A stretch of DNA of 64,000 bases from Myxococcales bacterium (GTDB lineage: Bacteria > Myxococcota > Myxococcia > Myxococcales > 40CM-4-68-19): NCBI GenBank assembly GCA_036513415.1, contig DATBZA010000032.1, forward strand, positions 2,985 to 66,984. Direction: 5' to 3'. The position numbers and the translations under genes are program-made. Positions within the stretch are counted from its first letter, which is position 1, and every line of letters begins with the position of its first letter. A model generated the notes under the pieces. The model was not told the DNA's origin. It made no database searches and saw only the letters and a program-made list of their open reading frames with translations. This document shows, one piece after another, positions 1-64,000 of the stretch.

Positions 1-505
1 CGAGGACGCGCTCGGCGCGAAGCTGCTCGCGCGCCCGGGCAAGCTGCTGGTATTCGGGCCGAAAGTCATGGCCCCAGGCCGAGATGCAATGCGCTTCGTC
101 GACCGCGAGCAGCGGGACCGTCAGCCCCGCCATGGCGGAGATGAACGAGGGCGACCTGAACCGCTCGGGGGCCACGTACACCAGCCGGTACTCACCGCGG
201 CGCAGCGCCGCCTGCCGCTCCTGCCGTTCGGACTCGGCGAGCGAGCTGTTGATGAAGGTGGCGGCGATTCCGCGGGCGCGCAGCGCGTCGACCTGGTCCT
301 TCATCAAGGCCACCAGCGGCGAGACCACCACCGTGGTGCCTTCGAGCAGCAGCGCCGGCAGCTGGTAGCAGAGGCTCTTGCCTCCTCCGGTGGGCAGGAT
401 GGCGATGGTGGGCCGGCCCGACAGGACCGAGCGGACGATGGCCTCCTGCCCCTTGCGGAACGCGTCGTACCCGAAATGCTGCCTCAACGCCTCGGACAGC
501 TCCAT
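1..505 (-). CDS. recQ: RecQ-family ATP-dependent DNA helicase (5' part; runs off window start)
   Basis: Not in ORF track; manual translation from ATG at 505: MELSEALRQHFGYDAFRKGQEAIVRSVLSGRPTIAILPTGGGKSLCYQLPALL...VVSPLVALMKDQV...YVAPERF...VDEAHCISAWGHDFRPEY; GGAGG RBS upstream. Confidence 0.95.
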   Translation of the reverse strand, partial: MELSEALRQHFGYDAFRKGQEAIVRSVLSGRPTIAILPTGGGKSLCYQLPALLLEGTTVVVSPLVALMKDQVDALRARGIAATFINSSLAESERQERQAALRRGEYRLVYVAPERFRSPSFISAMAGLTVPLLAVDEAHCISAWGHDFRPEYQQLARAREQLRAERVL

Positions 506-516
506 CTCCCTCCTCC

Positions 517-1212
517 TTACCCCACGCCGTCGCGCGGAACGAGCGAAACCGGATCGGGCGGAGCGCACGCTCCCTCCACCGCGCTGTGCACTCCGGACTC
601 GGCCAGCACCAGGTGATCGACGACGCGGACGGAGAGCGCGTGCCCGGCCTCGTCGAGCAGCAGCTGCAGCCTCTGGTCTTCCCCGGAGGGAGCGGGATCG
701 CCAGAAGGATGGTTGTGCACGAACGCGACCGCGGGCGCGCGGTGCACCAGCGCAGGCGCGAAGGCCTCCCGCGGGGAAACGGAGCACTGCGTCAGCCCCC
801 CGCGGGCGATCTGGACGCACCGGATCTCCTGGAGCCGCGCATTCATCAGGACGGCCCAGAACTCCTCGTGCGGCAAGTGCGCGAGCCGCGACCAGAGCAC
901 GGAGGCGACGTCCTGTGCGCGCAGCAGGCGCGGCCGCCCCGAAGCGGGCGCCAGCGCGACGCGGCGACCCAGCTCGAGGGCCGCGAGCACGCGCACCGCA
1001 AGCGCGGAGCTCATCCCTGGCTCCAACAGCAGCTCGCCCGCGCTGGCCCTGCGCAAGGCTGGCAGGCCGTGCGCGAGCAGGCGGCCGGCCAGGAGATCGT
1101 CCCGGGCGCCCAGCACGACGCGCAACAACTCCGCGTCCGAAAGCCCGGCCGCGCCCTCGCTCAGGATTCGTTCAGCGGGCACGATCCCCGCCCAGTGCAG
1201 CGCCTGTGCCAC
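517..1212 (-). CDS. radC: RadC/JAB domain protein
   Basis: N-terminal LSDAELL, HEEFW, HNHPSGDPAPSGED and DHLVL JAB motifs. Confidence 0.92.
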   Translation of the reverse strand: MAQALHWAGIVPAERILSEGAAGLSDAELLRVVLGARDDLLAGRLLAHGLPALRRASAGELLLEPGMSSALAVRVLAALELGRRVALAPASGRPRLLRAQDVASVLWSRLAHLPHEEFWAVLMNARLQEIRCVQIARGGLTQCSVSPREAFAPALVHRAPAVAFVHNHPSGDPAPSGEDQRLQLLLDEAGHALSVRVVDHLVLAESGVHSAVEGACAPPDPVSLVPRDGVG

Positions 1213-1267
1213 GCCACGCGCGAGCGGAGGGTGCCAGAACAGGACCCCGGGGACGCGACCCCCGGTC

Positions 1268-1729
1268 TCAGAACCGGGCGCTCAGCGCGAAGAACGCCTT
1301 GATCTTGTCGTTGGTCTCGCGCAGGCGCGCCGAGAGCGTGCGCACGAACGTCCAGAGCAGCTCGTAGGCCAGGTCCTTGTGCAGGAACATCAGCTCTTCC
1401 AGGTCGGCCTTCTGGATGACGTAGAGGGTACACGGCATGTGCGCCGTTGCGTCCGCGCTGCGCGGCGTGTCGTCGATCAACGCCATCTCGCCGAAGTAGC
1501 TGCCCGGCTCGAGGATCGCGAGCGCTTCCTCTCCCACTCCCGGGACCATCTTCGAGATCCGCACTTTGCCGGAGGCGATCAGGTACATCTCGGTGCCGAC
1601 CTCGCCCTCCTGGAAGATCTTCTCGTTCGCGCGCGCCTGCTTCTGGGCAGCGATGTGGGACACCTTTTCCAGGTGGTCGGCCGTCAGGTTCGCGAACAGG
1701 GGAATCTTCTTGAGCTGGGCGGGATCCAA
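1268..1729 (-). CDS. Stand-alone cyclic nucleotide-binding domain protein
   Basis: IFQEGE, FGEMAL...PRSADA cNMP-binding motifs; no HTH. Confidence 0.9.
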
Positions 1730-1818
1730 GCGTCCCTCGTCTTGGGGACTGTAGCAGAAGCGCCAGGCAGGCGCCCCCCTTCCGGGTTACACTGCCCGCG
1801 CAATTGCAAGGAGATATC

Positions 1819-2751
1819 GTGGAGAAGCACCAGGTCGTCATCATCGGGTCGGGTCCAGCCGGGTACACCGCTGCGATCTACGCCGCCCGGGCCAACCTCA
1901 AGCCTGTCCTGTTCACCGGCCTGCAGCCTGGCGGGCAGCTCACCATCACTACCGACGTGGAGAACTATCCGGGCTTCCCGAAGGGGATCCTCGGCCCGGA
2001 GATGATGGAGCTCTTCCGCGCCCAGGCGGAGCGCTTCGGGACCACGATCATCGACGGCATGGTGACCAAGGTGAACCTCAAGAAGCGCCCCTTCCACATC
2101 GTCGGCGACGGTGCGCACGAGATGCTGGCCGAGACGGTGATCATCGCGACCGGCGCCTCGGCGAAGTGGCTCGACATTCCTTCCGAGAAGGCCCTCTCCG
2201 GCCACGGAGTCTCCGCCTGCGCCACCTGCGACGGCTTCTTCTTCCGGGGGAAGGAAGTCGGGGTGGTGGGCGGCGGCGACACGGCGATGGAGGAGGCCAA
2301 CTTCCTCGCCAAGATGGTCAACAAGGTGACGGTCATCCACCGCCGCGACGCGCTGCGGGCGAGCAAGGTGATGCAGCAGCGCGCGATGGCGAACCCGAAG
2401 ATCGGTTGGGCCTGGAACCAGGAGGTGACCCACGTCCTGGGCGACAAGCAAAGCGGAGTGCGCGGGGTGCGCACGCGCGACACGAATACCGGCGAGGTTC
2501 GCGAGCTGCCCATGGGTGGACTGTTCGTCGCCATCGGGCACGAGCCGAACACCGAGCTCTTCAAGGGCCAGCTGGAGATGGACGACGTCGGCTACATCAA
2601 GGTCAAGCCCGGCACCACCCAGACCTCGGTTCCAGGAGTATTCGCGTCGGGCGACGCGGCCGACCCCGTCTACCGGCAGGCGGTGACCGCCGCGGGGACC
2701 GGCTGCATGGCGGCCATCGACGCCGAGCGGTTCCTCAGCGGAGGACACTAG
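1819..2751 (+). CDS. trxB: Thioredoxin-disulfide reductase
   Basis: GSGPAG, CATCDG, GGGDTA motifs; GTG at 1819 follows AGGAGA RBS. Confidence 0.96.
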
Positions 2752-2846
2752 CCCCGGCCACCGGAGGTGGCTCAGGGGCTACGCTTGAGCCTCAGACACG
2801 ACCGGCCGCCGCAACCAACCCAGGGGCTACGCTTGAGCCTCAGACG
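2749..2846. repeat. REP-like repeat family B, two units (48-bp period)
   Basis: tagccccggccaccggaggtggctcaggggcta hairpin; caggggctacgcttgagcctcagac occurs at 2773 and 2821. Confidence 0.85.
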
Positions 2847-2861
2847 CTACCTCCCGCCGGC

Positions 2862-3368
2862 CTACCGCGGCAGCTTGCGTGTGCGCGGCGGCGTCAGGGG
2901 CTGGTTGGGTCGCGGCTGGGGCGCTTCGTCCTCGCGGTTCCACTCGCCCGAGCGGCCGCCGCTCTTGTGCACCAGCCGCACCGAGACCACCTGCATTCCG
3001 CGGTCGTGGCGCTTGGCCATGTCGTAGAGCGTGAGCGCCGCCGCCATCGCGGCAGTGAGCGCTTCCATCTCCACCCCGGTCCGCTCCACCGCGTGGACCC
3101 GGGCCTCGATGCGAACCACCCCCGCGCTCTCGTCGCAGGCCACGTCCACGTCGGCGCCGGCGAGGACGATCGGATGGCACAGCGGCAAGATGTCCGGCGT
3201 CCGCTTCGCCGCCATGATGCCGGCGAGGCGGGCCGCCGCCAGCGCGTCGCCCTTCTCGAGCCGCCCCTCGTTCAGCAGCTTCAGCGTCTCCCGCGAGCAA
3301 CGCAGCTCGGCCCGCGCGATCGCCACTCGCGAGGTCTTGTCCTTCTCCGCGATGTCGATCATCTTCAT
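2862..3368 (-). CDS. moaC: Cyclic pyranopterin monophosphate synthase
   Basis: MIDIAEK, KGD, LPLCH, TGVEMEAL, YDMAK, KSGG motifs. Confidence 0.95.
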   Translation of the reverse strand: MKMIDIAEKDKTSRVAIARAELRCSRETLKLLNEGRLEKGDALAAARLAGIMAAKRTPDILPLCHPIVLAGADVDVACDESAGVVRIEARVHAVERTGVEMEALTAAMAAALTLYDMAKRHDRGMQVVSVRLVHKSGGRSGEWNREDEAPQPRPNQPLTPPRTRKLPR

Positions 3369-3377
3369 ACGGAGAGT

Positions 3378-4646
3378 TTACAGTCCGCGATCGCGGAGCT
3401 GCTCGTCATCCTCCCCGTTCAGGTGACCGACCTCGTGCATGAGCGTGTCGCGAACTTCGCGCCTCAGCTCGTCGTCGTTGTGGGCGGCGCGGGACAGGTT
3501 GCGGCGATACAGAAGGATGGTCGGCCTCGCGTCCGTGGCCGTGCTCTCCGGCGGAGGCCGGAAGAGGCCGAGGATGCCTGGAGAGAGCGGAGGATCGGTG
3601 GCGACGAGGTCGCTGACCTCCGGCAGGTCCTTGACCTCGAAGTGGGCGCGCGCGAGCCCGGCCTTGATCGCCGGCGGCAGCTTCTCCATCTCCTCCTGGA
3701 CGATCTTCTGGAACACGCTCCGCGGAGCCTGGGCGGTGGGCTTGAAGGCGTCGGGATCGAGATTGCGCGCGCGGGCAAAATGCGCGGCCGCTGCCACGTC
3801 GTCGCCCGCCCGCTCGGCGATCAGCCCCAGGTAATGCTCGGCCCAGGCGTCAGGCACTTCGTTGGCCAGCCGGGACAGCTCGGACCTCGCCTGGTCGAAG
3901 CGGCAGAGCTCGAACAGCGCCACGCCCTTCTCGCGCCGCGCCTCGCGATCCTTCGGCTCGTATTCGAGCGCCTTGGTCGCCGCCGCGAGGGCGCCCGCGG
4001 GCCGGCCCAGGTCGTCGAGCGCCATCGCCTGCAGCAGGTGGAGCTCCTTGATCAGCGAGCGGTCGCGGCCCTTCTGGGCGCGGGGCAGCGCACGCTTCAC
4101 GTACTGCAGGGCCAACTCGAGATCGTCGCGTGACCCGAGCCGGCGCACGTGGAGGTCGGCGCTGGAGCGCAGCACCTCGGGATCGTCCGGGTCTATCGCC
4201 AGCGCCCGCGCGAAGGCTGTGCGCGCCTCCTCGACGTGGCCCAGCTCGGCGAGCGCAGCGCCGCGAAAGTGGTGAGCCGCCACGCTGCTCCCGTCCGTCC
4301 GGGTGGCCTCGCGGGCGCACTCCAGGGCGTCCTCGTAGCGGCCCTTCTCGAAGTCGCGCGCCGCCTGCTCCAGGAGATCCGGGAGCGCCGGATCGCGTCC
4401 GCCCGCCGTGACCACGCAAGGGGCCGCGGGCGGATGCGGTTGTGGCCGCGTATCGGCCGGCGGGGCGTCGAGTGGCTTGGCGATCGACGCTGAGGGCCCA
4501 CCCGCGACGGTAGCCTTCTGGACTGGCACGGCGGCATTCGTCGCGCTTGCCTGCTTGTGGCACGCAGCGAGGGCGACTGCGGTCGCGGCGAACAAGAACA
4601 CCCGGTGGCAGCAACGCATCTCTGTCATCGCTGGCTTGTCCAACAC
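3378..4646 (-). CDS. Lipoprotein with TPR repeats and C-terminal zincin-like metallopeptidase
   Basis: Lipobox LAAC, TPR-like helices, C-terminal ILLYRRN...HEVGH; start codon uncertain (4646, 4628 or 4619). Confidence 0.8.
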   Translation of the reverse strand: MLDKPAMTEMRCCHRVFLFAATAVALAACHKQASATNAAVPVQKATVAGGPSASIAKPLDAPPADTRPQPHPPAAPCVVTAGGRDPALPDLLEQAARDFEKGRYEDALECAREATRTDGSSVAAHHFRGAALAELGHVEEARTAFARALAIDPDDPEVLRSSADLHVRRLGSRDDLELALQYVKRALPRAQKGRDRSLIKELHLLQAMALDDLGRPAGALAAATKALEYEPKDREARREKGVALFELCRFDQARSELSRLANEVPDAWAEHYLGLIAERAGDDVAAAAHFARARNLDPDAFKPTAQAPRSVFQKIVQEEMEKLPPAIKAGLARAHFEVKDLPEVSDLVATDPPLSPGILGLFRPPPESTATDARPTILLYRRNLSRAAHNDDELRREVRDTLMHEVGHLNGEDDEQLRDRGL

Positions 4647-4854
4647 GCGGCCTCAGCCTCCGCCTTCCCGATGAACGGCCCAGTTAGCACCCACACGGTA
4701 CCACACGGCGACCGGCCGGGCAGGCCCTCGCTCTACAGTCTGTCCGGCATTGCGCCCGCGCTCAAGTTCCCGTTCACCTGCAACGCGACCACACGCTCGC
4801 CCAGGCGGCCAGCCAGCCGGGCCGCGCCGCCGGAGTGGGCGGATCTTCGAGCGC

Positions 4855-5616
4855 CTACGATTTGAGGAAGCCCAGCGGTCCTTCCCAGAGCACGCGCCGG
4901 CGGAGACCCGCGGTCAGGCCCGCCGCCTTCAGGGCTTCATCGGCTTTCGGCAGCGCGAGCAGGTCCGTGGCGCCCTCGCCGATGTCGCTGGTCAGCACGA
5001 TCCGCTCGGCGCCATGGCGCGAGATCAACCCGGCCGCGGCCTCGGCTTCGAAGAGCCCCGGCTGCAGGGTCAGCCCGCACCAGCAGCCCATTCCCCGGGC
5101 GAGCGCAAACGTCTCCGGGCTGACGTGATCCACCAGCACGCGCGAGGGATCGAGCGGGGAGCCCTTGAGCAAGGCGAGCATGCGCCGCGTGCGCGCGGGC
5201 TTTTCCCGGTCGGGCGTGTGGACGATCGCGGGCCTGCGCAGCTGTGCGGCCAGCTCCAGTTGCCGGGAGAAGATCTCTTCCTCCCGCTCTCCACCCTGGT
5301 CGAGGCCGAGCTCGCCCAACGCCACGACGTGCGGATCGTCGAAGTAATGCGGCAGCCGCTGCAGAAGATCGTCGACGCCGTGCCAGGGAAGGCGCGCAGG
5401 ATGAACCGCGAGAGCCACCATGGGCCGGATACCGGCCTGCTCGAGGCGCTGCGCCTGCACCCCGACCAGCTCGTCCCAGTGCCGCCGCAGGGCAGCAGCG
5501 CTTCCCGCACCGGCGTCTCGCGCGCAGGTGACCGCCGCCTTGACGCCGAAATATGCGAGGGTAGCGAGATCCGGATCAGGGATCCCATCGGCATGAAGAT
5601 GGAGATCGACGAACAT
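4855..5616 (-). CDS. TatD-family metal-dependent hydrolase
   Basis: DLHLH, GELGLD, IVHTP, DH, TSD motifs; start placed at MFVDLHLH. Confidence 0.82.
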   Translation of the reverse strand: MFVDLHLHADGIPDPDLATLAYFGVKAAVTCARDAGAGSAAALRRHWDELVGVQAQRLEQAGIRPMVALAVHPARLPWHGVDDLLQRLPHYFDDPHVVALGELGLDQGGEREEEIFSRQLELAAQLRRPAIVHTPDREKPARTRRMLALLKGSPLDPSRVLVDHVSPETFALARGMGCWCGLTLQPGLFEAEAAAGLISRHGAERIVLTSDIGEGATDLLALPKADEALKAAGLTAGLRRRVLWEGPLGFLKS

Positions 5617-5701
5617 TGCCGCGACGGTAACATGTGCCATGGACTTGGCAGGAGGTGTTCGACTGCCTACCAAACCGGGACACCTGCGCAAGGGGAGGGC
5701 C

Positions 5702-7108
5702 TTGTCGAGCGCTGGACAGAAGATTGCCGCCGTCGTGCTCGCCGCGGGCAAGGGCACGCGGATGAAGTCGGACAAGGCCAAGGTGCTGCATGAGGCCTGC
5801 GGCCGCCCCCTGGCGTTCTTTCCCATCCGGACGGCGCTGGCCCTGGATGCTTCGCCCGTCGTGGTCGTGGTGGGCCACCAGGCCGCCGCCGTCGAGCAAG
5901 AGCTGTCGCGGCAGTTCTCCGGCGCTCCCATCCGCTTCGCCCTGCAGTCCGAGCAGCTCGGGACGGGACATGCGGTGCTGTGCGCGGAGGAGGCGCTCCG
6001 GGGCTTCGAAGGGAGCGTCCTGATCCTCGCCGCCGACGTTCCGTTGATCCGGCCCGGAACGTTGCAGAAGCTGGTGGCTGCCAGGCAGGGCGCGGACGTG
6101 GCGTTGATCAGCTTCCGGGCAGGGGATCCGAAGGGCTATGGGCGCATCGTACGGCGGTCCGACGGAACGGTGGCCCGGGTGGTGGAAGAAAAGGACGCCT
6201 CGGCCGAGGAGCGGAAGATCGCCGAGGTGAATGCCAGCATCTACCTGGCGGACGCGCGGTTCCTGTTCACGGCGCTGCGCAGCGTGGGCCGCAGCAACGC
6301 GCAGGGCGAGTACTATCTGACCGACATCGTCGCCAGGGGCCGCGCGGTCGCGGTCGAGGCGGAGGAGACTGAAGTGTCCGGCATCAACGATCGCGCGCAG
6401 CTCGCCAGGAGCGCGGCGCAGCTTCGCGAGCGGCGCAATGCGCAACTGATGAAGGACGGCGTGACGCTGGTCGATCCGTCGGTCACCTACGTCGACGAAG
6501 GGATCGAAGTCGGCGCAGACAGCGTGCTCGAGCCGATGGTCTCGCTGCGGGGGAAGACGCGGGTCGGGCGGCGGGTCCAGATCGGCCAGGGATGTGTGAT
6601 TGTCGACAGCGTGATCGCCGACGGCGCCACGATCCTGCCCTACTGCCACCTGAACGGCGCAACCATCGGGCCAGACGCAAGTGTAGGCCCGTTTGCGCGG
6701 CTCCGGCCCGGTGCACAGCTTGCCGAGCAGGCGCGCGTGGGAAACTTCGTGGAGCTGAAGAAGACCGTGCTCGGCAAGGGCAGCAAGGCCAGCCACTTGA
6801 CGTACCTGGGGGACGCGGTGATCGGGGAGGGGTGCAACATCGGCGCCGGCACCATCACCTGCAACTACGACGGCAAGAGCAAGCACGTCACCACCATCGA
6901 AGACGGCGTGTTCGTCGGCAGCGACACGCAGCTGGTCGCGCCGGTGACCGTGCACAAGGGGGCGTACGTGGGCTCCGGCACGACCGTGCGGGAGGACGTT
7001 CCGGCGGGTGCGCTGGCGGTCAGCGCCGGCAAGCAGCGCAATATCGAGGGCTGGGTCGAAAAGAAGGCGCCGCGGAAGGCGCCGAAGAAGGATTCGGGAG
7101 AGCCATAA
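5702..7108 (+). CDS. glmU: Bifunctional UDP-GlcNAc pyrophosphorylase/glucosamine-1-P acetyltransferase
   Basis: LAAGKGTRMKS, EQLGTGHA, EYYLTD, hexapeptide repeats, CNYDG; TTG start at 5702 after GGGGAGG is tentative. Confidence 0.95.
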   Translation: MSSAGQKIAAVVLAAGKGTRMKSDKAKVLHEACGRPLAFFPIRTALALDASPVVVVVGHQAAAVEQELSRQFSGAPIRFALQSEQLGTGHAVLCAEEALRGFEGSVLILAADVPLIRPGTLQKLVAARQGADVALISFRAGDPKGYGRIVRRSDGTVARVVEEKDASAEERKIAEVNASIYLADARFLFTALRSVGRSNAQGEYYLTDIVARGRAVAVEAEETEVSGINDRAQLARSAAQLRERRNAQLMKDGVTLVDPSVTYVDEGIEVGADSVLEPMVSLRGKTRVGRRVQIGQGCVIVDSVIADGATILPYCHLNGATIGPDASVGPFARLRPGAQLAEQARVGNFVELKKTVLGKGSKASHLTYLGDAVIGEGCNIGAGTITCNYDGKSKHVTTIEDGVFVGSDTQLVAPVTVHKGAYVGSGTTVREDVPAGALAVSAGKQRNIEGWVEKKAPRKAPKKDSGEP

Positions 7109-7110
7109 GC

Positions 7111-8958
7111 ATGTGCGGCATCGTGGGATACGTGGGCGACGAGGAATGCGCGGGGCTGCTGGTCGCCGGCCTGCGCAAGCTGGAGTATCGCGGGTACGAT
7201 TCGGCCGGCGTCGCGGTGCTCGGCGACAAGGGCCTGTCGGTGGTGCGGGCCAAGGGGAAGCTCGCCAATCTCGAGAAGCTGCTCGGCGTCTCGATGCCCA
7301 AGGGCGCCACCGGAATCGGCCACACCCGCTGGGCCACGCACGGCAAGCCCTCCGACGAGAACGCGCATCCTCACAAGTACGGGGGCGTGGCGGTGGTCCA
7401 CAACGGCATCATCGAGAACCACCTCGAGCTCAAGGAGGCCCTCGCCAAGGCCGGGCACAAGTTCAGCTCGGAGACCGACACCGAGATCTTCGCGCACCTG
7501 ATCCAGCTGGAGATCGAGAAGGGGCTGCGGCTGCCCGACGCGGTGCGCGCGGCGCTCCGGAACGTGAAGGGAACGTACGCGCTGGCGGTGGTCTCGGAGA
7601 AGTTCCCCGACATGCTGGTGGTCTCGAAGAACGCGAGCCCGCTGGTGGTGGGGCTTGGGGAGCACTGCAACTTCGTCGCCTCCGACGTGCCCGCGATCCT
7701 CGCGCACACCCGCGACGTCATCTACCTCGAGGAAGGGGACTTCGCGGTCATCACCAAGCAGGGGGTGGAGCTGACCGACAACGCCGGGCACAAGCTCGCG
7801 CGCGGCGTGAAGCGGATCGACTGGACGCCCACCATGGCCGAGAAGAACGGCCACAAGCACTTCATGCACAAGGAGATCCACGAGCAGGCGCGCGCGCTCA
7901 CCGATACCATCCGCGGCCGCGCCAGCGTGGAGGAGGGCGACGTCTACCTCGACGGCTGCCGCCTGGACGCGAAGGCGGTGGCGAAGCTCACCAAGGTCTC
8001 CATCGTCGCCTGCGGGACGAGCTGGCACGCCTCGCTCACCGGCAAGCTGATGATCGAGACGCTGGCGAGGCTCCCGGTCGAGGTGGACCTGGCGAGCGAG
8101 TTCCGCTACCGCCAGCCGTTGGTCGACCGCGACACCCTCTGCATCGCGGTCTCGCAGTCCGGCGAGACGGCGGACACCCTGGGCAGCTTCCGCGAGGCCA
8201 AGGCGCGCGGCGCCCGCGGTCTCGCCATCTGCAACGTGGTCGGCAGCGCCATCGCGCGCGAGGCGGAAGACGTCCTCTACACGCACGCCGGCCCGGAGAT
8301 CGGCGTCGCCTCCACCAAGGCGTTCACCACCCAGCTGGCCGCGTTCTTCCTGCTGGCGGTCCGGTTGGGGCGGCTCCGCGGCACGCTCTCGGCGCAGGAG
8401 GCGCAGAAGCACTTGCAGGCGCTCAACGAGGTCCCGATGCTGGTGGAGCGCGTCCTCAAGTACGAGGAGGCGATCCGGCAGGCCGCCTACAAGTTCAGCC
8501 AGGCGCGCGATCTCCTCTTCCTCGGGCGCGGCCCGCAGTATCCGGTGGCGCTCGAGGGAGCGCTCAAGCTCAAGGAGATCTCCTACATCCACGCCGAGGG
8601 CTACGCGGCGGGCGAGATGAAGCACGGCCCGATCGCGCTCATCGACGAGAACATGCCGGTGATGGTGCTCGCGCCGCGCGACTCTTCGACCGAGGCAGGC
8701 GTGAACTACGAGAAGATCCTCGGCAACATCCAGGAAGTCCGCGCCCGCGGCGGCCGCGTCATCGCCATCCACTCGGAGGGCGACACCAAGGTCCCCACCC
8801 TGGCGGAAGCGGCCATCCCCTGCCCGCAGACCAATCCGTTGCTGATGCCGATCATCTCGGTGATCCCGACCCAGCTGTTCAGCTATCACGTGGCGGACCA
8901 CCGCGGCACCGACGTCGATCAGCCTCGAAACCTGGCCAAGTCCGTAACGGTCGAATAA
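7111..8958 (+). CDS. glmS: Glutamine-fructose-6-phosphate transaminase
   Basis: MCGIVG start, HTRWATHG, SQSGET, C-terminal DQPRNLAKSVTVE. Confidence 0.98.
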   Translation: MCGIVGYVGDEECAGLLVAGLRKLEYRGYDSAGVAVLGDKGLSVVRAKGKLANLEKLLGVSMPKGATGIGHTRWATHGKPSDENAHPHKYGGVAVVHNGIIENHLELKEALAKAGHKFSSETDTEIFAHLIQLEIEKGLRLPDAVRAALRNVKGTYALAVVSEKFPDMLVVSKNASPLVVGLGEHCNFVASDVPAILAHTRDVIYLEEGDFAVITKQGVELTDNAGHKLARGVKRIDWTPTMAEKNGHKHFMHKEIHEQARALTDTIRGRASVEEGDVYLDGCRLDAKAVAKLTKVSIVACGTSWHASLTGKLMIETLARLPVEVDLASEFRYRQPLVDRDTLCIAVSQSGETADTLGSFREAKARGARGLAICNVVGSAIAREAEDVLYTHAGPEIGVASTKAFTTQLAAFFLLAVRLGRLRGTLSAQEAQKHLQALNEVPMLVERVLKYEEAIRQAAYKFSQARDLLFLGRGPQYPVALEGALKLKEISYIHAEGYAAGEMKHGPIALIDENMPVMVLAPRDSSTEAGVNYEKILGNIQEVRARGGRVIAIHSEGDTKVPTLAEAAIPCPQTNPLLMPIISVIPTQLFSYHVADHRGTDVDQPRNLAKSVTVE

Positions 8959-8959
8959 C

Positions 8960-9417
8960 GCTTCAGATCAACCGCAGAGCGCGCTGAGCGCGCAGAGGTT
9001 TCATTTTGGGAGGGTATTCGCGACCCTGCGTATGCCCTCCTTCAATTGCGGGACGTTGAAATTGATCAGCAGCCCGAGCTGATGGCCGGACAACTTCAGA
9101 TAAGAAAGCATCTGAGAGAGGTGAACCCGATCCAACCGCTCGACAGCCTTGAGCTCGAGGATCAAGGAGCGTTCGACCACCAGATCGAGTCGGTAACCCA
9201 CGTCGAGCCGCTGCCCTTTGTACACGATCGGCAGGACCTTCTGTCGCTCCACGAGGAGTCCTGCGTTCACGAGTTCCTGAGTCAGACAGGCCTCGTAAGC
9301 GGATTCGAGCATTCCCGGCCCGAGGTGGCGATGCACCTCGATCGCGGCGCCGATCACTTGCCGCGTCAAACCAAAAAACCTCTGCGCGCTCTGAGCGCTC
9401 TGCGGTTGATCTGAAGC
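8960..9417. mobile_element. Putative element A1: GxxExxY gene bounded by 42-bp inverted repeats
   Basis: 8960-9001 gcttcagatcaaccgcagagcgcgctgagcgcgcagaggttt versus reverse complement of 9376-9417: 40/42 identical; no target-site duplication seen; mobility is inference. Confidence 0.65.
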
Positions 9418-9426
9418 CTGTACCAT
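9001..9426 (-). CDS. GxxExxY family protein (PD-(D/E)XK-like nuclease)
   Basis: IGAAIEVHRHLGPGMLESAYEACL signature; RLDLVVERSLILELK; QMLSYL; GLLINFN; start ATG 9426 or TTG 9369. Confidence 0.93.
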   Translation of the reverse strand: MVQASDQPQSAQSAQRFFGLTRQVIGAAIEVHRHLGPGMLESAYEACLTQELVNAGLLVERQKVLPIVYKGQRLDVGYRLDLVVERSLILELKAVERLDRVHLSQMLSYLKLSGHQLGLLINFNVPQLKEGIRRVANTLPK

Positions 9427-9505
9427 TCTGGTACCCCCTCGGTCTCTCGCGGGACTTCGCTGCAAGAACTCGACCGGGAGTTGGCGGGCGCGGTAGAAGC
9501 GGGCA

Positions 9506-10807
9506 ATGCGGATTGCGGTCGTAGGGACCGGGTACGTCGGGCTGGTGGCCGGCGTGTGCTTCGCGGATTCGGGGCACACGGTTGCGTGCGTCGACATCGA
9601 CGAAGCGAAGATCAAAGCGCTGAGCCAGGGCCGGAGCCCGATCTATGAGCCGGGCCTGGAGGAGCTGCTGGAGAAGAACCTCGCGGCCGAGCGGATCGCC
9701 TTCACCACCGAGCTGAAAGAGGCGGTCCGCGGCAGCGACGTGGTCTTCATCGCGGTGGGCACTCCCGAGCGCGACGACGGCAGCGCCGACCTGCGCGCGG
9801 CGATGTCGGTCGCTCACCAGATCGCGGAGGCCGCGGAGCGCTACACGGTGGTGGTCAACAAGAGCACCGTTCCGGTGGGCACCGCGGCCCGCATGCAGGC
9901 GGAGATCGCTGCGCGGGCCAAGGTGGAGGTCGACGTCGTCTCCAACCCCGAGTTCCTCAAAGAGGGCGCCGCGATCGACGACTTCCTCCGCCCCGACCGC
10001 ATCGTGATCGGATCGCCGAGCGAGCGCGCCCGGAGCATCATGGCGGAGTTGTACGCGCCGTTCGTTCGCACCGAAGGCCCCATCTACTTCATGGACCCGC
10101 GCTCGGCGGAGCTGACCAAGTACGCCGCGAACGCGATGCTGGCGAGCCGGATCTCCTTCATGAACGACGTGGCGATGCTCTGCGAGCGGGTGGGGGCGGA
10201 CGTGGACTCCGTGCGCAGGGCGATGGGGGCGGACGAACGGATCGGCCAGAAGTTCCTCTTCCCGGGCTGCGGGTACGGCGGGAGCTGCTTCCCCAAGGAC
10301 GTGAAGGCGCTGATCGCCACCGCCCGCAACCACGGGCTGGACTTCACGCTGCTCTCCGCCGTCGACGCCGTGAACGATCGGCAGAAGCGCCTGCTGGCCC
10401 AGAAAGCCAGGGCGCACTTCGGCAGCCTGCGCGGCAGGAAGTTCGGAGTGTGGGGACTCGCCTTCAAGCCCAAGACGGACGACCTGCGGCATGCGCCGGC
10501 GCTCGCGCTCATCGACGAGCTGCTGGCGGACGGCGCCACGGTCAGGGCGCACGATCCCGTGGCGGCGGACAACGCGCGGCGGATCTTCGACGACCGCGTG
10601 CAGTTCGTCCCGAACCCCTACCTGGCGGCGGACGGCGCGGACGGGCTCTTCCTCGTCACCGAGTGGAACGAGTTCCGTCAGCCCGACTTCGCCCGCGTCA
10701 AGGCGGCGATGAAGCAGCCGATCCTCTTCGACGGCCGCAACATCTGGAACCCGAAGCGGCTGCGCGAGATCGGCTTCACCTACTATGGAGTGGGCCGCGC
10801 CTCGTAG
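9506..10807 (+). CDS. ugd: UDP-glucose 6-dehydrogenase
   Basis: GTGYVG, KSTVPVGT, NPEFLKEG, GYGGSCFPKD. Confidence 0.95.
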   Translation: MRIAVVGTGYVGLVAGVCFADSGHTVACVDIDEAKIKALSQGRSPIYEPGLEELLEKNLAAERIAFTTELKEAVRGSDVVFIAVGTPERDDGSADLRAAMSVAHQIAEAAERYTVVVNKSTVPVGTAARMQAEIAARAKVEVDVVSNPEFLKEGAAIDDFLRPDRIVIGSPSERARSIMAELYAPFVRTEGPIYFMDPRSAELTKYAANAMLASRISFMNDVAMLCERVGADVDSVRRAMGADERIGQKFLFPGCGYGGSCFPKDVKALIATARNHGLDFTLLSAVDAVNDRQKRLLAQKARAHFGSLRGRKFGVWGLAFKPKTDDLRHAPALALIDELLADGATVRAHDPVAADNARRIFDDRVQFVPNPYLAADGADGLFLVTEWNEFRQPDFARVKAAMKQPILFDGRNIWNPKRLREIGFTYYGVGRAS

Positions 10808-11436
10808 GCGTCGAGAAATCGCTCGATCCCGCGCCAGAGCCCGGGCAGGTCCCCGGTCAGCTCGTGTCCTTCCTCCAGCTCGATCAGGCCCGCGCGTCCC
10901 TCCATGCGCCGGACGAACTCGCGGGCCAGCGCCGGATCGACCACCTCGTCCAAGGTCCCTTGGATCACCAGGGTCGGGCAGCGTGGCAGCGGGAAGCCCG
11001 GGTAGCGCTGCGCGTCCTCGAGGAACCGGTAGGAGAGCTCCTCCTTGCGGCCGCGCGCGTAATGATCGAACGCGTGGCGCCCGGTGGTGCGCCATTGCCG
11101 GAGCTCCGCCGGGTCCATCCGCGCAGACCAGCGAGGACCGAGCTCGAACGCGGGGGCGAGCAGCACCAGCGCCCGTGCCCGATCGGGATGCAGGGCTGCC
11201 CAGGTGGCGGCGGTGAAGCTGCCCAGCGAAGATCCGAAGAGCACGATCCCGTCGTCGCCGCCCGTGAGCGCATCCAGGCGCTGCAGCATCCGGGTGACGG
11301 TGAGGTCGAAGAACGCCGGCTCGTTCAGGTCGGGGATCTCGAGCTCGATGCCCCGTTCCCGCAGGCGCTGCTTGACGAACTGGCCCTTGCTGGAGGTGGG
11401 ACCGCTCGCGAAGCCGTGGAGCCACAGATGGCGCAT
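10783..11436 (-). CDS. YqiA/YcfP-like alpha/beta hydrolase (esterase)
   Basis: LHGFAS, GSSLG nucleophile elbow, DEVV, GHEL. Confidence 0.85.
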   Translation of the reverse strand: MRHLWLHGFASGPTSSKGQFVKQRLRERGIELEIPDLNEPAFFDLTVTRMLQRLDALTGGDDGIVLFGSSLGSFTAATWAALHPDRARALVLLAPAFELGPRWSARMDPAELRQWRTTGRHAFDHYARGRKEELSYRFLEDAQRYPGFPLPRCPTLVIQGTLDEVVDPALAREFVRRMEGRAGLIELEEGHELTGDLPGLWRGIERFLDAYEARPTP

Positions 11437-11487
11437 GCCGCTCTTTTATCCCGTCGGAGAGGCGGCTGTGCTAGATCGCGCACCTCC

Positions 11488-11808
11488 ATGAGGTGCCTCA
11501 AACCCTTGCTCCTGCTCGCCTGCGTGCTCACTGTCTCGCTGGCCGCCGGCTGCGGGAACGCCTGCCTCCAGCTGGCCGACCAGATCTGTAGCTGTCAGCC
11601 GGACGACACGTCGAGGGCGAATTGTCAGCAGCGGGCACGGGACCAGGCGTCGATCTTTCCGGTGCGGACCCAGGACGAGCAGGTCTGCCAGAAGGCGCTG
11701 GATTCGCACATCTGCGACTGCCAGCACCTGCTCACGCCGGAGGGACGTCAGGCATGCGGGATCGCCTACACCTTCGCTCCGCTCGACGTCCCCGCGACCT
11801 CGAGGTAG
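11488..11808 (+). CDS. Small cysteine-rich lipoprotein
   Basis: MRCLKPLLLLACVLTVSLAAGC lipobox; 8 further Cys; 106 aa; fills gap before epimerase. Confidence 0.72.
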   Translation: MRCLKPLLLLACVLTVSLAAGCGNACLQLADQICSCQPDDTSRANCQQRARDQASIFPVRTQDEQVCQKALDSHICDCQHLLTPEGRQACGIAYTFAPLDVPATSR

Positions 11809-11824
11809 CAACGGGGGAGGGTCC

Positions 11825-12787
11825 ATGGCGAAGATCTGCGTGACTGGCGCGGCAGGGTTCATCGGCGGACATCTGGCCGAGAAACTCCTGCGCGAGGGGC
11901 ACGAGGTGGCGGGGCTCGACGACTTCTCCAGCGGCAAGCGGGAGAACGCGGCGCTGCTGGCATTACACCCGAACTTCACGCTGGTCGAGGGTTCGATCGC
12001 CGACCCCGACGCAGCGCTCCGGGCCGTCGCAGGCGCGACCTGGGTGTTCCACCTGGCCGCGATTCCGTCGGTTCCGCTCTCGGTGGCCGAGCCGGAGCGG
12101 ACCAACGCGGTCAACGTGGGCGGCACCGTCAATCTCCTGGAGATCGCGCGCAAGGCGGGCGTGCGGCGCGTGGTGCTCGCCTGCTCCTGCGCGGCCTACG
12201 GCGACGGGCCCGAGCAGCCCAAGCACGAGGGCCTGGTGCCCCGGCCGATGAGCCCGTACGCGGCGCAGAAGATCGCCTGCGAGCTGTACGCGCAGACCTA
12301 TACGCGCGCGTACGGCCTGCCCTGCGTCGCGCTCCGCTACTTCAACGTCTACGGCCCGCGGCAGGACCCGAAGAGCGACTATGCGGCGGCCATCCCGCGG
12401 TTCACCACGCGGCTTCTCAAGGGGCAGCGGCCCATCGTTTTCGGCGACGGCCTGCAGACGCGCGACTTCGTCCACATCTCGGACGTGGTGCGCGCGAACC
12501 TCCTGGCGGCGACGAGCGACAAGGCCCCGGGCGAGGTCGTCAACGTAGCCAGCGGGGTGAGCTCGTCGCTGATCGACTTGATCGCCGCGCTCAAGCAGGT
12601 GATCGGATCTTCCGCCGCCGGGTTGGAGATCGAGCACCAGGCCCCCCGCGCCGGCGATCTGCGCGAGTCCTCGGCGGACATCTCCAAGGCGCGCGCCGTG
12701 CTCGGGTACGAGCCTCGCGTACAGCTCAAGGAGGGGCTCGCGGGAGTGGTCGAGTTCTTTCGGGGCGTGAACGTCAAAGCGGCCTGA
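11825..12787 (+). CDS. NAD-dependent nucleotide-sugar epimerase/dehydratase (extended SDR)
   Basis: TGAAGFIG, YAAQK, RYFNVYGPRQ, QTRDFVH. Confidence 0.92.
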   Translation: MAKICVTGAAGFIGGHLAEKLLREGHEVAGLDDFSSGKRENAALLALHPNFTLVEGSIADPDAALRAVAGATWVFHLAAIPSVPLSVAEPERTNAVNVGGTVNLLEIARKAGVRRVVLACSCAAYGDGPEQPKHEGLVPRPMSPYAAQKIACELYAQTYTRAYGLPCVALRYFNVYGPRQDPKSDYAAAIPRFTTRLLKGQRPIVFGDGLQTRDFVHISDVVRANLLAATSDKAPGEVVNVASGVSSSLIDLIAALKQVIGSSAAGLEIEHQAPRAGDLRESSADISKARAVLGYEPRVQLKEGLAGVVEFFRGVNVKAA

Positions 12788-13763
12788 GCGTCTCCAGTAG
12801 CCCGGCGATGTCGGCGGGCAGCGGCGACTCGAATCGCAGCAGCTCCCCGCTGACCGGGTGCGGCACCGTCAGCTCGCTCGCGTGCAGCGCCTGCCTCCAG
12901 AGTCGCAGCTGCGCGCGCTCGCGCGCCGTGATCAGGTCGTCGAACATCCCGGCCGGCGCCGGCGAGCCGTCGCTCTCCGCCAGGCGGAGGAAGATCTCCT
13001 CGGAGGGACCGTACAGCTTGTCGCCCACCAGCGGGAACCCGGCTGCCTGCAGATGGGCGCGGATCTGGTGTTGCCGGCCGGTTCGCGGCACGCAGCGGAT
13101 CAGCGTCACTCCCGCATGGCGCCGCACGACCTGGCAGGAAGTGACGGACGGCGCGCCGGCCGGGTCGACGCGCACCTTCACTTTGACGCGGCCGCCTCCG
13201 ACCACCAGCGGGAGATCGACATCGAATCGATCTTCCGGCGGCGAGCCCTCCACCACCGCGAGGTATGCCTTCTCGACTTGCCGGGCGGCGAACGCGGCCT
13301 TCAGCCGCCGCGTATGCACCGGCGTCCGGCCGCAGGCGACCAGGCCGCTGGTCTCGCGGTCGAGCCGGTGGGCCGGATCCGGCTTCTGGCCCGCGGAGTT
13401 GCGATGGTGCCGCTCGAGCGCCCAGGTCAGGGTGCTGACGTGGTAGCGCGCAGTGGGATGCAGCGCGAGGCCAGACGGCTTGTCCACGACCAGCAGCGCT
13501 TCGTCCTCGTACACGACAGGGAGCTGCGGCGGCTCGCCCGAATCGCCGGGGCTTCTCTTGCGCAGCGCGAATCGCAGGCCGGGCCACACCCTGGTGTGAG
13601 GAAGCAGCTCCGGCTCGGCGTGGACCAGAGACCGGCCGCGCAGCAGGCGCTCCAACCGGTCGGGCGGGAGCGGCCGCCTCAGCTTCTCGGCCACGTACGA
13701 GGCCAGCGTCCAGCCGGCGTAGTTGGGCTCCACCTCGTAATGGACCAGGGAATCGTCCGCCAA
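12774..13763 (-). CDS. RluA-family pseudouridine synthase
   Basis: VDKPSGL, HRLDRETSG, TGRQHQIRAH, GDKLYG, QALH. Confidence 0.93.
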   Translation of the reverse strand: MADDSLVHYEVEPNYAGWTLASYVAEKLRRPLPPDRLERLLRGRSLVHAEPELLPHTRVWPGLRFALRKRSPGDSGEPPQLPVVYEDEALLVVDKPSGLALHPTARYHVSTLTWALERHHRNSAGQKPDPAHRLDRETSGLVACGRTPVHTRRLKAAFAARQVEKAYLAVVEGSPPEDRFDVDLPLVVGGGRVKVKVRVDPAGAPSVTSCQVVRRHAGVTLIRCVPRTGRQHQIRAHLQAAGFPLVGDKLYGPSEEIFLRLAESDGSPAPAGMFDDLITARERAQLRLWRQALHASELTVPHPVSGELLRFESPLPADIAGLLETLRPL

Positions 13764-13834
13764 CGCGCCGGCCTCCGTTCTCTCTATAACAGCGCAAGTT
13801 GCAGCAGCGGGCTTCCGTGCGCACGGTTGGCCCT

Positions 13835-14941
13835 GTGAAGATCCTCCACGTGGTGGGCGCCCGGCCCAATTTCATGAAGGTCGCGCCCATCCTCGCCCAG
13901 CTGAAGAAGCGCCCCTCCGTCGAGCAGGTGCTGGTGCACACGGGACAGCACTACGACGCGAAGATGTCGGACGTCTTCTTCCAGGATCTGGGGATGCGGG
14001 AACCCGACGTGCACCTGGGCGTGGGGAGCGGTTCCCACGCGCAGCAGACCGCCAAGGTGATGGTGGAGATCGAGCCGGTGCTCGCGCGCGAGAAGCCGGA
14101 CGTCGTGGTGGTGGCGGGGGACGTGAACAGCACCATCGCGGTCGCCTTGGTGGCGGCGAAGATGGGCCTCGCCATCGCCCACGTCGAAGCGGGCTTGCGG
14201 TCGCGCGACTGGACCATGCCCGAGGAGATCAACCGCGTCCTCACCGACCGGCTCTCCGCTCTCCTCTTCACGCCCTCGCGCGACGGCGACGAGAACCTGC
14301 GCGCCGAGGGCATCGACCCTGCCCGGATCCACCTGGTGGGAAACGTGATGATCGACTCGCTGCAGGCGGCGCTGCCGCGCGCCCGGGAGAGTCGGATCCA
14401 CGAGCGCCTGGAGCTGACGGCCAAGGGGTACGCGCTTGCCACTTTGCACCGCCCCGCGAACGTCGACCAGCCAGCCGCGCTCTCACGCCTGCTCTCGGCG
14501 CTTGCGGACGTCGCAGCCCAGATCCCCGTCGTGTTTCCCATCCACCCCCGCACTCGCTCGCGCTTGCCTGCAGGCTTCGAGGCCAGGGGGCTCAAGCTGG
14601 TCGAGCCGCTCGGGTACCTCGACTTCCTCGCGCTGACCGCGGACGCCCGCCTGGTGATGACCGACTCGGGCGGCATCCAGGAAGAGACCACCGCGCTGGG
14701 CGTTCCCTGCCTGACGATGCGCGAGAACACCGAGCGCCCCGTCACAGTGGAAGTGGGGACCAACGAGCTGGTGGGGACCGATCCGGCTCGGGCGGTGGCG
14801 GCGGCTCGCAAGGTGCTCGCGGGCCGGGGGAAGCAGGGCCGCGTTCCGGAGCTGTGGGACGGCAGGGCGGCGGAGCGGGTGGCGGAGATCCTGGTCCGGT
14901 TCTGCGGCCGGCGGGAACAGAGGAACGGAGGGCGGGGATGA
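13835..14941 (+). CDS. wecB: UDP-N-acetylglucosamine 2-epimerase (non-hydrolysing)
   Basis: GARPNFMK, HTGQHYD, HVEAGLRS, PEEINR, TDSGGIQEE. Confidence 0.94.
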   Translation: MKILHVVGARPNFMKVAPILAQLKKRPSVEQVLVHTGQHYDAKMSDVFFQDLGMREPDVHLGVGSGSHAQQTAKVMVEIEPVLAREKPDVVVVAGDVNSTIAVALVAAKMGLAIAHVEAGLRSRDWTMPEEINRVLTDRLSALLFTPSRDGDENLRAEGIDPARIHLVGNVMIDSLQAALPRARESRIHERLELTAKGYALATLHRPANVDQPAALSRLLSALADVAAQIPVVFPIHPRTRSRLPAGFEARGLKLVEPLGYLDFLALTADARLVMTDSGGIQEETTALGVPCLTMRENTERPVTVEVGTNELVGTDPARAVAAARKVLAGRGKQGRVPELWDGRAAERVAEILVRFCGRREQRNGGRG

Positions 14942-14997
14942 AGCGGAAGGGGAGACGGCGGCTCGCGCGGCTGCGCAGGCTCCGGGCGCGCTTGTTC

Positions 14998-15072
14998 TAG
15001 CCCGGCACCGCAGCCAACTCAGGGGCTTGAGCGTCAGACACGGCCGGCCGCCGAAGGCGGCTTGGCGACTAC
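14998..15072. repeat. REP-like repeat family B, variant copy
   Basis: tagcccggcaccgcagccaactcaggggcttgagcgtcagacacg matches the 2749-2846 and 27668 copies. Confidence 0.72.
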
Positions 15073-15166
15073 ATCGGGTCGCGGTGACTCGCAAGCCCCG
15101 TGCTCGCGGGTGACCGCACTCGGCGGAGGATTTGCGTTCGCGCCGGAGCGGGCCTAAACGGGGCCG

Positions 15167-15601
15167 GTGCAGGTGATCTGGATTGGCGCCGCCGGAGCGC
15201 TTGCGGCGCTCTGGCTCTGGTTCCTCGCCCACGGGCGCGCGCGGGGTGGCGTGAAGCGGGTCGCGCTGCGCGTGACGCTGCTCGCTCTGGCCGGCGCGCT
15301 GGTGGCTGCCGCAGCCGAGCGCGGCCTGCTCTCGCACGCATCCATCGGCTTCCGTCTGGCGCTGGTCCTGGCGGTGATCATCGTCACCGTCGGCTACCTG
15401 TACCTGACGCGGTTCTGCGACGCTTGTGGCCGGATGGTGCGGAACCTCAAGGTGCAGACCTGTCCGCGCTGCGGCGCGTACCTTCCCCGGCACGGGATGA
15501 CCGTCAGGCTGCGCCAGCCCGGCGACGAGCGCAGCTGGACCCCGGGCGATCGCCGCGCCCGTCCGCCCCGTTCCCGTCATCCGGAAGGCCCCAGCGCGTG
15601 A
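15167..15601 (+). CDS. Membrane protein with C-terminal zinc ribbon
   Basis: Three hydrophobic segments then CDAC...CPRC; stop overlaps next GTG (GTGA). Confidence 0.7.
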   Translation: MQVIWIGAAGALAALWLWFLAHGRARGGVKRVALRVTLLALAGALVAAAAERGLLSHASIGFRLALVLAVIIVTVGYLYLTRFCDACGRMVRNLKVQTCPRCGAYLPRHGMTVRLRQPGDERSWTPGDRRARPPRSRHPEGPSA

Positions 15602-17115
15602 ACGGCCACGTCGACCTGGCGCGCGGCTTTCCCGAAGGGCTGGCGCTTGAGGGCGAACCCGCCGCCGACGAGGTGCAGCGCCTGTGGGCCGAGCACCGGG
15701 AGGGCGCGCTCGCGCACGTCCGCGGCGCATTCGCCCTTGCCGTCTGGGACGAGCAGGCGCGCTCTCTCGTGCTGGCGCGTGACGCGCTCGGTGCGAAGCC
15801 GCTGTACTACTGCGCTTCGGGAAGCCAGCTCTGGTTCGGAACCCGGGTTCCCAAGGGCGGCCCCCGGGGTCAGATCGACCGGTCCGCGCTCTCCGACTAC
15901 CTCGAGCTGGGATACGTCCCCGCGCCCGCGACTGCCTGGAGCGGCGTGCGGAAGGTGCCCCCCGGGCATTTGCTCCGGTTCGGCCCCCAGGGCGCCGAGG
16001 TCCGCCGCTGGTTCGAGATGCCGGTACCCGGATCCGGCCGACCCCCATCGCGGATCGCGGTCCGGGCGCGCTTGGAGGAAGCCGTTCGCCGGCGGCTCGC
16101 CGGAGGACCGGCGACGATGCTGTCGGGAGGGCTAGACTCGAGCGCGCTGGTGGCGCTGATGACGCGCCTGTCCGGCCGGGTGCGGACCTACGCGGCGGGC
16201 ACGGACGAAGAGCTGGAGCTGGCACGCAAGATCGCGAATCGGTTTCGCTCCGAGCACCACGAGCTGCGCATCACGCACCGGCCCGCCGAGGAGCTGCCCG
16301 CGCTGATCGCCGAGGCCGGCGAGCCCTTCGCGGACCCGGCGCTGCTCGCGATGGCCGGGCTCCTGCGAGAGATGCGCGGGCCGGTGCTGACCGGGGACGG
16401 CGCTGACGAGCTGTTCGCGGGGCACCTGCGCTATCTGCGCGCCGCGCGCATCCCCGAGCTGCGCCCGGCCGCGGGCGCCGCCGAGCTCCTCCGCAAGCTC
16501 GCGCCCGCCCGCCACCGCGGCACCCTGCATCGGGCGGCGGCGACCCTCCGGACCACCGGCGCGGAACGGGCCCGCGCCATGATCGAGATCTTCAACCCCG
16601 AGGAGCGGACCGCGCTGCTCGGGGTGACCGCCCGCACCGCGCGCGGGCCCTCGACCGACAATCTGCAGGGGCTCGACGCAGCGCTCGCGTTCGATTTCGA
16701 GGTGTCGCTGCCGGACAACGTGATGTTCCGCCTGGATGTGGCCGCGGGCGGGCGCGAAGTCCGGACGCCGTTCGTCGACGTGGACCTGGCGCAGGCCGTA
16801 GTCCCGCCGCCCTGGCAGGACAAGCTCGGCCGCCTTCACGTGCGCAGGCTGTTGCGCGAAGCCGTCGCCGATCTGCTGCCCCGCGAGGTCCTCACGCGCC
16901 CCCCGCGCTCCCCCTCGGTGCCGGTCGGCGCTTGGCTGCGGGGACCGTTGCGCCAGATGCTCCAGGACCTGGTGCGGGCCCCCACCGCGCGGGTCCGGAC
17001 CTTGCTGGATCCGCGCGCCATCGACCGGGCCCTGACGCAGTCCCTGGCGCCGCGCGGGAACCCGCGGCAGGCATGGGCGTTGCTCTGCCTGGAGCTCTGG
17101 GCCCGGGAGCGGTGA
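15598..17115 (+). CDS. Asparagine synthetase (AsnB)-like protein, N-terminally truncated
   Basis: GAFALAVWD, RDALGAKPLYY, LSGGLDSS, EPFAD, TGDGADELFAG. Confidence 0.82.
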   Translation: MNGHVDLARGFPEGLALEGEPAADEVQRLWAEHREGALAHVRGAFALAVWDEQARSLVLARDALGAKPLYYCASGSQLWFGTRVPKGGPRGQIDRSALSDYLELGYVPAPATAWSGVRKVPPGHLLRFGPQGAEVRRWFEMPVPGSGRPPSRIAVRARLEEAVRRRLAGGPATMLSGGLDSSALVALMTRLSGRVRTYAAGTDEELELARKIANRFRSEHHELRITHRPAEELPALIAEAGEPFADPALLAMAGLLREMRGPVLTGDGADELFAGHLRYLRAARIPELRPAAGAAELLRKLAPARHRGTLHRAAATLRTTGAERARAMIEIFNPEERTALLGVTARTARGPSTDNLQGLDAALAFDFEVSLPDNVMFRLDVAAGGREVRTPFVDVDLAQAVVPPPWQDKLGRLHVRRLLREAVADLLPREVLTRPPRSPSVPVGAWLRGPLRQMLQDLVRAPTARVRTLLDPRAIDRALTQSLAPRGNPRQAWALLCLELWARER

Positions 17116-21109
<3,994 letters not shown>

Positions 21110-21110
<1 letters not shown>

Positions 21111-21655
21111 TGCCCCGCCGCCCGCCCCGCTCGCTGCTGCAGCGCATCCGTCTCGTCGTCCTCGACGTGGACGGAACGATGACCGACGGGCGGCTCTACT
21201 ACGGCAAGGAAGGCGAGGCCTTCAAGGCCTTCGACGTCCGCGACGGGCATGGGCTGCGCTTGCTCAGCATGCACGGGGGCGTGAAGCTCGCCGTCCTGAC
21301 GGGCCGCCGCGCTGAGCTCGTGCAACAGCGCTGCCAGGAGCTTTCCATCGATCACGTCGTCGGGGGAAGTCGCGCGAAGGGCGACGCGATCGAGAGGATT
21401 GCCGTGGAGCTGGGCGTCCCGCTGGACCAGACCGCGTTCATGGGCGACGACGTCAACGACCTGCCTGCCCTGCGCAAGGTGGCGCTCTCCTGCGCGCCGC
21501 AGGACGCAGCGCCCGAGGTGCTCGAGGAAGTGCTTTGGGTCTCCCGGCGTCCGGCTGGCCGCGGCGCGGTCCGCGAGCTCTGCGAGATCCTGCTGGCTGC
21601 GAAAGTCGGCTGGCCTCCGCCCGAAGAGGCAGCCAAGCCGGCTCCCCAGGGATGA
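21110..21655 (+). CDS. kdsC: KDO 8-phosphate phosphatase (HAD)
   Basis: DVDGTMTDG, GDDVND, GRGAVRE. Confidence 0.92.
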
Positions 21656-22587
21656 GCGCCCAGGCGAGAGAGAAGGGCTTCCTCTCCCGCGCCGGCAAGC
21701 GGATCCGGCGGGAGTTGCGCGTGCGGGTGCTCTTGCTCTCCCTTCCCCTCTTGAGGATCCTCCCTCTAGCGGCCGGGGCCGCGCTGGGGTGGCTCGCCTG
21801 GTACGTGGTGCCCCGCCAACGTCGGCTCGCCCGGGAGCAGCTGCGCCTGGCCTTTCCGGAAAAGAGCGACGCCGAGCGCGACCGCATCGGGCGGGCCAGC
21901 TTCGTCAATCTCGGGCGGGCCGCCTTGGAGACCGCGCGCGCGGATCGCATGGACATCCGCGCGCTCGTCGATCTCGACCCGCGCGACGAAGCGTTGCTGC
22001 ACGCCGCTCACGCGGAAGGAAAGGGCATCGTGGTCGTGACCGCGCACATCGGCGCCTGGGAGTTGTTCGGGCGCCGCATGGCGGCCACCGGGATCCCCTG
22101 CAGCACGGTCGCCAAGGAGGCGCACGACCCGCGGATCACGGCCCTCTTGATGAATGTTCGCGAGCGCGCGGGCGTGCGCGTGTTCTGGCGGGGGACCCCG
22201 ATGTCCGCCCGCGAGATCCTCCGCTTCCTGCAGCGCGAGGGAGGGATCGTCGGCGTCCTGATCGATCAGGACACCCAGGTGGCAGGGCACTTCGTCCCGT
22301 TCTTCGGCCGGCCTGCATTCACGCCGCGTGCCGCCGGCGATCTGGCGGCGCGCCTCGGTGCGCCGATGCTCTTCGCCTGCGCCCATCGAGTGGCGCGGGA
22401 CATGCACCGCATGGTGGTCCGGCGGATCGACGTGCAGCGCACCGGCGATCGCGATAGAGACTCAGTGGCCCTTACCGCGGCGGCCACCCGATGCATCGAG
22501 GACGAGGTCCGAAGCAGGCCGGACGAGTGGGTGTGGATGCACCCCCGCTGGCGGACACAGCCAGCGGATATTGCAAGGGAAAAGTAG
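21652..22587 (+). CDS. Lipid A late acyltransferase (LpxL/HtrB family)
   Basis: HIGAWE, DQD, FVPFFG, WVWMHPRW; within Kdo operon. Confidence 0.88.
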   Translation: MSAQAREKGFLSRAGKRIRRELRVRVLLLSLPLLRILPLAAGAALGWLAWYVVPRQRRLAREQLRLAFPEKSDAERDRIGRASFVNLGRAALETARADRMDIRALVDLDPRDEALLHAAHAEGKGIVVVTAHIGAWELFGRRMAATGIPCSTVAKEAHDPRITALLMNVRERAGVRVFWRGTPMSAREILRFLQREGGIVGVLIDQDTQVAGHFVPFFGRPAFTPRAAGDLAARLGAPMLFACAHRVARDMHRMVVRRIDVQRTGDRDRDSVALTAAATRCIEDEVRSRPDEWVWMHPRWRTQPADIAREK

Positions 22588-22660
22588 TTCTCGAACCAAC
22601 AGAAAAACACGCTCGAGCGCCTCGACAGCGGACGGGCGCGGTGATAGCGTTCTCTTGCAA

Positions 22661-23218
22661 ATGAGAAGCCAGAGCGTCAGGGCCGTCTTGGGTGTGCTCG
22701 TGCTGGCCCTGGTCTGGGGATGCGGGAATTCCGCAAACCCGCCTGTATCCTCCATTTCCATACCTGACGTTCCTGACCTGTCCTTGCAGGTGGTGGCGTT
22801 TGCCCGCCTGTCCGAGGGGCAGGTTGTCGCGCGCGGGACCGCGGCGCGCCTCGACTACCGCCGCAGCGGCGGCCGGCTTGTGGCCTCTCGCGCCACCGCC
22901 GACGTCCAGCCGTTGCCGGGTAGCAGCCTGGCAGCCTTCGGCACGCTCCGGTTCGTCGCCCAGGACGCCGCGGGGGAGGTTCCCAATCGGCGGGGTACCG
23001 CTTCTGGAGGTGTCCGGCTCGATGCAGCGCGGGGGGACACGGCGCTGACGGAACGCGTTGAGTACGACGGCGATGTTCTGCGCGGCAACGCTCCGGTGGC
23101 GGCGCACGGGCCGGGCTATCGGGTGAACGGGAACGGCTTGTTTGCACGCGTCGACGGCTCCGCCATCCAGCTCACCTCCGGCGTCGAGGGTCAGCTCGAG
23201 ATGGAGGCTCCGCGATGA
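22661..23218 (+). CDS. LptC-like LPS export protein
   Basis: N-terminal hydrophobic segment with Cys, beta-rich; directly upstream of lptA-lptB. Confidence 0.6.
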   Translation: MRSQSVRAVLGVLVLALVWGCGNSANPPVSSISIPDVPDLSLQVVAFARLSEGQVVARGTAARLDYRRSGGRLVASRATADVQPLPGSSLAAFGTLRFVAQDAAGEVPNRRGTASGGVRLDAARGDTALTERVEYDGDVLRGNAPVAAHGPGYRVNGNGLFARVDGSAIQLTSGVEGQLEMEAPR

Positions 23219-24141
23219 TCGGCTTTGGCCTCCAATTTACCCTCCTGGTGGCCGCCGCGGCGCTTCCCGCTGGTCCGCTCGACTTCAAGGCCCGGAACAT
23301 GCGGATCGAGCCGCAGGAGCGTCGCGTCGTGCTGCAGGGCGACGTGCAGCTCTCGCGCGGGGACCTCAACGTGACCGGCCAGCATGCCGTGGCGGAGTAC
23401 GGGAGGGATCAGCCTGCGACTGCGCAGAAACCCCGGGGGCGGGGCCAGTCCACCCATCCGGAAGCCGGCCTGGGCGGCCAGACCGTCCAGCGGTTCACCG
23501 TGCGGGGCAATGTGCACGTGCAACGCGGCTCGCGGACGGCGAACGGCGAGGAGGGCGTAGTCGACGTGCCCGGGCAGACCTTGGTGCTCACCGGGACGCC
23601 GGACGCGCCGCCGGTGGTTCGCGACGGTTCCGAGGTCCTGTCCGGCGAGCGGATCCTGCTGCGCCTCGATAGCGAGGACGTGGACGTCATCCGGCCCAGG
23701 CTAGTGCTCAAGCGTTCGCTGGCCGAGGACGGTCAGGCGAAGCCCACGCCGGTGAGGGTCGAGGCGGACCACCTGGTCCTGCTGCAGGCGAGGCGCCTCG
23801 CCCGCTTCACCGACGACGTGGTGGTGCGCCGCGGCGACGCGGTGGTGCGCAGCCCCCGGATGGAGGCGCGCTACGATCCCGACGGTCAGCTCACCCGGCT
23901 CGAGCTCCGAGGCGGCGTCGACGTGCGCCAGGGCGAGCGCCGCGCCACCGGCGAGACCGCCGATTACGACGCGCAGGCCCGCACGCTGGTGCTGCTGGGA
24001 GATCCCAAGCTCTACGATCAGGGCGACGTGCTCAGCGGGGACCGCATCGATCTCGGCCTCGACTCCAAGGAAGTGCGTGTCGAACGGGCTCGAGGCCGGC
24101 TGCGGCCCGAGGCGCACAAGGGCGAACGGGGCGCGCCATGA
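23215..24141 (+). CDS. lptA: LptA/OstA-family LPS transport protein (two OstA-like repeats)
   Basis: Signal peptide; repeated G-V...LVL-G-P...D/E-LSG-RI blocks; adjacent to lptB. Confidence 0.8.
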
Positions 24142-24863
24142 CCGCGCTCCACGCCAAGGGCCTGAGCAAGAGCTTCCGCGGCCGCCGCGTCGTCGACGAC
24201 GTCTCTTTCTCCGTCGAGCCGGGCGAGGTAGTCGGGTTGCTCGGTCCGAACGGCGCCGGCAAGACCACCAGCTTCCATTGCGTGGTGGGCCTGTTGGTGC
24301 CGGACTCCGGCGCCGTCCAGCTGGGAGACCGCGATCTGTCGGGCCTCCCCCTGCACGAGCGGGCGCGGATGGGGATCGGCTACCTGCCGCAGGAGCCCTC
24401 GATCTTCCGCAAGCTGACCGTGCGCCAGAACTTCCTCCTCGTGCTCGAGGGGTTCGGTCTTCCCCGCGCGGAGCAGGAAGCCAAGGTCGACGAGCTGCTC
24501 ACCGAATTCGACCTGCTGCGCGTCGCCGACGCGCGCGGCGAGACGCTCTCCGGCGGCGAGCGGCGCAGGGCGGAGGTGGCGCGCTCGCTGCTAGCCGAGC
24601 CGGCGTTCATGCTCTTCGACGAGCCCTTTGCGGGCGTCGATCCGATCGCGGTGCACGACCTGCAGCGGCTGATCCACAAGCTGCGCGAGAGGGGCCTCGG
24701 TATCCTCATCACCGATCATGCGGTGCGCGAGACTCTGGGCATCTGCGATCGGGCGGTGCTGCTGGTGGACGGAAAGCTTCTGGAGTCAGGGACACCGGCG
24801 GAAATCGCCGCATCGGAGCGCGCCCGCGCCGTGTACCTCGGCGAGCGCTTCAGGCTAGAGTAA
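24138..24863 (+). CDS. lptB: LPS export ABC transporter ATPase
   Basis: [38 protein letters not shown]. Confidence 0.96.
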
Positions 24864-24876
24864 GGAGGGGGACGGG

Positions 24877-26538
24877 ATGGCGTTGGAGCTCAAGCAGAGT
24901 TTGAGGCTGTCGCAGCAGCTGGTGATGACGCCCCAGCTGCAGCAGGCGATCAAGCTCCTGCAGCTGTCCCGCCTGGAGCTGGTCGATCTCATCCGCTCCG
25001 AGATGGAGCAGAACCCGCTCTTGGAGGAGCCGCAGGACGGCGCCGAGGCGGAGCTGAACGAGGCCCCGGCGGAGCTGGTCTCCACGCTGAGCGAGAGCAT
25101 CGAGGCGAGCGAGCTCGCCGCGCCCACCCCCGAAGTGGCCCAGCCGGATCTGCAGGCGCGCGCCGAGGGCGACGTCAAGCGCGAGGACATCGACTGGGAG
25201 CGGTACCTCGACAACTACCAGACGCAGCACACGGCGCCGTCGGGAGGGGGCTTCAATTCCGAGGATCTCCCCTCGATCGAGAGCACGCTCACGAGGACGC
25301 AGGGCCTGACCGAGCGCCTGATGGAGCAGCTCCGCATGGCCGGGCTCTCGCAGCAAGAGGAGCACATCGGGGCGTTGATCATCGGCAACCTGAACCGGGA
25401 CGGGTACCTGGTCCTGGACCCGGACCTGCCACCCCCCGTGGCCGCTGTCGACCCCGGGCCGGTGGATCCCGACAAGCCGGTCGAAGTGCCGGCGGTCGCG
25501 CCCGAGGCGCTGGAAGCGCTGCGGCGCGAGCAGGAAGCGAAGAAGCCAAAGTCCGAGGCCGATCCGCTGATTCCGCTGGCGCTGGAAGCGGGCGTGTCGG
25601 CGGTCATCGCGGAGAAGGTGTTGAAGCGGATCCAGCGCTTCGACCCGATCGGGTGCGCCGCGCGCGACCTGCGCGAGTGCCTGCTGATCCAGGCCCGGCA
25701 CTACACCACCGAGGGCGAGGGCAAGGACGATCCCGATGCCGAGCTGCTCCCTTCCATCATCCGCAAACACCTCAAGGCCGTCGAGTCGAAGAAGTACCAG
25801 GCGATCGCCCGCGACCTGGAGGTCTCCCTCGACGAGGTGGTCGCGGCCATAAAGCTGCTCTCCCGCCTCGACCCGAAGCCCGGGCGGAACTACTCCGGCG
25901 AGGAGCCCCAGTACATCACGCCCGACGTCTACATCCACAAGGTCGGCGACCAGTACGTCACGGTGCTGAACGACGACGGCCTCTCCAAGCTCCGCATCTC
26001 CCAGCACTACCGGAATGCGCTGAAGAACGGGGCGAGCGCGCAGAGCAAGGAGTACATCCAGGAGAAGCTGCGCTCCGCGGTGTGGCTGATCCGCTCCATC
26101 CACCAGCGCCAGCGCACCATCGTGAAGGTCACCGACTCGATCATCAAGTTCCAGCGCGACTTCCTCGACAAGGGGATCGCGCACCTCAGGCCGCTCATCC
26201 TGCGCGACGTGGCCGAGGACATCGGGATGCACGAGAGCACGGTCTCGCGCGTGACCACCAACAAGTACGTGCACACGCCGCAGGGCATCTACGAGCTGAA
26301 GTTCTTCTTCAACTCCTCGATCGCTCGCGCCAACGGCGGCGACGACATCGCCTCCGAGGCGGTCAAGAACCAGATCCGCCAGATCGTCTCGGCGGAGCCG
26401 GGGGACAAGCCGTACAGCGATCAGAAGATCGTGGAAGTGCTCCGGTCGCAGAACGTCGACATCGCGCGGCGCACCGTCGCGAAATACAGGGAGGTGCTCG
26501 GGATCCTGCCGTCCAGCAAGCGCAAGCGGTTCTTCTAG
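24877..26538 (+). CDS. rpoN: RNA polymerase sigma-54 factor
   Basis: QQLVMTPQLQQAIKLLQL, HESTVSR, RpoN box ARRTVAKYR. Confidence 0.98.
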   Translation: MALELKQSLRLSQQLVMTPQLQQAIKLLQLSRLELVDLIRSEMEQNPLLEEPQDGAEAELNEAPAELVSTLSESIEASELAAPTPEVAQPDLQARAEGDVKREDIDWERYLDNYQTQHTAPSGGGFNSEDLPSIESTLTRTQGLTERLMEQLRMAGLSQQEEHIGALIIGNLNRDGYLVLDPDLPPPVAAVDPGPVDPDKPVEVPAVAPEALEALRREQEAKKPKSEADPLIPLALEAGVSAVIAEKVLKRIQRFDPIGCAARDLRECLLIQARHYTTEGEGKDDPDAELLPSIIRKHLKAVESKKYQAIARDLEVSLDEVVAAIKLLSRLDPKPGRNYSGEEPQYITPDVYIHKVGDQYVTVLNDDGLSKLRISQHYRNALKNGASAQSKEYIQEKLRSAVWLIRSIHQRQRTIVKVTDSIIKFQRDFLDKGIAHLRPLILRDVAEDIGMHESTVSRVTTNKYVHTPQGIYELKFFFNSSIARANGGDDIASEAVKNQIRQIVSAEPGDKPYSDQKIVEVLRSQNVDIARRTVAKYREVLGILPSSKRKRFF

Positions 26539-26580
26539 CCGCGGCCGCCAATGAAGGGTCGTGGCTGACGCTTTAGCCTC
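26536..26580. repeat. Degenerate family B repeat
   Basis: tagccgcggcc...ggtcgtggct hairpin followed by acgctttagc, starting at rpoN TAG. Confidence 0.4.
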
Positions 26581-26606
26581 TACTCCGAGGTCTTGGGGGT
26601 CACTCC

Positions 26607-27191
26607 ATGCAGGTCAACATCACCTTCAGGAACATGTTCGCCACCGATGCACTGCGGAACCACACGCAAGACAAGCTGCGCAAGGTGGTCGACAAGTACC
26701 TGGACAAGGTGACCGAGGCCCACGTCACGCTTTCCCTGGAGCGCTACCTGCACCAGGCAGACATCAACCTGCACGCGGGACATTTTCACGTGCGCGGGAA
26801 GGACAAGTCGGAGGACATGTACGCGTCCATCGACACCGCGATCGACAAGATCGAGCGGCAACTCAAGAAGCACAAGGAGCGGCTGAAGAACCACCGCCCC
26901 GCCCACATCCACCAGACCGGTCCGGTGCGCGTGCGCTACGAGGTCTTCTCCGCCAGGGATGACCTCGACGGCATCCAGGCCGAGGTGATCCGCACCGACG
27001 AGTTCCTTGCCAAGCCCATGAGCGTCGAGGAGGCCCTGGTGCAGATGGACCTGCTCAACAACGACTTCCTCGTTTTCACCCGGCCGGAGAGCTCGGAGGT
27101 CAACGTGATCTACCGGCGCAGGGACGGCAACTTCGGGCTGATCGCGCCGGAGGGCGAAAGCGTCCTCCGGCAGCAAGCGGCCGCGAAGTGA
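26607..27191 (+). CDS. hpf: Long ribosome hibernation promoting factor
   Basis: DMYASID...IERQL; C-terminal KPMSVEEA..QM, VIYRRRDG. Confidence 0.94.
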   Translation: MQVNITFRNMFATDALRNHTQDKLRKVVDKYLDKVTEAHVTLSLERYLHQADINLHAGHFHVRGKDKSEDMYASIDTAIDKIERQLKKHKERLKNHRPAHIHQTGPVRVRYEVFSARDDLDGIQAEVIRTDEFLAKPMSVEEALVQMDLLNNDFLVFTRPESSEVNVIYRRRDGNFGLIAPEGESVLRQQAAAK

Positions 27192-27208
27192 AGTAAGCTC
27201 GGTTTCCG

Positions 27209-27670
27209 ATGCGCATCGCCGAGTTCCTGCGCGAGGACCTGGTCTCCCCCGACCTTGCCGCGTCGGACAAGGCGGGTGTGCTCGCCGAGCTGTGCGCTCG
27301 CCTCGCCCGGGCTTATCCATCGTTTTCCGCGCAGCAGCTCACCGACACGCTGCTCGAGCGGGAGAAGCTCGGCTCCACCGGGATCGGCGAGGGCGTAGCG
27401 ATCCCCCACGGCAAGCTCCCTGGGCTCCCTGGGCTCCTCGCCGCGTTCGGCCGCAAACGCGCCGGGGTGGACTTCGCCGCCATCGACGGAAAGCCGACCC
27501 ACCTCTTCTTCATTCTTTTCGCGCCGGACAACTCCGCGGGCCTGCACCTCAAGGCGCTGGCGCGGATCTCCCGCCTGTTCAAGCAGCCGCAGTTCCGGCA
27601 GGCGATCCTGAATGCAGAGGGGGCGCCCGGGATCTTCCGGCTGATCTCGGAAGAGGACGCGAAATACTAG
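27209..27670 (+). CDS. ptsN: PTS IIA(Ntr)-like protein
   Basis: REKLGSTGIGEGVAIPHG, HLKALARISR; rpoN operon context. Confidence 0.9.
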   Translation: MRIAEFLREDLVSPDLAASDKAGVLAELCARLARAYPSFSAQQLTDTLLEREKLGSTGIGEGVAIPHGKLPGLPGLLAAFGRKRAGVDFAAIDGKPTHLFFILFAPDNSAGLHLKALARISRLFKQPQFRQAILNAEGAPGIFRLISEEDAKY

Positions 27671-27750
27671 CCCGGCGCCGCAGCAAACTCAGGGGCTACG
27701 CTTTAGCGCGAGCCAACTCCCGGCGCCGCAGTAAACTCAGGGGCTACGCC
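27668..27750. repeat. REP-like repeat family B, two units (48-bp period)
   Basis: cccggcgccgcag(c/t)aaactcaggggctacgc twice, starting at ptsN TAG. Confidence 0.85.
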
Positions 27751-27846
27751 TGAACGGTAATCGCCGCCCGGCCTATCTTCCGCTGTACCCACAGCTGTTC
27801 AGGTAGAGTAGAGGGCGGGCGCGCGCTCTGTTACGCTGGCCGACCG

Positions 27847-28812
27847 ATGGATTCGATCAAGATCGAGCAGCTCGTCAAGGACCGGGACTTCGATCTGCGT
27901 CTCGAGCTGCTCGCGGGCGAGAACGGCCTCGACCGGCGCGTGGTGAGCTCGCGCATCCAGAAGCCCGGGCTCGCGCTCAGCGGTTTCACCGAGCACATCC
28001 ACAAGGACCGGCTGCAAGTCTTCGGCAACACCGAGATCAGCTATCTGGCGACGCTCCGGCATGACGAGGCGCTCAAGCGCGTCCGCAACCTCTTCCAGCT
28101 CCCCATCGCATGCCTGGTGGTGACCAAGAACCTGCCGGTGGAGGACTGGATCAAGCGCGAGGCCACCGACGCGCGCGTGCCGCTCTTGCGCAGCAGCCAC
28201 CTCTCCTCCGCCTTCATCGACAACGTCGAGCAGTTCCTGCAGGAGGCGCTCACCGCCAGCACCTCGGTCCACGGGGTGTTGATCGACGTGATCGGCGTGG
28301 GCGTGCTCATCCTGGGCAAGAGCGGCATCGGCAAGAGCGAGCTGGCGCTGGATCTGGTGACGCGCGGCCACCGCCTGGTCGCCGACGACATCGTCGACCT
28401 CAAGCGCAGGCAGGGCGGCTCCGTCTACGGCAGCGGCTCCGAGATCATCAAGCATCACATGGAGATCCGCGGCATCGGCATCATCAACATCAAAGACCTC
28501 TTCGGCGTCTCCGCCGTGCGGGAGCGGAAGAAGGTGGAGATGGTGGTGGAGCTGGTGGAGTGGGACGACAAGGTCGAGTACGACCGGCTCGGCGTCGAAG
28601 AGCAGAAGTACACGATGCTCGACGTCGAGGTCCCGCTGCTCGTCGTTCCGGTCCGGCCCGGCCGCAACCTGACCACCATCGTCGAGGTGGCGGCGCGCAA
28701 CCACCTGCTCAAGCTGCAGGGGCACCATTCCGCCAAGGAGTTCCAGGAGAAGCTCTCGCGCGAGATCGCGCAGGCGACGCTCACGCGCGGGATCGGCGAC
28801 GAGGTCGAGTAG
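27847..28812 (+). CDS. hprK: HPr kinase/phosphorylase
   Basis: HGVLID, GKSGIGKSELALDL, HRLVADD, MEIRGIGII. Confidence 0.96.
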   Translation: MDSIKIEQLVKDRDFDLRLELLAGENGLDRRVVSSRIQKPGLALSGFTEHIHKDRLQVFGNTEISYLATLRHDEALKRVRNLFQLPIACLVVTKNLPVEDWIKREATDARVPLLRSSHLSSAFIDNVEQFLQEALTASTSVHGVLIDVIGVGVLILGKSGIGKSELALDLVTRGHRLVADDIVDLKRRQGGSVYGSGSEIIKHHMEIRGIGIINIKDLFGVSAVRERKKVEMVVELVEWDDKVEYDRLGVEEQKYTMLDVEVPLLVVPVRPGRNLTTIVEVAARNHLLKLQGHHSAKEFQEKLSREIAQATLTRGIGDEVE

Positions 28813-29723
28813 TGGCAGAGTCCCCGGAGAACGATCCGCCCAAGCGCGGCGCGGACACGCACCGCATCGTGGTGGTGACCGGGTTGTCCGGGGCGGGGAA
28901 ATCCACCGCCACCAAGGCGCTGGAGGACCTCGGGTTCTTCTGCATCGACAACCTGCCGGTGATGCTGCTGCCGAAGCTGCTGGAGCTGGTCAGCCACGGG
29001 ACCAGCGACGAGGTGCAGCGGCTCGCCATCGTGGTCGACGCGCGAGAGGGGCGGTTCCTCGATTCCACCCCGGCTGCCCTGGAGGAGGTCCGGCGCGAGG
29101 GCCACCAGCTGGAGGTGGTGTTCTTCGACTGCGCCGACGACGCGCTGATGCGAAGGTTCTCGGAGACGCGGCGGCGGCACCCCCTCAGCCCCGAGGGGAG
29201 CGTGCAGGAAGGAATCGCCCTGGAACGCGGCATGCTCACGCAGCTCCGCGCCCTCGCCGATCAGATCGTCGACACCACGCGCATGAACGTCCACGAGCTG
29301 CGCGACGTCATCACCGCGAAGTTCGGCGGTCCGGGACAGGACGACAAGCTCAACCTGACCCTGCTCAGCTTCGGGTTCCGCAACGGAATCCCGCCCGCGA
29401 GCGATCTGGTGTTCGACGTCCGTTTCCTCCCCAACCCGTACTTCGTCGAGGGCCTCAAGCCCCATCCCGGCACCGACCCGAGGGTCGCGGCCTGGGTGCT
29501 GGAGCGGATGCAGACGCAGGAGTTCCTGGCGCGGCTGGAGTCCCTGCTGCAGTTCCTGATTCCGCAGTATCGGGCCGAGGGAAAGAGCTATCTCACGGTC
29601 AGCATCGGTTGCACCGGTGGCCGGCACCGCAGCGTGGCGCTGGCGGAGGAGCTGGGGCGCAGGCTGACCGAGAAGCAGCGCGCCAACGTGAAGATCACGC
29701 ACCGCGACGTCACAAAGGCTTGA
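28812..29723 (+). CDS. rapZ: RNase adapter RapZ
   Basis: GLSGAGKS, CIDNLP, TRRRHPL, DVRFLPNP, GCTGGRHRS. Confidence 0.95.
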   Translation: MAESPENDPPKRGADTHRIVVVTGLSGAGKSTATKALEDLGFFCIDNLPVMLLPKLLELVSHGTSDEVQRLAIVVDAREGRFLDSTPAALEEVRREGHQLEVVFFDCADDALMRRFSETRRRHPLSPEGSVQEGIALERGMLTQLRALADQIVDTTRMNVHELRDVITAKFGGPGQDDKLNLTLLSFGFRNGIPPASDLVFDVRFLPNPYFVEGLKPHPGTDPRVAAWVLERMQTQEFLARLESLLQFLIPQYRAEGKSYLTVSIGCTGGRHRSVALAEELGRRLTEKQRANVKITHRDVTKA

Positions 29724-30576
29724 CCGGCCCCGTCGGCGGCTTGCGCTTCTTCATCTCTTCGCGCGTGAACACGCCCTTATCCACGCACAGCTCCGCGAGC
29801 GTACGCAGCACCAGCGCGCCCTTTTCCAGCGCCGACCGCAGCGCTTCCAGCGTTGAGATGTCACCCTCGGCCAGATCGTCCGTCTCGATCGGACCCGGCT
29901 GGGTGGCCGTCGTGAAGAGCTGTTCGAACCGGAGCGGTCCCGTGGTGGGGCTGCTCTTGCGGACCTGCGAGGGGACGTTCGCCGGGACCTCGACTCCAAG
30001 CTCCTTCGCGATCCGCGAGAGCGGGCTCTCCCCGATGTCGTCGGCGACGTTCAGCACTTCGAAGGCTTCGTCGCCGTTGCCCTCGATCTCGATGGCGGCC
30101 AGCTTGTCGTTCTGGACCGGCTCGGGCTGGGTGCTTCCCGCGCCAGGGGCCGCATAGAGCGTCCGCACCGCGCGGAGGATCTCGGTCGGGCCGGCGACCG
30201 CGGGCCGCACGCGCTTCTGCGCCTTGCGGCGGACGAGCCCGATCGCATCCTCGTCGGTGGGGTCGGCCATCGCCAGCCAGAGCAGCTCGCCGTTCTCGCG
30301 CAGGGCGACGGGAAGGACGAATTTGTCCGCGCAAGTGCGTGCATCCAGCAGCGCCAGCGCCGGCCCTTCCGGAGGCGTCATCGCCAGGTCGATGCGGGGG
30401 AGCCCGAGCTCCACCGAGACGGCGCGCGCCACCGTCGCTTCGGTGGCGTAGCCCATCTCGGCGACCTGCTGCACGACGTGGCCGCCCGCAGGAGAGCGGG
30501 AGCGGCTCATCACCGCGTCGTGCTGGCGCTCGTCGAGGACCTGGATCTTGACGAGCAGGTCGATGATCGACGCCAA
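29710..30576 (-). CDS. GspE/PilB N-terminal (MshEN-like) domain protein without ATPase
   Basis: ELGLPRIDL, FVLPV, LAMADPTD motif typical of T2SSE_N; no Walker motifs. Confidence 0.72.
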   Translation of the reverse strand: MASIIDLLVKIQVLDERQHDAVMSRSRSPAGGHVVQQVAEMGYATEATVARAVSVELGLPRIDLAMTPPEGPALALLDARTCADKFVLPVALRENGELLWLAMADPTDEDAIGLVRRKAQKRVRPAVAGPTEILRAVRTLYAAPGAGSTQPEPVQNDKLAAIEIEGNGDEAFEVLNVADDIGESPLSRIAKELGVEVPANVPSQVRKSSPTTGPLRFEQLFTTATQPGPIETDDLAEGDISTLEALRSALEKGALVLRTLAELCVDKGVFTREEMKKRKPPTGPVKPL

Positions 30577-30674
30577 GCGTCCCTCCCACGAAGACGATAA
30601 CGCTCATCCTGGACGCTGGCGACTTCCGCGCCGGGAAAGCGACGAGGTGGGAGGTTCGAGCACAGCCCCCAAAG

Positions 30675-30862
30675 GCTTCATCCTTCCCTTCAACCGCAGA
30701 GCGCACAGAGCGCGCAGAGATTTTTGGGGGGGGTGATCATGGTGCCCCGTGCCCCCGGAGGTGCCCCGAACGTTCGGGGTGGCTCCACACCAACCCAACA
30801 AAGGCCTTCAGACGACGTATCCACCTCTGCGCGCTCCGCGCGCTCTGTGGTTGATCTGAAGC
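30675..30862 (-). repeat. Non-coding element A2 (family of GxxExxY-flanking inverted repeats)
   Basis: Minus strand begins gcttcagatcaaccacagagcgcgcggagcgcgcagagg; opposite arm tcaaccgcagagcgcacagagcgcgcagag at 30690-30719; 7 bp from purF stop. Confidence 0.88.
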
Positions 30863-30869
30863 GCCGGGC

Positions 30870-32348
30870 CTAGTTGCGGAGGATGGTGAGGTTCTCGGCC
30901 GCGCCCGTGGCCTTCCCCTCGCGCGGCCCATGCTCGCCGACCAAGGGCGCATCGGCCGCCGGCGGCGCCAGCTGCACCAGGTACTCGCCGGTGAAGCAAG
31001 CGTCGCAGAAGCCGCGCGGCTCCGCCTTGGCGGCCTCGTGCATTCCCTGCTGAGACAGGTACCCGAGCGAGTCCGCGGTGACGTACTTCGCGATCTCCTT
31101 CTCGGTGTGCGAGGCGGCGATCAGCTCGCTGCGCACCGGCGTGTCGATGCCGTAGTAGCAGGGCCACCGCGTCGGGGGGGCGCTGATGCGCAGGTGCACC
31201 TCGCGCGCGCCCGCGTCGCGGATCATCTTCACGATCTTGCGGCTGGTGGTGCCGCGGACGATGGAGTCGTCCACCACGATCACCCGCTTGCCGCGGACCA
31301 CGTCGGAAACGGGGTTGAGCTTGAGCTTGACGCCGAAGTGCCGGATCGATTGCGACGGCTCGATGAACGTACGGCCGACGTAGTGGCTGCGAATCAGCCC
31401 CAGGTCATAGGGAATGCCGCTCTGCTCCGAGTACCCCAGCGCCGCGGGCACGCCCGAGTCGGGGACCGGCACGACCACGTCGGCCTCGACCGGCGCCTCG
31501 ATGGCGAGCCGCTTGCCCAGCGCCTTCCGCGTCGCGTAGACGCTGCGTCCGAACACCTGGGAGTCGGGCCGGGCGAAGTAGATCAGCTCGAAGATGCACT
31601 TCCCGGCTCGCTGCGGCGATTGGGTCTGGTGCGTCCGCAGTCCGTGCTCGTCGACCCCCACCATCTCTCCCGGCTCGATCTCGCGGATGTACTCCGCCTC
31701 GATCAGGTCCAGCGCGCAGGTCTCGCTGGCGAAGACGGTGGCGCCGTTCTTCAGCCTGCCCAGGACCAGGGGCCGGAAGCCCAGCGGGTCGCGGACGGCG
31801 ACGATGCCCTTCTCGGTGAGGAAGAGCAGCGAGTACGCGCCGCGCACGTTCGCGAGCGCGCCGCGGATCCGCTCCTCGATGGTGCCCTCGCGCTGGTGGG
31901 CGAGCAGGTGCACGATCACTTCCGTGTCGCTGGTTCCTTGGAAGAGAGCGCCTCGTGCGGCGAGCTGCGCGCGCAGCTCCTCCGCGTTGACCAGGTTCCC
32001 GTTGTGCGCCACGGCGACATACCCTGCGGGGGTCCGCGCCACCATCGGCTGCGCGTTGGCCAGGTTGGACTGGCCGGCGGTCGAGTAGCGGGTGTGCCCG
32101 ATCGCCGAGCTTCCCGGCAACCCGGCGATGGCCTGCTGATCGAAGATGTCGGCGACCAGCCCCATTGCCTTGTGCAGGTTGATCTGGTTCCCGTCCCACG
32201 AGGCGATCCCGGCCGACTCCTGCCCGCGGTGCTGGAGCGCGTGGATGCCGAGGTAGGCGAGGTTCGACGCCTCGGCGTGACCGAACACGCCGAACACGCC
32301 GCACTCGTCGTGGAACTTGTCCTCGCCGTTCAGGATCGGGAGTCGCAT
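30870..32348 (-). CDS. purF: Amidophosphoribosyltransferase
   Basis: Propeptide then [31 protein letters not shown]. Confidence 0.97.
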
Positions 32349-32470
32349 CGGAGGGGCCGGAGGGTACAGTGGGAGGCGGGCTAGGGCAACACGGACGGAA
32401 CAACGCGGAATCACCGTGCATTCTGAAGATGCCGCAACCCTTCCGGCGGTGCGCGCGTACAATCGCTCCA

Positions 32471-33157
32471 ATGGACGAGAAGGAGAGCCGGATCGTGGAG
32501 GCGCGCATGAAGCTCCGCGAGCGCTTCCAGGGCAAGATGAAGGAGACGCCGGCGGCTGCGGATGCGCGCCCGCTGGGCCGTGGTCCTCCGAACCGCCACG
32601 GGATGCCGAAGCTGCCCGAGGGCCAGACCGTCACCAAGGGCTGGCCGGTGCTCGATCTCGGCCGCCAGCCCGACGTCAAGGTCTCCAAGTGGGAGCTGAT
32701 CGTGGACGGCGCGGTCGAGGAGCCGGTGCGGCTCTCCTGGAAGGACTTCCTCGCCCTCCCTCAGGTCAAGGACACCAGCGACTTCCACTGCGTGACCACC
32801 TGGTCGAAGATGGACGTCCAGTGGGAGGGAGTGCAGCTGTCGACGGTGATCGCGCTCGCCAGGCCGAAGCCGGACGCGACACATCTCATGACGCACGCGT
32901 ACGACGGGTACACCACCAACCTTCCGCTGGAAGAGGCGCTCAAAGATGACGTGCTGCTGGTCCACACCGCCGAAGGCAAGCCGCTGCCGGTCGAGCACGG
33001 CGGGCCGGCGCGCATCATCACTCCACAGCTCTACGCCTGGAAGGGAGCGAAGTGGATCCATCGAATCGAGCTTCTGACGCGGGACCGGCTCGGGTTCTGG
33101 GAGCTGCGCGGCTATTCGAATACGGCGCATCCCTGGCGAAACGATCGCTACTCCTAG
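32471..33157 (+). CDS. Sulfite oxidase-like molybdopterin-binding oxidoreductase
   Basis: [32 protein letters not shown]. Confidence 0.9.
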
Positions 33158-34308
33158 CGGTCCTGTTCGCGTCGTCGGCCCGGGCGGAGGCGCGGCAGAA
33201 CGTGCTGGAGTACGTGCACGAGAAGCTGCTGCAGGATCGATCGCTCGACGCGAGCAGGCGGCAGGCGATCGAATCCGCGATCAAGGAGCGGTTCGCGAAC
33301 TACGGCTTCAACGTCGTGAAGCCGGAAAAACCCGAGGACGCGCGGACGCTCCTCCACGTCATTTTCGAGGGCGTGCTCGACCGCGCCGACCCGGCCCGCA
33401 TCGCCGACGTGGGCTTCGCGGCGTACCGCGCGATCTGGCGGGGAGCGCCTGCGGACGCGGTCGACGGCATCGCGCTCTACGGCTACCAGAAGAAGATCCC
33501 AGCCGACTCCATCGCAACCTGGGCCAACGGATATCGCGACGGCGCCGAGGGCGGCGTGCCCGGCGACGTCATGGCGGACGCGATCCACGAGGCCATGCTG
33601 GGAGGCTGGCCGGATGCGTCGTTCAAGACCGTGAAGTGGGCCCTGGTCGACGCGGCCAAGTCGGGATGGGACACGCGTCTGTACGCCGCCTACATGCTCC
33701 AGGGCATGCGCAGGGATCCCACGCACCCCGGAGCGCTGCAGGCCGAGCTGCGGGCGAAGTTCTCCAGCGCGAAGACGCTCAAGACGGCGCTGCCCGATCC
33801 CGGTTACAAGGGCGCGTTCACCGTCGCGGTAGCGCCTCCGCCCACGGTGGTCTGGACGCCGGCGCCGCTGCCGAAGGAATTTCGCCGCCCGCCTCCCGCA
33901 GCTCCCCCTCCTCTGGCGCTGCCCGAACAGCCGCGGATCTGGCCGGGCCTGGAGCAGGCGGTGCGCAGCTACCTGGGGACGCCCTACGTGTGGGGCGGGC
34001 TGAGCCACCGCGGCATCGACTGCTCGGGCCTGACCATGAGCTCGTACCGGGAAGTCTCCATCGGGATCCCGCGGGTCTCGCGCCAGCAGTTCGCGACCGG
34101 AAAGCCGGTGCAGTCCGGCGAGCTGCGCGAGGGCGATCTCGTCTTCTTCGACACTTCCGGCAACGGGGTGTCGCACGTCGGGATGATGGTCGACGTGCCC
34201 AACCGCCGGTTCATCCACGCCAGCTCGTCGAACGGAGTGGTGGAGGCGGCGCTCGACGACACCTGGTTCCAGTCGCGCTATCTCGGCGCGAGGCGGGTGG
34301 TGCGCTGA
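33133..34308 (+). CDS. Secreted protein with C-terminal NlpC/P60 (C40) peptidase
   Basis: [28 protein letters not shown]; start uncertain (CTG 33133 or GTG 33052). Confidence 0.85.
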
Positions 34309-35540
34309 GGAAGGCGCTCCTCGCCGGCGCGCTGCTGGCGCTCGCCGCGGCCGCGCTCTTCTGCGCGGTGCCCTTGGGGACGGCGCAGCGGCTTCCGGGT
34401 ATCGCAGTCAACGGCAGGGTCGCGCTGGAGTTGCTGGGCGTGGGCTCGCTGCGCGCCGGCGCGGGCAAGGTGCGGATTGCGCTCGGTCCTCACCCGATCC
34501 TCGCCGGCTATCCGGGGAAGCGGCGCGCGGAAGACTCGAGGGAGCCGGTGTACGCGAGGGCCATCGCGCTGGAGGTGGAAGGGCTGCGCGCGCTGGTGGC
34601 CTCGATCGACACGCTGCTCGTGCCGGGCAGCCTGGAGGAGGAGGTGCTGCGCCGCGCGCGGCTGCCACCGCTCACCTGCCTCCTGCTCGCGGCCACGCAC
34701 ACGCATTCGGGCCCGGGCGGCGCGTGGGACAGCGTCATCGCCGGATGGTCGGGCGCGGGGCCGTTCGATCGGGCGCAACGGGATGCGATCGCACAGGCCG
34801 CGGCCGACGCGCTCAGGCAGGCGATCGACGCTCTCGGTCCGGCGGAGCTGCTGGTGGCACGAGAGGATTGGCCGGAGGGGCCGGCGCGGCCCCGAAGCGG
34901 AGGCCCCATCGACCCCCAGCTGGTAGCGCTGCGCGTTCGCGGGCCATCGGGGGAAGACGTGGCGACGCTGATCGACTACCCCATGCACCCCACCACCACG
35001 CCGCGCTCCTCGCGGCGGCTCTCGGCCGACTGGCCGGGCAAGGTGGCCGCGGCCCTGGAAGGCGCGCCGGTGCTGGTGGTCCAGGGCGCGGGCGGCAACG
35101 CGACCTGGGATCGGGCTGAGGACGTGGCGGCGGCGGTCGCCCGCGAGGCCGAGCAGCTCCTGCGCAGGGCGGAGCCAGTGCGGCACCTCCAGATCGGGTG
35201 CCAGGCGCGCCTGGTGGCCCTTCCACCCCCGCAGGCTTCGCCCGCGGTGCCCTGGCCGTTGCGGCGGGCGTTTGCCAACGCGATCGCGCTGACGCGGGAG
35301 CCCGCGGTGATCGAGACGCGCGTTCGCATCGGTCCACTGACGTTGGTCGGCGTGCCGGGTGAGCCGGTCGGGGAGCTCGGCCGGCGTATGTCCCCCGACG
35401 TGCTGGTCGGGCTCGCCGACGGCTATGCCGGATACGTGGAAACGTCAGAGCGCTGGGCCCAAGGCGAGGGAGAGGCTTCGCGCACCTGGTTCGGCCCGGG
35501 CCTCGCCGAGGCGCTTGGGCTATGGTCGGCGCCGCGATGA
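34305..35540 (+). CDS. Neutral/alkaline ceramidase-like protein
   Basis: [38 protein letters not shown]; hydrophobic N-terminus from CTG at 34305. Confidence 0.75.
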
Positions 35541-35756
35541 TCCTCGAGATCGCCGAAGAGGTCGCCACGGCGCTGCGCGAGCGCCGCCCGGTGGTGGCTT
35601 TGGAAACAGGATGTGACTCCGTTTCTGCTCGCGGCGCTGGCTGGGGCGACGGGCAACCGCAGCACCGCCGCTAATATCGAGCTTCTCGAGAACAATGCGC
35701 GGGTGGCGGCGGAAATCGCCGGGGCGATGCGCGTCAGTGATGCAGCCGGGCTGTAA
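35537..35756 (+). pseudogene. psuG: Pseudouridine-5'-phosphate glycosidase remnant with large internal deletion
   Basis: [24 protein letters not shown] (PsuG N-terminus) joined out of frame at ~35608 to [37 protein letters not shown] (PsuG C-terminus). Confidence 0.85.
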
Positions 35757-35796
35757 TCTGCCGGGCGCGCCAGCCCGGGGGGCGCTCGACCGGCGC

Positions 35797-35826
35797 TTGA
35801 CCCTACCCTCAGCCGGCAAGTATACG
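35797..35826 (+). promoter_or_regulatory. Candidate sigma70-type promoter of first S8 protease
   Basis: TTGACC-N18-TATACG. Confidence 0.4.
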
Positions 35827-35887
35827 CCTTCCCCGCACCGTTCGGCAGCCGCCCACCAACCTCTCCACCTTTTCCAGGGGGATTCCC

Positions 35888-38800
35888 GTGTCCCGGTCCA
35901 ATTCGCGCCCGCCGGTATCGGCGCTCGTTATTCGCAGAGCTCTACCCGGCCAGCAGTTGTCGGTTGTTCCGGCAATCCTCGCAATGATGCTCTGTTCTCC
36001 CGTGGGAGCGCTCGCCGCGTCCCGCGATGCGGGCGAGCCGCGGTCGAGCCTCTACATTGTTCAACTGCTCGAAGACCCCGCGGTCGCATACACGGGCAAT
36101 ATCCCGGGCTACAAGGCGACCAAGCCCGCCAAGGGCACGAAGATCAATCCGGCCAACCCGGACGTCGCGCAGTATGCGGGGTACCTGGATTCGCGCCACG
36201 ACCAGGTCGTCGCCAGCGTCGGCGGGCGAAAGGTCATGGACTACCGCTACACCTACAACGGCTTTGCGGCCGAGTTGTCGGCACTGCAGGCCGAGTCGCT
36301 GAAGAGCGCGCCCGGCGTGTTGGCCGTGAGCAAGGACGAAATGGTGTTCGCCGACACCTCGTCCACCCCGCATTTTCTCGGTCTGGACGCGCCGGGAGGG
36401 TTGTGGGCTCAACTCGGCGGCACCGGCTGCGCCGGCGGCGAGATCATCATCGGCGTCATCGACTCGGGCATCTGGCCGGAGAGCGCCAGCTTCGCGAAGT
36501 TGCCCTCGGAAGGAAATTGCAACCGGGATTTCCAGAGCATCAAGAGCTGGAGCGGCACGTGCGTGGCTGGTGAAGGTTTCACCGCCGCCAACTGCAACAA
36601 CAAGCTGATCGGCGCCCGGTACTTCAACGCCGCCTGGGGCGGCAACGACGCCATCGCGGCGTTGAGGCCGTGGGAGTTCGTCTCGGCCCGCGACTACAAT
36701 GGTCACGGCACGCATACATCTTCGACCGCCGGCGGAAACAATGGCGTAACGCCCACCGGTCCGGCGGCCGCATTTGGCAAGGTCAGTGGCATGGCGCCTC
36801 GCGCTCGCATCGCCATGTACAAGGCGCTGTGGTCTACACAAGATGCGTCCACCGCGAGCGGCTTCACTTCGGATCTCGTGGCGGCGATCGACCAGGCCGT
36901 GGCTGACGGTGTGGACGTGATCAACTATTCGATCAGCGGTACGCAGACGAACTTCCTCGACCCCGTCGAGGTGGCCTTCCTCTTCGCCGCGGATGCGGGC
37001 GTGTTCGTGGCGGCTTCGGCGGGCAACAGCGGCCCGACCGTCAGCACCGTCGCGCACCCCTCGCCGTGGATCACGACGGTGGCGGCCGGTACACACAATC
37101 GGAACGGCGCAGGTTCCGTGACCCTGGGCAATGGCACGTCCTACAACGGCGCTTCGGTGGCGGCTGCCGTGGGTCCAGCGCCCCTGATCAACTCGACGGC
37201 CGCGGGCCTGTCCGGCGCTGACTCCGAGCTGGTTCGTCTGTGCTTCTCGACCGACGATAAGGGGAATCCCGTCCTGGATCGAAGCAAGGTCGCGGGGAAG
37301 ATCGTGGTCTGCGACCGGGGCGTGAATGCCCGTGTGGACAAGAGCCTTGCCGTCAAGGGGGCAGGCGGCGTCGGCATGATCCTGCTCAATACCAGCCCGA
37401 ACTCGCTCAACGCCGACTTCCACTTCGTGCCCACGGTGCATCTGCCGGACACCAATCGAGCGGCCGTGCTCGCTTACGGGGCCACGGCCAACGCTTCAGC
37501 GAAGATCAATCAGTCGACGCTGACCTTCAAAGACCCGGCGCCGTTCACGGCTTCTTTTTCATCGCGCGGTCCGCTTCGTGCCGGTGGTGGCGACTTGCTC
37601 AAGCCTGACGTCATCGCTCCCGGCGTGGATGTCCTGGCCGCCGTGGCGCCTCCCGGTAATGCCGGCCTGGAGTTCAACCTGTACAGCGGCACCTCGATGT
37701 CCAGCCCCCACGTGGCCGGCCTGGGGGCGCTGTTGAAGGAGCGCCACTCCACCTGGACCCCGATGATGATCAGGTCGGCGCTGATGACCAGCGGCAGTGA
37801 CATCCTCGACGGCCCCAATACCAACCCGCTGGTGATCTTCAGGCAGGGTGCCGGTCATGTCGTGCCCAACACCGCTGCCGACCCCGGACTGGTTTACGAC
37901 TCCGGCTTCCTCGACTGGCTGGCCTTCCTCTGCGGCACGACCAATGGCGTCAGCGCCTCGACCTGCAACGCGTTGAAGGGCTCGGGCTACTCACTCGACG
38001 CCAGCGATCTGAACGGCGCTTCCATCGCTATCGGCGACATGGCAGGCATTCAGACCGTTACCCGCAGGGTGATCAACGTCGGGACCAAACGGGCGACCTA
38101 CACCTCGTCCGTCGCGGGGATGGCCGGAATCACGGTGGAGGTAAACCCGGCCTCGTTGACCCTCAACCCAGGTCAGACCGGGACGTTCAGCGTCAAGTTC
38201 ACGCGGACGACCGCTGCACTGAACGCCTACACCGGTGGACAACTGACCTGGACGGATGGTGCGCACAAGGTCCGCAGCCCGCTTGTCGTGCGCCCAGTGG
38301 CGCTCGCCGCTCCAACTCAAGTTTCCGGCACGGGCGGCGCCATCTCCTATGGGGTCACGTTCGGTTACAACGGCTCGTTCGCCGCGAGCGCGCGTGGACT
38401 CGCAGCAGCAGCTACGGTCAATAGTAGCGTGACGCAGGATCCGAACGGCACCTTCAGTCCGGGCGGACCGGGGACAGTGAGTTTTACGGTCAATGTGCCG
38501 TCGGGCTCCACCTACGCGCGTTTCTCGCTGTTCGATGCCAACAGCACGCCTGGGAGCGACCTCGACCTTTACGTGTACCAGGGAAACACCCGGGTCGGCG
38601 CCAGCACCGGCGGTACAGCAGAGGAGGAAGTCAACCTGCTCAGCCCGACCGGTGGGACCTATACGGTCTGGGTGCACGGCTTCGGAACCCCCGCGGGCGG
38701 GTCCACCTTCACGCTGTTCTCCTGGGCGCTCGGTTCGACGGCCTCCGGCAACATGTCGGTGAGCGCTCCGGCCACGGCCACCATCGGCGGGACCGGCACC

Positions 38801-38914
38801 ATCGGTCTGACGTTCAGCGGGCTGGCGGGTGGAACCAAGTACCTCGGATCGGTTGCGTACTCGGGCATCGCCGGTCTGCCAAACCCGACCATCGTGCGCG
38901 TGGACACGCCGTAG
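35888..38914 (+). CDS. Secreted S8 subtilase (I9 propeptide, PA domain, Fn3-like and PPC-like C-terminal domains)
   Basis: Triad VIDSG / HGTHTSST / GTSMSSPHVAG; GKIVVCDRG PA motif; DLDLYVY. Confidence 0.93.
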   Translation: MSRSNSRPPVSALVIRRALPGQQLSVVPAILAMMLCSPVGALAASRDAGEPRSSLYIVQLLEDPAVAYTGNIPGYKATKPAKGTKINPANPDVAQYAGYLDSRHDQVVASVGGRKVMDYRYTYNGFAAELSALQAESLKSAPGVLAVSKDEMVFADTSSTPHFLGLDAPGGLWAQLGGTGCAGGEIIIGVIDSGIWPESASFAKLPSEGNCNRDFQSIKSWSGTCVAGEGFTAANCNNKLIGARYFNAAWGGNDAIAALRPWEFVSARDYNGHGTHTSSTAGGNNGVTPTGPAAAFGKVSGMAPRARIAMYKALWSTQDASTASGFTSDLVAAIDQAVADGVDVINYSISGTQTNFLDPVEVAFLFAADAGVFVAASAGNSGPTVSTVAHPSPWITTVAAGTHNRNGAGSVTLGNGTSYNGASVAAAVGPAPLINSTAAGLSGADSELVRLCFSTDDKGNPVLDRSKVAGKIVVCDRGVNARVDKSLAVKGAGGVGMILLNTSPNSLNADFHFVPTVHLPDTNRAAVLAYGATANASAKINQSTLTFKDPAPFTASFSSRGPLRAGGGDLLKPDVIAPGVDVLAAVAPPGNAGLEFNLYSGTSMSSPHVAGLGALLKERHSTWTPMMIRSALMTSGSDILDGPNTNPLVIFRQGAGHVVPNTAADPGLVYDSGFLDWLAFLCGTTNGVSASTCNALKGSGYSLDASDLNGASIAIGDMAGIQTVTRRVINVGTKRATYTSSVAGMAGITVEVNPASLTLNPGQTGTFSVKFTRTTAALNAYTGGQLTWTDGAHKVRSPLVVRPVALAAPTQVSGTGGAISYGVTFGYNGSFAASARGLAAAATVNSSVTQDPNGTFSPGGPGTVSFTVNVPSGSTYARFSLFDANSTPGSDLDLYVYQGNTRVGASTGGTAEEEVNLLSPTGGTYTVWVHGFGTPAGGSTFTLFSWALGSTASGNMSVSAPATATIGGTGTIGLTFSGLAGGTKYLGSVAYSGIAGLPNPTIVRVDTP

Positions 38915-38961
38915 GCTAGAAGGGTCGTTCGGGCTTCGAACCCCGCCACGCCTTGTTGGAC

Positions 38962-38994
38962 GAAGGGCCGCCTCCGGGCGGCCCTTCACTTTTT
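38962..38994 (+). terminator. Rho-independent terminator
   Basis: gaagggccgcc-tccg-ggcggcccttc followed by acttttt. Confidence 0.85.
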
Positions 38995-39216
38995 GAAGCG
39001 GAATGTGTCAAAAATCATTCGAGCCAAATTTACTCGTCACGTCCTTTCCGGAAATCGCAACGTTCCCGCGCATCGAGGGCGCTGGGCATGGCTGGCAAAG
39101 GCGCGGGCCAAGCACGCAAACGCCGGGTGCGCGCAAGCCAGGTGTTTCGGATAAGTAGCTGATATTCCTATTTATTATAAGCGCCCGCCCGCCCGTCCAG
39201 ATTGCGGAAGGGGGGC

Positions 39217-39246
39217 TTGACCGGCCTTTGAGGGAGCGTTTATGGT
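39217..39246 (+). promoter_or_regulatory. Candidate sigma70-type promoter of second S8 protease
   Basis: TTGACC-N18-TATGGT, preceded by an AT-rich tract at ~39150-39180. Confidence 0.45.
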
Positions 39247-39387
39247 GCCGCGCCGTACTGTTCCACACAACCGTTCCGACGCGTGCGTTTCGAATCGCAA
39301 GCCGATCAGGAGATCGGCAGGGGGCGCGAAGTGCGCACGTCCGGTGCCGAGTCGAACTCGACTCGAAACAGCAGGGGAGAACACCAC

Positions 39388-42300
39388 ATGCGAAGGGCAC
39401 TTTGGATGTCGGCTCCGGCCGCTGTCATCGGGATCCTCTTGGTCGCCGCCGCACGAGACGCCACCGCTACGAGCGAGGACGGTTCACGCAGCGCGGCGCG
39501 GTTCGCGAAGATCGATCCGGCACTACTCGAGTCAGGCGGTCCGCAAGGCAAGTTCGTGCCGGCATCGCTCAGCGAGCGGCCGATCAGCGTCGTCCTCGAA
39601 CTCGCCGGGGAACCGGTCGCGGTCCACAGCGGAAAGGCGAAGCAGCGCGGTCCACAGTTGGCGCGGGCTGAGAAGGACGCGATCCGGCAGCAGTTGCGGG
39701 CGCAGCAGGATGCGCTCCACGGGCAGCTCGCGAATGCCGGCGCGAATATCGTCGGCCAGATGCAGGACGCCTACAACGGCATCCATGTCATCGTCCCGCA
39801 GAAGAACGTGCCGCAGCTTGCGAGTCTTCCGGGCGTCGTCGCGCTGCACGCCGTACGGACGTTCAAGCCCGCGAACGTCAACGGCGCACCGTTCATCGGC
39901 GCGCCCCAGGCCTGGGGGAATTTCGGCCGCACCGGAGCGGGCGTGAAGGTCGCCGTCATCGATACGGGCATCGATTATACGCATGCGGACTTCGGCGGAC
40001 CGGGAACGGTCGCCGCCTTCAACGCGGCGAAGGCGACCAGCACGGCCCCGGCGGCTCCGAGCCTGTTCGGACCCGGTGCGGCGAAGGTCAAGGGAGGTTT
40101 CGACTTCAGCGGTGACGACTACAACGCCAACGACCCGGCGTCCGTCCCGAAGCCGGACCCGAACCCGCTCGACTGCAACGGCCACGGGACGCACACAGCC
40201 GGAACGGCCGGCGGTTTCGGCGTTCTCAGCAACGGCTCGACCTACACCGGACCGTACGACACATCCACGGTCTCGTCACACTCGTGGAACGTCGGGCCCG
40301 GCGTCGCGCCGCGCGCCGAAATTTACGCCTATCGGGTGTTCGGCTGCACAGGCTCGAGCAACATCGTCGACCTCGCGATCAACAGGGCCGTCGCGGATGG
40401 CGTGAACGTCATCAGCATGTCGCTCGGCTCTGACTTCGGCGGTACGGATGATCCTACGTCGGTAGCGGCACAGAACGCCTTCGAAGACGGCATCGCGGTG
40501 ATTGCATCGGCGGGCAACGCGGGCGCGAGCGGGTACATCGTCGGCTCACCGAGCACTTCGAACGGCGTGCTCTCGGTGGCCGCGATGGACGCGAGCGTCC
40601 CGAAGTATCCCGGCGCAAAGCTGACCCTGACGCCCGCCACCTCGACCGGGCCGGTCACCGCGATCAATGCCAACAATGCCTCGCTCCCGAGCGGGCCGTT
40701 CCCCGTGAAGGTGTTGCGGAACGCAGACGGCACAATCTCGCTGGGCTGCAACGAGGCCGAGTATGCGGCCACGGCCGGCAAGGTCGTCGTCACGACGCGC
40801 GGAACGTGCGCCCGCGTCGCGCGCGCGGTCTTCGGCGACAAGGCCGGCGCCGCCGCCGTGGTGATGATCAATAATGCCGGGGGTTATCCGCCGTTCGAGG
40901 GCGAGATCACCGAGAACCCGGACACGGGCGAGAAGCGCAACGTGACGATCCCGTTCCTCGGCGTGAAGAACGATGCCGACACCGTCAGTGCGCTGGTGGC
41001 GGCTGACGGTGGCTCGGTGACATTGGCCGCGACGACCGTAGACAACACGAACTACAAGCTTGTCGCCGGCTTCTCTTCCGGCGGTCCCCGCAACCCCGAC
41101 TCGTCGCCGAAGCCCGATGTGATCGCCCCCGGCGTGAGCGTCGCGTCCGCCGGCATCGGCAGCGGTGTGAAAGCGGCGACCATCTCCGGAACGTCGATGG
41201 CCTGCCCGATGACGGCAGGCATTGCCGCGCTGGTCAAAGAGGCACATCCGAGCTGGAACGGATCGGAGATCAAGGCCGCGATCATGAACACGGCCAATCC
41301 CGCCCTGAACACCGGGTATAACAGCCGGCGGGCGGGCACGGGCGTCGTTCAGGCCCAGAACGCCGTCAACTCATCGGTGCTCGCCACTACGATTGATCAA
41401 CTCGATGCGATCGCGTTCGGCTACGTGGCGGGATCCGGCAACTACTCGGCGAGCAAGGCGTTCACGCTGACGAATCATGGCTCTTCGTCGGCGACCTACA
41501 ATCTGGCCGTCGCTCCAAACGGCGGCCAGTCTGGCGCGAGCGTCAGCGTTTCGCCGACCAGCGTCACCGTTCCCATGGGCCAGACCGCGACCGTCCAGGT
41601 CTCGCTCTCGATGTCGGCCTCGGCGTTCGCGGCACTGCCGAGCGACGACACGTTCTCCATCGGCGTGGGTGGGGTCCTGACCGTTCGCGGCAACATCGTG
41701 GCGACGCCTGGGACCGGTCAATCCTCCGACAAGCAGACGCTCCGCCTGCCTTACATGTTCGTGCCGCGTGGCCTGTCGAACGTGGCCGCCGGCGCTCCGA
41801 GCGCGTGGACGAAGGGTCCTCGGCCCGGGAACACGTTCACCTCGTCGGTGCCGTTGACCAACACCGGCATCCACACGGGCACCGCCGACCTGTACAGCTG
41901 GGGCATCACCGACCCCAGGGAGAGTGGCCAGCCGATGGACGTCCGCAATGTCGGGGCCCAGGTCCTTCCTGGCGCGGCGCTCGGCGGTGCCGACACGGAC
42001 CGCAGCCTCGTATTCGTCATCAACACCTGGGGCCAGGCGACGAATCAGGCGGTGAACGAGTACGACATCGCCATCGACAACAACGGCGACGGAGTGGCCG
42101 ACTTCTTCGTGGTCGGAGTTGACCTCGGCGCGGTCCTGTCGGGGTCGGCCAACGGCCAGATGGCCTCTTTCACGATCGACGCCGCGACAGGCGCCGTCGT
42201 CGACGCCTTCTACGCCGACGCTCCGATGAACGGCTCGACCATGGAGCTGCCGGCGCTGGCAAGCGAGCTGGGCATCGTCCCGGAGCAGAGGCCGGGCAAC

Positions 42301-42594
42301 GCGAACGATCGTGGCAGTCAGACGTTCACCTACAGCGTCAACGCGTTCTCGCTCGTACCGGGGAATTTCGTCGACTCTACAGGCTCGGCGACGCTCAGCC
42401 CGTTCAGCCCGGCCGTCTCCAGCGGCGACTTCGCGACACTCGCTCCGGGCGCATCGGCGACGATGCCGCTCACCATCGACCAGAAGCAGCAGAAGAAGAC
42501 GCCAGCGCTCGGATGGCTGGTCGTGTCGGTGGACGATGCCAACGGCGCGCCGCAGGCGGACGAAGTGAAGGCTCCAAGCAAGCTGGAGCAGTAA
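39388..42594 (+). CDS. Secreted S8 subtilase with PA domain (Vpr-like)
   Basis: Signal peptide; VIDTGIDYTH / HGTHTAG / GTSMACP; AGGGGAG RBS before ATG 39388. Confidence 0.93.
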   Translation: MRRALWMSAPAAVIGILLVAAARDATATSEDGSRSAARFAKIDPALLESGGPQGKFVPASLSERPISVVLELAGEPVAVHSGKAKQRGPQLARAEKDAIRQQLRAQQDALHGQLANAGANIVGQMQDAYNGIHVIVPQKNVPQLASLPGVVALHAVRTFKPANVNGAPFIGAPQAWGNFGRTGAGVKVAVIDTGIDYTHADFGGPGTVAAFNAAKATSTAPAAPSLFGPGAAKVKGGFDFSGDDYNANDPASVPKPDPNPLDCNGHGTHTAGTAGGFGVLSNGSTYTGPYDTSTVSSHSWNVGPGVAPRAEIYAYRVFGCTGSSNIVDLAINRAVADGVNVISMSLGSDFGGTDDPTSVAAQNAFEDGIAVIASAGNAGASGYIVGSPSTSNGVLSVAAMDASVPKYPGAKLTLTPATSTGPVTAINANNASLPSGPFPVKVLRNADGTISLGCNEAEYAATAGKVVVTTRGTCARVARAVFGDKAGAAAVVMINNAGGYPPFEGEITENPDTGEKRNVTIPFLGVKNDADTVSALVAADGGSVTLAATTVDNTNYKLVAGFSSGGPRNPDSSPKPDVIAPGVSVASAGIGSGVKAATISGTSMACPMTAGIAALVKEAHPSWNGSEIKAAIMNTANPALNTGYNSRRAGTGVVQAQNAVNSSVLATTIDQLDAIAFGYVAGSGNYSASKAFTLTNHGSSSATYNLAVAPNGGQSGASVSVSPTSVTVPMGQTATVQVSLSMSASAFAALPSDDTFSIGVGGVLTVRGNIVATPGTGQSSDKQTLRLPYMFVPRGLSNVAAGAPSAWTKGPRPGNTFTSSVPLTNTGIHTGTADLYSWGITDPRESGQPMDVRNVGAQVLPGAALGGADTDRSLVFVINTWGQATNQAVNEYDIAIDNNGDGVADFFVVGVDLGAVLSGSANGQMASFTIDAATGAVVDAFYADAPMNGSTMELPALASELGIVPEQRPGNANDRGSQTFTYSVNAFSLVPGNFVDSTGSATLSPFSPAVSSGDFATLAPGASATMPLTIDQKQQKKTPALGWLVVSVDDANGAPQADEVKAPSKLEQ

Positions 42595-42614
42595 TCGCAG
42601 CCGCAGCAGGACGC

Positions 42615-42650
42615 GAGAGGGCCGTCCCCTCAGGGCGGCCCTCTCTATTT
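42615..42650 (+). terminator. Rho-independent terminator
   Basis: gagagggccgtcc...gggcggccctctc then tattt. Confidence 0.7.
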
Positions 42651-42692
42651 GGTAGGGAACGATGGTTGGTCGGTGTAGGCGCCCTTCTTCTT

Positions 42693-43658
42693 CTAGCTTC
42701 CCGCGGCGCGCGACAGGCGGTCGCGCACGGCGTCCCACTCGGGGCCGCCTGGCACCTGCTCCACCAGGATGGCGTTGCAGTCCGCGTCCTCCAGGTCGCG
42801 CAAGGCGGCGTAAAGCCCGCGGGCATAACCTTGCGAATCGTCCGGGAGCCGTGCCACGGCGACCGCCGGCGGCGCTGGGGTATCGCCGCGAAGCAGCGCG
42901 CCAACGCGCCCACCGAGCGTCGCTGCGACGGACGCCAGTTCCGGCCGCGCGGCAAGGCGCACCACCGCCGCCGGCGCATAATGCCGGCGCTGCTGGCCGG
43001 GCGACTGCGCCACGGTTCCCAAGGCCCCGGTCTCGAGAGGGCCGATCAGGTCTTCGATCTCGGTTCGTGGAATCGCTCCCGCTCGCAGCAGACGCGGCGG
43101 TCCGTCGAGAGCGACCACCGTGGACTCGATTCCGAAGGGACAGCGGCCACCGTCCACCACCGCGTCGATCCGGCCGTTGAGGTCGCGCAGCACGTGCGCC
43201 GCAGTCGTCGGGGACACGTGCTCAGCGCGGTTCGCGCTCGGCGCCGCGAGCGGTGCGCCGACCCGCTGGAGGAGCCCTCGCGCGGCAGGATGCGAGGGCG
43301 CGCGGACCCCCACGGTATCCCCGCCGGCCGTGCACTCGTCCGGGACGATGGCCGTGCGTGGAAGCACCAGCGTGAGAGGGCCGGGCCAGAACCGGGCCGC
43401 GAGTTGCCGCGCTTCCATTGGCCAGCGCGAGAACAGCGGCCGCGCTTCGTCCTCGCCCAGCACGTGCACGATCAGCGGATTGGTCAGCGGCCGGCTCTTG
43501 GCGGCGTAGATGGCGCGGACGGCCAGCGGCTCCAGCGCCAAGGCCCCCAGCCCGTACACCGTCTCGGTGGGGAAGGCGACGAGACCGCCGCGTCGGAGCA
43601 GCGCAGCCGCTTCGTCCAGGTCCGCAGGAGACCGCGCGCTGAGGAGCCGCGTCTCCAC
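42693..43658 (-). CDS. L-threonylcarbamoyladenylate synthase (Sua5 type)
   Basis: FPTETVYGLG, NPLIVH, WPGPLT, APSAN, SPG...HYAP. Confidence 0.94.
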   Translation of the reverse strand: METRLLSARSPADLDEAAALLRRGGLVAFPTETVYGLGALALEPLAVRAIYAAKSRPLTNPLIVHVLGEDEARPLFSRWPMEARQLAARFWPGPLTLVLPRTAIVPDECTAGGDTVGVRAPSHPAARGLLQRVGAPLAAPSANRAEHVSPTTAAHVLRDLNGRIDAVVDGGRCPFGIESTVVALDGPPRLLRAGAIPRTEIEDLIGPLETGALGTVAQSPGQQRRHYAPAAVVRLAARPELASVAATLGGRVGALLRGDTPAPPAVAVARLPDDSQGYARGLYAALRDLEDADCNAILVEQVPGGPEWDAVRDRLSRAAGS

Positions 43659-43659
43659 C

Positions 43660-45894
<2,235 letters not shown>

Positions 45895-45992
45895 GGGGCG
45901 CGCAACATACCAGACCGCGCCCGATCCGTGGGCGACAGCGCTGGAAGTAAAGGTTGCAATTTTCGCCTGCTGGCGTTCGGATCGCGCGCTCG

Positions 45993-48086
45993 ATGACCCA
46001 GGGGCGGATCGAGCAGGAGCGATTGCGGTTCGAGGAGGCCGAGCGCCGCCAGCGGCTGCTCTCCGACGTCTCCCGCCTGCTCCTGGATTACGTAGGCCCC
46101 GACGAGATCGAGCCGCTCCGGCGCATCGTCCACCGGGTCACCGAGGCACTGGGGAACGACTGGTGCGCGTTCGCGCTCGTCCAACCCGACGGCACCCTCA
46201 AGAACGTGGCCACCGCTCATGCGGATCCGCGGCAGCGCGAGATCGAGAAGAAGCTGGAGATCCTGGTGTCGCCCAAACCCTGGGACGCGCCGCCGCTGGA
46301 GCTGAACGCGCTGGTGCAGAAGCGGCCCGTCGTCATCTCGCAGATCACGGACGAGATGCTTCGCGCCGCCGTGTCTTCCGAGGAGGCGTTCCTCGCCCTG
46401 AAGCAGGTGGGGCTCACCTCGGCGGTGGTCGCGCCCATGTTCGACGGGCCGCAGCCGCTCGGGACCCTGCTCCTCGCCAGCACTGGGCCGGGGCGGCGAT
46501 ACTCGGACGACGACGTGGATTTCGCCTTCTCGCTGGCCGGCCGCGCCGCGCTGGCAGTCCGCAACGCTCGGCTCGTCCGCGAGCTGGCGGAGGAACGGGA
46601 TCGGCAGAAGGCAGAGCGGATGGAGGCCGATCGACGCTTGGCGGAGCTCCGGGCCGTGTTCGACTGGGAACCGAACGGGATTGCGCTCTTCGACGCCAGC
46701 GGCGCCCTGCGGATGGCCTCGCACCGGATCGAGCAGATCTTCGGCCTGCCGCTTCGCGCCATGTACGGGCAGTCGTACGAAGAGATCTACTGTCGCAAGC
46801 TGGAGCAGGCGGTCCCCCAGGACCGCGAGGCCAAGCTCGCCCATGTCCTGCGGATCTTCGCGAATCGCGACGCGTCCTCGAAAGACGATATCGAGCTGGA
46901 GCGGCCGCGTCATCGCTGGCTCACCCGCTCCACCGTCCCCGTGCGCGGGGTCGGGGGCGAGTACCTGGGCCGGCTCGTCGTCTACACCGACGTCACCGAG
47001 CAGCGGGAGCTGGACCGGCAGCGCACGGATTTTCTCACCGTGGCGGCGCACGAGCTGCGCACGCCGCTCACTCCGCTGTCGATGTACCTGCAGAGCATCG
47101 ACCGGCGGCTTGCCCGGGGCCAGCAGGTGGAGGCCGAGTTGGTGAGCAAGGCGCGCCGGCAGGTGGATCGGCTGGGAAGGCTGGTCGAGGACCTGCTCGA
47201 CGTGTCCAGGCTGGAGTCTCGCCGGATGCATCTTGGCGAAACTGAGCTGGACCTCAACGAGTTGGTGGACGACGTGGTGGCGGACTTTCGCGGGCAGACC
47301 CGCAACCACGACATCGTCTTCCACCGGGCGCCCACGGCCGTGCTCGTCCAGGCGGACCAGGAGCGGATCGAGCAGGTGCTGGTGAACCTGTTGCAAAACG
47401 CCATCAAGTACAGCCCCCAGGGCGGCCAGATCCTGGTGTCCGTCCAACGCTCGGGCGCCGAAGCGCGCACTTCCGTCCAGGACCCCGGCATCGGGATTCC
47501 ACGGGACGAACAGGCCAATCTCTTCCAGCGCTTCTTCCGCGCGGCAAACGCGACCACCCGGAACTATAGCGGGCTGGGGATCGGGCTGTTCGTCTCGCAC
47601 GAGATCGTGCACCACCACGGCGGGCGGTTCGAGGTGCAGAGCGACGTGGGGGCAGGCTCGACGTTCACCTTCTATCTGCCGCTCTCGCCGCGAGCGGACA
47701 ACACGGCCGGCGCGCGGGCCCGCGTGTTGCTGGTCGACGACGACCCGGAGATCCTGGAGGCCACCGGCCAGGTCCTGCGCGAATGGGGTTACGCCGTCGA
47801 CGAGGCGCGCGACGGGCAGACGGCGCTGTCGCTTGCCCGGAACGCCAGGCCAGATCTCATGTTGGTCGATCTCATGATGCCCGTGATGGACGGCTGGACG
47901 CTGATCCAGCGCTTGCGCGAGGAGAAGGTGGCCCCGGGCGTGCCGGTGGTGGTCTTCTCCGCCGATCGCGACGCGCGCGAGAAGGCGCGGCACCTCGACG
48001 CCCGCGCGGCGCTGCGCAAGCCGTTCGAGCTGGAAGAGCTGCAGGACGTGGTCGAGCGACTCCTCCCTCCCAAGCCGGCGGCCTGA
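45993..48086 (+). CDS. Hybrid histidine kinase (GAF-PAS-HisKA-HATPase-REC)
   Basis: [29 protein letters not shown]; receiver VDDD...DLMMPVMDG...KPF. Confidence 0.92.
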
Positions 48087-48087
48087 G

Positions 48088-49029
48088 ATGGGTCGCAAGG
48101 TGAAGAAGATCCGGCGTGCGCACCGGCGGCCCTCGCTGGCGATCCTCTCCCGCAAGAAGACGCTCTACTCGACGCGGCGGCTGATCGAGGCAGCGAAGGC
48201 GCGCAGCTTCCGCACCCGCGTGATCGACGTGCTGCGCTGCAACCTGGCGCTCGAATCCGGCAACCCGCGGCTCTATCACAAGGGCAAGGAAGTGCGCGGG
48301 ATCGGCGTGGCGCTGCCGCGCATCGGCGCCTCGGTCACGGCTGTCGGGCTCTCGGTGGCTCGGCAGCTCGAAGCGATGGGAGTTCCGCTGATCAACTGCG
48401 CTTCTGCCATCGCCCGCAGCCGCGACAAGCTGGCAGCGCTCCAGCAGCTCGCGGCGGCGGGAGTGCGCATTCCTCGCACGGTGCTCGCCCGCGGCGGCGG
48501 GGAGGTCGCGGAGCTGGTCGCGCAGGTGGGCGGCCTGCCGGCGATCCTCAAGCTGATCCAGGGCACCCAGGGCGTGGGCGTGATGATCGCCCACAGCGTC
48601 GCCGAAGTGGAGAGCATCCTCGGCACGCTCTGGGACCTCGGCCAGGAGATCCTGCTCCAGGAGTTCGTCTCGGAGTCGCGGGGTCGCGACATCCGCGCGT
48701 TGGTCGTCGGCGATCGCGTGGTGGGCGCCATGCGGCGGGAGGCGCGCCGGGGCGAGTTCCGCAGCAACCTGCATCGCGGCGGCTTCGGGACGGCGGTAGA
48801 GCTTCCCGCCGATTACGCCGAGGCCGCCGTGCGCGCGGCCCGGGTGGTCGGTCTCGACGTCGCGGGAGTGGACCTGCTCGAGTCCAGCGAGGGCCCCAAG
48901 GTGGTGGAGCTGAACTCGAGCCCCGGTTTCGAGGGGCTGGAGCGGGCGACCGGGTTGGACATCGCTGGCGAGATCGTCGCGTTCGCGGCGCAGGTCGCGG
49001 AGGGTGCGCGCCGCGCGATGGCGTTGTAG
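48088..49029 (+). CDS. rimK: RimK-family ATP-grasp alpha-L-glutamate ligase
   Basis: LYSTRRL, PRIGAS, SRDK, GTQGVGV, EFRSNLHRGG, ELNSSPG. Confidence 0.9.
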   Translation: MGRKVKKIRRAHRRPSLAILSRKKTLYSTRRLIEAAKARSFRTRVIDVLRCNLALESGNPRLYHKGKEVRGIGVALPRIGASVTAVGLSVARQLEAMGVPLINCASAIARSRDKLAALQQLAAAGVRIPRTVLARGGGEVAELVAQVGGLPAILKLIQGTQGVGVMIAHSVAEVESILGTLWDLGQEILLQEFVSESRGRDIRALVVGDRVVGAMRREARRGEFRSNLHRGGFGTAVELPADYAEAAVRAARVVGLDVAGVDLLESSEGPKVVELNSSPGFEGLERATGLDIAGEIVAFAAQVAEGARRAMAL

Positions 49030-49196
49030 CCGCGGCGGCGGGGCGCGAATCCACATCGGCGCATCCGTTGGCCGCTTCCCCTACATGTCGAGAATCGGCC
49101 GCCGATGCAGGCAAGCGAGCGAGCCCCTGACTCTCGCAGGTTTCGGCGTCAAAAACATTCTTGCTCCGCCCGCCGCCCTGGGGTCAGGATGGCTGC

Positions 49197-49904
49197 ATGG
49201 CGATCCGACCGGCGCAGGGCGCGGTCTTTCAGCGCCTGCACTCGGCCCACACCGACGTTCCGGCCGAGGTTGATTTGGTGCTGTACCACGACGTGCTCTG
49301 CACCTGGTGCTTCGTCGCGGACGCGCGCCTCGAGTACTTGCGCGACGAGTACGGACCGATGCTCCGCTGGAAGCTGAGGCCGTATCCGCTGCGTCCGGAC
49401 GACCAGATCCCGGACAAGAAGCAGCGCTCCGTGCTGGCGCGCCACTACCGGCGGCTCGCGCGCGAGCAGGAGGGGAAGGGCGTCAAGCCGGACCTGTGGA
49501 CGGGACAGGATCCACCGGCCAGCTCGGTCCCGCCGCTGGTGGCGCTCGAGGCCGCGCTCCCGCAGGGTGCCGACCTGCAGCGCGAGCTGCTGAAGGCCAT
49601 GCGACGAGCGGCATTCATGCAGGGCATCAACGTCGCCAGGCGCGACGTCCAGCTCGAGCTGGCGTCGCGAGTTGGACTCGACCTCGGCCGGTTCGTCGAG
49701 CAGCTCGACGACCCCCGGCTCGAGCAGGACGTGAACGACGCGGTCGAGGAGGCGGAGGCGCTCGGCATCAGGGGTGTTCCGGCCCTGGTGATCGGGGGCG
49801 AGTGGCTGATGCAGGGTTGCCGTGAGCTCGCGGAGTACCGGCAGGTGATCGACAAGTACCTGCGCGAGCGGGTCGCCTCGGCCCAACTGCGCGTGATGCA
49901 TTAG
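49197..49904 (+). CDS. DsbA/FrnE-family thioredoxin-fold protein
   Basis: CTWC active site; GIRGVP cis-Pro loop. Confidence 0.85.
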   Translation: MAIRPAQGAVFQRLHSAHTDVPAEVDLVLYHDVLCTWCFVADARLEYLRDEYGPMLRWKLRPYPLRPDDQIPDKKQRSVLARHYRRLAREQEGKGVKPDLWTGQDPPASSVPPLVALEAALPQGADLQRELLKAMRRAAFMQGINVARRDVQLELASRVGLDLGRFVEQLDDPRLEQDVNDAVEEAEALGIRGVPALVIGGEWLMQGCRELAEYRQVIDKYLRERVASAQLRVMH

Positions 49905-50017
49905 CCCCGGCCGCCGCAGGCGGCTCAGGGGCTACGCCTTAGCGCGAGCCAACTCCCCGGCCGCCGCAGGCGGCTCAGGGGCTACGCCTTAGCGCGAGCC
50001 AACTCCCCGGCCGCCGC
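49902..50017. repeat. REP-like repeat family B, exact 50-bp tandem (2.3 units)
   Basis: ccccggccgccgcaggcggctcaggggctacgccttagcgcgagccaact at 49905-49954 and 49955-50004 plus partial third unit. Confidence 0.92.
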
Positions 50018-50082
50018 CCGCGTATGGTGTCCCCCTTTCGGACTCGGCGTACCGCGTCGACTTCGACTATGCTCGCGGCGCC

Positions 50083-52239
50083 ATGGCACCCGTCCTTGCC
50101 TCGCTGATCATCCTCGCCGGGCTCGCCGTCTTCGCCTGGATCCTGTCCTACCGCGTCCGGCCGCTCTTCTTCGGGCGCAGGGACGTGCGCTGGGACGATC
50201 CGGCGACGCGCACCGAGAAGCTGCTGCTCTACGGAATCGGCCAGGGGCGGATGCCGACCAAGCCCGACCGGCCGGCGGGCATCGCGCACATCTGGATCTT
50301 CCTCGCCTTCATCGTTGCCCAGCTGGGGACGCTCACTTCATTCGGGCTCGCCTACGACCCGGGCTTCCACCTGCCGCTCCTCGCTCACGAAGCCCGCGCA
50401 GGGCAGCTCTACCTCTGGGTCAAGGACGTCATCGACCTGCTCGGCACCGCCGGGTGCGCGGTGTTCCTCTATTACCGGCTGGTGCAGAAGAAGGAGCGGT
50501 TGACGCTCTCCTGGGAGGGCGTGTTCATCCTCTGCATGATCCTCGGCGTCCTCTGGACGGACGTCCTCATCGATGCCGCGCTGCTGGCGAAGAGCGCGGG
50601 CGAGGTGCCCTGGTACCTGCCGGTCTCCGGCAAGGTCGCGACCTGGTTCCTCTACGGGATGTCGCCGCAGGCGGCCACCAACACGATGACGGCGGGAGTG
50701 CTGCTGCACATCGCCATCGTGATGTCGTTCCTCAACTTCCTGCCCCTGGGAAAGCACTTCCACATCATCACCGGGCTCCCGACCGTGTTCTTCCAGCGGC
50801 TGACGCCCATGGGCCAGCTCTCCAAGCTCGACCTGGAGAACAGCGAGAAGTTCGGGGTCGCGAAGCTGGCCGACCTGTCGTGGAAGGAGATCCTCGACAC
50901 CTACTCTTGCACTGAGTGCGGCCGCTGCCAGACCTACTGCCCGACGTACGACACCGGCAAGCCGCTCACGCACAAGGAGATGAACCGCGCCATCCGCCAC
51001 CACGCGCAGGAGATGGCGGAAAAAATGCCGCTGCCGCTCGCACAGCTCGCGCGGCGCCTCAACCGGATCCGCCCGGTGACCGGCGGCGGACATTCGGACG
51101 GGCAGGAAGGCCATGGCGGGCACGCGGGGAGCGATCCGGCCACCGGCTCCGCGGGGGCCTTCGCGCAGAGCTCGCTACAGCTTCCCGCCGAGCTGATCGA
51201 GCAGATGCCTCCTCTGGTGGGCAACGAGGGCGGCGTCATTCCCGACGAGACCGTCTGGGCATGCACGACCTGCGGCTGGTGCGAGCAGGCCTGCCCGGTC
51301 TTCATCGAGCACCTCCCGCGGATCGTCGACATGCGCCGCAATCTCGTCCTGATGGAGAGCCGATTCCCCGAGGAAGCCGCGCGCGTCTTCAAGGGAATGG
51401 AGACGCAGGGCAATCCCTGGGGCATGGGCAGCAACCGGCGCGCGGAGTGGTGCGCGGATCTGGAAATCCCCGTCGCCGGCTCCCTGGATCCGGCGACCCT
51501 GAAGGACATGGAGTACCTCTTCTTCGTCGGCTGCGCGGGCAGCTTCGACGACCGGCAGAAGCGGGTCTCTCGCGCGCTGGTGAAGATCCTCAGGGCCGCG
51601 AAGGTGAGGTTCTGCATCCTGGGGGAGGAGGAGACTTGCAATGGCGATTCCGCCCGCCGGCTCGGGAACGAGTACCTCTTCCAAGCGCTCGCGCAGCAGA
51701 ACGTCGAGACGCTGAACCGATACCCGGTCAAGAAGATCATCACCCAGTGCCCGCACTGCTTCAACACGCTCGGGCAGGAGTACCCGCAGTTCAACGGGCA
51801 TTTCCGGGTCCTGCACCACGCCGAGGTGATCGCGCAGCTGGTGGCGGACGGACGGTTGCGGCCGGGGGAGGCGCAGCTGAGCGAGCCCGTCACGTACCAC
51901 GACAGCTGCTACCTCGCGCGCCACAACGGGATCAGCGAGGCCCCGCGCCAGGCGCTGGTATCCCTGGGCATCCAAGTGCGCGAAATGGAGCGCAACCGCA
52001 CCGAGACGTTTTGCTGCGGAGCCGGTGGAGGACGTATGTGGCTGGAGGAGACGCTCGGCCAGCGCATCAACCAGAACCGCGTGAACGAAGCGGCCAGGAC
52101 CCTCGGCGGCAAGGGAACGGTCGCCACCAGCTGCCCGTTCTGCCTGACCATGATCAAGGACGGGATCGGGGAGACGGGCCGGAGCGAGCAGATGGACGCG
52201 AAGGACATCGCCGAGCTCGTGGCCCAGGCCCTCCCTTGA
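50083..52239 (+). CDS. FadF/HdrD-like membrane Fe-S oxidoreductase
   Basis: N-terminal TM helices; CTECGRCQTYCP and CTTCGWCEQACP; CCG domains (YHDSC, CCGAGGG, CPFC). Confidence 0.9.
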   Translation: MAPVLASLIILAGLAVFAWILSYRVRPLFFGRRDVRWDDPATRTEKLLLYGIGQGRMPTKPDRPAGIAHIWIFLAFIVAQLGTLTSFGLAYDPGFHLPLLAHEARAGQLYLWVKDVIDLLGTAGCAVFLYYRLVQKKERLTLSWEGVFILCMILGVLWTDVLIDAALLAKSAGEVPWYLPVSGKVATWFLYGMSPQAATNTMTAGVLLHIAIVMSFLNFLPLGKHFHIITGLPTVFFQRLTPMGQLSKLDLENSEKFGVAKLADLSWKEILDTYSCTECGRCQTYCPTYDTGKPLTHKEMNRAIRHHAQEMAEKMPLPLAQLARRLNRIRPVTGGGHSDGQEGHGGHAGSDPATGSAGAFAQSSLQLPAELIEQMPPLVGNEGGVIPDETVWACTTCGWCEQACPVFIEHLPRIVDMRRNLVLMESRFPEEAARVFKGMETQGNPWGMGSNRRAEWCADLEIPVAGSLDPATLKDMEYLFFVGCAGSFDDRQKRVSRALVKILRAAKVRFCILGEEETCNGDSARRLGNEYLFQALAQQNVETLNRYPVKKIITQCPHCFNTLGQEYPQFNGHFRVLHHAEVIAQLVADGRLRPGEAQLSEPVTYHDSCYLARHNGISEAPRQALVSLGIQVREMERNRTETFCCGAGGGRMWLEETLGQRINQNRVNEAARTLGGKGTVATSCPFCLTMIKDGIGETGRSEQMDAKDIAELVAQALP

Positions 52240-53099
52240 GCGGCCTGGTCACAGTCCGGCCCTTCGAGATGGCCGACCTCGACGCCGCCGCGCGCTTCTG
52301 CGACGCGGCGCGCGCTCTCGACCCTGCGGTGGAGGCGTTTGGCGAGCGCCTGGAGTCGATAGCGAGAGGTCCCCGGGCCGTCCTCGACCTCTGGCGCGTC
52401 GCCGCGGGCGAGGACGGCGGGCTGTACGGCGTTGCGTTCGCGGCCGTGCGCGAATCGGCGCGCGCACCCGTCTACGATTTCTACGCCGCTGTGCATCCTT
52501 CGGTCCGGCGCCAGGGCCTGGCGCGCGCGCTCAGCGAGCCAGCGGTCGGAAACGGCGCGACGCTCCGGGCCCGGGTCCGCGACGACGCGAGCGCCGGTCG
52601 AGCATTCCTCCGGGCGATGGGGTTCTCCGAGACCGGGGCGCAGCTCGTGCTGCAATGGAGCGGGGCCCGGATCGATGCGCGCCGGGTCCCCGCGCTGCGC
52701 ATCCGGCATGCCACGCGCCGGGACGAGCAGGTGCTCACTTCGCTCTCGGAGCAAGTCTGGGAAGGGACTCCGGATGCCTTCCTCTCGCGACCGGACGAGA
52801 TCGTCCAGCTCTTTTCGGAGGAGGGCCGCAGCGTGCTGGTGGCGCAATCCGAAGGACGGCCGATTGCGTACCTCTCCGGCGTGGAGCTCGGGCGCACGCT
52901 GGGCATCGAGGAGGTGGGCGTCCTGCCGCAGTTCCGGCGAATGGGCGTGGCGCGCTTGCTGCTCGCGCACGCGCTCCAGAAGAGAGAGGGCGCGGTGATC
53001 ACCGTCGGGGAGTCGAACATGCCCGCCCGCGCGCTGTACCGCTCGCTCGGCTTCCGCCAGTCCACGCGGCGCCTGCTGATGGAGCTGAGGCATGGATGA
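52236..53099 (+). CDS. Tandem GNAT acetyltransferase
   Basis: VHPSVRRQGLA and VLPQFRRMGVA motif A twice; NMPARALYRSLGF; TTG start overlapping upstream stop. Confidence 0.82.
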   Translation: MSGLVTVRPFEMADLDAAARFCDAARALDPAVEAFGERLESIARGPRAVLDLWRVAAGEDGGLYGVAFAAVRESARAPVYDFYAAVHPSVRRQGLARALSEPAVGNGATLRARVRDDASAGRAFLRAMGFSETGAQLVLQWSGARIDARRVPALRIRHATRRDEQVLTSLSEQVWEGTPDAFLSRPDEIVQLFSEEGRSVLVAQSEGRPIAYLSGVELGRTLGIEEVGVLPQFRRMGVARLLLAHALQKREGAVITVGESNMPARALYRSLGFRQSTRRLLMELRHG

Positions 53100-53119
53100 G
53101 CGACGGCGCGAAGAGCCTT

Positions 53120-54412
53120 TCAGGAGGCGCGCGTCGCGGTCGGCGGCGCCGACTTGGAGCGGGCCACGCGGACCAGTCGCACGCGGCGGTCGTCGCGCTG
53201 CACCACCGTCAGCTCCAGGCCGCCGATGTAGAAGCGATCGCCCATCTGGGGGATCGCCCCCGCCGCGGAATTGAGCAGGCCTCCCAGGGTCTCGAAGTCG
53301 CCCTGGTTCGGCAGCTTCGCCCCGAGCGACTCGTTGAGGTCGTCGACGCGGACTTCCGCGCGGACCAGCGCAGTTCCGTCCGGGCCGAACTGCGGCGCCG
53401 GCCCCTCCTTGTCATGCTCGTCGTGGATCTCGCCCACGATCTCCTCGAGGATGTCCTCGAGCGTGACGATCCCGGAGAACCCGCCGTACTCGTCCACCAC
53501 CATCGCGAGCAGGGACCGCTTGTGCTGCATCTCGCGCAGGAGCTCGCCCACCGGCTTGGTCCAGGGGACGAACAGGGCCGGCCGCACGATGTCCTGGAGG
53601 ACGATCAGCTCCGGATGCGCCATCAGCGGAATCACGTCCTTCGCGTGCAGCACCCCTTTGATGTGGTCGAGGTCGCCGTCGTAGACCGGCATGCGCGTGT
53701 GACCTTCCTCGGCGAGGAGGTCGATGACTTCCTGGGGCTTCGCGTCGAGGGGCACGCCGACCACGCGCGTCCGCGGGACCATGATCTCCTTCGCCGTCCG
53801 CTCCGCGAACGAAAAGAGCCCGTGCACCAGCTCCGGGGAAGGGGCCCCTGCGCCGCCCCCGCGCGCCTCCTCGCTGAGCATCTTCTCGATCTCTTGCAGC
53901 GGCAGGCGCGGCGGCGTGTAGCGGGCGGTGGCGCCACGACGCAGGAGGAGCGCATCGAAGATCCTCAGGAGCAAGCGCACCGGGCCCCGCAGCATCATGC
54001 AGACCAGGTAGGTCGATCCGGCCAGCGCCAATGCCCAGCCGAGCGGACGGGCCAGGGCGAGCGAGCGCGGAGCGAGGTCGATCACCAGCGCCACGACGCC
54101 CGCGAGCAAGCCGGCCAGCAGCTGGAGCGTGCTTCGCGAGCTCGAATGCACGCCCGCGCGCAAAAGGATGTCGCCGGCCACGATCGCGCAGGCCACGGCG
54201 GCGAACGCCAATAGCGCGGAGGAAGCGCCGCGCAACGCAGCCGCGGTGGTCTCCGGCTCCTGCTTCAGCTTCAACAGCCAGCGCACGCGATGCGGGTGGT
54301 CCCGCTCGAGAGCGCGAAGCTCGTCCTCGCCGACAGCGAGCAAGGCCGTATCGGCCGCCTGCAGCAAGGCGCGGCCTGCGAGGGCGGCGCCCGCCGCCAG
54401 GAGCTCCAGCAT
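53120..54412 (-). CDS. CNNM/CBS/CorC (TlyC hemolysin-family) protein
   Basis: N-terminal TMs, EIMVPR, HTRMPVY, VVDEYGG...TLEDILEEIVGEI, ETLGG. Confidence 0.92.
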   Translation of the reverse strand: MLELLAAGAALAGRALLQAADTALLAVGEDELRALERDHPHRVRWLLKLKQEPETTAAALRGASSALLAFAAVACAIVAGDILLRAGVHSSSRSTLQLLAGLLAGVVALVIDLAPRSLALARPLGWALALAGSTYLVCMMLRGPVRLLLRIFDALLLRRGATARYTPPRLPLQEIEKMLSEEARGGGAGAPSPELVHGLFSFAERTAKEIMVPRTRVVGVPLDAKPQEVIDLLAEEGHTRMPVYDGDLDHIKGVLHAKDVIPLMAHPELIVLQDIVRPALFVPWTKPVGELLREMQHKRSLLAMVVDEYGGFSGIVTLEDILEEIVGEIHDEHDKEGPAPQFGPDGTALVRAEVRVDDLNESLGAKLPNQGDFETLGGLLNSAAGAIPQMGDRFYIGGLELTVVQRDDRRVRLVRVARSKSAPPTATRAS

Positions 54413-54517
54413 TGCCGCAGAGCGTAGTCGGCCCGGTGCGCGCCGCCAACGGCTGTTTTTTTCCAGCAGTCCTGCAGATGCCATTGCGACTGTGGTTGCA
54501 CCCGGCTAAGAGGCGGC

Positions 54518-54670
54518 ATGCGCACGCTCGTCCTCCTGCTCCTGGCTGCCTGCGGGGAGAGCGCCAGCGCGCCGATCGCGGTCCAGCGGGGCATGGCCAG
54601 CGACATCGGGCGAGTGACCCCCAGCTGCAGGCGGAGTAGGGCGCTTGAAACGGCGGCCCCACGGCATTAG
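54518..54670 (+). CDS. Possible 50-aa lipoprotein or truncated remnant
   Basis: [19 protein letters not shown] lipobox after AAGAGG; below ORF-track cutoff. Confidence 0.4.
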
Positions 54671-54697
54671 GGTGCGCGCCTTCGGAGGCCCAACAGC

Positions 54698-54940
54698 ATG
54701 AAAGCGCGCGTCGTCGTCACGCTCAAGAAGTCGGTGCTCGACCCGCAGGGCCAGGCCGTGACCCGCGCCCTCGGTTCGCTGGGCTTCAGCGAGGTCAAGG
54801 ACGTCCGCCTCGGCAAGATCATCGAGTTGGACCTCGAGGCCAAGGACCCGGCGGAAGCGAAGAAGCGGGTCCAGGACATGTGCGAGAAGCTCCTCGCCAA
54901 CACGGTCATCGAAGAGTATCGGGTGGAGGAGATCCGCTGA
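54698..54940 (+). CDS. purS: FGAM synthase subunit PurS
   Basis: [21 protein letters not shown]. Confidence 0.96.
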
Positions 54941-55632
54941 TGCTGTTCGCGGTGGTCGTCTTTCCCGGCAGCAACTGCGACCACGACGTCTACCACGTGG
55001 CCAAGCACGTCCTGGGCTGCGCGGCCCGCTATGTCTGGCACAAGGATCGCGACTTGCGGGGCGCGGACGTGGTGGTGCTGCCCGGCGGCTTCTCCTACGG
55101 CGACTACCTGCGCACCGGCGCGATCGCGCGCTTCTCGCCCATCATGGAGGAGATCCGCAAGTTCGCCCACCGCGGCGGGCACGTGATCGGCATCTGCAAC
55201 GGCTTCCAGATCCTGTTGGAGGCGGGGATGCTGCCCGGCGCGATGCGCCGGAACGACTCGCTCAAGTACGTCTGCCGCGACGTGCACCTCAAGGTCGAGA
55301 ATGCGATGACGCCCTGGACGCGGAAGTACGCCAAGGGCGACGTGATCCGGATTCCCGTCGGCCACGGCGACGGGAACTACTACATCGACCCCGAGGGCTT
55401 GCGCCGGCTGGAAAGCGAAGGTCAGGTCGCGTTCCGGTACGTCGACCCGGCGGGCATCCGCGGGGTCTCGGGCATGAACCCGAACGGCTCCCTCGGCGAC
55501 GTCGCGGGCATCACCAACGCGCGCGGAAACGTGCTCGGCATGATGCCCCACCCCGAGCGCCTCGCGGAAGGGGTGCTGGGGGGCGAGGACGGGCGCCGCC
55601 TCTTCGAAAGCATCGTCGAAGCCGTCGGCTGA
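54940..55632 (+). CDS. purQ: FGAM synthase subunit PurQ
   Basis: [32 protein letters not shown]. Confidence 0.97.
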
Positions 55633-55652
55633 CGATTCACTCGACGGACCTG

Positions 55653-55833
55653 CAGATCAAACGCCGAGCACGCCGAGCACGCCGAGGTGGAAACGTCGTC
55701 TCAAGAAGTCATTTTTTTGGGTTGGTCTCTGCCAACCCCCGACCGTTCGGAGCAACTCCGAGCGCCGCAGCTGGCGAGACGATCACCCCCCAAACCTCGG
55801 CGTGCTCGGCGTGCTCGGCGTTTGAAATGAAGC
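55653..55833 (+). repeat. Non-coding element A3
   Basis: Perfect 32-bp inverted arms 55657-55688 / 55794-55825 (tcaaacgccgagcacgccgagcacgccgaggt). Confidence 0.9.
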
Positions 55834-55848
55834 AGCGGTTTTCTTTTC

Positions 55849-56316
55849 CTAGCTTCGGCGGCTGCGCTTGGCGTGGACGCGGGGGGTGGTCCACTCCTTG
55901 CGCTCGTGGGGCTTTTTGGCGCCTTCGGGGAGCGCGTTGAGCGCGCGACGCAGGCGCCCGTGGGCCATGACCACGTCGGGAGCGCTCTGGAGGAGAGGCG
56001 CGTACTTGTCCCAGAACGGCGACCCGCCCGCCTGCGTGAGCCGATTGATCTCCTGACGCACTCCGGCCACGGTTCCGGGCGGCAGGAGCTCCTGCGTCAG
56101 AAGTGAATCGAGGTCGACGATCAGCTCGCTCATCGGGTGGAGCCAGGCGAAATAGGGGTCCTCTGTGAGCAGCCGCAGCATCTGTCCTGGCCCGCCCGCC
56201 GGCCCCCGGTCGCGCTCGTACGTCTTCCGGACGGCCTGGACCAGTGCGCGATGGACTTCGCGCAGCGCCGCAGCCGCCTCCAGCAACCCAGGCTTGTGCG
56301 TACCTTCCCCGGTCAT
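55849..56316 (-). CDS. Hypothetical protein
   Basis: 155-aa ORF filling the gap, DPYFAWLHPMSELIVDLD; co-oriented with upstream gene. Confidence 0.7.
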   Translation of the reverse strand: MTGEGTHKPGLLEAAAALREVHRALVQAVRKTYERDRGPAGGPGQMLRLLTEDPYFAWLHPMSELIVDLDSLLTQELLPPGTVAGVRQEINRLTQAGGSPFWDKYAPLLQSAPDVVMAHGRLRRALNALPEGAKKPHERKEWTTPRVHAKRSRRS

Positions 56317-56325
56317 GCCCCTAGT

Positions 56326-57789
56326 TTATGCCGGGACGGGCACGGTGGCGGCGGGATCGAGTTGCTGCTGCGGGAACTCGACCAAAGGTGGACCCTTCCA
56401 GCGCCGCAACTCCGCCGATCCGGAGGTCACCGCCACGTGCGGGAAGCCGTCGCTCGAGCGGCCGGGCGTCCAGGAGCCGAGATTGAAATAGAGGGTGCCG
56501 TTCCCGACGGGCTCGGCCATCGCACGGTGGCTGTGGCCCATCACGATGTACTTCACGTCGAAGATCTGCGCGACACGCCGCGCTGCCTCTTGCAACATGG
56601 GGTGCGCGTCGGTCCGGCGGCGCTTGCGCAAGAGCGCGTTCAGGGCGGCGAAGATGATCCCGACGCAGGTCAGCGCGCCGGCCTTCGCCCAGAACCCGTC
56701 CACCGCGTAGGTCAGGCTCCAGGCGGTGAGGAGGCTGGCGACCGCCAGCAGCATCCGGTCGAGGTAGAAGAGCTGCATCGAATCGAACAGGCTCTGCTCC
56801 GCCGGCTGGGACGCCGTCTCGGCGAGCTGCTGCGCCTGGTTGTCCGTGCCCTGGAATTTCGTGAGGAGCTGGCGCACGTGGGCGTTGCGGTCCACCTTGG
56901 GCGACAGGGCCTTGTCCGCCGCGCGCGCGAACGCCCGCGAAATCTTCAGGGACTGCCGGACCATCGGGTAGATGACGCGGAAGACCATCACGAAGTAGTC
57001 GGCGGCGACGCGCAGCGGGTTCCCCGCCTTGAGCACCCAGTCCAGGTACTCCTTCAAGCCCCAGGTATCCACGTCGTCAGCGAGGTCGACCTGTTCGGTG
57101 TAACGGTTCACGAAGTAACGCAACACCTTCGAGCTGAGCGGAAGCTCGATCTCGGTGTCGTCGTTGTGCGCGGAGAAGAAGTCGGTCTGGACCGAGTAGT
57201 GGTCGTGCGCATGCCCGTGCTCAGCATAGAAGAAGCCGGGCTCCAGGTAGAACCAGTCGTGAAATTCGACTAGCCTGTCGATTTTCCGACGGGGGGCGCC
57301 GCTGCGCTCGGCGAGAATCCGGCGGAATTCCTCCTGGACCGCGGGCCAGCGCCATTCAGAATCGTGATTCCCACGGATGATGTGAAGGGAATTTCCCCTG
57401 TGGACAAAAAGGGCGAGCGCGTCAAAGACCGTGGGGTGACGCTCGGCCGTGCGCCGCAGCTTCCAGACGCATTTCGGCTCGGTGGGAGCGAGGCCCAGCG
57501 CGCGCTCCTCCGTTGAAATCTCGAAAGGAACCGGCTCCTTCGGAACCAAGGTGACGGCGACGAAATCGACGATGTCCCCGTTCAGGATCAGGCGCCAGGG
57601 CTTGCCATCTTCGCGGTGGGTGGCGTGATAGCTGAGGAAGGAGGCCAGCGGCCCGTCGGTCGGCCGCGGCTTGTCGAGCTTGTTCCCGGCGCGGAGGTCG
57701 CAACCCAGGTGCAGGTCCGAGATGGCGAGCAGGTTGTGAGGCCGCTCCGAAAGCGACCTGACCCTCCGCCACATCCGCCCGAGTCCCAT
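56326..57789 (-). CDS. Calcineurin-like metallophosphoesterase with membrane insertion
   Basis: SDLHLG, NGDIVD, GNHD, EHGH, GHSH motifs. Confidence 0.85.
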   Translation of the reverse strand: MGLGRMWRRVRSLSERPHNLLAISDLHLGCDLRAGNKLDKPRPTDGPLASFLSYHATHREDGKPWRLILNGDIVDFVAVTLVPKEPVPFEISTEERALGLAPTEPKCVWKLRRTAERHPTVFDALALFVHRGNSLHIIRGNHDSEWRWPAVQEEFRRILAERSGAPRRKIDRLVEFHDWFYLEPGFFYAEHGHAHDHYSVQTDFFSAHNDDTEIELPLSSKVLRYFVNRYTEQVDLADDVDTWGLKEYLDWVLKAGNPLRVAADYFVMVFRVIYPMVRQSLKISRAFARAADKALSPKVDRNAHVRQLLTKFQGTDNQAQQLAETASQPAEQSLFDSMQLFYLDRMLLAVASLLTAWSLTYAVDGFWAKAGALTCVGIIFAALNALLRKRRRTDAHPMLQEAARRVAQIFDVKYIVMGHSHRAMAEPVGNGTLYFNLGSWTPGRSSDGFPHVAVTSGSAELRRWKGPPLVEFPQQQLDPAATVPVPA

Positions 57790-57859
57790 CGGTATACGCC
57801 CCCTCCCTTGCAGGGAACGTATGAGCAAGCCTCATGCCGTAACTGGGAAAGAGGGCGAC

Positions 57860-58048
57860 GCTTCAGATCAAACGCCGAGCACGCCGAGCACGCCGAGGTG
57901 GAAACGTCGTCTCGAGAAATCACTTTTGGGGTTGGGTCGGTGGTAGCCCCGACCCATCGGAGCAACTCCGAGGCCGCGGTTGGCGAGATGATCACAACCC
58001 CCCCAACCTCGGCGTGCTCGGCGTGCTCGGCGTTTGAAAGGAAGGATC
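57860..58048 (+). repeat. Non-coding element A4
   Basis: Begins gcttcagatcaa; perfect 32-bp inverted arms 57868-57899 / 58006-58037 identical to A3 arms. Confidence 0.9.
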
Positions 58049-58066
58049 AGACTACTTTTCAGGGAG

Positions 58067-59212
58067 TCAGATTTGTTTCTCGTAGACGCGGTAGGTCTTG
58101 TACTTGCGGGCGCCCATGCGTTCGATGCCGCGGTTGATCATGACGTTGTCTTCGAGGGTCCAGGAGAGCTCGCCGCCCAGGTAGCCGCGGGCGGCGCCGC
58201 GGCGCGCGACCTCTACGTAGAGGACGGCGGCCAGGGTGCCGTAGCGGTGCGAGGCGCGGTATTCCTCCTTGACGCCGAGGAGGAGCAGGCGGGCGTGCTT
58301 GGGGCGGTTGAACTTCAGGCGCCAGAGCAGCCGGGCCAGGTTCAGAGGGCGGCGCATCAGCTCGCCGTCGAAGTCCTTCACCATCTCGTTTACGTCGGGT
58401 ATGGCGAAGCACATCGCGGCGGGGTTGCCGTCCACCTCGGCGACCAGGGCGATCTCGGGGTCGACAAACATCTTGTATTCGGTGGCGATGATCGCCAGCT
58501 CGTCGGAAGTGAACGGCGTGAAGTTCCAGTTCTGTGACCAGGCGGAGTTGTACACGTCGCGGACGATGTCCACCTCCCGCCGGAACTGGGCGAGGTCCAT
58601 CGGGCGCACGCGCACGTTGGGGAGCTGCAGGGTGCGGTCGGCGATCCTCTTGGTGCGCTCGTCGATGTGTCCGGACGTGTACCACCAGGCGTAGAAGTCC
58701 TTTGCCTTGGCGAGGCCGGCGGACTCGATCAGTGGGCCGACGTAGGGGCGGTTGTGCGGCATGCCGATCCGGGGCGGCGTGTCGAAGCCGTCGATCAGCA
58801 CGCCCACCTCGCCCTTGGAGTCGAGGGTGAATGGACCGCGCAAGCGGGTGCGGCCCTTCGAGCGGGCCCAGGCCCCGGCGGCGTCGAAGAGGGCACTCGC
58901 GACGGCCGGGTCGTTCCGGCTGTCGAAGAAGCCGAAGAACCCGACTCCCTTTTCGTCTGGCCACTGCTTGTCGAAATCGGCGTCGGTCTGGGCCGAGATC
59001 CTCCCCACCGGGTCACCGTCCTGGAAGGCGAGAAAGCACTTCACCTCGCCGTGCTTGAGGAAGGGGCTCTTTTTCGGATTCAGCGAGCGCCGGTAGTCGT
59101 CGAGGAGAGGAGGGATCCAGTTCGGGTCCGACTTCATGCCCAGCGTCCAAGGGATGTGCAGGAAGACCTCAAGATCGTTCTTCGTCTCGACGGGGCGGAT
59201 CTCGAGCGGCAT
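58067..59212 (-). CDS. YghO-like GNAT-fold protein
   Basis: DPNWIPPL, VGRISA, GFFGFF, LRGPF, ELSWTLEDN, YKTYRVY. Confidence 0.82.
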   Translation of the reverse strand: MPLEIRPVETKNDLEVFLHIPWTLGMKSDPNWIPPLLDDYRRSLNPKKSPFLKHGEVKCFLAFQDGDPVGRISAQTDADFDKQWPDEKGVGFFGFFDSRNDPAVASALFDAAGAWARSKGRTRLRGPFTLDSKGEVGVLIDGFDTPPRIGMPHNRPYVGPLIESAGLAKAKDFYAWWYTSGHIDERTKRIADRTLQLPNVRVRPMDLAQFRREVDIVRDVYNSAWSQNWNFTPFTSDELAIIATEYKMFVDPEIALVAEVDGNPAAMCFAIPDVNEMVKDFDGELMRRPLNLARLLWRLKFNRPKHARLLLLGVKEEYRASHRYGTLAAVLYVEVARRGAARGYLGGELSWTLEDNVMINRGIERMGARKYKTYRVYEKQI

Positions 59213-59297
59213 CGTGGGCGCGGAACCTAGCACAGCGAAGCATTGCGGCGACGCGGTCCGCGTGTTACGCGAAAGCCTTTTCTCGTCCGGGCCTTGG

Positions 59298-62156
59298 ATG
59301 GACTACAGAGACAGCGTTCACCTGCCGAAGACCGACTTTCCGATGCGCGCCGCGCTCAGCGAGCGCGAGCCGGCGCAGGTCAAGGCATGGGAAGACGAAA
59401 AGGTCTACGACAAGCTGCTGGAGAAGAACGCCAGCGCGCCGAAGTTCGTCTTCCACGACGGCCCGCCGTACGCCAACGGCCCCATCCACCAGGGCCACTT
59501 CCTCAACAAGATCCTCAAGGACCTGGTCTGCAAGTACCACCTCATGGCCGACCACCTGACCGACTTCGTGCCGGGTTGGGACTGCCACGGCCTCCCCATC
59601 GAGCGGCAGGTGGACAAGCAACTCGGCCCGAAGAAGCGGGAGATGAGCGTCGGCGAGTTCCGCCGCGCCTGCCGCAAGTACGCAGAGGAGCAGATCGACC
59701 TGCAGCGGAAGGATTTCAAGCGTCTGGGGATCTTCGCCCGCTGGGACCACCCCTACAAGACGATGGATTTCCGCTACGAGGCGGACATCGTACGCGAGCT
59801 GTCGAAGTTCGCCCGCCGCGGCGCGCTCTACCGCCGCAAGCGGCCGGTGCACTGGTGCTTCACCGACGTCACCGCGCTCGCCGAAGCAGAGGTCGAATAC
59901 GCGGACAAGACCAGCCCCTCCATCTACGTCCGCTTTCCGGTCACCTCGGGAGGGCCCGAAGGATGGGGCCTCGCCATCTGGACCACGACGCCCTGGACCA
60001 TCCCGGCGAACCTGGCCATTACCGCCAATCCGGACCTGGAGTACGTCGCGTACGATCTGCCACGCCACGGCGTCACGGTCGTTGCCAAGGACCTGCTCCA
60101 TGCCTTCTTGAAGGAGTGCGCGCCCGAGGAGCTAGCGCAGGCGTCCGACGCGCGCGGCGACGATCTGCTCTCCGCCGCGCGCGCCACCGGCGCCACCCTC
60201 AGGCACCCCGGACGGATCAAGAAGACGCTGCAGGGCAGCGAGCTCGAGGGCTGGAAGTACCGCCACCCGCTGGTCGCCCGGGAGAGCCCCGTGGTGATGG
60301 GCGCGCACGCGACCGCGGAGGCCGGCACAGGCCTCGTCCACACCGCGCCCGGCCACGGCGAGGACGACTTCAACATCGGCGTGCAGCTTGGGCTGCCGAT
60401 CTGGGCTCCGGTGGACGGCCTGGGGCGCTTCACCGGCGACGTCGGCATTCCCGGTCTCGCAGGCATGAAGGTCTTCGACGCCAACCCGAAGATCGTCGAG
60501 ATGCTCTCCTCGGCGGGCGCCTTGCTCAACGCCGGCGGAAAACCGGGGCAGATCCGCCACAGCTATCCTCACTGCTGGCGCTGCAAGAACCCGGTCATCT
60601 TCCGCGCGACCGACCAGTGGTGGATCGGCCTGGATCTCGAGATCGATCTGCCCGGACGCGCCCGCACCACCATCCGCAAGGCCGCGCTGGCCGCCATCGA
60701 CGAGATCGCCGCGCACGGCGGCTTCATCCCTGCCTGGGGCAAGGAGCGCATCCGCAGCATGGTGGAGGGCCGGCCCGACTGGTGCGTCTCGCGCCAGCGG
60801 GTCTGGGGCGTGCCCATTCCGGTCTTCTATTGCGGCAAGGATCGCGAGCCGCTGGTCTCGCCGGAAGTGATGGAACACGTCGCGGGCATTTTCGACAAGG
60901 AAGGCGCCGACGCATGGTTCGACCGCTCCGTGCGTGACCTGCTGCCGTCGCCGGCTCCGCGCTGTGCGAAGTGTGGCGGCACCGAGTTCGAGAAGGAGAC
61001 CGACATCCTCGACGTCTGGTTCGACTCGGGGTCGTCGTTCGCTCCGGTCTTGGAGAGCGGCGTGTGGCCCACGCTGCGCTTTCCCGCCGACCTCTACCTG
61101 GAAGGGTCCGACCAGCACCGCGGCTGGTTCATGTCCTCCTTGATGATCGGCATCGGCACCCGGGGCCAGGCGCCTTACCGGAACGTGCTCACGCACGGCT
61201 TCCTGGTCGACGGCGAAGGCCGGAAGATGTCGAAGTCCCTGGGGAACGCCCCGGATCCGCAAGGCCTGTTGAAGAAATACGGTGCCGAGCTGATGCGCCT
61301 GTGGGTCGCCGGGTCGGACTACCGCGACGACATCGGCTTCTCCAACGCCATCGTCGAGACGCTCTCCGAGAGCTACCGGAAGATCCGCAACACGCTGCGC
61401 TACTGCCTCTCGCAGCTCCACGAATTCGATCCGCGGCGGGACACCACCACCGAGCTGCTCCCCATCGATCGCTGGGCGCTGTCCCGCTTCGAGCGGTACC
61501 GGGCAGCCGCGATCGAGGCGTACGACAAGTACGAGTTCCACAAGGTGTACCGGGCCACCGTCGAGCTCTGCGCAGTGGATCTCTCCGCCTTCTATTTCGA
61601 CGTCTTGAAGGACCGGACCTACTGCTCGGGCAAGCGCTGGCCTGAGCGGCGCGCTGCCCAGACGGTGCTGTACCGGATCGTGCGCGACCTGAGCCGCCTG
61701 CTCGCTCCCGCCCTGTCGTTCACGGCGGAGGAGGCCTGGAAGTACGTCCCCCGGCACGAGACCGGTAGCGTGTTCCTCGCGGGGTTCCCGCCACCGGACC
61801 CAGGCCTGGTGTCCGACTCGTTGGAGGAAGAATTCCGCGTGCTCCAGGGTCTACGGGAAGTGGTCAACCTGGCCCTCGAACAGAAGCGGGCCGCCAAGGA
61901 GCTCGGCAAGGCCACGGAGGCGGACGTGACCCTGACGGTCCCTCCCGGGATGGCAAGGGAGGTCGCCCAGCGTTACGAGAAGGAGCTGGCAGATCTCTTC
62001 CTCTGCGCGAGCGTTACGCTCCGTCCGGGGGAGACCGCTGCGGCCGAGGTGCGCAAGAGCCCGAACCGGCCGTGCGAGCGTTGCTGGCGGGCGCTCCCCG
62101 ACGTGGGAGAGAAGGGTTTGTGTGCGCGTTGTCAGCGCGCCGTGAGCGAGGGTTGA
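59298..62156 (+). CDS. ileS: Isoleucine-tRNA ligase
   Basis: DGPPYANG-HQGH, GWDCHGLP, WTTTPWT, KMSKS, C-terminal CERC...CARC. Confidence 0.97.
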   Translation: MDYRDSVHLPKTDFPMRAALSEREPAQVKAWEDEKVYDKLLEKNASAPKFVFHDGPPYANGPIHQGHFLNKILKDLVCKYHLMADHLTDFVPGWDCHGLPIERQVDKQLGPKKREMSVGEFRRACRKYAEEQIDLQRKDFKRLGIFARWDHPYKTMDFRYEADIVRELSKFARRGALYRRKRPVHWCFTDVTALAEAEVEYADKTSPSIYVRFPVTSGGPEGWGLAIWTTTPWTIPANLAITANPDLEYVAYDLPRHGVTVVAKDLLHAFLKECAPEELAQASDARGDDLLSAARATGATLRHPGRIKKTLQGSELEGWKYRHPLVARESPVVMGAHATAEAGTGLVHTAPGHGEDDFNIGVQLGLPIWAPVDGLGRFTGDVGIPGLAGMKVFDANPKIVEMLSSAGALLNAGGKPGQIRHSYPHCWRCKNPVIFRATDQWWIGLDLEIDLPGRARTTIRKAALAAIDEIAAHGGFIPAWGKERIRSMVEGRPDWCVSRQRVWGVPIPVFYCGKDREPLVSPEVMEHVAGIFDKEGADAWFDRSVRDLLPSPAPRCAKCGGTEFEKETDILDVWFDSGSSFAPVLESGVWPTLRFPADLYLEGSDQHRGWFMSSLMIGIGTRGQAPYRNVLTHGFLVDGEGRKMSKSLGNAPDPQGLLKKYGAELMRLWVAGSDYRDDIGFSNAIVETLSESYRKIRNTLRYCLSQLHEFDPRRDTTTELLPIDRWALSRFERYRAAAIEAYDKYEFHKVYRATVELCAVDLSAFYFDVLKDRTYCSGKRWPERRAAQTVLYRIVRDLSRLLAPALSFTAEEAWKYVPRHETGSVFLAGFPPPDPGLVSDSLEEEFRVLQGLREVVNLALEQKRAAKELGKATEADVTLTVPPGMAREVAQRYEKELADLFLCASVTLRPGETAAAEVRKSPNRPCERCWRALPDVGEKGLCARCQRAVSEG

Positions 62157-62788
62157 TGCAGAACGGCATTTCCAAGTGGAAGCTCCTCGCGCTGATCGCG
62201 GGCGTCTGGGTCGTCGCCGATCAGGTGACGAAGTACCTCGCGGTCGAGCATCTCACGGCGGCGTTCAGGGTGGCGCGGGCCCGCGCCTTCCCAGACAAGC
62301 TCCGCGCCTTCGTCGAGCAGAAGGACCTGCTGGAGCGCGGGCTGGCGGACCCTGTGCCGGTCACCATCGCACCTTTCTGGCAGCACCGATACACGCAGAA
62401 CCGCGGCGCCGCCTGGGGCGTCTTGTCGGGCGCGGGAGAACAGTTCCGGGTGCCGTTCTTCTACCTGGTCAGCATCGCGGCCGTGATCTTCATCTTCTCC
62501 TACTACCGGAAGCTGCGGACCGATCAGCGCTACCTCCAGGTCGCGCTCGCGCTGGTGCTCGGCGGCGCCATCGGGAACGCCCTGGATCGGGTGCTGCGCG
62601 GTTACGTGATCGACTTCATCGACTGGCACTGGTTCGATCCGAACTGGCTGCGGCCGGCGCTCCACTGGCCCACCTTCAACGTGGCGGACAGCGGAATCAG
62701 CGTGGGACTCGTGATGCTCTTCCTGGACATGCTGTTCGCGAAAAAGGCCGCCAAGGAACCCGCCGCGGCCGCCCCGAGGAAAGCCTGA
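62156..62788 (+). CDS. lspA: Lipoprotein signal peptidase II
   Basis: DQVTK, NRGAAWG, GAIGNALDR, VIDFI, FNVADS. Confidence 0.95.
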   Translation: MQNGISKWKLLALIAGVWVVADQVTKYLAVEHLTAAFRVARARAFPDKLRAFVEQKDLLERGLADPVPVTIAPFWQHRYTQNRGAAWGVLSGAGEQFRVPFFYLVSIAAVIFIFSYYRKLRTDQRYLQVALALVLGGAIGNALDRVLRGYVIDFIDWHWFDPNWLRPALHWPTFNVADSGISVGLVMLFLDMLFAKKAAKEPAAAAPRKA

Positions 62789-63852
62789 TGCTGCCGGTCC
62801 TCTTCACCCTGACGATTCCGCCCTCCCTGGGCATCGTGGTCTGGCTGGCGCTGTCCGTCGCGTCCGGCGCCTGGCAGGTCCGCACCGCGCGCGCCGCCGG
62901 CGAGAAAGGTCTGTGGAAGACCTTCGCTACCTGGACCGCGGGCACGGCAGTCGTTCTGTTCGCCGCGGTGAAGCTGCTCGGCGGACAGAACATCCTCCAC
63001 CTCGAGCGGCCGCTCGCGATCCCGGTGCACACCTACGGGATCCTGGTCGCGGCGGGGTTCCTGGTGGCCATGTCGCTGGCCGCGCGCGCGGCCGAGCGCA
63101 GTGGCCTGAACCGCGAGAAGGTGCTGGACCTGTCGTTCGGGATCTTGATCGCCGCGATGGTGGGCTCGCGGATCCTCTTCATCATCGTGAACTGGGACGA
63201 ATACGCGCACGACCTCCCGGGCATCTTCCAGTTCTGGAAGGGTGGCCTGGTCTTCTACGGCGGGTTCATCGGCGCGGTGCTGTTCTCCCTCTGGTACATG
63301 CGCCGCAACGAGATGCCGTTCCTCCAGTACGCCGACGCCATGGGGCCCACCGTCGCCATCGGGCAGGCCCTGGGTCGCCTCGGCTGCTTCGCAGCCGGAT
63401 GCTGCTGGGGCGGCGCCTGCGACGTGCACTACCCGTTGGCGGCACGTTTCCCGCCCGAGTCGCTCGCGTATCAATCGCAGGTGGCGGCGCGCGTGATCGA
63501 GGCTGGCGCCCCGAGCACCATCTCCATCCATCCGACGCAGCTGTACGAAGCGCTCGGGTGCGCGCTCATCTTCCTCTTCCTCACGTACTGGCGGCCCCGC
63601 AAGCGCTTCCACGGCGAGCTCCTGGCACTGTACCTCATGATGTACGCGCCGCTCCGCGCGCTGGTCGAGACGTTCCGCGGAGATGAGGAACGCGGCCGGG
63701 TGTTCAATTTCCTCGGCGGGTGGGCGCGGCACGCATGGTGGAACCTCTCTACCAGTGAGCTGATCAGCATCGGCATCTTCGCCGCGGGCCTGGCCATCTA
63801 CCTGACGCAGAGCCGCCGCGCGGCGGGAGCTTCAGTCCCCGCGGCGGCGTGA
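62788..63852 (+). CDS. lgt: Prolipoprotein diacylglyceryl transferase
   Basis: TYG, GGLVFYGG, GRLGCF, HPTQLYE. Confidence 0.94.
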   Translation: MLPVLFTLTIPPSLGIVVWLALSVASGAWQVRTARAAGEKGLWKTFATWTAGTAVVLFAAVKLLGGQNILHLERPLAIPVHTYGILVAAGFLVAMSLAARAAERSGLNREKVLDLSFGILIAAMVGSRILFIIVNWDEYAHDLPGIFQFWKGGLVFYGGFIGAVLFSLWYMRRNEMPFLQYADAMGPTVAIGQALGRLGCFAAGCCWGGACDVHYPLAARFPPESLAYQSQVAARVIEAGAPSTISIHPTQLYEALGCALIFLFLTYWRPRKRFHGELLALYLMMYAPLRALVETFRGDEERGRVFNFLGGWARHAWWNLSTSELISIGIFAAGLAIYLTQSRRAAGASVPAAA

Positions 63853-63866
63853 GGTAGACTTTCGAC

Positions 63867-64000
63867 GTGGCGTCGCCGATCGGGACCCAGCAGCTGCCTC
63901 AGGAGAAGTACGCCGAGGAGCTCACCGAGCTCGACGAGGCCATCGTCAACCTCCAGGTCCTCTACGAGAAGTATTTCCTCGGCATCGATCGCCGGCCGCC
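63867..64000 (+). CDS. Partial CDS, myxobacterial hypothetical protein (MXAN_5187 C-terminal-domain-like, from recall)
   Basis: GTG after GAGG; MASPIGTQQLPQEKYAEELTELDEAIVNLQVLYEKYFLGIDRRP; open at window end. Confidence 0.55.
   Translation, partial: MASPIGTQQLPQEKYAEELTELDEAIVNLQVLYEKYFLGIDRRP

What the first reader, a model, noticed from the sequence alone, without database searches (positions are those of the whole stretch)
30675..58048. Three non-coding ~180-bp elements share the GxxExxY-flanking arms (REPIN/MITE-like non-autonomous family)
Seen: A2 (30675-30862, minus), A3 (55653-55833) and A4 (57860-58048) all start (gctt)cagatcaa + 3 x 9-mer + gaggt and end in the inverted arm, as in A1. 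They also share interior blocks gaggtggawacgtcgtct, gggttgg, ccccga, tcggrgcamctccg, gatcac and a C-run; A2 and A4 share a 3' tail ttgaarggaaggat. Four family members in 64 kb implies many genome-wide (inference). Relationship resembles RAYT/REPIN or IS/MITE pairs but with a PD-(D/E)XK-type protein as the candidate enzyme.
Basis: partly seen in the sequence, partly recalled or inferred. Interest (0 to 1): 0.85.

Follow-up and report, generated by a model that had tools for sequence, protein, structure and literature searches.

The report
Hairpin repeats partnered with GxxExxY nuclease
Three ~180-base non-coding palindromes belong to a scattered family of hairpin repeats, and their arms, built from three tandem 7-base units, are of the same kind that enclose a small nuclease gene (GxxExxY) in many bacterial phyla, which points to a repeat-plus-nuclease mobile system I could not find described.

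Summary
A2, A3 and A4 share about 40-nt inverted arms and a conserved interior, and the same arms enclose the GxxExxY gene in A1.

- **Copy number:** the genome holds 96 arm copies. They form 38 paired elements (15 short, 22 of the A2-A4 type, 1 with the gene) plus 20 unpaired arms. All paired elements are intergenic and mostly at gene 3' ends.
- **Insertion:** A3 and A4 are missing from the same sites in all 8 congeners inspected.
- **Wider link:** arms built from tandem heptamers (consensus CRCNRAG) flank GxxExxY genes in most of 80 loci from many phyla and two archaea.
- **Bursts track the gene:** non-coding hairpin bursts occur mostly in genomes that carry the gene (10 of 18 gene-positive against 5 of 103 gene-negative genomes in one proteobacterial order).
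- **Evidence against:** those 5 gene-negative burst genomes.
- **Mechanistic clues:** the heptamers are conserved while the spacers drift. One young subfamily in another genome carries 4-5-bp target duplications.

I read this as a REP/RAYT-like or MITE-like system whose candidate enzyme is a PD-(D/E)XK nuclease. The enzyme role is inferred, not shown. I found no prior description in the searchable literature.

The parts
8960..9417 (-). A1: full element, arms plus the GxxExxY gene in the loop
   Evidence: Arms 8960-9001 / 9376-9417, 42 nt, 95% complementary. It is the only arm pair in the genome that encloses a gene.
9001..9369 (-). GxxExxY / PDDEXK_3 ORF, 122 aa from a TTG start. The stop codon abuts the inner edge of one arm, and the start follows GAGG-TTTTTTGG of the other.
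   Evidence: TIGR04256 147.7 bits (cut-off 35) and PF13366 143 bits (cut-off 22). E22, D62, E72 and K74 are invariant in the 22-sequence alignment.
30682..30862 (-). A2: medium-class non-coding element with CGCAGAG-type heptamers
55650..55833 (+). A3: medium-class non-coding element between two convergent genes
   Evidence: Absent from the orthologous site in 8 of 8 congeners inspected.
57860..58045 (+). A4: medium-class non-coding element. Pairing extends outward to about 57848-58062 through an AAAG...CTTT box.
   Evidence: Absent from the orthologous site in 8 of 8 congeners inspected.

Best explanation
A2, A3 and A4 are gene-less members of a palindromic mobile-element family. Its full form (A1) carries a 122-aa PD-(D/E)XK nuclease of the GxxExxY family in the hairpin loop.

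Each arm has a short foot (GCTTCAGATCAA here, TTCACC or TTAACC elsewhere) followed by three tandem heptamers of consensus CRCNRAG at an 8-11-nt period. The other arm is its reverse complement. T and A runs line the loop.

Proposed mechanism (inferred):
- The nuclease recognises the heptamer arrays on both arms.
- It makes the DNA breaks that move or copy the element.
- It can act in trans on gene-less copies, much as a RAYT serves REPINs or an IS serves its MITEs.

Copies survive in the few bases between gene ends, often between convergent genes, where a long hairpin does little harm.

Shown: the architecture, copy number, insertion polymorphism, the cross-phylum gene-arm link, enrichment of bursts in gene-bearing genomes, and short target duplications in one young subfamily.

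Inferred: binding, cleavage, and who moves whom.
For: 1. The family is real and large. There are 96 arm hits forming 38 pairs: 15 of 91-124 bp, 22 of 174-205 bp and 1 of 458 bp. The 22 medium copies share one 105-nt interior, so they multiplied as gene-less units.

2. All 38 pairs are intergenic. Of the 37 with an ORF called on both sides, 19 lie between convergent genes, 16 between co-directional genes and 2 between divergent genes.

3. A3 and A4 are insertions. In 8 of 8 congeners inspected the sites are empty, and in G012 the spacer is only 2 nt.

4. In the genus, every A1-like GxxExxY gene with visible flanks has inverted arms of the same build but other heptamers (CGCGAAG, CGCGGAG, CACGGAG). 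This holds for 4 of 4 loci with both ends visible, and 2 more loci are cut by contig ends. The other genus GxxExxY loci (the C137-like paralogue and two partial loci, L016, L020) have none.

5. Across 80 loci from many bacterial phyla and two archaea:
- Inverted-repeat score of 16 or more in 26 of 80 loci, against 0 of 153 shifted controls.
- At least two tandem heptamers on a flank in 67 of 80 loci, against 0 of 73 upstream and 1 of 73 downstream distant control windows.

6. Heptamers are conserved and spacers are not. Mismatches are 34 of 845 heptamer columns against 89 of 324 spacer columns, over 41 loci. Spacers also differ among copies in G061 and G224.

7. Bursts track the gene.
- Phylum sample of 201 genomes: bursts only in G000 (68 hits) and G061 (224 hits). 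Both are among the 4 genomes with a gene scoring at least 130 bits.
- Order of G224, 121 genomes: 10 of 18 gene-positive genomes have a burst against 5 of 103 gene-negative genomes. The odds ratio is 24.5 and Fisher p is 7e-7. Kin are not independent, so this p overstates.

8. Six near-identical 131-bp copies in G061: 4 have exact 4-5-bp direct duplications at their ends, against 0 of 30 mismatched-partner controls.

9. The gene stays at one or two copies beside 20-110 hairpins in G000, G061 and G224.
Against: - Five of 15 burst genomes in the order of G224 have no GxxExxY match: G253 (44 hits), G270 (57), G273 (14), G299 (20) and G338 (28). Eight gene-positive genomes there have no burst.
- In the genus, G003, G005, G006 and G007 have the arm-flanked gene but no burst under the 9-nt-period pattern.
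- No target duplication is detectable in this genome: 1 of 37 elements, against a control mean of 1.3.
- The heptamer variant hardly follows the protein tree: 32 changes against a shuffled mean of 37.9 and a minimum of 31.
- Y1 (IS200/RAYT-type) transposase homologues exist in all 7 burst-bearing or congeneric genomes searched for them (G000, G004, G012, G013, G061, G224, G226), so trans-mobilisation by them is not excluded.
- A 122-aa protein has no separate DNA-binding domain. No biochemical evidence exists.
Confidence: 0.5

Rival explanations
1. Hitch-hiker or homing model. The heptamer hairpins spread by some other means. GxxExxY is a selfish nuclease gene that cuts gene-less hairpins and is copied into their loops by repair, using the arms as homology.
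For: - The gene sits exactly at the loop apex. Removing it from A1 leaves a loop like that of the short class.
- Hairpin loops accept other inserts: a second hairpin in G013 (L133), a REP-like palindrome in G338 (L211 and L212) and an unrelated 114-aa ORF in G338 (L210).
- Five burst genomes lack the gene.
Against: - Homing should fill many hairpins. Instead there are 1 gene-bearing against 37 gene-less pairs here, and 2 genes beside about 45 hairpins in G224 and about 110 in G061.
- Many genes sit between two complete hairpins rather than inside one.
Confidence: 0.2
2. The hairpins are REP-like repeats moved by Y1 (RAYT/IS200-type) transposases or another host enzyme, and GxxExxY is unrelated cargo.
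For: - PF01797 matches: G000 9, G013 39, G061 12, G224 3, G226 10.
- A GTAG or CGTC tetranucleotide occurs in the outer box of some arms and in the inner box of the medium class. These are the tags named in the abstract of PMC3733652, which I saw only in the listing.
Against: - None of the 9 Y1 loci in G000 lies near an arm. Only contig C179 holds both, more than 60 kb apart.
- Non-burst genomes G004 (13 matches) and G012 (5 matches) also have them.
- The 4-5-bp target duplications in G061 are not what HUH single-strand transposition leaves. That last point is recalled knowledge.
- The gene-arm adjacency across phyla would be left unexplained.
Confidence: 0.12
3. RNA-level element. The arms form a long stem in transcripts, acting as a terminator, stabiliser or RNase III site, as in 23S rRNA intervening sequences that enclose an ORF. 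The copies are kept for that role.
For: - The predicted stem is very stable: -126 kcal/mol as RNA, z = -9.1.
- The elements sit at gene 3' ends.
- In Coxiella, a stem of terminal inverted repeats encloses an ORF and is cut by RNase III (PMC4990558, passages read).
- The weak best fold matches include RNA-acting PD-(D/E)XK folds, the tRNA splicing endonucleases, at Z 4.8-5.0.
Against: - Spacers between heptamers are often not complementary.
- There is no excess of G-U over A-C mismatches on the sense strand: 10 against 13 in heptamers and 20 against 22 in spacers.
- No Rfam family matches the arms or the elements.
- This reading does not explain how new copies arise.
Confidence: 0.1

Closest known systems
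REP/REPIN repeats with their RAYT (Y1 HUH) transposase
   Same: Both have tens to hundreds of intergenic palindromic repeats. Both have one or a few copies of a small nuclease gene flanked by the same repeats. Both are mostly chromosomal: this gene matched 8 of 72,556 plasmid records and 0 of 50,697 phage records. In both, repeat populations can remain where the gene is not found.
   Different: The enzyme fold is PD-(D/E)XK, not HUH. The arms are about 40 nt and made of three tandem heptamers, not a 20-40-bp REP. The gene often lies inside the hairpin loop. Short target duplications occur in one subfamily.
MITEs and their parent insertion sequences
   Same: Terminal inverted repeats, gene-less derivatives that keep the ends of the full element, insertion polymorphism, and target duplications in G061.
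   Different: There is no DDE transposase. The largest arm-bounded unit is 458 bp. Duplications are not detectable in this genome.
23S rRNA intervening sequences that enclose an ORF (Leptospira, Coxiella S23p)
   Same: A small ORF is enclosed by long terminal inverted repeats, with a patchy, horizontally spread distribution (PMC4990558, passages read). This genome also holds a multi-copy element in which a gene of that four-helix-bundle family (TIGR02436) is enclosed by long inverted repeats.
   Different: These elements are not in rRNA, the protein family differs, and gene-less copies are numerous.
Free-standing PD-(D/E)XK homing endonucleases
   Same: A small selfish nuclease of the same superfamily. 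I-Bth0305I is among the weak fold matches, at Z 4.2.
   Different: No intron or intein context, no single conserved target gene, and heptamer arms on both sides.

Membership tests
GxxExxY protein (TIGR04256 / Pfam PF13366 PDDEXK_3): applies to the A1 ORF only | Score over the curated cut-offs | tested here: met
   147.7 bits against a cut-off of 35, and 143 bits against 22.
GxxExxY protein (TIGR04256 / Pfam PF13366 PDDEXK_3): applies to the A1 ORF only | The GxxExxY motif and the D...ExK catalytic residues | tested here: met
   G19, E22, Y25, D62, E72 and K74 are invariant in 22 sequences that include the window's ORF.
REPIN/RAYT system | A Y1 (HUH) transposase gene flanked by the repeats | tested here: not met
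   There are 9 PF01797 matches in G000, none next to an arm. The gene flanked by arms is a PD-(D/E)XK nuclease.
REPIN/RAYT system | Two inverted repeat units forming a hairpin, many intergenic copies | tested here: met
   38 pairs, all intergenic.
REPIN/RAYT system | A 20-40-bp REP with a GTAG or CGTC tag at one end (definition taken from the abstract of PMC3733652, seen in the listing) | tested here: inconclusive
   The arms are about 40 nt of tandem heptamers. GTAG or CGTC occurs in flanking boxes of only some copies.
MITE/IS pair | Terminal inverted repeats | tested here: met
MITE/IS pair | Target-site duplication | tested here: inconclusive
   4 of 6 copies in G061 have 4-5-bp duplications against 0 of 30 controls. 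In G000, 1 of 37 elements against a control mean of 1.3.
MITE/IS pair | A parent element with a known transposase that shares the ends | tested here: not met
   The only gene between arms in G000 is GxxExxY.
23S rRNA intervening sequence with ORF | Located inside a 23S rRNA helix | tested here: not met
   No rRNA, and no other Rfam family, is found in the window. The elements lie between protein-coding genes.
Any Rfam RNA family | A match at the gathering score | tested here: not met
   0 matches in the window. In 10 GxxExxY loci and in window 55500-58200, only sub-threshold hits came back: miRNA-hairpin models, a group II intron model and one sRNA model.

The most novel reading that the evidence does not exclude
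GxxExxY (PF13366) proteins, whose function is listed as unknown, are the nuclease or transposase of a pan-prokaryotic class of palindromic mobile elements defined by tandem CRCNRAG heptamer arrays. This would be a second REP/RAYT-like partnership, built on a restriction-endonuclease fold instead of an HUH fold. It would account for large populations of intergenic hairpins in several phyla.
Probability: 0.45. Interest if true: 0.9.

Novelty: new variant of a known kind. Interest (0 to 1): 0.8.

Why it matters
**A function for the family.** It would give a testable function to a very widespread small protein family.

**A source for the hairpins.** It would explain where long intergenic hairpins at gene ends come from in soil and water bacteria.

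**A second repeat-nuclease partnership.** It would add an independently evolved repeat-plus-nuclease system beside REPIN/RAYT, useful for studying how such systems persist.

**Practical use.** The heptamer arrays are a simple sequence signature. It can be used to annotate these elements and to explain assembly breaks.

Tried and rejected
- **Rfam.** Nothing at gathering score in the window. Only sub-threshold hits came back in 10 loci and in 55500-58200: miRNA-like, group II intron and one sRNA model.
- **Promoter and terminator scan of 8850-9650.** 0 and 0.
- **Target duplications in G000.** Tried at fixed offsets and with boundaries taken from the nearest copies. Neither exceeded the controls.
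- **Strand bias of wobble mismatches.**
  - In arms of the 22 medium copies there were 10 G-U-type against 34 A-C-type (one search used too wide a window). The copies are related, and the excess sits in shared arm variants, so I draw nothing from it.
  - Across 41 independent gene loci there is no bias.
- **Heptamer type on the protein tree.** Weak signal: 32 changes against a shuffled mean of 37.9. 21 of 92 rows had no label and were left out.
- **One-to-one match of gene paralogues and hairpin subfamilies in G061.** Both genes carry CACAGAG arms. The CGCAGAG subfamily has no gene with matching arms.
- **Structure.**
  - No solved relative by sequence.
  - The AlphaFold model has mean pLDDT 67.6.
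  - Foldseek found nothing at E of 0.001 or better.
  - The VIA wide search gave a best Z of 6.1, and PD-(D/E)XK folds (splicing endonucleases, Hjc, Bax1, restriction enzymes) at Z 4-5.
  - This is too weak to choose a subfamily.
- **Metagenome runs.**
  - Contigs break at the arms.
  - One DNA contig in X1 joins 55644 to 55819, so it lacks 174 bp of A3.
  - The RNA run X20 gave only short pieces and says nothing on transcription.
- **Literature searches.** GxxExxY: 3 papers, 2 listed, one passage read, unrelated. PDDEXK_3: 1 paper. PF13366: 2 papers. TIGR04256: 0 papers. Two broader REP/MITE searches were seen as listings only. The MITE survey PMC11602168 has no occurrence of nuclease, hairpin or PDDEXK. 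Supplements were not opened. Subscription journals are not covered.
- **Not used.** Complex prediction, the protein-atlas search, the search of protein representatives and the covariance-model tools.

Full report
**1. The observation.** Each begins with GCTTCAGATCAA (or CCTGCAGATCAA), followed by three 9-mers and GAGG, and ends in the reverse complement.
- The repeat finder gives arms of 37-42 nt that are 84-95% complementary for A1-A4.
- The shared interior blocks and the A2/A4 tail appear in the alignments.
- A1 (8960-9417) has the same arms around a 122-aa ORF on the minus strand (9001-9369). That ORF scores 147.7 bits on TIGR04256 (cut-off 35) and 143 bits on PF13366 (cut-off 22).
- The arm pattern occurs 76 times in the genome. 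The same pattern read backwards occurs 0 times.

**2. Census in the window's genome (5.29 Mb, 68% G+C, 192 contigs).** Iterated nhmmer finds 96 arm copies. They form 38 pairs:
- 15 short hairpins of 91-124 bp, made of arms plus a T-run/A-run loop.
- 22 medium elements of 174-205 bp. This is the A2-A4 class, and all share one oriented interior of about 105 nt.
- One 458-bp element, A1.

Another 20 arms are unpaired, and some are followed by a truncated interior. No arm pair encloses anything larger than A1. Because 22 loci share the same interior, gene-less copies must have multiplied as such.

**3. Context.** I called ORFs with a crude GC3-based script. No pair lies inside an ORF. Of the 37 pairs with an ORF on both sides, 19 sit between convergent genes, 16 between co-directional genes and 2 between divergent genes. 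Most are within 0-30 nt of the neighbouring ORF ends.

A3 and A4 are insertions. In 18 congeners the three flanking genes are syntenic. In the 8 congeners I inspected, both sites lack the element, and in G012 the two stop codons are 2 nt apart. In that search the 105-nt interior matched only other copies in G000. Congeners matched only arm-length stretches.

One soil-metagenome contig (run X1) joins 55644 to 55819 and so lacks 174 bp of A3.

**4. Link to GxxExxY in the genus.** The genome has two GxxExxY genes. The second (C137:71073-71411) has no arms. In the genus there are two gene types.
- The A1-like genes in G003, G005 and G007 are flanked by inverted arms of the same build but with other units: CGCGAAG or CACGGAG/CGCGGAG.
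- G006 and G013 show the upstream arm before the contig ends.
- The other type never has arms.

**5. Link to GxxExxY across phyla.** I took 80 loci from many bacterial phyla and two archaeal MAGs.
- The best inverted repeat across the gene scores 16 or more in 26 of 80 loci, against 0 of 153 shifted controls, whose maximum was 13.
- At least two tandem heptamers C-R-C-N-R-A-G in the expected orientation occur upstream in 49 of 80 loci, downstream in 58, on either side in 67 and on both sides in 40. Distant control windows gave 0 of 73 upstream and 1 of 73 downstream.
- Two arrangements exist. The gene may sit in the loop, or between two complete hairpins.
- Paralogues within one genome carry different heptamers. 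In G226 these are CGCAGAG, CACAGAG, CACAGAT, CGCAAAG and CRCGGAT.

**6. What is conserved in the arms.** In 41 loci whose arms could be aligned, heptamer columns mismatch in 34 of 845 cases and spacer columns in 89 of 324. This comparison is partly biased, because the heptamers were found by a pattern. In G061 and G224 the spacers differ among copies and between the two arms of one element, while the heptamers stay fixed. Wobble-type mismatches show no strand bias: 10 against 13, and 20 against 22. This fits sequence-specific recognition of the heptamers better than selection for an RNA stem.

**7. Do bursts follow the gene?**
- Genus: only G000 (63 hits) and G013 (55 hits) show bursts of the 9-nt-period pattern, and both have an arm-flanked gene. 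G003, G005, G006 and G007 have the gene without a burst.
- Phylum sample of 201 genomes: bursts occur only in G000 (68 hits) and G061 (224 hits). Genes scoring at least 130 bits occur only in G000, G061, G043 and G140. Both genes in G061 have CACAGAG arms.
- Independent proteobacterial order (121 genomes around G224): 15 genomes have 14 or more hits, and the next highest has 7. 18 genomes have the gene.
- In that order the cross-table is 10 gene with burst, 8 gene without burst, 5 burst without gene, and 98 with neither. The odds ratio is 24.5 and Fisher p is 7e-7, or 3e-6 without the seed genome. Relatedness inflates these p-values.
- The five burst genomes without a gene are real counter-examples, unless the gene was lost from the bins. 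In one of them (G338) the arms enclose a REP-like palindrome, and in one copy an unrelated 114-aa ORF.

**8. Mechanistic clues.**
- Six near-identical 131-bp copies in G061 have sharp ends. Four carry exact 4-5-bp direct duplications (TCAA, CTGA, GTTG, AACTT), against 0 of 30 mismatched-partner controls. One further element has a 9-bp duplication.
- No such duplication is seen in G000.
- Hairpin loops accept other inserts.
- The gene is rare on plasmids (8 of 72,556 records) and absent from 50,697 phage records.
- The catalytic E, D, E-x-K residues are invariant.
- The fold model is of middling confidence and matches only generic PD-(D/E)XK folds.

**9. Reading.** The most economical account is a palindromic mobile element with a GxxExxY nuclease as its own enzyme and gene-less derivatives moved in trans (confidence 0.5). 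The rivals are a homing or hitch-hiker gene (0.2), mobilisation by Y1 transposases or another enzyme (0.12), and an RNA-level role (0.1).

Y1 homologues are present in burst and non-burst genomes alike and are never next to arms in G000. Homing fits poorly with 1-2 genes beside dozens of empty hairpins.

**10. Comparison with what is known.** The system works like REPIN/RAYT and like MITE/IS pairs. It fails their defining features, because it has neither a Y1 nor a DDE enzyme (see the membership tests). It resembles 23S rRNA intervening sequences that enclose an ORF (PMC4990558, passages read).

I found nothing in print that links GxxExxY to flanking repeats. The searches were GxxExxY, PDDEXK_3, PF13366 and TIGR04256. 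The one survey that lists the family gives its function as unknown. The library lacks most subscription journals, and the family's database description was not available to me, so prior description cannot be excluded.

**11. Limits.**
- Most genomes are MAGs.
- The fixed 9-nt-period pattern misses other periods and heptamer variants.
- The ORF calls are crude.
- Unpublished genomes G188 and G251 enter only the tallies.

Noticed in passing
L101-L108 (G000 contigs C12, C39, C23, C157, C114, C75, C55, C104): This genome has at least 10 matches to the four-helix-bundle family TIGR02436, the '23S rRNA intervening sequence protein' family. They are near-identical copies enclosed by long inverted repeats made of GAC/GGC-type short repeats. 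Several sit at contig ends and several carry one in-frame TGA. This is a second ORF-in-a-palindrome element in the same genome.
   Followed up: partly
window 2752-2849, 14997-15027, 27667-27766, 49905-50004: A second, unrelated small palindromic repeat family (TAGCCCCGGC...CTCAGGGGCTA), often in tandem pairs about 48-50 nt apart. Its 11-base core occurs 32 times in the genome. It also flanks the four-helix-bundle elements.
   Followed up: partly
window 9424-9426 (minus strand): An ATG 7 nt outside the arm is in frame with the GxxExxY ORF through the whole arm, because the 9-nt period keeps the frame. It would add MVQASDQPQSAQSAQRFFG to the N-terminus. Several database relatives are called with similar N-terminal extensions (MGNDSDQPQSAQS...), and G013 has the same in-frame ATG. 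Whether the arm is ever translated is open.
   Followed up: partly
window 55645-55818: A contig of soil-metagenome run X1 joins 55644 to 55819, so it lacks 174 bp of A3. Its depth is similar to that of the flanking genes. This is either a natural deletion variant or an assembly path.
   Followed up: no
L133 (G013:C602:17940-18250): A CACAGAG-type hairpin is nested inside the loop of a CGCAAAG-type hairpin. In G338 (L211, L212) the loop holds a GTAG-tagged REP-like palindrome, and in L210 an unrelated 114-aa ORF with a signal-peptide-like start.
   Followed up: partly
G000:C162:13507-13545 and other unpaired arms: Unpaired arms abut the ends or starts of long ORFs. On C162 a long ORF stops 5 nt before a lone arm, with the same AAATGAAACC junction as the end of the GxxExxY gene in A1. 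Many flanks carry TAA stop codons in a GTAAAG box, which I recall as an uncommon stop codon for so G+C-rich a genome (stop-codon usage was not counted here).
   Followed up: partly
G013 (genus relative), whole genome: 39 matches to the Y1 transposase family PF01797, against 5-13 in three congeners. Their repeat partners were not examined.
   Followed up: no
L099:1505-1574: A sub-threshold group II intron match (35.4 bits, gathering score 40) lies just downstream of the right arm of a GxxExxY element in a Pirellulaceae MAG.
   Followed up: no
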